Shown here piece by piece: positions 1-62,154 of a DNA stretch of 62,154 nucleotides. Where the stretch lies: contig PS015020.1 in NCBI GenBank assembly GCA_048213135.1, positions 80,173 through 142,326 of the forward strand, in the 5' to 3' direction. The notes beneath the pieces are model-generated. The model searched no databases, was not told where the DNA came from, and saw nothing but the letters and a program-made list of their open reading frames with translations. The position numbers and the translations under genes are program-made. The DNA is from Reclinomonas americana ATCC 50394. Its lineage: Eukaryota. Positions within the stretch are counted from its first letter, which is position 1. Each line of letters starts with the position of its first letter.

Positions 1-62
1 TGTGTGTTTGCTCTCTTTGGCTGCTGTCCCCCAGTGATCTAATCCTCTCTCGCACCTCGCAG

Positions 63-1602
63 ACGAATGCATCGCCGCCATGCGCGTGGCCGACGCCAGC
101 GCGGTGGCACAAGGTCTGCTGGCCATCGGGGTCGACATGATGAGCAGCAGTCGACAGCGCGAGCAGTTTGAGAGGACGCTGGCGGAGCTCGCCTTGCGCC
201 TCGCCGACACTGGTCTGTGATACGCACGCTGCCTTTCCACTTTTCTTCTTCTTCTTCCTGCTGCTGACTCTGTCCCCTCCAGCACCGGGCAAGAGAATAG
301 ACCCCGCGCGCCGACTACGAGTGGTCCAGGAGATTGTGGAAACGGAGCGCTCGTACGTCGACGGTTTGTGGATGTTGCACAATGTCTTCAATGTGCCCCT
401 CAAGACGGCCGAGTACTTTGGCGTGCGGTCCGTGTCACGCGAGCGCGCGGCGGCTGCCTTTGCCGGCTTTGAAAACATTCACCGACTGCACTGCTCGCTG
501 CTGGCCTTGCTGGAGGATCGCTTCCGCAAGTGGGATTTGCGGCGGTCGTGCGTCGGCGACCTGTTTGAGGAGACGGTGGAGAGTTTCTGGGCCTACACCG
601 ACTACATCAACCACTACATGCGTGGCCTGACGGCCATTCACGACCTGCGACGCAGCAGCGCCGACTTGGAGCGGTTCATGAAGGTGCGAGGCGAGAGATT
701 GTGTGTCGCTGCTGCCTGCTGCCGTGCCTCACATTATTTGTCTGCCTGTGCAGGAGGTGGAGTTTACGGAGCGCTGCGCGGGCGGCAATTTTGACTCGTT
801 GTACGTGACGCCGATTCAGCGCATTCCACGATATCGCCTCCTTCTGCAGTCGCTGCTCGATGTCACCCCCGCCACGCACCCGGATCACAAGCACGTGGCG
901 CGCGCGCTCGATTCCGTGGCGCGTCTGTGCGAGCAGCTGAATGAGCTGAAGAGACGAGCTGACGACCGCGCCAAGATGATTGAGCTGCAGGAGATTTTGC
1001 ACGACGTGCTGCAAAAGGCGGGGCACGCCGGCAAGCTGGAGAGTGGCGGTCGGACGTTCTTGCTGGAACGGCACTTCACCATGGTGCAGCACCGTGGCAA
1101 GCGACAGCCGGTCACCTGCTACGTCTTCAACGATATGTGCGTCGTCATTACGCGCTCGCGCAGCAGCACCAGCAGCGGCACGAGCGGCCTCTCCAACACT
1201 CCCAAGACCTCCACGCCGATCAAGGCACAAGCACTCGTGACGATTCTGGCGATGAACGAGCTACTGGCCGAGGCCATGGTGCAGAGTGGACGCACGGTGA
1301 AGGTGTGTGGGAGAGGAGGAGGCTGGCAGGAGATGACAACCTTGTTTCTCACTCGACAGTGTTGTTTGGTGTAGGTGGCTCGCACCGATGGTCGCGGTGT
1401 GTTGGAGCTGGAGGCCGACTCGGACGCGGATGCGCAGCAGTTTTTCGCTCGCCTGGTCAGCCTCATGCCCGTGCAGCGCACGTACTCGACACAGTCGGTG
1501 TCGACGCTGCCGGTGAGCACGACAGCACCGAGCTCTTTGACGCCGAGCATGCTTGTGAACGCGGTGTCGCCGCCACCACCCTCGGTGGTTGGCATGATGT
1601 GA
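63..1602 (+). CDS. RhoGEF (DH domain plus PH-like C-terminus), 5'-truncated, 3 introns in window
   Basis: DH motifs RLRVVQEIVETERSYVDGL and YVTPIQRIPRYRLLLQSLL..T..HPDH. GT-AG introns start at 213, 684 and 1303; stop at 1600-1602. Confidence 0.9.
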
Positions 1603-1727
1603 TGCGGAAAGGATGGATGTGGATGTGGAATTGTTAATCGTGGTGTGGCTGTATAAGTACGATTGTTAGAACCTCAAAAGATAATAATGAAGATGAATGA
1701 ATGTGTCGCTCTCTGTCTGTATTGCGT

Positions 1728-4700
1728 CTAGGTAAGGTCGGGCCGCAGTGACCAGCGACCGTTCTGCAGCTTGGCCACACGCTGCAGCATGGCCTTGAAG
1801 AGGGCCTTGTCCTTGCCCATGCTGCCGACACGAGGCTCAAAGTGGTCGATCAGGTCCTGCGTCGGCACGCCCACGGTGCCATGGTCGACCATGAATTGGC
1901 GGATCTCGCCGGCCAGCGTGCTCGGATCCACACTCCACTGCATCCGGGCTGCCGACGTCGCTTGCATGGACTCGACACTGGCAATGGTGGTCTGAGAGAA
2001 TGAGAGAGGGAGACGGAAGAGTCAGCCAGCCATTCGGAAAACATCAATTCTCGGTGACCTTCCGTACCTTTTCCGCCTGCTGCTGATAACCAGCCAACAC
2101 ATCTGCGCTGGTGAGCGATGTCGAACGAGTGCTGCTCAAGCCTCCAGCACCGGCAAACAGTTGGTCGTCCTGGTCGGGAGGGGGGAGAATAACAGGAGTA
2201 AGAATGAAGGAGCAGCGTGGAGAAACGCAAGAACGCCATTGTCGCAACTTGCGACATTGGTGACGGCGTCGACAGGGACGGCGACGGCGAGCTGCTGGTG
2301 CGTGAGATGACCGACGAGTGGACCGGTGGGGCCGAGAACACGGGTGGAGCCACGTGCTTCTGTCCGAATCGCGGACGGTTCGGCGCGCCTGCGGCTCCCG
2401 AGCGACCGGTCCACGTCGGCACTCCCATACCAGCAGAACGCACCGTCTGCCGACTCTGTCGAAGTACAGCAGCCGCCTTTTGTGCGGCCGCTTTCGCTGC
2501 GCGCATCGCGCTCAAAATGTGACTGCCAACGACGACGATGAACAGTGAACACTCACCCTCCATCTCCACAATGATGCGTTCCGGCTGAGCGGCCGTCAAC
2601 ACCTTGTCGTGTGAGACGACAGAGTGCACACTGTTGCCCTCGAGAATGCGCTTGAGAATGTTGGTTTCGTTGGCCGCCGCCGATTTCCTGTGCGCACACA
2701 GTCAGCGTCAATAACTTACCTCAGTCCTCGACCAATCACCACTCAACTTGGAGGAAGCCTTCTTCTCCAGCGGTGCACCTCCATCCACGCTTGCAGCTGC
2801 CTTTTCTCCTCCTTCGCCCTCCTCACCTTCATCACTGCACGGCAACCCCGAAAAGATCAACAAACACTGACGACCGGTGCGAGGTGATGTGAGACGCAGG
2901 CCACGCACCCGACGTACTCCTCCACAGCACACACCCCGGCCACTTGCGCCACACCATCCGTATCGTTGGCTGGCCGACGGAATACGGCCGCACTCGCCTC
3001 CATGGCGGCCATTGCACGACTCACGGCCTCGGCTCGTCTCTTCTGCTCCACTTCCCGATGGTAGCCAGGTCGACGTGGAGCACGCGGTCCACGCGGCTTG
3101 GCGGCTTCTGCACTGGCCGCTGCGTCGCCACTGCCGTCGTCCTTTTTCTTGGTAGACGGAACCCATGACGTTGCGACATAATCTTCCGCCGCCTCCACTG
3201 CACCTCCTCCACCAGGCGGTTCAATCTCCTGCACATCCGGCACCTCCATGTCTGCTGCTGCTTCCTCTTCCTCCTCCTCTACCGCCGCCGCCGCCGCCGC
3301 CGCAGCCGCATGCCGCTCGGACATGCGCACCGAGCGTAGACTTGAGCGAATGGCTGTGGAGGGAGGGGTGATAAGAGATCAGAAGCCTGCACAGCACTGA
3401 CTGCCGATCGCACCTTCCTCGACTTGATCGTCCTCTCCCGACGAGTCGTCGGAATCGAGCTTGACACCGGCTTCCTCCAGCAGCTTGCTTGTCTCCGTCT
3501 TGTCGTCGTACTGCGTGCCGAGGGTGAACAGATCACGAATGTCGTGCGACTCAAAGATGCGCTTCTGTCGCGGGTCGTCCAGGATTTTCTCCGTCAAGAA
3601 GTGCTTGAAGATCTGTCGATGGTACATCTTCTCCTCGATGGTGCCGGCGGTGACCAGTCGGTAGATGGTCACATCGCGTCGCTGACCCAGTCGCCAGGCG
3701 CGCTCACGTGCCTGCATGTCCACCGATGGATTCTGCCGACGAGAACACAAGAGGGGTCAGCGACACGCGTGTGAGCCAAACGTCGACGCGCAGAAGCATA
3801 CCCAGTCGGGATCGTAGAGAATGACGCGATTGGCGCCGGTAAGATTGATGCCAAGACCACCCACACGGGTGGTGAGCAGAAACACCTGGATAGAGTCGTC
3901 GTTGTTGAACTCGTCGACCAGAGGAATGCGCTGGCCAATGGGCGTGTCACCATCCATTCGCCGGAACGAGTAGCCGGCGCGCGCCACCATCAATTGCAGA
4001 ATGTCGAGCATCTGCTTGGTCTGCGAGAACAGCAGGATGCGATGCTTCTCTTCGGTCCACAGACGCAGCAGTTCGCGCACGACCACCATTTTCCCGGAGC
4101 GCTCAGGCTTGCCGTACTTGTGCGGCTGCGAGCACTCAAAAGAGTGAGTGACCTGTGCAGAGAGAATCAAGCATATGCGGAAGCAAACCAGCGCCATGCG
4201 ACTCTCGAGGTACAGCAGGTCGGGATGGTTGCAGATCTTGCGCAGCACGGTGAGAGCGTGGAAAATCTTGTATCTGCCCTCCAGCACGTCCTCGACTTCC
4301 TTTGATTGCAGATACTCGCGATAGATGCCGGCCTGATGGTCGGTGAGCTTGCAGAAGAGCACCTGTCGGTGCGATGAGAGTGAGACATGCGTGTGATGAG
4401 CAATGACTGCTCGCTGCACTGCACAAACCTGCTCGTTCTTCTGCGGTAATTGCGACAAGACGTCCTTTTTCACACGTCGCAGCAGGTACGGATTGATCAG
4501 ATCGCGCAACACCAGCGCACACTTGTAGGCCACTTGCACTTGCTTGAAGGTGGCGTTGGAGAAGCCGCCGAGTGAAATCGGAATGGCAAATTNNNNNNNN
4601 NNNNNNNNNNNNNNNNNNNNNNNNNNNNNNNNNNNNNNNNNNNNNNNNNNNNNNNNNNNNNNNNNNNNNNNNNNNNNNNNNNNNNNNNNNNNNNNNNNNN

Positions 4701-7700
4701 NNNNNNNNNNNNNNNNNNNNNNNNNNNNNNNNNNNNNNNNNNNNNNNNNNNNNNNNNNNNNNNNNNNNNNNNNNNNNNNNNNNNNNNNNNNNNNNNNNNN
4801 NNNNNNNNNNNNNNNNNNNNNNNNNNNNNNNNNNNNNNNNNNNNNNNNNNNNNNNNNNNNNNNNNNNNNNNNNNNNNNNNNNNNNNNNNNNNNNNNNNNN
4901 NNNNNNNNNNNNNNNNNNNNNNNNNNNNNNNNNNNNNNNNNNNNNNNNNNNNNNNNNNNNNNNNNNNNNNNNNNNNNNNNNNNNNNNNNNNNNNNNNNNN
5001 NNNNNNNNNNNNNNNNNNNNNNNNNNNNNNNNNNNNNNNNNNNNNNNNNNNNNNNNNNNNNNNNNNNNNNNNNNNNNNNNNNNNNNNNNNNNNNNNNNNN
5101 NNNNNNNNNNNNNNNNNNNNNNNNNNNNNNNNNNNNNNNNNNNNNNNNNNNNNNNNNNNNNNNNNNNNNNNNNNNNNNNNNNNNNNNNNNNNNNNNNNNN
5201 NNNNNNNNNNNNNNNNNNNNNCGCGCTCAAACACCGGCAGGGTCTGCAGGAGCACAAGGAGGGGCTCAGCCGATGACAACGAGTGACTCTCATCGCTCAC
5301 CAAACGTACCCCCAGCTTTCCGGGAAACACAAAGTCGAAGAGAGACCACAGCTCGCGCAGGTTGTTCTGGATTGGCGAGCCCGACAGGATGATGCGATGC
5401 GGCGACTGTTGTTGCAAGTGAGTTGGCAAGACACAGACGTGATGGGACTACGCATGACAACACACCTGAAACTGCTTGCAGGCAATCGTTGTTTCGGCAT
5501 CTGGGTTGCGAATGCGATGACCCTCGTCGAGGATGACGTACGACCACGGCTGCGAGTGCAGCAACTCCGACTGGATGCGCACAGCTTCGTAGGTGGTCAC
5601 TAGCACACCCTCTGCACATCAGCTGTGCGTGAGTCGACGAGCATAGACGTGCCACAGGCACCGACAAGCGACGCACCCGACTTGATAGTGGACCGAATCA
5701 CCTCGCGGTGTGTCATGCCCTTGCGTGACGCAGACGAACTGCCGTGCAACACGTTGACACGAAAGGCCGGAGCCCACGTGTGCAGTTCTCGCACCCACTG
5801 CTTGATGATCTGCAGCAAAGGCGTGGAAGTGAGACTGAGCGATGGCACGGAATGGAGCGGCGCTACAATCCCCAACCGTGGCCGGGCAGGCAATGAGCAC
5901 GGGGCCGGCCAGACCACTGCGCTTGAGCGCACTGAGGAATGCCGACACTTGCACGGTCTTGCCGAGACCCTGTTACGAGGCAAGTGAGCGACTNNNNNNN
6001 NNNNNNNNNNNNNNNNNNNNNNNNNNNNNNNNNNNNNNNNNNNNNNNNNNNNNNNNNNNNNNNNNNNNNNNNNNNNNNNNNNNNNNNNNNNNNNNNNNNN
6101 NNNNNNNNNNNNNNNNNNNNNNNNNNNNNNNNNNNNNNNNNNNNNNNNNNNNNNNNNNNNNNNNNNNNNNNNNNNNNNNNNNNNNNNNNNNNNNNNNNNN
6201 NNNNNNNNNNNNNNNNNNNNNNNNNNNNNNNNNNNNNNNNNNNNNNNNNNNNNNNNNNNNNNNNNNNNNNNNNNNNNNNNNNNNNNNNNNNNNNNNNNNN
6301 NNNNNNNNNNNNNNNNNNNNNNNNNNNNNNNNNNNNNNNNNNNNNNNNNNNNNNNNNNNNNNNNNNNNNNNNNNNNNNNNNNNNNNNNNNNNNNNNNNNA
6401 GAGTCGCACTGCCAGTGGCCATCGAAACACACACCATTTCGTCGCCAATGATGCCGCCTGCATTCTGACAATGCAACTCCCACATCCATTGCACACCTGC
6501 GGCGCGCAGCGAGTGAACACACAGCGACAAGTGATCTCCGACGACCAATGCCTCTCTCTCTCTCTCACCAGTCCGCTGGTACTCAAACAGCGAATCGAAC
6601 GTCTGCTTACTGATGCGAAGTCCCCCTTCAAACACCACATCGTCGTCATCGTCGTCGCCAATCTGCTCCTCGTCCCCATCTTCCAGTTCCACCATTTCCT
6701 CCTCCTCCTCGTCCTCTTCCTCCTCCTCTTCTTCGTCGCGCATATCTGCATCGTGCTGACCGCTGCCACTGCCTGCCGCAACAGCGGCAAACGATCTCTC
6801 CAGTTTGCGCCGAGCAGCTGCTGCCGAGCCTCCCTTCTTCTTGCGTTTCGCTCTCTTCTCCACTGCAGCATCGTCGGCGTCGTCCACGTCAATGGCTCTT
6901 TCAGGGGCGCGTTTCTTCCGACGCTTGCGCTGCGGACTGCCGTTCGCCTTGTCCAGCAACAGACGTGCACGCTTGCGGCTGTCCAGACGCAGTGTCACCA
7001 GTTCACTGTCGGAGGCTGGATCGTCGGGGTCGAATTCGTTGCGCAGTGACACGGTGTTGACGGCGCCAGTGCGGTTGTGTAGTCCCATGGTGGGAAGGAA
7101 GCCAGTGCGTGCAACCTCCGCGGCTGCACGATGTGTGAATACACACTGCGTGCAGACGAGGAGCGAGGGTGGGGATTACCTTTCTCCTTCAGGTGCGCCG
7201 TTTGTACCTGCACCGCGGCAGGTCCCTTGTTGGGATTCGCATCCGGCAGCACCAGACTGCGCAGCCGATCCGACATGGTTGAACTGCCGCTTGCTGCTGA
7301 TGCAGTGGTGGTGGTCGTCGTCGTTGTTGTCGTTGTGGTGGTGGACGTGGACGATGAATCCTCCGCAGAATGAGCAAAGGGCGTGACAAGACCGCGGCGA
7401 ACGCGACTCTCGCGCTCCGCGTTGCCACCGGGGACTGCGTGGAGGAGTGTCAGAAGATGTACAGCGCGCGAGACGGAAACGACAGAACTGTTGCCACGAG
7501 CGAGCTCACGCTGCTGCGCAAACACACGACGCATGCCGGCCTCCTTGCGCTGCAACTTGTCGACCTTTTCACGCTGCAGAAATCGTGGGTGAGTGAGCCA
7601 AGCGGGCCAGCAGGCGACTGATCAACACTCACCGTGGTCTTGAGCTGCGCTTGCAGCTGCCGCATGGTGTTGGCATCGGGTTTGCCGCTCAGCATCTTCT

Positions 7701-8156
7701 CGAGTCGCGCCAGGTACTGCACGCAAAGCAACGCGTCAGACTGTGGAAAGAGAGGAGAGAGAGAAGCAGGATGGCAGGTCGGACTCACTGTCTCCGCGGC
7801 CTCGCGCTCCTTGCGCACGGCACCCACATGCTTCTCTTCACGCGCCGCATCCGCCGCGTCCAGCTTCTCATCCATCTGTGCACGGGATAAGCTGACAAGA
7901 TCACTCTGCACATCGTCAGATCGCCACTCACCTGCTGTCGCACAGAGCTCTCCACGTCCTCCACTCGCACCGCATTCACTCCCAGCATGGACAGCACGCG
8001 ATCAGACGAGGCATCGTTCTTTGAGGCATCATCGACTCCATCATCTTGCGGTGCTCCTGCTGCGCCTGTCGGCTGGATGACACCCTCGCGTCGCAAACGA
8101 AGGAACTCGCGCAGGGAAACACTCCCACGTGGCGCAGGAAGCCCGTCGTCCTCCAT
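1728..8156 (-). CDS. ERCC6: CSB/ERCC6/Rad26 SNF2-family ATPase (transcription-coupled repair), multi-exon, spans two gaps
   Basis: [92 protein letters not shown], the CSB motif [15 protein letters not shown], and a C-terminal winged-helix-like end ([20 protein letters not shown]). Confidence 0.95.
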
Positions 8157-8317
8157 TCTCTCCCACGAAAGATCGAATCGAGATTTGATCGTTGCCGGCG
8201 GTCGATGTCGACTTGCGCACACGGAGCTTCGGAGACAACACCGTAAGGGCTCTAGATCTGTGCTACGCGAACGGACGCAGGGAGAAACGCACTTTGCTCT
8301 TGTTTATGTACATTTTT

Positions 8318-9352
8318 CTACCTGCCAAACCTCTGATCGCACTTGGCGTACGCCACCAATGCCTCCTGCAAGTGGATCGGCCCGAACGTCGCCAGATCGC
8401 GGGAGAACCTGTCGCGCAGGCGCATATGAGACTCACCCTCTGCACAGAACATGTACAGGTGGGACCCACACGCAACGCGATCTCCGCCAGTCGGAGATGT
8501 AGTGGCGGAAAGCCGAGCACCGAAGGCACACCATCGGTGAGCGCCACGAGCAGATCGACATCCTCGAAGCCCAAGTTGAGTTGCCGCATGAGGTCCACAC
8601 TCTGCAGAGCCGGTGCTCGTCGGCCCTCCGCCTGCAACAGCGAAGAACACAGTCAGTCACATGCCGACGTTCTCTGTCCGTGTCGACGGTCACCTCTGCG
8701 GCCATTCCCTGCGCCACCATCTCCACCGCTCGCTGCTTCGAGTGGCGACAGTTGATGCACACCACCGACACCGATGCCAGTCCCGTGGCTGCGGCCACCA
8801 AGGCCGTGATCCTCTGCGACGCGGTCTCCAGCTGCTCCACACTCGTGTTCTCCTCGTGCGCGTACAAGACAACAATCTTCACGCCCGCGTACGCTGCCCA
8901 CGAGCACACATCCACCAGACGCTGTGTGAGAGGAGCTGTGCTCGCGGCGGTAGGCTGGCACAGAGGCTGCAGAGGGGCGATGGAGGGCAGCACAAAGGCG
9001 AGCGTGGCGGGCACCTTGTCCAGCGAGGCGCGCAGTGTGCGGAAGCGCACGATGCTCGGGTCTTCAGAGGAGCCGGGGATGGGCGCGAAACGGTTGCGAT
9101 GCAGTGCCTGTGACACGTGTGTGTTTGTGAGGCAAAGAAGGGAAGAGAAAAGAGTGTGCAAGAGAGAGGGAGAGAGAGTGCATGCCTCGCTGATGCGTCC
9201 CCACAGTCGCCAGCATTGATGACAGAGCCAGTAGACGACAAAGCCAAGCACCCATAACAGGGCAAAGGGCGACAGCCTCTGCCACCACTTGCTCAGCTGC
9301 TGTCTCATGTGATTGTCGTAGGACACTTTTAAGTCGCAACGCTTTCACTCAT
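8318..9352 (-). CDS. NUS1: NUS1/NgBR cis-prenyltransferase subunit (start codon uncertain: 9308 or 9352)
   Basis: N-terminal TM segment, LDKVPATLAFVL, WAAYAGVKIVVLY, DVDLLV..GFPPLHLRLAEI, and C-terminal YAKCDQRFGR* carrying the RxG motif. Confidence 0.85.
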
Positions 9353-9887
9353 CAAACACGCCCCACTGTGGACGCTGTGGGGCGGCCGCAGCACCTCCNN
9401 NNNNNNNNNNNNNNNNNNNNNNNNNNNNNNNNNNNNNNNNNNNNNNNNNNNNNNNNNNNNNNNNNNNNNNNNNNNNNNNNNNNNNNNNNNNNNNNNNNNN
9501 NNNNNNNNNNNNNNNNNNNNNNNNNNNNNNNNNNNNNNNNNNNNNNNNNNNNNNNNNNNNNNNNNNNNNNNNNNNNNNNNNNNNNNNNNNNNNNNNNNNN
9601 NNNNNNNNNNNNNNNNNNNNNNNNNNNNNNNNNNNNNNNNNNNNNNNNNNNNNNNNNNNNNNNNNNNNNNNNNNNNNNNNNNNNNNNNNNNNNNNNNNNN
9701 NNNNNNNNNNNNNNNNNNNNNNNNNNNNNNNNNNNNNNNNNNNNNNNNNNNNNNNNNNNNNNNNNNNNNNNNNNNNNNNNNNNNNNNNNNNNNNNNNNNN
9801 NNNNNNNNNNNNNNNNNNNNNNNNNNNNNNNNNNNNNNNNNNNNNNNNNNNNNNNNNNNNNNNNNNNNNNNNNNNNNNNNNNNNNNN

Positions 9888-11395
9888 TTCTTCTTCCGCC
9901 TCCACTTCTGCCTGGTGATGCCTGGCTCGGTCGATGCTGAGCAGGCGACGTTTGACGTTCATGCCGTGCGCCACGACCACCGAGGAGACCTGCGCGACAA
10001 TCTCCAAGTCGGACCACAGCAGGCAACGCAGAGGCTCCAGCTCGGCGTTGATGGCAATGTGCGTGGCCAGCGAGTCCTCAACGAGCAGCTCCTCCGGTGC
10101 ACCGGGCAGTTCGTGCAGGGTGAACGAGTCGACGACGGCGAGCAGCAGTGGCTGCCAGTCGCGGAAGCGGTTGCGATCGACGACGAGCTTGCCGACGGAG
10201 CTGTTCTCGCGCAGCGCTTCGCCGAGCACCGCAATGTCCTTGTCGACCAGCATGTTGCGGGCCAGCGACAGGAAACGCAACGAGGCCGTGTAGCGCAAGG
10301 TGTCGGCCAGAGCGCCGACCGTTCGTCCCGACAGCGCCTGGTCTGCAGCGAGAGAGGGCGAAGTCAGGGAGGTAGTGACAAGGCGAGCTGTAGTTGTCGC
10401 CAGCCAACGCACCGAGAATGAGCTCCTCCAACGACGTGCTCTTTTCGACCGACTGCAGGAACGACTCGGCGACGGCGGGATTCGCTCGCAGTACTGCGCA
10501 AAGAAGGTGAGGGAATGTGTGGCGCACATGCGTGTGTCAGAAGGCCGGGAATGACCTTGCGAGTCGGTGAGGTTGAGTACGCACAGACGCGACGGCCCCT
10601 CTGCCAACGCCACCACCGATCGCCGCGACTGCTCCAACACGCGTCCAAGAGCCCCAAACGCCGCCACCGGCAGCTCCAGCGACGCCAGATCCAAGCGCAG
10701 CAGGGTTCCGTTGTTGCCGAGACCCTGCGACGATTGAGCACGTACACAAACACAGCGGGCAGGTACATGTACAGTACCTCCTCGATTGCCTCGCACAACT
10801 CGCGCGTCTCGACGGCGCTGCAGCCGCGACACGAGTTCCCCGGTCCGCTCAGACTCAACGTGAACAGCGTCGTCTGCGCCCGCAGTGCCCGGAACACCGC
10901 AGCGATGCCACGACACGCCAGTCGATTGCGATCCAGATGCAACACGCGCAAGTGGACAAGTCCCCGCAGCGTGGCATCCACGAATTCGGCACTGCCCACC
11001 AGCACATTCTCATGCAACGAGAGAATACGCACAGGATGGTGTGCGCACAGGTGAACCAAGTCGATCCCACTGGCATCATTGATCTGTTCATCGGAAGATC
11101 ATGAGGCCCAAATACAGGTCGTCGCGTGTCAGCTCGACCTCAGCGAAACTTTTCTTCGTTGCAGGCTCACGCGACTAATACGCCCTTCTCCGTCCTCCTC
11201 GTCTTCTGGTGTGCTCAGCAGTGCGCGAAGGCGATCCAAGTCGGCACACTCGGCAATCTCCTTTTCGCGCGTGGAGAACGCGAGCTGCGTGTGCGCCTCG
11301 CGTGAGCGGAGGAGAGCGCGCGTGCTCGCCGACGCACTGGTGCTCTCGCCCGTTGCATCAACGTCCATGGGAGACGCCGCTCCCTCGTCGCTCAT
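9888..11395 (-). CDS. RNI-like leucine-rich repeat protein; 3' end runs into a gap
   Basis: Repeated LxxLxLxxN units (LRVLHLDRNRL, LRFLSLARNMLVDKDIAVLGEALRENSSVGKLVVDRNRF); ATG at 11395. Confidence 0.75.
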
Positions 11396-11827
11396 GTTGT
11401 GAAAGAAAAATTTGTCCTGCGAGAGATACCGCGCAATGCAGCGACGCTTGCACGTGTACCTGCCTGTATGTTGCATTTATACTGCTGGTGGCGTGTGTTG
11501 CGTGTCTTGTTCGTGCTCAGGAGAGCTTCCAGTTGCAACGTCGACGTCGTCAATGCATTGTTGTGCTCGACGCAGCGGTTGCGCACAAGACAACTGCGCG
11601 CTCTTTGTAATACACTGCGCATTACACTATTCCCCCAGCTGTACGGAGAGCGTGTTCTCTGTGAGAACATCGGCGATCGACGTCGCGAAGTAACGGATAC
11701 GTGTGACGCAAAATCAAGCAATCAGCACTATCACGCGCACACACACTCTCCTCTCTCTGTGTGTGTCTGTCTGTCTGTCTGTCTCTTAGTGTGTGTGTCT
11801 GCGCTCGAGCGTCTGTGACTTGCAGTC

Positions 11828-14800
11828 ATGGACGTGGGCGACTATGTGATTCTGGGCATTGAGTTGCTCATTCTCGAGGTGCTCATTGTCTCTGTGTTTC
11901 GCTATTACACCAAGCGGAGACGCGTGGGGTGAGTGTTGACACACACAAACACACACACACACAAACACACACACAGAGGGAGGAAGAGTGTGAGAGAGTG
12001 CTGAATCGCTGCTCATTGCAGTTGGGCGGAGCGATTGACGGTGTTGTCGACGTATTCGCTGTGTCTGTCGTGCCTCATTCTGTTGCCGACGGATGTGGCC
12101 AAGGTGAGTCAGTCGATCAAGCGTACGCACGCACTGATGCAGTTCAATCCACAATGAGGATCTTGTGCGAATTCGTTTTCGTCTTTGCTCTTTGTGTGCT
12201 TGTTCTTCTCTGCCGCTCGGAGTTCTCATGTTTCTTCGTTTCCTTCTGCTCTCCATTCCTCCCTTCCTCCACCTCCTGCTGCGCTTGTTGCTGTCGCGCT
12301 TCCTCTCGTCCTTGTCACTGCCTTGCTCCTTGTCCTCATCCTTTTCCTCCTCTTCTTCTGTTCTTCTACTTCTGTTCTTCTTCTTCTTCTTTCTTCTGTT
12401 CTTCTTCTTCTTCTTCTGTTCTTCTACTTCTGTTCTTCTTCTTCTTTTCTTCTTGCTATCGCTCTCTCGTCCTCGTTATTACCTTGCTCCTTGTCCTCCT
12501 CCTCCTCCTTCTCCTCTTCCTGGCCCACTCGCTCTCCTCGTCTTCCTTCTGTGCCTTGTGTTGTTGCTTTCTCTCTCGTCCCCGTTATCACCTTGCTGCT
12601 TGGCCTCCTCATCCATCTCTTTCTCTTCCTTGCTTTCCCGTCATTTCCTTGTTCCTCTCCTCCTCTTCCTCATCTTCCCTTCCCCACCCTCTCCTCCCCC
12701 CACAGTGCGTTCAAAACCCCGACACATGCCCGCGAGTGGACACTACGACGCACAAGGTCGTGCAGGCCACCGACTGGACAGTGATGTGGAAGGTGTACTT
12801 GTGGACCATTCTCAGTGTAGCATGGTTTGTCTGCTGCTTCTTGGAGAGTTCCCTCGCTCTGTGCCTGTCGCTCACTTGTGGGTGTGTGATCAGGATCTAC
12901 GTGCCGGTCTTCCGTGCGTATGTGGCCGAGGGAGCGTTCACTATGATGGCGCGCATCTGGGCGTCTGTCAAGGAGAATGTTGCGCTCCTGCTGCACTCGT
13001 GATCGTCCATCATCGTCTTCATTCTGCTCACGCCCTACTCTCTCCCCGTGGCGCAGCTGCTCATTTATTTCACCATTGGTGGCGGCTGCGCCGTCTTTGT
13101 CATTTACAAGGCGATCACCGATCACTTGAGCTTCCAGGCCATCTATGCCATCTGCATTGCGATGAGCAACTCGTTTGGTCTGCTGGTGGTCATGCTGTTG
13201 ATGGGCTACGGTCTGGTGGAGTGCCCGCGCTTCTTCTGGAACGCCGGCAGTCGGTCCACGGAGGCCCGTGTGGTGGTGCGTCGTTGTCGTCGCTCTTTTA
13301 CGTGTGTCAGCAGAGGAATTCATCTGGGTGGCGGTGGGTAGGCATTCCGTGCTCCTGATGTCGTGGAGTCACTCGAGAAGGCGCAGCACGAGTTGCAGGC
13401 TTCTCTGGGTCTGTTGCAGGAGCTGGATCGGAAGATCACCGCCAGCGATGCTGAGCTGCGCAAGTACCTGAAGATCATTATTGAGACGGTGAGCAAGGGG
13501 AAAAGGGAGAGAGGAGGGGCGATGACAAGTTGATCACACTCTGTGTCCTCCGCACTGCATTGTGCTATCACCGTCATTTCTAACATTGTCGCTTTCCCAC
13601 TCCGTGCCCTCCTCACACTGCGTGTTGCCGTCACCATTCCACGTACTCCTGACGTCGCACAGTGCACTCATCTTCCTTCCATTATGTGTTTCTTCCCACT
13701 CTGCGCTCTTCGCTTGCCATGCAGTGCATAGCATGGTCACCTCACGCGTTCGTCACCCACTCTGCCTCGCTGCATTGCTTTTCGCTCTCTGAAGCTCCTT
13801 GTTGCCTTGTTCTATTCGTGCTCGTCTCCCACTCTTAGCTTTCGGCAAACATTCCCGACGATGCATCATGTTATCGCCATCCTTGCTCCTCGCCCACTCC
13901 TTGGTCAACACCTTATCCTCTCTCTCTCTCTCTCTCTCTCATAAATCAAACTTCCCTTGTTCCCTCCCTTGAAGATTGGCACCGCTCTTCTACCCTCCCC
14001 GCTGTCTCCTTTTCTCCTCTCCGTCTCCCTCCCCTTTCTCCTCTCTTCCCTTTCTTCTCTCCCTTCCCCTCATTATTCTCATCTCCCTTCCCTTGCCCGT
14101 CCTCGCAGGCCGGCGAATACTACAGCGTTGACGGCACATACCTCAGCGACAAGGTCGGCGAAATCAAGCTGCAGGACATTGAGTACGACATGCAGCTGGC
14201 ACGCAAGCAGCTCGGTCACTTGCACGAAGAGATCATTCGCCAGGTGCAGGTCTACGGCAAGACTCGCAAGTTGCGCACCACTCACCTCGCCCCCTCTCAT
14301 CATTATTTGCATTTCGCTGACGATGTTCGCGCAAAGTCGCTGGCTGTACCTGCAGGATCGGTACGCCTATCTGGACGAGCTGCGATCGTCGGCGGGCAGT
14401 GGTGCCGTGTTGCGTCTTTCCGCACTCTTGTCACACTCGCAATCTACTTGCCTGTGTCACTGAACCCTTTGTTTGTCGGTGCAGTGAAATGCGCATGAAG
14501 TACCAGGCAGAGAACAACAAGCTCAAGCGGTTCTGGCGAAAGACCAGTTGCGTGACGCCGCCGCTGTTGCCCTTGCTTGCCTTTGTCTCGTGTGTGCTGA
14601 CCCGAGAACAGAGTACTTTTGGGCCGTGTGGGGCGTGCCGATCACCATGCGCACGCTCAGCATCATCTTTGCTATTCTGTCGTTGCTGGTGCTGTGGTCG
14701 GAGACCACCATGTTCCTGGCCAGCTACAACTACCACTTTTCCGTGTTCTCGGTGGCCATTGAGCAGGCTCCCAAGTCGTTCTTCATCGTGCAGGTGCGGG

Positions 14801-16093
14801 GTGAAATCATCGTGCTAAGTCCCCCTTCATTGGTGGTGTGCCTGACTGCTGGCCAGATGTACGTCATGGTGCCGCTGGTGTACATGAACTTTGTGTGCTA
14901 CTTTTCGCTGTTCCGCGCCAAGTTCTTCTCGTTCTACGAGTTCCTGCCGTACTACTCGGACCAGCAGACCATGCTTTTCAACACCCTGTTGCGTCGCCGC
15001 CACTCCGACACCTGCAGACAATGTGCCCCTGCATTGCTGACTCCTTGCAATGCGCAGCTTTATTTCACGTTTCACGCTGCCAATCTGCTACAACTCGCTC
15101 ATGTTTATCCGCGAGGACAAGCTGCTCAATCACGGCACCGCGGAGGAAGGCACCGAGTTGGTGTCTGGCTTCTCATCGGTTTGTTTCACCACCGCTGCCT
15201 TTGTTTCTCGTCGTCTCTCATGCTTGTTTCATTGTCGTAAATAGGTGCTCGGCACCATGGACGTGGTGCCCCTGGTCGGCGACTACTACTTTGTGTACTT
15301 CCCCGCCGTGCTGCTCCTGCTGGTCGTCTGCAACACCTTCTCCATCTTCTCGCGCTTGCTGGCCTGCTGCGGCCTCGGCAAGAACATGTCGTTCATGAAG
15401 GAGAGCGACAGCCTGGTGGAGGAGGGCGAGCGGCTCATTCGCAACGCGCTGGCCATGCGCCGCGGTGGCGAGGATGTTGCGTGCCGCCGAATGTCGTCTG
15501 TATTGTGTGTTTTTTTGTGCGGAGTTTGTTGAACTCAACAGTTGCGGGTGCAGCGCGATCCCATGTTGATGACATCGTCGTCGTCGAGTATCGAAATGCG
15601 CGACATGGAGGGCGGTGGCGACCAGAGTTCGACCGCGCGCAGCAAGTGGCGCTCCAAGTACGAAGAGGAACGCAAGTCAAGAGACCCCTACAAGGACGCC
15701 AGCGGCGCCAACGCTCGCGACTCGACGCGCTTCAAATCGGTGGACGAGTGGCTGACCAACAACAACAATGTTGGAAGCGCTCGCCCTGCCAACAGCTCGA
15801 CGACAACAACGACCACCACTGCCAACAGCAGCAGCTCGGCATCACGTGCTCCTCCACCGTCATCCTCCTCCTCGCTGTCGTCGTCACGAGGCGCAGCCAC
15901 TGCCACCGCTGCATCGACGCCACCAAGCAGCATGTCCACTGTAGCACGTGGCAGTGGTGGTGCCAGTGGTGGAGCGGCCAGTGGTGGAGCGGCCAGTGGT
16001 GCAGGGCGTGGCGCACCAGCTGCCGGCGGAAGCAGTGGCAATAGTCGCGTCAGCAATCTGAAGGCGCTGTACGGACTCAGCGACGACGACTGA
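11828..16093 (+). CDS. LMBR1-domain multi-pass membrane protein (LMBRD2-like)
   Basis: Spliced translation gives LILLPTDVAK, WKVYLW, SVKEN, MSNSFGLLVVMLLMGYGLVECPR, SLLVLWSE, RFTLPICYN, MDVVPLVG..YFPAVLL, VEEGERLI, and a low-complexity C-tail. Confidence 0.88.
12104..12705 (+). repeat. Long pyrimidine-rich, (TTC/CCT)n low-complexity intron of the LMBRD2-like gene
   Basis: GTGAGT...CACAG boundaries; internal TTCTTCTACTTCTGTTC and (TTC)n runs. Confidence 0.8.
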
Positions 16094-16269
16094 GTGGTGG
16101 CCAAAAGGCTCGAAAGTGCTGATCCACCCTTCCCCCTTTTTTGTTTTGTCTGAGTGTGCAGTGGAGTGAGAGAGAACCAATGAAGAGAGAAAATTATGAC
16201 GAAGTTGTGCACGCAGGACAGCTGCTGCCTGGCAGGTGACACGTTGTGTGTGAGCGTGTGCGCGTGAGA

Positions 16270-17025
16270 ATGGCAGATGCGGTGAGTGCGGAGAGTGTAC
16301 GCACGAAGAAGGAGAGACTGTCTCTAATGTGCATCTGCATGTGCATTTGTTCCGAACACATGCACACACACTCTCACTCGCACACACACGCACACTCACA
16401 CAGGAGAGGAAAGAGAGAGAGAGAGAGAGGGAGAGAGAGTAGTAACAGTGTGCGAGAAGAGCGCGCGTGCCCTCACCATCATCCATCCCACCCTCACACT
16501 TACCCCCGCCAGTCGCCCCCCTCCTTCTCCTCGCGCTCACAGTACGGCTCCACCGTAAACTCGTCGTACGAGCGACTGACCATCACCGACTCGATTCCCG
16601 TCTGGTACCCCGTAACCGCCCCCAACTGCCTGACCTATGCCGCCATGCATTTCATTGTGCTCTCACCCTGCCTCATCTACACCAACGCCTACGCCCTGCT
16701 CGGCGCCAACAGCACTGCGCTGGCGGCAGTGTGGCTCGGAGTGGCCGGGTGTGTGGTGCTGCTGCTGTCGTGGCTGCTGGGCACGTGGGTCACGTGGCAG
16801 TCGGGCTCAGTGCTCTTTTCGGCGCTGTTTGCACTGGGCGGGGTGCTGTCGCTCGTGTCGCATGCGCTCGTGTGGAGCGCGTGGGACTACTTTTATGTGA
16901 CGATGACGACGTATGGCATGACGACGAGTATTGGCTCGTCGTGCTTGTTTGCGTTTACGACGTTGTTGCTGTTCATGGGCATTGTGGCGAGAGTGAGGGC
17001 GCAAAAGTGGGCAAAGGGCGTGTAA
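16270..17025 (+). CDS. Hypothetical ~165-aa protein with about 4 TM helices (exons 16270-16281 and 16543-17025)
   Basis: MADA|YGSTV.. joined in phase 0 across GTGAGT...CACAG; four hydrophobic stretches; stop at 17023-17025. Confidence 0.6.
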   Translation: MADAVSAESVRTKKERLSLMCICMCICSEHMHTHSHSHTHAHSHRRGKRERERGRESSNSVREERACPHHHPSHPHTYPRQSPPSFSSRSQYGSTVNSSYERLTITDSIPVWYPVTAPNCLTYAAMHFIVLSPCLIYTNAYALLGANSTALAAVWLGVAGCVVLLLSWLLGTWVTWQSGSVLFSALFALGGVLSLVSHALVWSAWDYFYVTMTTYGMTTSIGSSCLFAFTTLLLFMGIVARVRAQKWAKGV

Positions 17026-17219
17026 ATCGGCGATTGTGCCACGCACTTTATGGGAATTCCGATGTGTACAGTATATGTCTCTTGTTCCACTCCCTTGCAT
17101 CCTCTAATAATCCTGCGGAAGAATGCAGGCAACTGGATTCGCGATCGGATTCGCCCGCTGCGTTTCGACGTCCTCTGCGGCGAGTTTTCTGGCGGCAACG
17201 GAAGCAGCCTTTGCCTTGT

Positions 17220-18088
17220 CTAGTTCCAGCGCTGCGCATACATATACACGACAACAAACACAGACGCACACCATGAGGTGCACTACGCGTGTCCATGTCA
17301 GGAGAGACTCCGGTACGGTACCTCGATCCCACCACTGCTGCGGGATGTATTCGGCGCCGGCTGAGCCGGACGTCGACCTTCTGCAGTCATCCAGCGTCGG
17401 CAGGGTACGCGAACAGACTTGAGCAAGCTGCGCCCGTTTCGCCACCGCCGCTTCGGCACGCCGCTGCTGAATGCGCAGCCACTTCTCGTCGGCAGCTGCC
17501 AGGCCGGCGCCTGCAGCTGGCGTTTCAGGCGGCAGGTGCTGTGGCGGCAACGGCGACTGCGGCGACAGCGGGTGCTCAAGTCGTTGCTGTTGTTGCCCAG
17601 CGCGCCCATCGGCCTCCTACAGACAGCCACCGACGCGTCAGAGGGCCCGGGGACAAGGTGACTGTAGACACACAACACACACACACACACACCTCCTGCA
17701 GACATTCGTGACTACGTTCGTCGTCCAACAGTTGTGCTGACAACGCATAGCCCCAGGGGCGGGCGAAGCCTTTGATGACGAGGGGGTCCGTGGCCGCATC
17801 GGGGTTCTCCCAGCACACCAAACAGGTGGCAGCGGTCGCCAGCGCAGAGGCATGGAGTGAAGGCACCACTCCCAAGTCTTGCTCGGTGACCTCGTCAATC
17901 ACATGCACGTTGCTGAACGCGTTGAAGGCAGGGGTGTAGCGGTGGCGCGGGGGATGGAGCACGAGCTCGAAGAGGCGCACGCCGGCCTTCAGGGATGACA
18001 CAAGCCGCTCTTCCTCTTTTTCGTCATTCAGCTTGAGCACTCGCACGAGCAGGCGAAAGCCGTCGCGCTCGATTGCGTCGGTGCTCAT
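17220..18088 (-). CDS. Hypothetical protein, 3 exons
   Basis: MSTDAIERDGFRLL... joined by two phase-0 GT-AG introns, ending ..VVHLM|RWN*; no family recognised. Confidence 0.55.
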
Positions 18089-18201
18089 GGAAGTGGACAC
18101 ACGCAGAGGAAACGCTCAGTTTACAGTAATTGAAGCTTAAACGAGGGACGTGAACCTGAACGCATCCATTCATTCGTTGCTTATTTTTCTTCGCTCCTCT
18201 C

Positions 18202-18336
18202 TCAGAGCAATCCCTGCTTCTTCATCAGCTCAAACGTCTTGCGTGGAATGACATTGCCATTGGCGTCCTCAAACTCCTCCTCGGTATCCGGTCGGAATGT
18301 GTCCTCCACCGTCTGCTTCTTCAGCTTCTCGTACAC
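18202..18336 (-). CDS. SF3A3: SF3A3/Prp9 last exon
   Basis: YEKLKKQTVEDTFRPDTEEEFEDANGNVIPRKTFELMKKQGLL*, the conserved SF3A3 C-terminus. Confidence 0.92.
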   Translation of the reverse strand: MYEKLKKQTVEDTFRPDTEEEFEDANGNVIPRKTFELMKKQGLL

Positions 18337-18794
18337 TGCGAAGCAAGAGAGCGTGAGACGCGCAAGCAAAAGGACCACGTGAGTGGCAGNNNNNNNNNNN
18401 NNNNNNNNNNNNNNNNNNNNNNNNNNNNNNNNNNNNNNNNNNNNNNNNNNNNNNNNNNNNNNNNNNNNNNNNNNNNNNNNNNNNNNNNNNNNNNNNNNNN
18501 NNNNNNNNNNNNNNNNNNNNNNNNNNNNNNNNNNNNNNNNNNNNNNNNNNNNNNNNNNNNNNNNNNNNNNNNNNNNNNNNNNNNNNNNNNNNNNNNNNNN
18601 NNNNNNNNNNNNNNNNNNNNNNNNNNNNNNNNNNNNNNNNNNNNNNNNNNNNNNNNNNNNNNNNNNNNNNNNNNNNNNNNNNNNNNNNNNNNNNNNNNNN
18701 NNNNNNNNNNNNNNNNNNNNNNNNNNNNNNNNNNNNNNNNNNNNNNNNNNNNNNNNNNNNNNNNNNNNNNNNNNNNNNNNNNNNNNNNNNNNNN

Positions 18795-19588
18795 TGCCTC
18801 AACACGGCCCATCTACTAACTTATTGGTGCAGATCCCGGATCGACTTGCGTGAGTTCCACAACGCGGAGGAGCTGGCGTCGGTGCTCGGCCTTGACGGTC
18901 TCAAGGAGGAGCTCATGTCGCGCGGCCTCAAGTGCGGTGGCACGCTGATGCAACGCGCCGAGCGTCTCCTCTCCATTCGCGGCCTCAGCGACGACCAGAT
19001 CCCCGCCTCGCTCAAAGCACCGGTGCCGGGTGGCGCCAGCAGCGGTGGCGGCAGTGGTGGCGAAGCCGAAGAGGTGACGCGCATGTCGGCACTGATGGAG
19101 GCACGCGTCGGCGTGTACTGCGACTTGCTGCACGACAGGATTGAGAACACCAAGATGCACACGGAGCGCAAGCAGGTGCGCACGTTTGCGGAAATGGAGG
19201 CCGAGCAGGAGGAAGAGGAGATGGAGGATCAGACGCAGCAGCCGGAGGAGGAGGAAGAGGAGGACGATGGAGTGATTTATAACCCGAAGAATTTGCCACT
19301 CGACGCCACAGGTGAGCCGCACGAGAGATCTTGCCATGTTGCTCCTCTTTTTCTCACCCTGCCTCCCACCGCAGGCCGACCAATCCCGTACTGGCTTTAC
19401 AAGCTGCACGGCCTCAATCTGGAGTACAAGTGCGAGATTTGCGGCAACCAGAGCTACTGGGGACCGAGGAATTTCGAGCGCCACTTCCAGGAGTGGCGGC
19501 ATCAGTACGGCATGCGATGCTTGCGCATTCCGAACACGCGGCATTTCCACCACGTCACCAAGATCACTGAGGCTTTGACTTGTTGCGT
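18795..19588 (+). CDS. SF3A3: SF3A3/Prp9 middle part, on a contig inverted relative to the rest of the gene
   Basis: GLDGLKEELMSRGLKCGGTLMQRAERL (SAP-like), IYNPKNLPL, PIPYWLYKLHGLNLEYKCEICGNQSYWGPRNFERHFQEWRHQYGMRCL (zinc finger); gaps on both sides. Confidence 0.92.
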
Positions 19589-19608
19589 NNNNNNNNNNNN
19601 NNNNNNNN

Positions 19609-20676
19609 CTTCTTCCACCGCAACTTTCTCTCCGGGTCCTCCGCATGCACCTGCCACCCAATCACCTGCTTGGCCGCCCACTTGTCCAAAAAGTCGTCCT
19701 CTGCACGCCTAAGCATCGCCGTGGGATCCTCCAGCGGCTGTGACCGCTGATGGAAATCCTGCAGGTACTCCAACAGGCCCGACAGGTACTGCAGGTACTC
19801 GCGACCGCCGCGGTATCTCCGCATCGCCATCAGCGGCGGCGACGGCGCAAAGTTGCGGAACTCGTCGAGGTACGTCACATAATCGATGCCCGTGTGGTGC
19901 GACAACCCGCGCAGGTTCGTGTACATCTCAAACGCCAAGTGCAAATCGACATTGCGTCCGTACCGCTCCTCGCCCGAGAACTCCACAATCGCCTCACTGG
20001 TGCCAAACTCACCCCCGGCGCCATACAAGTGCGCAATGTCGGCATCCGGGTCCGACACTCGCTCGTCGGGGTTGGGTGCGTGGAAGAGTCGCACGTCGGC
20101 CACACGCGAGGTGAAGGCCGTCCACAGACGCTGTGCATTCTCCTGCGACAAGCCCGCAATCTCCTCTTGCAGTGCCGGGTCTTGCCGCCCATGCAAGTGG
20201 ATCAGAGAGATGGCCTTGGCCCGGGCCATGTCAATCAGCTTGCGAATGCGTTGGTTCTGATAGACGCGCTCACGATGCTGCCAACACAAAAGCGCGAAAT
20301 TGATCAGTGATGATGATGCTGATGATGACGCAATGCACTCCTGGTGTGAGCATACGGGTGAGTGTGTGTGTGCGCGCGTGTGTGCGTGTGTGTGCGTGAA
20401 GAGAGAGAGAGCGCGTGCGCGTTTGCAAAGAGGACATTTCGTGTTGTCTTCTCTTGACGCGCACACTCTCTGCGCTCTCTCGCTCGCTCTCTCGTTCCAC
20501 CGCATGCAACAAGAGACACTCACATTACACACGCACACACACGCAGAGAGAGAGAGAGAGTGGAGAGAGAGACTCACCGTCTTGGCCTTCTCTGTCAACT
20601 CATGCACAATGCGCGCCTGATACCGCTCCACGTCCTCATGCAGCGTTCTCACTTGCTCCAAGTACGTAGTCGTCAT
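19609..20676 (-). CDS. SF3A3: SF3A3/Prp9 (U2 snRNP SF3a60), N-terminal part
   Basis: MTTTYLEQVRTLHEDVER, FSGEERYGRNVDLH, DYVTYLDEF, YLQDFHQRSQPL. Confidence 0.92.
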
Positions 20677-20757
20677 ACTCTCACACACAAGCAAGCAGCA
20701 AACAACAACGAGAAGAGAAAATTCACGTCACGACAACACAATCGACAACAACACATT

Positions 20758-22351
20758 ATGAGCACTCGCAAACGCACTCGCGCACAGGTCACTGCTGAGG
20801 ACGCACCTGCAGCTGCTGCAGTTGCAGTTGCCAGTGAGGAGGAGGAAGGCGCCAGTGCGCAGAAGCGACGAAAGCGTGGCACTCGCGCATCTGCTGCTGC
20901 TCCTCCTGTTGCGCAAGAGCACGAAGTGACGCATGCAGTGGCTGCAGCTGTTGTAGAGGAGCAGGAGCAGGAGCAGGAGCAAGAGGCGCCTGTGGAGGTC
21001 AAGGCCGAGGTGAAGAAGGAGGAGGAGGANNNNNNNNNNNNNNNNNNNNCCCCTTGAAATGCTCCACTCACGTCTCTCTGGTGCGCGCAGGAGGGTGATC
21101 CAGAACTGCGTGCCAAGGCGCTGGAGAAGCTGAAGAAGCAGCGTCAAAAAGGCGGCGTCAGCGAGCGCAAGGCTACGCAAGCCGTGCAGAGCGTCAAGAC
21201 GATTATCGAGCGCACCTTCCAGGGTCGTGTGCGCACTCGATCGTATCGGGTAAAGGTACAGGGTGTCGAGGACTCGGGCCCGCGGAAAGGTGTGTTCTAT
21301 CCATGTTCTCTCCGTTGTTGCTGATATTTCGTCGCACTCACTGTGCATCGCAGTGGGCGTGGACGTAAAAGTGGAAAAGAAGGAGCAGGTGGAGGAACGG
21401 ACGCATGAGCGCACGACCACGAATCCGTTCTTGTGCGTTCGGGGTGTGCTTGACATCGGGTACATTGTGTCGCTGATGAGCATGTTGGTCGCTTGCAGGC
21501 TGCTGACGTTGGACATACCGCCGGCACCGCTCTTTGTGGACGCCCACGAACGCAACATCATCCCTCAAGTGCCTCTCATGACGCTTCTGAGAAAATTCGA
21601 CGGCGTGACGACGACAGTTTTGTCTCCCTGTATGCAGACCCTGCGCACATGCATTCTCATTTTCGCTTCTTGTTTCGCAGGACGTGGCCGTGGGAGCTGG
21701 TACGCTGGAGAAGCGCTCGTACACCATCACGCGCCTGCCCGAGTACATTATTTTCCACATTCGGCGCTTCACAAAGAACGAGTTCTACGTCGAGAAGAAT
21801 CCGACAATTGTCAACTTCCCGCTGGCCAATCTCGACATGGTGCGCCCGTCCTTGGTCTCGTCTCGTCCTCTCACGCGAGCCACTCATCGCCTCCACGCAG
21901 AGCCCGTTTGTGGACCTCGATGAGTCGCAGCGAGGCAAGGTGAGCACCAAGTACAACTTGGTGGCCAACATCACGCACGTTGACGAGAAGAACCCCGACG
22001 ACGAGGGCGGCAAGTACAAGCTGCACGTGATGGACGAGGGCTCGTACAAGGTGCACGTGGTGCACAAGGTATGTGCCGACCTAACTCTGGAATGTGGCGG
22101 CATGGAAGAAGATGATGATTGTGTGTTGCACCCAGGCGGCCAACCAATGGTTCGAGATCGACGGTCTCGTGGTCAAGGAGGTCATTCCGCAGCAGGTGGC
22201 GCTCTCGGAGGCCTTTATCCAAATATACGAGCGCCAGAACCTGCCGTCGGCTGGATCCTCATCGTCGTCGACCACCACGACCACTGCCTCATCGGCCGCG
22301 GGCCCAAGTGGCGTCCGCAGTAACGGCAACGGCATGGAGGTGGACCACTAA
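20758..22351 (+). CDS. USP39: USP39/Sad1 (U4/U6.U5 tri-snRNP protein); the ZnF-UBP and early USP region are probably missing in the 20-N gap at ~21030-21049
   Basis: TIIERTFQG, LTLDIPPAPLFVD..ERNIIPQVPL..LLRKFDG, YTITRLPEYIIFHIRRFTKNEFYVEKNPTIVNFP, KYNLVANITH, WFEIDGL..VALSEAFIQIYERQ. Confidence 0.9.
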
Positions 22352-22496
22352 AGGGCGGTGGTGAGGAGATGAGAGGGAAAAGAAAAGAGAGAGAGAGAGA
22401 ATGCCTCGTTTGCGCAATGAGACCGAATGCATAATAGCCACCAAGACCAAACGGTGATGATTGCGCGCCATTCGTTCATTTTGCAGCGCGGTGGCG

Positions 22497-25400
22497 TTAC
22501 CTGCCCACTGTGCTGGCCTTGACACGCTCCTCCAACGCCGCCAGCTTCTGCAGCTGTTGCGCATTGCCAATGTCAGTCGCCCCGCAGACACACAAAGTAC
22601 GAGAGCTGGCACACACATACCAGCACTTCGGAGTCGTCGTGAAAGTAAACAAACAGGTTGCGCAGGTCGACCTCGTACGCTGGCATGCGCTCCAACATCT
22701 GCGGGACCACGATTGAGCCACGGTGAGCGAGGCATGTCAGAACATGGGTCGCACAAACCTCGCCCTTTTGCTGCCTCTCCGCCAGCAACGTCTCCAGCTC
22801 CTCGGCCAACTGCATGGTCACTCGCTCGAGTCGTTCCCTCGCGTCCACCAGTCGCTTCGGGGTGAGCACAATCTGCCCGCCACCGGCACTGTCCGACAGC
22901 ACACGCATGATGGACTCAAAGTCGTTTCGTCTGCATCACCCCTCGCGTATCAGTAAACGTGCCGATTCTGCACACGAAAAAAACGGCACGCAACAGCTGC
23001 TGGACTGAGAGCCGAATGTTGGCACCGGCGGCCTCCAGGCTCTTGGCCAGCGTGGCCACGTTCTGCACCAACGATTCGGCGGCCTTGACCACACCCTTGT
23101 AGCTCACAAAGATGCCCGACTGCGCCGTCGAGTCCACACAACCATGAGTTGATTCAAACGCGAAGGCATCAAAAAACCACCACACGCAACATCCTGCTGC
23201 TGCTGCAGTGGGGAGGCTTGATCACCGCTGCCGCCACTGGCTGCACCCACTTGCAGGAAGCGATGCACGCGTGTCCACAGTACATCGCGCGAGTCCACCG
23301 TGGCGCGCTTTGGAGTGGCCGCCATTTCCTCCACCGCTTCGTACACGTTCTGTGCACAAGCACACGAGCGCGGAGAGAGTCAGGAATCTCACAGTCGCGC
23401 TGAATGTAAACGATGCCCACCATTCGCAGTTTCCAGCCAGCCGCCGCCTGCGACAGCGTTTGTTGGCAGCTGCCGAGAAGCACCACCGTGTCGCGATGTG
23501 CCTGCATTTCGGCGACAAGTGCGTGCTGCAAGAACAAGTGACGTCCCGACTGTGCCACCAGCTCGTCAATGACCTGCGACCCATGGGTGAGAAGACATCG
23601 ACAACCAGCCCCGCCTCCTAGTCACACACACGCAACTCGCTGCTGCTTGCGCAGCTGGTACTGTTGGCGTGCAATCTTGTATCGATAGTCACCCTATGCA
23701 GCCAGTCGTGAGTGCACTCTGCTGCTGCATTCTCTTTCTCATCACTCTTCCACGCACCTCCAACACATCACACCACACGAGCTGTGCCAGCTCCTTGTAC
23801 AGCGCCGGCAGCTCCTTTTGCTGCAAACGCTCGCACATGGTGACGTACTCACGCGTGTGCATGCGTGCCTCCTCCGCCTGCGTCCGCCACGCCACCACAT
23901 CACTCTTGGCGATCGGGCCGGAATGCAATCCAGTCACACGCAGAGCGTCCATCGACTGTCGCAACCATCGTTCCTGTGCCTGCAGTCCGGCCAGTTCCGC
24001 AGCCGCCACAATGCGCTGCTGCTGCGTCAGTGGATAACTGCACGAGCCAACGCACAAGTCAATGGCAATGAAGGAAGGTGACATGCGCGACGCGTCTGCG
24101 CAACATGCTCTGCAAGCGCGTCATTTCTCGAGTGTACTCCTTGTGGCGGGCCGCCGACTCGCCCTTGACGAGAAGCAGAGTGCGCGGATTCTCGAGAGCC
24201 GAGCGCACACTGGCTTTGGAGCCGTCATCGGCACGAGGCTGCACCAACCAGATGTGGTCAGCAAGGAGAAGCTCTTTGCTCCGCCGCAAAGCAAAGACGC
24301 AAACCTGTGCGTTCAGTTTGTGTGCGTAGTGGCTGAGGGCACGCATCAGATCGTCGTCGGCCGCCGTGTAGGCCAGCAACGGTGTGCGTGACAGCAACGC
24401 TGCGGGTTCACCAGGCTGCAGCACGCCAGTCAGCTCGTTCACACTGTTGTCGAGGTCGGAGAGCACGGCGTCTGTCTCGCGATCCAGCTGCTGCAGCTTC
24501 ATCTGCAGCTCGCGAATGTACACATCAGAGCCGAAGGGCGCCACTGCCGACGACGTGGGCGATCCAGACGAGCTTCCTCCGCCGCCGCCACCACCACTGC
24601 CAGCAGTGGTGGCCTTGCGCGAGTGCGTTGCCGTAATGGCCGCCTGCAGCCGATTGCGCTGATGCGTGCTCTTGCGCAGCTTGCCCTGCAATCGCTCCAG
24701 CTCACTCGTCAACTCCTCCACCTCGGCCCTGCGGCGACAAAGGCCGGTGTGAGCACCACACTTGAAGAGAATAGACGACGATGATATGGTCGCGACAAAA
24801 CTGCAGCGCCGGCATGCTGTCCATGGTCAGCACTTCTCCGCCACCACCCGCTCGAATCGCCGACATGGCCTCGTCCAGAGCGTGACCCTGTGCTCACAGT
24901 GAGACAACAGATCTCAGCAGAAACAAGAGAGAGAGGCTTGCCTCCAGTGCAAGGCCCGCTGCCGTCAGTTCCTCATACCTGTGCACAGACAGACACCAGC
25001 AAACTCAGGGAGTGCGAGAGAGAGAGAGAGAGNNNNNNNNNNNNNNNNNNNNNNNNNNNNNNNNNNNNNNNNNNNNNNNNNNNNNNNNNNNNNNNNNNNN
25101 NNNNNNNNNNNNNNNNNNNNNNNNNNNNNNNNNNNNNNNNNNNNNNNNNNNNNNNNNNNNNNNNNNNNNNNNNNNNNNNNNNNNNNNNNNNNNNNNNNNN
25201 NNNNNNNNNNNNNNNNNNNNNNNNNNNNNNNNNNNNNNNNNNNNNNNNNNNNNNNNNNNNNNNNNNNNNNNNNNNNNNNNNNNNNNNNNNNNNNNNNNNN
25301 NNNNNNNNNNNNNNNNNNNNNNNNNNNNNNNNNNNNNNNNNNNNNNNNNNNNNNNNNNNNNNNNNNNNNNNNNNNNNNNNNNNNNNNNNNNNNNNNNNNN

Positions 25401-25746
25401 NNNNNNNNNNNNNNNNNNNNNNNNNNNNNNNNNNNNNNNNNNNNNNNNNNNNNNNCGAGGGTCACACTGACCGCGCCAACTCGTCGTCGCCGAGAGTGTT
25501 GCGACCGGAACGCACACCGCCTTTGGCCAGCCATCGCGCCAAGTCCTGCATCACAGGCGCCTCCAGTGCCCACTCCAGTGCCTCGGCTTCTGCACGGATC
25601 GCCGCAGCATTCGTCTCACCACTGGCCGGCCGGTAACCGAGACGGCACAGGGCCTCGACCTGTGTGGGAGTGAGATGAAGAAAGGGGCGAGTGGGAAAGA
25701 GAGAGAGAGGAGGAAGCGCAACAAAGTCGACTGCGCTCTGTGACAT
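22497..25746 (-). CDS. HAUS3: HAUS augmin complex subunit 3
   Basis: N-terminus DF|VEALCRLGY...LEWALE..LARWLA..NTLGDDELAR; EMTRLQS; GDYRYKIARQQYQLRKQ; QSGRHLFL; C-terminal RNLFVYFH; coiled-coil body. Confidence 0.85.
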
Positions 25747-25926
25747 GCGCAAANNNNNNNNNNNNNNNNNNNNNNNNNNNNNNNNNNNNNNNNNNNNNNN
25801 NNNNNNNNNNNNNNNNNNNNNNNNNNNNNNNNNNNNNNNNNNNNNNNNNNNNNNNNNNNNNNNNNNNNNNNNNNNNNNNNNNNNNNNNNNNNNNNNNNNN
25901 NNNNNNNNNNCAAAGAAGAATGGCGA

Positions 25927-25938
25927 TTTCGCGCCAAA
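25927..25938. promoter_or_regulatory. Candidate double (overlapping inverted) E2F site TTTCGCGCCAAA upstream of HAUS3
   Basis: Matches TTTSSCGC on both strands; lies in the HAUS3/USP40 divergent intergenic region. Confidence 0.45.
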
Positions 25939-26289
25939 TTTTGTGGATCGCAAGCGACGTTCGATGTGAAGTGCCTTCACTTTCATTGTCTCCGGCCTTC
26001 CCATAGTAAGCAGCGCACTCTTCGGTGACGAGTATCGTGCCTGCGGCAATGGACGCAGAGAGGAAGGGGGGTTTCGAGACAGCTTCGAAGTCCATCGCAG
26101 GACAAGTCGTCAACTCCCTCAACAACCGGGCAAGCATTTTGCACGCGCATTGTGCCACCATCCCTACCGCATTCCCTCCACACCCCCGCCGGCAAACAGG
26201 CAACCTGCAACACACAGGACAAAGGGCTAAATTTGGCATTCCCTACTTTTCTCCGTCGTGTTGTGCTCTTCGCTGTTGTCCGCGTGACG

Positions 26290-34834
<8,545 letters not shown>

Positions 34835-34985
34835 GTCCTGTGCACAATGTGTGTGTGCGTGCGTGTCTCTCGATCTCTCTCTCTTTCTCTCTCATACCGT
34901 CGTCACTCGTAAACATGAACAACAACAACAACAACAACATCGATGAGGGAGCCAGAGTGATATGAAATCATTTACACAGCGAGGT

Positions 34986-37900
34986 TTATTTTCTTGCGGC
35001 GACGCGCGCCGTGTGTCGCTCAGACGCACGGTGCAGTGCAGTCGGCAGGTCGCGCACCAGGTCGCCGCGGGGTGGATTACCCACCGTCACGCGCAGTTGC
35101 AGCCGGGTGGGTGGGTCGTCGGTGGAAATCAGTCGGACACGCTCGTCGCCAAGCAGCGACGCAAATGCCTCGGTGCACAACTTGGCGCTGAGCATCCAGT
35201 TGGCCGCGTTCGACGCACTGGCGCCCACGTCATTGTGATCGTCGCCGTCGTCGTCGGGCGTCACCTCAAAATCAATGTCGAGTGTGCCACTCTGCAACAC
35301 GTAGCGCACTCCGCTGGGCGGAAAGTCGCCGAGTGCAGCGTCGAGAACACGATCCACTTGTCGCGCGACCTCCTTGCCACACGCACGAGGTGTGCGTGGC
35401 GGCGGACTGGCGGCATCAGTGGCACTAACGACGGCGACAGCAACAGGTGTGGCGCGCACAGGCACGGGAACCGGAGGCAGCAGAGTGAGTTGAGGCATTG
35501 GCGGGCGTGCCATCGACACGCCCACTTCGTCGCCACCCATTGTGCTCCCGACATCGTCATAGTCGTCGTCGCCGTCGTCGGTGAACGACAGAGAATGCTG
35601 CCGACCACCGAAGCGCTGCGACGACAGCGGTGTGGTTGCAGCGGAGGCTGGTCTCTCCAGTTGTGCAGCCGACATGCGGCCGTGCACGTCGGCCTCCGCA
35701 TTGTCGCACAACTCGGCAATCTCACCCTCGCTCTTGCCAAGTTGCTTGCCGACCTCGACCAACTTGGCGCGCATGCGCTGCCGATCGGCGCCGAATTTCT
35801 CCACCAGCGCAGCAGCATCCCGGGCACGCACCAGTCGCTCCTCCACCTTGTCGAATAGTTGTGCGTGGCGGAGCGCGGCCACCTTTTCGGAATGGCGCTC
35901 AAACTCCTGCTGCAGCAGAATCTGTCGTTCCACCGCCAACTGCAACTCCACCGTCAAGCGGTTCCAGTACGCCTCGAGGAGAGCCGGCAGCACAATGGTG
36001 CGTTCGTCGGTGACCCACGTCTCAAAATCGGTCAGGTTGAGGGCGGCCAGTTCGCGACTCGATTGCACAAACCACGTCGGCAATGCCGTGGTGTGATCCA
36101 CCGCATCCGCAAACGCCTCCAGTCGCGTCGAGAGTGACGCAGCGCGCGTCTGCAACGAGGGCATCATGCGCGCAACGCCGGCGATAATCTGCACGTCCAG
36201 AATGCATTTTAGTTTGCAGGCCTGCAAACCAGACAGACACGTAGGCCGCACACACCTGCGATTCGGTCTTGTTGTCGGCAATCCGTCGCTGCAGCTCCTG
36301 CAGCTGCGCAGCCAGCACGGCTCGTTCCTCTTCCACGCGCTGCTGGCACGAACGCACAGTGCGCTCGGCGTGCTCTGTCAGTCCTCGTAGACGAGTGGCG
36401 TGCTCGCGAGTGCCGCTCTGCCCACTGACACAGGCGGCCAGCATCTGTTCCCATTGCTGGGCGTGCACACCGCCGCTGGCACTCGCTTGCAGCCAGTCGC
36501 CCCACACAGACACGTCGGTGTCGTGAGCCGCACGCGACGAAGCCACGCGGGCGTCGGTGCACGAGTGCTGCAGTAGTTGGGATCAGCAACGGAGAAACGA
36601 AAAAGAAAAGGGCGGACAAGTGAAAGTGCGCACCGTGGACGCTTGCAGTGCGTCGCGCGTGGCCAGCTGTTGTTCGTGAGCTTGCTCGACCAGCGAGAGG
36701 GAACGACTGAGTTCGTGCTCATCGCCGGCGACTCGCCGCAGTGCGTCGCCGACAGCCACGGCCTGCGCACACAGCTCCTGCACGTGCTCGGTGAGCAGCG
36801 CCACGGCTGCGGTCGCTGGCGGAAACGCCGTGATACAAGACGGTGGTATGTCGGCAAGACGGCGCTGGCAGTCGGCCAGAAAGTCGCGGGTGCGAGTGCA
36901 CACGTGCGCCGCACATTTCTCCGTCACTGCGGCCGGCGTGTTCATGCTGCCGGTGGGCGACGACGCGAAGGATGCCAACGACTGTGACAACGTCGGCAGT
37001 GACAGCGGATCGTGCGACGACAGCTGAGGTTGCTTCCCGCCCGCAGGCGGCAGTGCGCTGGCGTGCCGCTCGCCGTCGACCACCAAACGGGCCAGTTCAC
37101 GAAAGATTTCACGTTCCAGCTCCCACACTCGCTGCTGGAGTCCCTTGTCGGCTGAACGAGGGAAGAAGAACAATTGCACGTCATTGTGACCACATGCTCT
37201 TCATCACTACACACACTTACCAGCCTCGGGCAACACCAGCTTGTCGGCAGCAACGAGATCGTGTGGCGCCAGACTGTGTCTCATCTCGAACGAGTAGTGC
37301 ATGCCGGGTAGCAGATCGGTAATGTCGCACTTGCCAGAGCGGCCCTTGATCAATCGCAATCGCACCACCTCCACCCCAAACGACTCGGTGACGACGGTGA
37401 CATCGAAGCGGGAGTCGGGCAGCGGCAACGACTGCGGAATCGGGCAATCGTGGCCGAGCGCCTCGACAATCCACGGTGCATACTCGTCGGCATCGAAAAA
37501 TGGCCGCGGATCCCAAGACAACTCGACACCAAACGACAGCGCCTTCCAGCGCACTTCTAGCATGGCTGCGCAAACATATCCACGCAGTCAGCCACCGTTG
37601 CGTCACGCAAGGCCGACAACTGTGCGTACGCACGATCATCCGGGCACTCGACATCCAGCCACGCTCCGCGCACCCACTCGGTGTCGACACGGGATTTCGT
37701 CGGCGACGCCGGTGTGGTGGCATTGACAGACGACGACCACTCCACAGGCACAACGCGCGCTTCGAGTCGAAAGCGATGCACGACGCCCGGCTCGAGTTCT
37801 GACACCACCACTCCCCACACTCCCGGATGCTGGGTCTGCACGATGCGCACGTCATGGACCACTGCCACTCAGAAGAACATCGCCAGTCAGTGAGTAGGTG

Positions 37901-39862
37901 AATAAATGAATGAGAAGGAAAACTCTGCATCAGGAGCTGACCTTGTGTGCGTTCGTTGTCGTCGGCTCGCTGGTGCACCAGTCGCACGTCCGCTCGGGGA
38001 GGCAGACGGAACGCGTCAAACTTGAACATGGCCACTCGGCCACCACATCCAATCAACGGAATGCGCTGCAGTGGCGGAACATGCTCCGGTAGTACTGCGA
38101 GGTGATGGAGGCACGATTATTTGAAGAAAGTGTGGGAATCACGCAGTCGCAGTGCGACCGAACCAACCTTGCAGCGCATACACCTTGATGGTCTTGTCGC
38201 GCGATCCCGACGCCACGTGCACCAAATTTGCACTCCACGACACCGAAACGACGCTGGCGCTGTGGTCGGCTTGTGTGTGCAAGCACTCGCCAGTTTCGGC
38301 GCTCCACACGCGCACCGTCTCGTCCCACGAACTGGAGACCAAGTGCATTCCACTCGGATGCCACGCAAGATCGCGGCACTCGTCCGTGTGACCGACGAGT
38401 GTCATGAGTGACTCGGCACGTTCACACACACCACCGGCGTCGACAGGCACCGTCGCATCCCATATCCGGATGGTGCGGTCGAACGAGGATGTCGCCACAC
38501 GATCGCCTCGTGGAGACCACGCCACTCCAAACACCTGCATGTGCACGCCGGTCAGCTCCACAGCAGAGCGATATCGAGGGGGGGAAAAGATCAAGCTAGC
38601 GGAAACGAGACCTGATCCTTGTGGCCCATTAATACGAGCACACACTGAAACGATTGCATGTCCCACACGCGGGCAGTGAGGTCGGCCGACGATGAAATGA
38701 GGTATCTTCCGTCGGGGCTAAAGCTGACGAGGAAGGTCGGTGCTGGTGGGGGGGAAAGTGGTTGTGAGGGGCAGAGAAGAGAGGAAAGAGGGAAGACAAA
38801 TGGAATGAAACGACGCGAGGAATGTAAAGACAGGCCCGTCTGATCTCGAACAAACCTGCATGACCGGTGAGTGTGGCGAGGTGGCGTCCGCGCATGGACC
38901 ACACACGGACAGTGCGGTCGTGACTCGCCGAGGCCACCATGTCCCCAGTCGGTGACACGGCGACGCCGACCACCATTTTCTCGTGGCCTTCCCATGTGGC
39001 CACACACGGCACCTCAATCGCCCCACCAGAGACCACAGTCGACGTGTCCCACACCTTCACCGTCATGTCGTTGCTGCCGGAGACCAGATGCCGACCGTCG
39101 GGAGTCCATGCAACCTGCCGAGCGTGCAATCGGTCACGAGAAACAAATTCAAGATTGAATGTGCTTGCAAGATGCGTACCGATCGAACGTGCGCCGAGTG
39201 TCCTTCGAGGATAGCCAGTGATCGGCCCATGCCAGTGTCCCACAGTCGGACTGAGGAGCACAGAGTGAGCGACGCAGGCAAATTTGATGTTCAAAATCGG
39301 CAACCGGCGCTGTGTGCATCTGTCTGAGTGTGGCAGCAACCGCCTCGAATCCCACAAATGTGCACGCAGAGTGACTTGTGAGATCGTGCACAAAGGAAGA
39401 GAACGACAAGCCATGTGTGATTCACTCCGCGCACATATGAGAGCATTTTGAGACATGATGATGGGAAGACGATCATGCCCAAGACTCTCGTTCCTTCCCT
39501 ACGCGTCCCTCTCAGCTATCTAACAAACGCAACACATACACTCTCCGGCTTGTCACAACACACACAGACGCAGATATTCGAACACGGACCACGCACGTGC
39601 CTGCACTCGCTCATGTGCCTCACACACTCTCTCACACAGTCACACACACACACACAGAGACACACACATGACAACGCAACTTGTTCCATCAACAGAGCAC
39701 GAGGCAAGCAACGTCGGCACAGTCGGACAAAATGCGACCGACTGTCACACACACACACTCTTCAGTCACACGCAACACACACTCTCTCATATACGCACAT
39801 AGAGGCGAGCGCACCTGAATCCACTTGGTGTGGCCCGTCAGCTCACACACCTCCCGCAACAT
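34986..39862 (-). CDS. WD40-repeat plus two FN3-like domains plus coiled-coil protein
   Basis: MLREVCELTGHTKWIQ|SVAFCP..LLASCSVDGT|IRLWD and further GH..WD repeats; FN3-like VVVSELEPGVVHRFRLEAR and CDITDLLPGMHYSFEMRH; long heptad-rich C-terminal half. Confidence 0.75.
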
Positions 39863-39927
39863 GCCTTCTCTCGTCCAATGCCACAAACCGAAACGGTTGG
39901 ACAAACATCCGCGTGACTCATGGTGTA

Positions 39928-39935
39928 TTTCGCGC
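39928..39935 (+). promoter_or_regulatory. Candidate E2F site TTTCGCGC in the WD40/SMC5 divergent promoter
   Basis: Consensus match about 90 bp upstream of the SMC5 ATG; a single 8-mer can occur by chance. Confidence 0.3.
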
Positions 39936-40024
39936 ACTTTGTAGGAAACCCACCAACTTGAACTTTGTGTGCGAGAGAGAAAGTGTGTGTGCGTGCACGT
40001 GTGTTGTGTGTGTGTGTTTGTGTC

Positions 40025-45524
<5,500 letters not shown>

Positions 45525-45697
45525 GATGTGTGTGCGACGAGAGAGGAAGACAAGTCGATGAAAAGTGAAGCGTTTTGACAAGAGACTACGAGAAATGCAC
45601 TCGAGAGAGTTTACACACACACACACAACTAGAACAAGGCAGACACAAACAAACAACGAAACAATCAAGCTGACAGACAGACAGACAGATAATAGCA

Positions 45698-47276
45698 TTA
45701 CTTTTGAGCAAAACCCTGCACCACAGCAAGCACCCAGTCAGTGAAATGTGCGCGCGTGCTGGGTGAATCAAGAAAGAGAGGACGCAACAAAGCCACCAAT
45801 GGACGGCGACGAGAACGGATTGTAGTACGAGCCACCAAACGGCGGCGCCACCTGCGACGGCTCCATCATGCTCGCACCGCTGCGCTGCCTTGTGAGTACG
45901 AGGAAAACAAAATCTGCACAGCACCGCCGACATGGACAGCTATACCTTGGCGCAATCAATGAGGACGGCATGTAGGCCGGCGAGTGCTGCTGCATATGTG
46001 GGGCACGCGCAGGAAGCATTGGCTGCGGCGACAGACCGGACATCATGAAAGACCCGAGGAACGATGATGATGGGTCACTGCCGCCACCGCCGCCGCCGCC
46101 GCCGTAGGCAGACGACGGAGCACCGCCACCCATGAACGGCGGCATATGGAAGCCCGTCGAAAACGGGCCACCGAACGACGAGTATTCGCCACCACCGCCC
46201 GCAGCCGCCGCCGCCACCGACGACGACGAAGACATTTGATGCGAGGGTGCAAACGGCGGCGAAATCACGGGCGAGCCCACCGCCTCACGCACAAAGCCCA
46301 TGCCGCCAAGAGGGCCAGCGCCCACCGGCGACACTACGACCTTGGAAACGGGATCCGACATTGGTCCTTGTCCAAACAGCTGGTGCGAAGGAGCCGGTGC
46401 GTGCAGGCGCGACACCCCGTGTGAGTTCCCAGATCCCAGCAAGCCGCCCGAGCTGGACACAAACGCGTTGGTGGTAGTGGCGGTGGTAGCGGCCGACGCT
46501 GGCACTGGCATTGGCGGCGTCATCGACTGTGGCGGCGGCGGAACCGACGGCGACAGCACGCTCGACACGGGAGGGGCGAACAAAGGCTGCGCACCAAAGA
46601 CATCAAACGAGCGCGACACACCACCGACCATGGTGTGCGGTGACGTCGTGGTGGTGGTGGTGGTGGTGGTGAACGATGTCGGCGGGCCCGAAAGCGGAAG
46701 CATCGGTGGCGCCACGGCATTCACAGGCACCGAGGGCGCAGCCACAGCAGGCGAGGGGGCCACGGTCGCAAAGTCGAATTTGCTGCAGAAACAAAGAGGA
46801 GTCAGCGCGCGGAGTGGGTGGCGAGATGAGGAATCACGGAATCACCGTTCAACTCGCGGCTGCGGTGGCGCAACGGCAGACGGCACAGGCTCGACGGGTG
46901 CTTGCGGCACCAGCATCGAAGGTGCGGTCTTGGAGGCTGAGAGAGAAAGAGAGCAACAAAGTGAGTCAACTTCCACAACCCAAAAAGATGATGACTTGGA
47001 AACAAAGTGTCGACGCAACCCCACGTGGTGACGGTACGCTCGGGGCTTCTGTCTGCCGCGTTCTTCTTCTTGCGCTGTGGCCCATTGACGGTAGCTCCCG
47101 TGGCCTCCGGTGCCGTCGCCGACAAAGACGAGGGCGATGTGGCGGTTGAGCCCTTGCCACCCTCCGCAACAACCGGTGATGCCACAGAAGCAGCAGCGGC
47201 AGCGGCCGCTTGCTTGTTCTGCTTTCGCCGAGCGCTCTTGCTCTCTGCCACCACGGGTGCGGCAGGTGGCGGCGTC

Positions 47277-47307
<31 letters not shown>

Positions 47308-49456
47308 CCTGCTGCCGTCGTTGTTCGGCTTCGCGACGCTTCCTCTCCTCCAACGCCGCCTGCTCCTCCTGCTGGCGCCGTCGACGCAGAGCCTCCTCTT
47401 CTGCGCGACGCTGGCGCTCGGCCTCCTGTCGTTTCGCCTCCTCCGCCTTGCGTCGCTGGCGTTCAGCTTCCTCACGTTTTCGCTGCTGCTCCAGCTGCAA
47501 CTTGCGCTCGGCCTCCAGAGTCTTCTGCTGCTGCTCCTCGCGCTTCTTTTGTCGCTTCTCCTTCTCCTTCTGGCTCTTCTGCTCCTTGCGCTGGCGCTTC
47601 TCCTCCTCGCGCTTCTCCTCCAACTCCATCTCGCGCAGCAGACGATGTTGATTGGCCAGCGCCACCAGATCCTTGTATGCCATGAGCACTTTCTGCAAGA
47701 GGGGTGGACGAATGTTCAGGCATACACAAAAGGGAAAAATGGGAGTTGAAGGGGAACAAACCTGGATAAAGAGACGGGCCACAAAGATCTGGAAGAAGAA
47801 CCTGGCCTCCTGTCGACGACACTGCGGTTTCTGGCACGGATCCTCCTCTCCCGCAGCAGCCGCACCTGCACTGACAGCCTCCATCACGGCCGATGTGACT
47901 GCAGGGTCGGCGTCGTGTGCCATGTCGGCCGGAACAATGACGACGTCGTCATCGTTTTCGCTGTCGTCGTCATCGTCGTCGTCCTCGTCGGACTGCGTGA
48001 ATGCATTCATCCGGGTGAGCCAGCAGCAGCAACAATACACAGATAAAGCAGTGCCGGTACGAAACGTAGTCGTCGTCCTCATCATCCTCCTCGTCATCTT
48101 CATCATCGTCCATGTCTTCGTCATCGTCGTCCTCGTCGTCGTCTTCGTCGTCCATGTACGCCGCTGTAGCACCACCCATCACATAAGTTCCTTGCCGGCC
48201 GCCGCCACACACATCCCCACTCTCTCTCTCAATTCAAGTCAAACACCCACCATCACCACGACTCAAGCCACCCTCGTGGTCGTCATCGTCAATGTCGCTG
48301 CCGTCGTACGAAGATCCGCCGTCGTCATCGTCATCCATGTGGCCGGCGTGCCCGGCAGCCGCGGAGCCGCCATAAACATCCGCAGAACAATGCGATGCGG
48401 GTGCAAATGTCGCCGGAGTGACAAAACATCCCGTCTCCAACCACTTCTGGTAGTAGTGTTGGAAGGCGTGCGAGCGAAAGGAGAGTGTGTCCTTCTCGTC
48501 AAACAAGTCCATGACGCGATCCATAATGTCCGCAAAGTGACAGCCGCCGTCGCTGGTGGGTGGTGCGCGGTGAGGGGCAAAAAAAGGAAGAACGGGAAAA
48601 GGGGAGAACAAGGGGAAGAAGAGACAGCAAGTGGAGCAAGAGAAGCAGAAATTGTGACGGGCTCTTCTATGTGCACGTCTTTCCACGCAACGAAAAGAAT
48701 TCCTCCAGCAGCGTGACATGCGCATTCTCCGTCATGAGACATTCTCCAAACGGTAACTCCGTCCGCCCCGCGGTTGCAAAGGCCGACGACTGCGATGCTG
48801 GAGGCGGCGGTGGTGGTGGTGGCGGGGGTGGAAGTTGAAGCTGCTGCTGTTGCTGCGGGTGCGGAGGTGGCCCGCTCTCCACTGCCCGTGGAGATGAACC
48901 CGCCTGCAACTGCAATCTCTGCAGCTGCTCCTCCCCCTTTTCTTGTTGCTCCGCCTGCAGCTGCTGCTGCTGCTGCTGCTTCGCCTGCTGCAGTTGGTAA
49001 TGGTAGTGGTGATGGTGGTGATGATGGTGGAGAAGATGATGATGGTGGTAATGGTGATGCATGTTCCCATACGTGGCCCGACGTGCTCTCGCCGCATACG
49101 ACTGCGCCAACGACGACGCTGCCGCCGGGTCGCTCTCCAGCGCCCGCAAGTGATCCGTACCACGATCTCTCAACTCCTTGCAGTACTCTACACACATGAG
49201 CGAGTCAGCACGCGAGACGCAATGCGCAAGGGGGGGGGGGGGGGGAGGGGAGGGGAGGGACGACGACGACGACACACTACGTACGTACGNNNNNNNNNNN
49301 NNNNNNNNNAGCCGCGGCTGCGCGCGCGGCGGCGGCGGCATCGGCGGCCGCAGCTGCTGCCGCGGAGGGGTTCATTGTGTGCGGCGCCTGCTGTTGCTGC
49401 TGCTGCTGTTGCTTGCTGCCACCACCGCGGTGGTGCTTCTTCTTGCTCTTGCCCAT
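45698..49456 (-). CDS. NST1-like stress-response coiled-coil protein
   Basis: PFGECLMTENAHVTLLEEFFSDGGCHFADIMDRV and RRQEARFFFQIFVARLFIQKVLMAYKDLVA..HRLLREMELEE resemble the fungal Nst1 blocks (FGNSL..[38 protein letters not shown]). K-rich start MGKSKKK; His, Gln and Asp tracts. Confidence 0.75.
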
Positions 49457-51089
49457 TGCTGACGGATTGATTGCGTGTCCCGTGGGTCCTCACGCGTGGA
49501 GTTCGGGGGTAACGGGGTGGGTGCCGAGCTGCGTAGAGTGTACGAGTAGACGAGGGAGCTGTGGAGGTGGAGAATGCAGTGTAGAGCGGAGAGAATGGAG
49601 TTGGCGATCGCGAATTCGATCGCAGTTTGATCGTACCCGGAGAACGCCTTTTGTGGCGCTGGCGACACTGCAGTCTGTTGGTAGTCCTCGTCGTGGTGTA
49701 GTTACGCCACTTTTCTCAGTCACAGCACTGCGCGCGGGGAATGGGCAAGAGATCAACGTCGACGTCGACGTCGCGAGCGATCTGCAAAGTAAAGCCGCTC
49801 TCCTCACAGCGCACGGAAAGCCCAAGTCAGCGCCACCATCACGCATTCTCCACTGGTACTGCACTCACGCACACACAGCTGCACGTCGACATTGCTGTCC
49901 CACACACACGTGTCGCGGCCCTCGCACAATCACGCAACGAAGCAATCATGCAGCGCACACTGCTGTTGNNNNNNNNNNNNNNNNNNNNNNNNNNNNNNNN
50001 NNNNNNNNNNNNNNNNNNNNNNNNNNNNNNNNNNNNNNNNNNNNNNNNNNNNNNNNNNNNNNNNNNNNNNNNNNNNNNNNNNNNNNNNNNNNNNNNNNNN
50101 NNNNNNNNNNNNNNNNNNNNNNNNNNNNNNNNNNNNNNNNNNNNNNNNNNNNNNNNNNNNNNNNNNNNNNNNNNNNNNNNNNNNNNNNNNNNNNNNNNNN
50201 NNNNNNNNNNNNNNNNNNNNNNNNNNNNNNNNNNNNNNNNNNNNNNNNNNNNNNNNNNNNNNNNNNNNNNNNNNNNNNNNNNNNNNNNNNNNNNNNNNNN
50301 NNNNNNNNNNNNNNNNNNNNNNNNNNNNNNNNNNNNNNNNNNNNNNNNNNNNNNNNNNNNNNNNNNNNNNNNNNNNNNNNNNNNNNNNNNNNNNNNNNNN
50401 NNNNNNNNNNNNNNNNNNNNNNNNNNNNNNNNNNNNNNNNNNNNNNNNNNNNNNNNNNNNNNNNNNNNNNNNNNNNNNNNNNNNNNNNNNNNNNNNNNNN
50501 NNNNNNNNNNNNNNNNNNNNNNNNNNNNNNNNNNNNNNNNNNNGAGAGAGAGAGAGAGCAGAGGGTGGAAAGGAGTGGTTGTCGTTCTTCTCGTGCAAGT
50601 TTGCTGCTCTCCAGGCGCACGGACGAGAACAACAAAGTGCATAGAGTTGAGAGCAGAGGAGTTGCTTGTTTCGCTGGCAGGGAGTCATCTTTCTGCAACT
50701 GCCGTGCATCTCTCTTCGTTGTATCGTCATTCTTCTCTTCGAGACGAAGGGTGGAGACGAAGAGGAAGATAGGGTGGAAGAAGAAGACAGGGGAAACCAT
50801 TATCACGTCTTCTGTGCATCCTTTTCCTCCACTTCTCGCTGTCCAGCTGCGCGCACCACTCGAGGCAGAGAGTGTCTTCACCTCCTGCTCGGTGCCTCTC
50901 TCTTCTTGATGGCATTTCTCTCTTCCTGTGCTCGCTGTCCAGCTGTCTCCGTTCATCGCCTTCTACTCGCTGGCATATATCTCTTACCCCTCTTGATTAC
51001 GTTTTCTCTCCCTTTCTCCTCCTATCCTCTTGTTTCTCTTCTCCTGCATCTTCCCTCATCATCCCTCCTCTCCCACCCCCCCTCTCCAG

Positions 51090-52742
51090 CTGACCGAGTA
51101 CGAGCGCGTTGCCTACGTGGACGCCGACTCGGTGGTGTACGAGCCGCTGGACGACCTGTTTGCCTGCCCGGGCACTCGTCTGTGCGCCGCCTTTATCAAC
51201 CCCTGCATCTTCAACACGGGCGTGGTGGTGCTGCGGCCCGACATGCAGACATTCGAATCGATGGTGTCGACGCTCGACAAGGTCGACTCGTACGATGGTG
51301 GCGATCAGGGTTTCCTCAACGTCTACTTCCCGCACCTGCTGTCGGCGCCCATGTATCGCGGCTGGGGCGCCATTCCGCCTCTGCCAGGCTCGCACCCGCT
51401 GGCACCGATCCCGCACACGGTGGCCGAATTGGAGGCCGCCGAAAAAGATGCTCACGAGTCGGGGGCGCTGCCTGACCCTGAGGCGATCGAAGACGATGGA
51501 CCCGGCGGCAAGGGCGCTGGCGAGAAGCACGAGTTCTACCGGTTGGCCAACTATTTCCACGTCGATCCGCTCTTTTACTACACCAATCTCGGCTTTGCTA
51601 CCGCGTGCGAGCGCCCGCGTCTGGTCGAGTACCTCGGCCTGCCATTCTTGAAGCCGTGGTTCTGGTACACCTACGCATTCATGGATTTGTCGGTGAGTGG
51701 GTGGGAGAGAGAGGGGGAAAGAGAGAGAGAGGTCGCTCACATAGATCGTGTCTCAATCCACTCCTCTACAAAGTGGCCGTGGTTCGAGGTCCGCTCACAG
51801 CTGCCCACCGACCTGGCGTACTTGCAAGGCCACCCGATGTACGTGCTGGTGCCGATGGCCGTCCTGCTCAGCGTGCTCGTACTCGGCATGTGTATGCTCA
51901 GCAACAGCCACCGGCGATTCCAGGTGCTGCGATTCGTGTGCAACGACAAGGTGCACATTGGTCGGGCGCTGCTTCCCCCCGTTGCGCCGCTCTGAACATA
52001 CAGTCTCGATTTTTTTCAGGGCCGTGTGTATCGGCTACTGTCATGCTCGTTGGCGTGGATGTCGGAGGGCAGCTATCAAATCATCAGCATGCTGTACTGG
52101 ATCTTTGCACTGGCCATGGCCACCTATGTGCCCCTCAAATGGATCATTCCCATCAAGTGCGTCCTGGCAGGCACAATGCGCTGTCCATCTCCGTAGTAGA
52201 TCACTGATGCCCCCCCTCCATTGCGCAGCACAACGCCTGTGCCGGCATGGATCGCCTTTTACTGCTGGTACGTGACGCTGCTGGCGGTGTACGCGTACCC
52301 GTTCCTGTGGGCGATTGCCATTCGCGGCAAGTTGCGTCGCATGCGCGGAGAGCACTTTTCCCTTTCACTCCCTGCCGCTCACCGCACGCTGCAGGAATCA
52401 CCACGATCAAGTGTACCACTCCTCCATCCCGTCCATGGTGCGCTATGAGGATTCCGACGTACCATTACTCTCCACAGCACTGCTCGTGCTCAGCGTCGGC
52501 GTCATCTCGGCCATCTACGTCGCCTCGTGGAGTCTGCCAATCTTCCCCGTTGCGTCGCCAGCAACAGTACATGATTGCGCGCGCATTGCTCACATTTGCC
52601 GCGCGTACAGTCGTTCCTGCATCGCGTGGTGTGGATGCTGGTCTGGGGCATCGTATTCCTCGCCTACAACGTGTGGGTGGCGGTGCGGCTCAGCCGGCTG
52701 TGGTGGAGCGGATTGGTGCACACGCGGTGTGTGGCGTCGTAA
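51090..52742 (+). CDS. GT8 glycosyltransferase, PGSIP7/8-like (glycogenin-related, C-terminal TM helices); 5' exons lie in the gap
   Basis: YERVAYVDAD (DxD), LCAAFINPCIFNTGVVVLRP, SYDGGDQGFLNVYF, PFLKPWFWY; several C-terminal hydrophobic helices. Confidence 0.85.
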
Positions 52743-52970
52743 GAATGCAGTAAACTGCAAGTGTCATAGAACTGAAGAAGAACGTTATGCACATTCTCTC
52801 CATCACGTGCATCACGAACGAACGGCAATGGAAACTTTGCATGCGTCGACGAGCATGAAGAAACGCACTTTTCGCGCGCCACTCATGATCACCAACTCAC
52901 CAGTACCACCTATTTTGGACATGATGGTGATTTTACGAGTTGCATGAGCAAAGTCGACCCTGACTGAGTG

Positions 52971-53900
52971 TTATTGCTTTGATTGTGGGTGAGAGAGAAG
53001 AGAAGAGATGCTCAGCACAGCACCCATGCACCAACACCACGCACTGATCTCGTACGACGAGTCAACCTGGTGCGACGATGATGAAGATGAAGAGGAGGAT
53101 GTGGTGGTGGACGCGGAAGAAGGAGAAGAGGTGTTGAGTGGAGGAGGCACAGCAGCGGTGTTTGCCTTTGCCGCCATTGAGAGCCCGTGCGAGAGACGAC
53201 TACTGTGCAAGTCCTCAGCCACCACCACCACTGCAACACCAACAAGAAGAGTGGTGGTGGTGTCGCGAAGATCCGGACTGCTGGTGAGAGGAGGCGCGGG
53301 AGGAGTGGCACAAATCTCGGCGCCTTGCTCGCCCACGCGACATGTCCGCGAGGGTGACGTGGCGGCGGATGAGGAGGGCGACAGTGAGACAGAGTGTGCA
53401 GAAGACGCGCGGCCACGTAATGCAGTGCAGCGACAGGCCGTCTCGGGTTTGTCACTTGTGGGGAATTGCAACTCGCATCGTTTTGCTTGATTGCTCATCA
53501 TGCCTGTTGTTGTTGTTGCTGTTGCAGTTCTGTCTGTGGGCTCCAGTTCACCACGCTCAACGGCCACGGATGACTCGCTGATGACGCCGGCCGGCAGCAG
53601 CTTGGTTCGTGATCGGACAGCGGTAGCAGCAGCATCGGGTTCCGGATCCGGACGCCCGCGAAGACTATCGCTGGTGTCTGCTCCGCCTTCTGCAGCGGCC
53701 ACTGTGATACCGGCACACGGACGTGCCACGTCGACGAGTTCCGCCTGCTCGTCATTGTCGTCGTCCGCGGCCACCAATCCCAAAAAGTTGCGCGCCGTTT
53801 CTCTCTCCGTGTAAATACAGCAGCTGCTTACCCGGGGAAGCTGCAGGTATGCGTCGCTACTGGACAAGATTCGCATGGCGCGTGTGGTCACACGAGGCAA
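52971..53900 (-). CDS. Hypothetical low-complexity protein (boundaries uncertain)
   Basis: Long Ser/Thr/Ala-rich ORF filling the space between two genes; no domain recognised. Confidence 0.3.
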   Translation of the reverse strand: MPRVTTRAMRILSSSDAYLQLPRVSSCCIYTERETARNFLGLVAADDDNDEQAELVDVARPCAGITVAAAEGGADTSDSLRGRPDPEPDAAATAVRSRTKLLPAGVISESSVAVERGELEPTDRTATATTTTGMMSNQAKRCELQFPTSDKPETACRCTALRGRASSAHSVSLSPSSSAATSPSRTCRVGEQGAEICATPPAPPLTSSPDLRDTTTTLLVGVAVVVVAEDLHSSRLSHGLSMAAKANTAAVPPPLNTSSPSSASTTTSSSSSSSSSHQVDSSYEISAWCWCMGAVLSISSLLSHPQSKQ

Positions 53901-54098
53901 GACGGGTCAGCGGTCGCCGCACATGTCGGGTGACCTCATTGTGCCGCAAGGCTCACTCAGCAGTTTCCTGTCGGGCGGGCGGCGCATGCGGTAGTCGCCC
54001 TGTATAGAGGAAACCCGATAACAACCAGCTGTCACCACAATGTAGAACCACCACCAATTTTGTCAGGAAGTGGTCGATTGAAATTCACTGTACACCTG

Positions 54099-56514
54099 TT
54101 AGCCCACACTGCGATTGACGGCGGCTTCAAAGATGACATCAGTGGTGCCGTCGTCCAGCGCCTTGTGAAACTCGACACGCAAGTACTTCTCGCGCACACT
54201 GACCAGCACGAAGCCAAGGGACGCATCGCCAAAGACCGCGTATTCCGACGACTTGGCGAGCGAATCGTGCAGGCCAAACGATCCGGTGCCGCTGTTGAAC
54301 GAGGAGAGAGTGAATTGCTGAAATGTGAAGGAGAGGAAAGGAGGCGGAGCAGCAGCAGCAGCAGCAGCAGCACCTAATCACATGCGCAGCGCCGTTGCCG
54401 TCGAGCAGGTACTGCAGAGGAAAGTGCATGAGGACGCGTGGGGATGGCGAGAGAAGTGAAACGGAAATGGCCAACCTGCAGCGTGTGGTCGTGGCCGGAG
54501 AGGTACAACTGCACGTGATTGTCGCGCAAGATTGGCAGCAGCTGCTGGCGCATCTCCGTTGCACCCTCCACATCCTGCGCACGCAGTGTGAGTGCTTCTG
54601 CCGAGTGCAAGCAGGAGCGTCGAACGACGCACCATGTCACTCGAGAACGCCGGATGGTGACCTGTGCACATACTCGTCAGCGTGGCATTGAAGAAGCACG
54701 AGCAAGGCGATCGACGCCGCGCACCAACAACAATGTTCCAGGTGCCGCGTCGATCGGCATTCTCCGTTGTCTCGCGCACAAACTCGAGCATTTGCGTCAC
54801 GTCGATCTCTGTCAGCGCGGTCTTGTTGCCATACGTGTAGGTGAGGTACGTCGGCACGAGGTGAGTCGTGCTGAGCACGGTGAACGTCATGGCGAAGGCT
54901 GCGAGGAGGGAGAAGGGGTGGAGTGAGGAGAAGTGAAGGGGAAGAGAAGGGAAGAGTGAAGGGGAAGATGGAAGGGGGAAGATGGAAGGGGAAGACGAAA
55001 GGGGGAAGATGGAAGGAGGGAAGACAGAAGGGGGAAGACAAAGGGGGAAGACGGAAGGGGGAGGACGAAGGGGGAAGACGAAGGGGAAGACGGAGGGAGG
55101 AAGACTAAGGGGAGAAAGGAGAGGAGTAGTCGTCAAGGAAGAAGAGGTAGAGACACACTGCGGCTGAAAAGCAGGCACACAGGAGAACACGCAGAGGTGT
55201 TTCTTCGCAATCATCCACGCAACTGCCATCCACCCCATCAGTCGACGCCGGCACCACCTCGTCCGTCGAGTAGTAATAGTACGGCATCTCCCACCGTTCG
55301 TCAACCTCGTGATATGCAAACTGTGCGTGAGGATTGCCGAAATCATGATTGCCTGCAAGAAGAACGTGAGCGCGCGCCGTCACGAAAGACAGCTCGTCCC
55401 AACACCGCACCGAGCGATGCCGTCCATGGCACTCTTAGCGAGTCGTCCTTGTACACCTGCGCGTGCGGGAGCACGAGTGAGACGACGATACCATCTCCTA
55501 TCCACGCGCTACTCCCTCAACATCAGCAAACGAGGTCTTCCATTGTGGATCGTCGACCGAGACAACTCCAGCCTGATAGAAATTGTCGCCCACCTGCATG
55601 TCACACAGTATCAGCACCCGCTCGTCATTCTAGCTGCCCCCGCGGACAAACTCACGGAGATGATTCTTCGACAGCCCACTCGTTTGCACTCGTTGGCCAA
55701 CGCCGCCGCCACCTTGAGCTGTCCCGGCTGCGATTCATCATGAGATCAACCGACTCTTGTACTTACACATAAGGACGGCACACACACACGCACTGACCGA
55801 TCCCTGCATGCCCCAGTCGCCAATCACCGCAAAGCGATACGCGTTGCCCTCATCGTGTGGATCGTCGGCCACACTCGGATCGCCCGCTCGCTCCGCCACA
55901 TACACCGACAGGCCCGCCACGACCACCAACACGACAACAATCGAGCTCACCAGCACACTAATCACAATGCACTGTCGCCTCCTGCACAACAACATCACAG
56001 TCACAACAACAGCGATGACAAGAACGAAATTGAGATGCTGCTGATATGACTGAACTTCTTCCTCCTGCGCTGTCGCTGCACTTGAGCAGCCACATCGGGC
56101 ACCGACGCAGCACCGCCCTCGTCCAAGTCCACTGCGATCCAAAGGCGTGAGTCATTGTCGCCACTGTGAATATCATGACTGACTGGACTCACCAGTGCCA
56201 CGTGCGCTGTCTTGCGCGCGACTGAGTGGCGCCAACTCCACATCGTGCAGTGGCGAGCCGCGACGTCCACGTCCTCCTCTGCGCCCGCCTCGTCCGCCTC
56301 CTCGTCCTCCTCCTCGTCGAGATGACGATGAGTTGGGGCTTCCCGCGCGCGCAGCCCACGCCACGTCAGCGTCGTCTTGTGAGGAATCGCCGTCGCTGTC
56401 CGAGTCGGTGAACGACTCGGGCGGGAGAGCACGCATGAACTGTCGATTGTCAGTGCGCCCACTGCCACCACCACCACCACCAGAGGTGGCGTTGTTGTCG
56501 CGCGCGCCCGACAT
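54099..56514 (-). CDS. Membrane-anchored purple/tartrate-resistant acid phosphatase (metallophosphoesterase)
   Basis: Metal-binding motifs GDWG, GDNFY, GNHD, VVGHHP and SGHDH recovered by splicing; one TM helix before the catalytic domain; RG-rich N-terminus. Confidence 0.9.
54938..55110 (+). repeat. Degenerate purine-rich minisatellite (GGGGAAGA..GA units) inside a phosphatase intron
   Basis: About ten imperfect copies of ggggaaga(tgg/cga/caa)a. Confidence 0.7.
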
Positions 56515-56593
56515 CTTTCTGAAGATTGTCACACAGGACGCATCATTGTGGCTTTCATTTATTACGTACGTCGACGCCTTTGCTGGGAGGAGA

Positions 56594-57743
56594 CTACTGG
56601 CGAGTTGGGCGCCACTTGGTCGCCTGCTTGTAGTCCAGCTCAAAGACGCGCTGATAAATGGCGGCGACGTCGGCCGAGTCGACGTAGAACTGGAAGTCGC
56701 GATTGGTCTTGCGCCATGAGGAGCCGGAGCTGTAGGGCGGATAGACGTTGTTGTCGGGGTAGAGGAAGTCGGTGGGCGCCCAGTTGCCGGTGGACAGCAT
56801 CACGCGCGAGCCGTCCATGATCCAGTACTTTTCGTGCGAGTACGTCAGGCAGTAGTCGTGGCTCGAGTAGATGGTGAGGCCGGCGCGCACCAGGCGCTCG
56901 TAGACGACCTGCGTGGTTTCCGAATCCTCCTTGTCGTAGATCTCGCGCGACGTGAACAGGCGGATCTGCACGCCACGCTTGAACAGCGCGATGAGGGCGT
57001 CGGCCACCGGGTCGCTGTTGATCTGGTAGATCGACACGTCCAGCGTGCTCTGCACCGAGTTGAGAGCGTCGAGCAGCGTCGTCAGCGCATAGTCGGGGCT
57101 GGCGAACGCCGTAATGTTGGCGTTGCGCACAGAAACGGCCTGCGGGGTGCCCGAGGCCGTCTGGCACTCAAAGGTGCGCGGGTCGGGAACGACAACGGGG
57201 ATCGGCGACTTGTCGGCGATCATGGCCTCCTCGGCGGCCGTGTACTTTTCCGTGACCGTCATCGGCACCGCAATCGACCAGTCGTCCTCGAAAACGCGCT
57301 GGTAGAAGCCGACAATGTCGGAGTTGTCCGAGACGACCACGCTGGGGAGAAAAAGGGGAAGGGTGAGAAGGGGCAAGGGGGAGAAGGGGGAGGGTGGGAG
57401 GGGAGAAGGGCGAGAGGGGAAAGAAGGGAAGGAAATAAAGGAAGGACAAGGGGAAATAGGAAGGGTGGGAGGGAGACGAGAAAGAACGGCCTTAGAGCAT
57501 GGAAAAGGTGGAAGACAAAGGGGGAAGGCAGATATAGTGATGCAAGAGAAATGAATATGGGCCGAACCGAGGCGCAAGAAGCGCGAACGCACAGAGAGAG
57601 AGAGGCTGAGGCACGAATCGAATGTCGACCTCAACAAGAGACAAGTGTTGAAGGTAAGGGGAAATGAAACAACGACAGAGAAAGACACAGAGACACACGA
57701 TTCGGTGTACCTGTGCTGTGCGTGAAGAGAGAGAGAGAGTGAA

Positions 57744-57774
<31 letters not shown>

Positions 57775-58109
57775 AGAAAGAGACAGAGAGACACAATCCG
57801 CGGTGTGTGTCTTTAGAGAGCATTTCCAACCACTCACCCAGCCTCGCGATTCAACATGTACGACGTGTACGACCAGTTCACGGACGACACAGCGGCCTTG
57901 GCGCGCGAAGTGCCGGCGTCGATCGACTGGTACTTGATGTGCACAAAGGTGGTGGTGGCGTAGAAGCGCACCTGTGCACCGGCCTTGACCAGGTACTCCA
58001 GCGGTCCGATCTTGCCGGAGCAGAGGGTGGTGGGGTAGCCGTTGGTCATGATGCGGACGCGCACTCCCTGGTGGATCTTGTTGACCAGGGCTTGGAAGAT
58101 GGGGAAGGT
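56594..58109 (-). CDS. Phospholipase D superfamily protein with two HKD motifs; 5' exons lie in or beyond the gap
   Basis: HIKYQSID...SSVNWS...NREAG and HEKYWIMD...STGNW...NRDF; FASPD, LDVSIYQI. Confidence 0.9.
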
Positions 58110-59067
58110 CTGCGGAAGGAGGGGAAGGGAGGGTGAGAGGGTGAGAGAGGGGGAAGGAGGAAGGGGGAAAGGAGGAGAAGGAGAAGAAGAAGGAGGGGAG
58201 GGAGGGAGGGAGGGAGGGAGAGGAGTAGGAGGAGGAGGAGGAGGAGGAGGAGAAGAAGAAGAACAAGAGGAGGAGGAGGAGAACGCATACTGCACTTGCC
58301 AAACACAGCACTTCAACTCAGAGACGGACATAGAGACCGACAAACAGAGAGGACAGAGGAGAGGGGAGAGAAGGAAACGGAGAGATGGAGAACATAGCGT
58401 CGGAGAAATCGAGACGGCATGTGTAGCAGGGTGGCATAGCAGTGATTCAGTGACGGCAGAGACAGACTCTNNNNNNNNNNNNNNNNNNNNNNNNNNNNNN
58501 NNNNNNNNNNNNNNNNNNNNNNNNNNNNNNNNNNNNNNNNNNNNNNNNNNNNNNNNNNNNNNNNNNNNNNNNNNNNNNNNNNNNNNNNNNNNNNNNNNNN
58601 NNNNNNNNNNNNNNNNNNNNNNNNNNNNNNNNNNNNNNNNNNNNNNNNNNNNNNNNNNNNNNNNNNNNNNNNNNNNNNNNNNNNNNNNNNNNNNNNNNNN
58701 NNNNNNNNNNNNNNNNNNNNNNNNNNNNNNNNNNNNNNNNNNNNNNNNNNNNNNNNNNNNNNNNNNNNNNNNNNNNNNNNNNNNNNNNNNNNNNNNNNNN
58801 NNNNNNNNNNNNNNNNNNNNNNNNNNNNNNNNNNNNNNNNNNNNNNNNNNNNNNNNNNNNNNNNNNNGAGAGAGAGAGAGAAAGGGAGAAAAATGAGAGA
58901 GAGAGAGAGTGGGTGAGAAAAGAAGGAGTGAGCGAGAGTGTGGCACAAACCTCGTGCGCTGCGACCACCGCGGCTGTCACTATGCGACGCAGTACAGCAC
59001 CTGCGCGTGTCGCAGCATCGCGTGATGTGGTTAACGAGTGGGACGAAAGAAGGACAACTCTCCAGAA

Positions 59068-60180
59068 ATGACGTACCGCGCGCTCCTCGGCCACACCGCG
59101 CCCGTCTCCTCCATCACCAGCACCCCCGACGGCACTCTCCTCATCAGCGGCGGCCTGGACAGCACAGTGAACGTCTGGTCGCTCACCACCAACAAGCTGA
59201 TCGCCGTGGCCACTCACGTGATCGAGGACATGATCACCTCGGTGCGAGTCAGTCCGTGTGGACGCCTGCTGGCCGCCAGCAGCGACGACTGCTTTGTGTA
59301 CCTCTGGCAACTGCCGAAAACGCACGCGAGTGATCAACCCACGCACGCGCAGCTCTGCTTGCTGCACCGACTCAGTGGGCACGAGGAGAGCGTCAACGCC
59401 GTGGTGTTCTCCGCTGATGGAGCGCTGCTGTTCTCCAGTGGAGAGGATGAGACTGTTCGCGTGTGGCAGGTGGCGACTGGTGAGTCGGTGCGTGTCATGA
59501 GGGGCCACCGAGGCATCGTGTGGCAGCTGGTGGTGACGCCCGACAACCAGTTCGTCGTCAGTGGCGGGCAAGACAACGCAGCGGTGGTGTGGAGCGTCGC
59601 CACGGGCGACCTATTGCGCCGCATCACCTTCCCGCCCGCCGAGTGGTGCGTGACCAACATGCTGGCGCTGTCGGGCCATCGGCTCCTCACGACCGACGGC
59701 GACCTGTGTGTGTCGATGTGGGACCTGACGACGGGTGAGCTCGTGCGCCAGCTGCAGTTTCGAGAGGCGACAGAGGGGAAGGAGGAGAAGAGGAAAGCAG
59801 GCAACTTGAACTATGCCATGAGCGTGCTGCAGCGTGGCGAGCGACATGTGTTCGGCACGTGCGACTCTGGCGTGTGTGCGTGGGAGCTGGAGACGGGCAT
59901 CATCGAGCACTACTTTGATGGTGCGCGCGGTAAAGTCGTCGCGTGCCATGTGACGCAAGACGGCTGCTATGTGGCGGCCGGTGGTGAGGATTGCATGGTG
60001 CATGTGTGGCCGGTGCTCGGGGGCCTGGCCCGGCGCGAGGTGGAGGCAGCTGAGCAGGCCATGGTGGCGGTGCAAGCGATGGTGCCGGAGGAGGCGGTGC
60101 GGTGCCTGCCCGAGTTGGTGCTGCGGTGCTTTGTGGTGGAGGAGGCGCGAGTGTGCGCGCAGAAGAGTGCAGCGTGGTAG
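59068..60180 (+). CDS. Intronless WD40-repeat protein
   Basis: One uninterrupted ORF with GH...WD/WS repeats (LGHTAPVSS..SGGLDSTVNVWS; SGHEESVNAV..SSGEDETVRVWQ). Confidence 0.88.
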   Translation: MTYRALLGHTAPVSSITSTPDGTLLISGGLDSTVNVWSLTTNKLIAVATHVIEDMITSVRVSPCGRLLAASSDDCFVYLWQLPKTHASDQPTHAQLCLLHRLSGHEESVNAVVFSADGALLFSSGEDETVRVWQVATGESVRVMRGHRGIVWQLVVTPDNQFVVSGGQDNAAVVWSVATGDLLRRITFPPAEWCVTNMLALSGHRLLTTDGDLCVSMWDLTTGELVRQLQFREATEGKEEKRKAGNLNYAMSVLQRGERHVFGTCDSGVCAWELETGIIEHYFDGARGKVVACHVTQDGCYVAAGGEDCMVHVWPVLGGLARREVEAAEQAMVAVQAMVPEEAVRCLPELVLRCFVVEEARVCAQKSAAW

Positions 60181-60221
60181 TAAACAGATTCTCTCGCATC
60201 TCTATAGTGTCGTTTACCGAC

Positions 60222-60437
60222 TCACATGAGAGAGCACGTGGAGGCTGGCTTGCGCAGATCGGGTGGACACTGGCACCACTGATCAGCGGGCACTGTGGCT
60301 TTCACCTGCCGCAGAGAGTGAGAGAGCGTGAGCGTGCGTGTGTGCGTGTGTGCAAGAGCACTCACCGACGCAATGTGTCGACCACAACCAGCCCATGTGT
60401 ACTTGTGACACGTCTCGCATTCCACCCTGCTGCACAT
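60222..60437 (-). CDS. Small (~51-aa) Cys-rich protein with a C-terminal CaaX box
   Basis: MCSRVECETCHKYTWAGCGRHIAS|VKATVPADQWCQCPPDLRKPASTCSLM*; one phase-0 GTGAGT..GCAG intron. Confidence 0.8.
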   Translation of the reverse strand: MCSRVECETCHKYTWAGCGRHIASVSALAHTHTRTLTLSHSLRQVKATVPADQWCQCPPDLRKPASTCSLM

Positions 60438-60682
60438 CGCCCGCTTGCGTTGATGGAGTGGTGATTGTTGGTTCGATGGATTGCGTGTCCGCGATGCTCC
60501 GAATTTGGCACATATTACCGGTGGAAATCACGTCCACGCATGGGAAGGGGAAGGTCGAGTGACATGCGGTGTGCCATGGTGATGGGATCGGAGCATGCAT
60601 TTGATTAATTGGTTGGTGTCGACGTCTTTGCGCAAAATTTTTCTCGCGATCGTACGCGTACAATTGCAAGAAAAGACCGCCG

Positions 60683-61535
<853 letters not shown>

Positions 61536-62154
61536 GTTGCGTTTTCAGAGTTTCCGAGTAGACGTATATGTGTATGCACGTGTGGGTGTGCGTCTATGCC
61601 TGCATGTTCCTGTGTGAGTGTTTGCTTGTTAACATGTTTGTTTGGCTCGTCGCGTTGCTTTGTGATCGTGTTCTTCTCCTTTGTTGCTCTTCCTTCTTGC
61701 CTGCTTGAGTGTTGCACATGCGAGATATAACCACATAGCCCTCTCGATGTCTTTTGTTGTGTGTCAGAGACGGAGAACACACGAGTGCACTTATTAATTG
61801 GTTGACCGCGCACCTTACACAACGTGTTATTTTTGAATTGCACACTTTTGTGTCTTCTTGCTTCGCTATAGTCGATGCCATGGTGTTGACGCTGTGCTTT
61901 TTTTGCAGCCATCTTGCCGCGCTCGCAGTTGACAACCACTGCCTGAGGGGCGCGATCGTTTCATGTCGACAAACGCGTCGGTCAGTCCCGTTGTCGTGTT
62001 GCGGCATACTTTGCCTGCACTCTCTTTCTCACTCACACACGCTCTCCTCCATTTTCCTGTTTTTCCGTGGTGGTTCTCTCTCTTCTCTTTCTCCCTCCCT
62101 CCCTCTTTCTCTCTCTGTTCTCTTTCTCTCTCTCTGTTCTCCCTCCCTCCCCTC

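Follow-up and report, generated by a model that had tools for sequence, protein, structure and literature searches.

Distribution of GTTGCG donors over the genes of the window

The stretch of DNA that we analysed (hereafter the window) comprises 62,154 nt of Reclinomonas americana ATCC 50394 (assembly GCA_048213135.1, contig PS015020.1, positions 80,173-142,326 of the forward strand) and holds many genes with many introns. The original prediction named 36 introns in this window that start with GTTGCG, and all 36 coordinates indeed carry the word on the strand given. Rechecking the 36 sites likewise bore out that G occupies exon position -1 only at 29190 and 47019, and that T occupies +7 in 26 of them.

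The placement of the cut was assessed at 14 junctions by scoring spliced products against homologues, which included intron-free ORFs on contigs too short for introns (P0001, 674 aa/2474 nt; P0015, 1408 aa/4361 nt), with GT/GC/AT-AG/AC alternatives allowed within 24-30 nt, including a GC donor 3 nt downstream. The cut fell exactly at |GTTGCG in eight junctions (12979, 14270, 14547, 14988, 15476, 26448, 28563 and 29876), where it outscored all alternatives, the GC donor included, with a margin of roughly one gap penalty for each homologue. The other six (14409, 29190, 31767, 31945, 33266 and 34363) lie in unconserved sequence, and the claim that conserved residues fix the cut at GT was thus sustained for the eight junctions and not for the six.

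In the LMBR1-domain gene on the plus strand, the phase 0 GTTGCGC intron at 12979..13056 ranked best of 36 against P0001 (311 vs 300; margin 11 per homologue), the phase 2 GTTGCGC intron at 14270..14336 first of 32 (157 vs 149; margin 8), the phase 1 GTTGCGT intron at 14547..14611 first of 66 (193 vs 192 with AC acceptors permitted; margin 7 among GT/GC-AG pairs) and the phase 2 GTTGCGT intron at 14988..15057 first of 32 (295 vs 284; margin 11). The GTTGCGT donor of the intron at 15476..15553 was first of 83 (margin 5), with its acceptor at 15553 or, by the gene model described below, at 15541. For the GTTGCGT intron at 14409..14484, which is in the model and ranked fifth of 78, the spliced product aligned across the region with two compensating 1-residue gaps.

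The USP40-like gene, also on the plus strand, contains a 294-nt GTTGCGC intron at 26448..26741 that ranked first of 35 with eight homologues (1095 vs 1013; margin 10.2). A GTTGCGT intron within the UCH domain (28563..28630) ranked first of 163 (1769 vs 1684), and the Pfam UCH match stops 1 nt short of the exon end at this donor; another at the end of the domain (29876..29951) ranked first of 78 (826 vs 776; margin 6.2). The remaining GTTGCGT introns of this gene were placed by the model: 29190..29260, with G at -1 (rank 30 of 110 by homology), 31767..31895 and 31945..32015 (both by the model only), 33266..33326, and 34363..34436, a near-tie by homology at rank 4. A GC donor 3 nt downstream of 33266 scored higher and was set aside as alignment noise.

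The SMC5 gene on the plus strand has, in the model, a 261-nt GTTGCGT intron near its 5′ end (40216..40476; model only), a GTTGCGT intron at 43714..43780, a GTTGCGG intron at 44176..44243 and a GTTGCGC intron at 44950..45022 that precedes the C-terminal ATPase exon; the 3′ exon of this last intron aligns to SMC5 from its first residue, and the 5′ exon is not alignable. The GTTGCGT at 43236..43307 is absent from the model; the local frame allows phase 0, with the acceptor at 43307 (72 nt) or 43501. In unnamed genes on the same strand, the model includes a 39-nt GTTGCGC intron (51981..52019) and a GTTGCGT intron (52549..52610), and a 64-nt GTTGCGT intron seen by eye (52331..52394) is absent from the model and frame-compatible in phase 2.

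On the minus strand, the 3′ part of the SNF2-helicase gene carries a weak GTTGCGA site (2170..2248; 79-nt intron by eye), which is absent from the model and frame-compatible, and the same gene carries a GTTGCGT site absent from the model (8409..8476), for which an intron of 68 nt is a better fit than one of 37 nt. The HAUS3-like gene has five model introns, namely the GTTGCGT introns at 22931..22994, 23120..23190 and 23574..23636 and the GTTGCGC introns at 24038..24104, found already by the donor-agnostic model, and at 25660..25722, the upstream exon of which has just 8 nt before a gap. Unnamed minus-strand genes contribute GTTGCGT introns at 45716..45788 (73 nt by eye, 534 nt in the model), 46937..47019 (in the model; the second site with G at -1), 48553..48691 (in the model, with a weak upstream exon) and 54899..55223 (325 nt with an internal CT-rich repeat, found already by the donor-agnostic model). 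A GTTGCGT upstream of the WD40 gene (39674..39680, minus strand) lacks coding support, and its intron could not be traced. Two sites concern SF3A3: a GTTGCGT ending the C-terminal piece (19582..19588, plus strand), which the human SF3A3 alignment reaches within one codon, and a GTTGCGG after the N-terminal half (19609..19624, minus strand), where that alignment stops nine codons upstream. Since both adjoin the same 20-N gap, no acceptor is traceable for either.

Frequency and strand bias of the donor word

The donor-agnostic gene model allowed any GT as donor and scored acceptors flatly, and its codon table was built on 2299 codons with Pfam support. Of the 36 sites it found 12, and the donor hexamer with the strongest enrichment was GTTGCG (12 introns among 110 free of N vs 1.12 expected, p=1.8e-9), followed by GTGAGT (6 vs 0.98 expected). 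Four rounds of self-training raised the number of sites used as donors to 31 of 36, the five others being 43236, 52331, 2248, 8476 and 39680. GTTGCG began 21 of the 120 introns in the model (21 of 75 with the count limited to donors of a recognisable motif), which makes the proposed share of a quarter an approximate one. By this estimate GTTGCG(T/C) starts about one fifth of the introns in the window, a figure that comes from a single 62-kb window and from a gene model of our own making that has evident errors, 45 of its 120 donors having no recognisable motif.

GTTGCG occurs 78 times in the window vs 61.8±7.6 in dinucleotide shuffles, 2 of 100 of which reached 78. The heptamer GTTGCGT occurs 34 times vs 13.1±3.2, a count reached by none of 100 shuffles, and 26 of these 34 copies are claimed donors; GTTGCGT is thus enriched within the window. 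Within genes GTTGCGT showed a sense:antisense ratio of 29:2, the strongest bias among 312 GT-heptamers. For GTTGCGY the ratio was 42:8, vs 5:4 for GTTGAGT, and among the words that a displaced regular donor could give, only GTTGCGY was biased in this way, GTTGAGT, GTTGTGT and similar words being without it.

These results bear on whether the sites could be an artefact, with the true cuts at conventional donors close by or at the GTT|GC of GC-AG introns, in which case the word would reflect coding sequence or base composition. The six junctions not fixed by homology and the five sites outside the gene model leave room for this. However, the GT cut beat every alternative at eight junctions, the sense bias was 29:2, and the enrichment was present in the donor-agnostic model, so that we consider an artefact most improbable.

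A discrete class of otherwise ordinary introns

Regular donors in the window conform to G|GTNNGY, with both the -1 G and the +5 G. G at -1 was found in 36 of 54 regular donors vs 2 of 36 GTTGCG sites (Fisher p=3e-9), and the latter number is also below the 9.7 expected from codon position (P=0.0008), which upholds the predicted depletion beyond composition. The GTTGCGY class has an invariant G at +4 and C at +5; +4 of regular donors is A17 C15 T16 G6. Position +7 of the class (T26 C7 G2 A1) resembles +6 of regular donors (T34 C14 A3 G3). The introns are in other respects regular, as had been proposed for their branch points and acceptors: a CTSAY branch motif lay within the last 45 nt in 14 of 21 vs 36 of 54 regular introns (13.5% of random 40-mers), the acceptor had C at -3 (CAG) in 19 of 21 vs 48 of 54, and the median length was 68 nt vs 72 nt. 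Neither the U12-type word nor the rigid U12-type branch site was present. The prediction of a discrete donor class that lacks both -1 G and +5 G was thus upheld, and the sequence evidence makes it very probable that GTTGCGY is a genuine and abundant 5′ splice site class of otherwise ordinary short GT-AG introns.

Phases 0/1/2 were distributed 7/4/10 in GTTGCG introns vs 35/11/8 in regular ones (chi-square p=0.009). Conceivably, the class could be the worn relic of an episode of rapid intron gain driven by an introner-like element with GTTGCGY as its terminal bases, the word having been kept because it was a working donor. Besides the phases, the different exon context without -1 G and the short, uniform lengths would fit such an origin. 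Yet the phase shift may follow from the preference for A or T at -1 combined with G/C-rich third codon positions, the introns compared showed no mutual similarity outside the heptamer, and a terminal complement or target-site-duplication-like repeat was found in 1 of 21 only. As this origin is also silent on how the word is recognised, we regard it as improbable.

Predicted recognition by U1

The word had been interpreted as the regular donor GTGCGT displaced by one base. Displacement accounts for positions -1 and +7 and not for the invariant +4 G and +5 C. Moreover, as GTGAGT, GTGTGT and GTTTGT are common regular donors, displacement alone should also produce GTTGAGT, GTTGTGT and the like, the very words in which the sense bias was missing. 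Still, a displaced-register logic in some form is favoured, somewhat above an even chance.

The predicted duplex energy with the standard U1 5′ end was -1.21 kcal/mol for GTTGCG (34 sites), -6.19 for regular donors (54 sites) and -2.82 for random GT sites (599 sites), the energies being nearest-neighbour values that leave out pseudouridine, U1-C and Luc7 contacts. The class is thus predicted to pair less well than random GT sites in any register, and its +5 C would be unpaired. When 1024 variants of U1 positions 4-8 were scanned, the standard sequence or a one-base variant served regular donors best; GTTGCG sites were best served only by G5, C6, A8 variants.

Standard snRNAs might nonetheless suffice if U1 bound weakly, without being limiting, in a +1 shifted register (+1G on C9; +3U, +4G, +6G and +7U on A7, Psi6, C4 and A3), with U6, U5 and Prp8 then setting the cut at GU. 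A -1 G would then be unneeded and even avoided, because two Gs in a row would promote canonical pairing, which is unproductive here, and Y at +7 would parallel Y at +6 of regular donors. Shifted registers are proven in human, and the pairing of U1 is flexible and does not decide where cleavage takes place (PMC4856993; PMC11732430). However, a predicted pairing weaker than at random GT sites is hard to reconcile with this scheme, GUUGAGU (-5.8 kcal/mol) should beat GUUGCGU (-1.4) despite their sense biases of 5:4 vs 29:2, and an invariant seven-base word is left without reason. We judge it unlikely that standard snRNAs alone explain the class.

A bulged register, in which +3U (or +2U) bulges and U1, the U6 ACAGAGA box or both pair with GU + GCGY, would take the word for a regular GTGCGY donor plus one extra T, and the bulge +2/+3 register is validated for a few tens of human sites (PMC4856993). 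In this register a G at -1 would contribute a further G:C pair and be expected at about 67%, as in regular donors; it was found at 5.6%, below background. Given also the poor predicted energy and the disuse of GTTGAGT and GTTGTGT, bulging seems very improbable. Simple shifted or bulged pairing, one of the two options put forward originally, was therefore not supported; on these modelled energies and the -1 G depletion it appears insufficient, which implies an adapted RNA or protein partner.

The partner could be a sequence-specific protein, either a splicing factor that binds RNA or a diverged subunit of the U1-C/Luc7 type, that recognises UUGCGY and brings the spliceosome to sites where U1 by itself binds weakly. 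An invariant word not complementary to standard U1 would suit such a reader, and LUC7 proteins reportedly distinguish between classes of 5′ splice sites (PMC11842720). Against this, the inclusion of the cleaved GU in the motif points towards the core machinery, and our literature search found no precedent; we hold a protein reader to be quite improbable.

Comparison with known systems and a possible partner

The human shifted-register 5′ splice sites (Roca & Krainer 2009, via Tan et al. 2016, PMC4856993) share with GTTGCGY a U after GU, a consensus block displaced by one base, a dispensable -1 G and a cut that stays at GU with the guide pairing one base off. They are, however, rare individual sites that gain standard-U1 pairing when shifted, all validated non-canonical registers in human amounting to 1.5% of 201,541 sites (PMC4856993), whereas GTTGCGY is an invariant heptamer at about one fifth of introns whose +5 C makes pairing with a standard U1 poor in every register. 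Bulge +2/+3 sites, of which 68 are predicted in human (Roca et al. 2012, via Tan et al. 2016, PMC4856993), can also be written as a regular donor with an extra U after GU, but retain the benefit of the -1 G that is depleted here. The two major U2-type classes AG//GUNNN and NN//GURAG (Parker, Fica & Simpson 2025, PMC11732430) likewise show a split consensus, exon/intron-side compensation and one class without -1 G; unlike GTTGCGY, which lacks both -1 G and +5 G, they have one register in common, and +5 G is present in the intron-side class.

GTTGCGY also resembles the U12-type introns, whose 5′ splice site is likewise a second, long and rigid word with no exon consensus. The U12-type word is RTATCCTT, and these introns usually make up well under 1% of introns. 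Although the branch motif and spacing of GTTGCGY introns are those of regular introns, a word read by its own complementary snRNA offers a model for a dedicated partner. Human variant U1 snRNAs (vU1) have altered 5′ ends and are a precedent for U1 paralogues able to read other donor words; no large, discrete class of introns served by such a variant is known to us. Few known RNA sequences are as conserved as the 5′ ends of U1, and lineages with odd splice sites have, to our knowledge, all been found with standard snRNAs so far, both of which speak against an adapted snRNA. No snRNA gene was found by Rfam match anywhere in the 62-kb window. Two further observations run counter to our best explanation: a single altered U1 (G5, C6) predicts a preference for C at +4 of regular donors, which is absent, and the excess of T at -1 (14 of 36 sites) fits no pairing scheme.

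Because binding of GTTGCGY to standard U1 is predicted to be weak, we infer an adapted recognition partner, and a dedicated or altered U1/U6, the other option put forward originally, would fit the facts better than displacement as first stated. That this partner is an snRNA we consider possible but doubtful; the best explanation as a whole, a real class in a displaced register with an adapted partner, is held tentatively, at somewhat less than an even chance. The likeliest partner would be a U1-type snRNA with a 5′ end complementary to UUGCGY (ACGCAA-like), be it a second U1 variant or a single altered U1 serving both classes in two registers. The +1G of GTTGCGY would take the place of the exon -1G of regular donors, and UGCGY at +3 to +7 that of their UGCGY at +2 to +6, with the catalytic core later fixing the cut at GU. 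GTTGCGY would thus be read from the intron side as a fixed seven-base unit, so that specificity in this class may come from intronic contacts rather than from the -1 G or the +5 G.

Gene content of the window

The window (62,154 bases, 4,505 N in 16 gaps, G+C ∼59%) is eukaryotic DNA, densely packed with genes and rich in short introns. Gene identities were assigned from Pfam matches on open-frame fragments together with PDB sequence matches. A DH-type RhoGEF, an LMBR1-domain protein and a USP40-like peptidase are encoded on the plus strand, a SNF2 helicase, a HAUS3-like protein and a PLD-like protein on the minus strand, and there are two WD40 proteins. The SMC_N/AAA_23 gene at 40000-45520 (+) was identified as SMC5 and not as Rad50, its last large exon aligning to SMC5 928-1085 (E=5e-42). 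SF3A3 is split, with the counterpart of human SF3A3 34-230 on the minus strand (19609-20727) and that of residues 237-457 on the plus strand (18795-19588), in a small contig between two gaps. Since the two halves sit on opposite strands, this small contig is inverted in the assembly. A second, separate UCH-domain gene (UCH peptidase; 20830-22340, +) separates SF3A3 from the HAUS3-like gene. An Rfam scan of the window at the gathering threshold returned no matches. G or C fills 77% of third codon positions. Most introns measure 55-100 nt; long ones (26448-26741, 39600-39680, 40216-40476) carry (CA)n/(GT)n and (CT)n microsatellites, and the 325-nt intron 54899-55223 (-), which follows the donor at 55223, is filled by a degenerate, CT-rich tandem repeat of ∼20 nt.

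Excess and strand bias of the GTTGCGY word

The original prediction held that 36 introns start with GTTGCG, and the hexamer was indeed present at all 36 positions on the strand claimed. G at -1, the last exon base, was limited to 29190 and 47019, and T occupied +7 in 26 of the 36 sites. Across the window the hexamer was mildly over-represented (78 copies vs 61.8±7.6; 2 of 100 shuffles reached 78) and the heptamer GTTGCGT strongly so (34 vs 13.1±3.2; reached by 0 of 100 shuffles). Sense and antisense copies of heptamers were counted on a strand map made by hand, and GTTGCGT, with a ratio of 29:2 (p=2.3e-7), was the most biased among 312 GT-heptamers present in 8 copies or more. GTTGCGY was adopted as the working word because GTTGCG followed by C or T occurred 42:8 sense to antisense, vs 11:10 when followed by A or G. 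On the 25.7 kb where the strand was set by Pfam/PDB matches alone, the sense to antisense count was 20:4. GTTTGT is also sense-biased (29:7). Copies of GTTGCGT beyond the claimed sites are found at 10281(-), 39533(-), 39776(-), 49938(-), 11497(+) and 61536(+); several are sense-oriented within genes and could serve as extra donors, and three are located less than 250 nt upstream of a WD40 gene.

Donor usage was then scored with a small home-made dynamic-programming gene model, which in its first pass allowed any GT donor and any AG acceptor at equal cost and used a codon table of 2,299 Pfam-supported codons. This pass yielded 110 N-free introns, 12 of which started with GTTGCG where 1.12 were expected from the share of GTTGCG among all 7,639 GT sites (p=1.8e-9); the runner-up was GTGAGT, with 6 vs 0.98 expected. 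All 12 GTTGCG donors fell within the 36 sites claimed. Self-training for four rounds left 120 introns whose two flanking exons were both kept, and GTTGCG was the most frequent donor (21), followed by GTGCGT (10), GTGAGT (8), GTGTGT (5) and a long tail. The trained, frame-consistent model used 31 of the 36 claimed sites as donors; five were weak or untraceable, and two sites adjoin gaps. The model is crude: 45 of its 120 donors carry no recognisable motif, and some are misplaced as judged by homology, the true donors near 12825 and 15179, for example, being GTTTGT. The share of the GTTGCG class, 21/120 or 21/75 among recognisable donors, is accordingly approximate, as it comes from a home-made model and one window.

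Homology places the cut at GT

A first search for homologous proteins gave no match with the LMBR1 piece or the SMC5 coiled-coil exon. An exhaustive HMMER search with the LMBR1 piece identified P0001, a homologue of 674 aa with 62% identity over the matched stretches; its ORF fills a 2,474-nt ENA contig too closely to leave room for introns. Once spliced, the LMBR1-domain gene of the window yields a product that can be aligned with P0001 over its length. The USP40-like gene returned 16 homologues, among them a 1,408-aa ORF that lacks introns, located on a contig of 4,361 nt, and animal USP40s; the best matches were animal proteins at 40-44% identity and a transcript-like sequence at 49%. Each junction was examined by combining all GT, GC or AT donors with all AG or AC acceptors within 24 nt and scoring the resulting peptide per pair. 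Against P0001, the GTTGCG donor scored top at 12979, 14270, 14547, 14988 and 15476, while conservation around 14409 was too weak for P0001 to settle the donor. Against eight USP40 homologues, the GTTGCG donor came out on top at 26448, 28563 and 29876, with a lead of roughly one gap penalty for each homologue; the USP40-like junctions at 29190, 31767, 31945, 33266 and 34363 lie in unconserved sequence.

The usual runner-up was the GC three bases downstream (GTT/GCG, with the slash marking the cut), which would make these GC-AG introns whose exon keeps GTT and gains one extra residue. At 8 junctions this alternative scored 5-11 units lower for each homologue, which excludes GC-AG splicing wherever a test is possible. 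The sole apparent exception favouring a GC donor, at 33266, was alignment noise. When the comparison was re-run with GT/GC-AG pairs only, 13 junctions showed a margin of at least 5 per homologue, comprising 8 GTTGCG, 3 GTGAG and 2 GTTTGT donors. Homology thus fixes the predicted cut, /GTTGCG, at 8 junctions.

At 19582, which like 19624 adjoins a gap, the alignment to human SF3A3 reaches within a codon of the site. NCBIfam profiles run on 147 exact exons gave nothing informative at GTTGCG junctions; at a regular donor, the idea that exon ends coincide with continuity of the profile worked. In the PDB, the exon that precedes 44950 matched coiled-coil noise only, an ESM Atlas search with the SF3A3 exon returned no usable match, and metagenome scans for genomic DNA of relatives, made with P0001 and alignment A1, confirmed none. 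A coding score test on the upstream 150 nt was useless because the exons are short.

GTTGCG introns differ from regular introns at the donor

Regular donors (n=54) follow G/GTNNGY, with G at -1 in 36 of 54, mostly G at +3, a free +4, G at +5, and T34 C14 A3 G3 at +6. Among regular donors, GTTTGT and GTCAGT are seen as well as GTGAGT, GTGCGT and GTGTGT, mostly with G at -1 (e.g. 12825, 15179, 4362(-), 22759(-)). The GTTGCG donors display T14 A13 C7 G2 at -1, always C at +5, and T26 C7 G2 A1 at +7. G at -1 is therefore far rarer than in regular donors (2/36 vs 36/54; Fisher p=3e-9), and it is also rarer than expected from codon position (2 seen vs 9.7 expected for the 31 sites with a model phase; P=0.0008). 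The excess of T at -1 (14 of 36 sites) fits no pairing scheme.

Downstream of the donor the two classes are alike. The GTTGCG introns run from GT to AG and, for the 31 sites used by the frame-consistent model, their removal restores the frame; their lengths do not differ from those of regular introns. U2-type introns have a degenerate YTNAY branch motif located 10-40 nt before a YAG acceptor. As had been proposed, branch points look U2-type and acceptors are mostly YAG: CTSAY was found in 14 of 21 GTTGCG introns vs 36 of 54 regular ones and 13.5% of random 40-mers, it lies 11-26 nt from the acceptor as in regular introns, and C occupies acceptor position -3 in 19 of 21, with no difference from regular introns. 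Intron phases 0/1/2 were 7/4/10 for GTTGCG and 35/11/8 for regular introns (p=0.009), a shift towards phase 2 that may follow from the preference for A or T at -1, given the G/C-rich third codon positions. An introner-like family is unlikely, as there is no shared sequence beyond the heptamer and a repeat of exon end and intron end occurred in 1 of 21 introns. The complement of the donor word, CGCAAC, was present in 0 of 19 GTTGCG intron bodies.

U12-type introns are marked by an RTATCCTT donor and a TCCTTRAY branch site close to the acceptor, and to our knowledge theirs is the sole second donor word with a guide of its own. Neither motif was seen in the GTTGCG introns inspected, whose branch motif is that of regular introns, and we rejected a U12-type assignment. 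Together, our reading of these findings is that the GTTGCG class is real.

Predicted pairing with U1

Duplex energies were computed with the unmodified standard U1 5′ end (PMC4856993), without pseudouridine or snRNP proteins, a sequence that may not be that of the organism's own U1. The 54 regular donors gave a mean of -6.19 kcal/mol in the canonical register and 599 random GT sites -2.82 kcal/mol, while the 34 GTTGCG sites with full context averaged only -1.21 kcal/mol. The class does not qualify as a 5′ splice site complementary to standard U1 (-1 G, +5 G), and standard U1 alone is an unlikely reader of it.

The original prediction explained GTTGCGT as the local GTGCGT donor displaced by one base. 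Such a displacement explains both the lack of -1 G and the pyrimidine at +7, but it leaves the invariant +4 G and +5 C unexplained. GTGAGT, GTGTGT and GTTTGT are common as regular donors, yet their displaced forms are unused (e.g. GTTGAGT, 5:4 sense to antisense). A GUUGAGU model site reaches -5.8 in the shifted register, vs -1.4 for GUUGCGU. Offset +1 appeared in a minority of the 34 minimum-energy duplexes (11 within the six commonest patterns); few base pairs form, and the energy averages -1.2 kcal/mol, for a standard U1 that may not be the organism's own. Bulged pairing, also put forward, runs against the data: it would keep the canonical pairs at -1, +1 and +2 around one bulged U and make -1 G helpful, whereas -1 G is below expectation.

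U1 positions 4-8 were subsequently varied in every combination, giving 1,024 sequences to scan. The regular donors were best discriminated by the standard U1 sequence or a one-base variant thereof, which makes a standard-like U1 very probable in this organism. For the GTTGCG class, no variants but those with G5, C6 and A8, which complement the word, were suitable. One U1 bearing G5 and C6 could serve both classes moderately; it predicts a preference for C at +4 in regular donors, and none was seen.

The GTTGCG donors are probably recognised through their intronic bases, with the register displaced by one position. We tentatively place an adapted guide RNA first among the candidate readers of the class. 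Close behind comes the rather doubtful explanation that the standard snRNAs suffice, with U1 binding that is weak and non-limiting. In a fuller scheme, less probable still and put forward as an unlikely proposal, the major spliceosome would have two donor-recognition systems, standard U1 for G/GTNNGY and a second guide RNA for GUUGCGY (∼1/5 of introns). This guide would be a U1 paralogue or another snRNA region with an ACGCAA(C)-like single-stranded end, and branch-site and acceptor recognition would be common to both donor classes. If true, 5′ splice sites would be read in a third way, in addition to U1 and U11.

Relation to known donor classes and implications

It is still debated whether U1 pairing or the later contacts with U5 and U6 select the 5′ splice site. 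A literature search for the word in a splicing context found nothing on splice donors among the matches listed. Shifted and bulge +2/+3 registers are established and rare in human according to PMC4856993, where validated non-canonical registers make up 1.5% of sites and bulge +2/+3 is predicted at 68 sites. U2-type donors are divided into AG//GUNNN and NN//GURAG in PMC11732430, with one register kept and +5 G in the intron-side class. As described there, these known classes share one register, whereas GTTGCGY is probably read off-register and lacks -1 G and +5 G.

All evidence on the GTTGCG class comes from one 62-kb window. A discrete, invariant, off-register donor word for a large share of introns would be a natural experiment on 5′ splice-site choice: either the standard machinery is far more tolerant than has been assumed, or an intron class and a second guide have evolved together. 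For Reclinomonas americana ATCC 50394 itself, it means that many genes will be annotated wrongly by gene finders whose training relied on GTRAGT-like donors.
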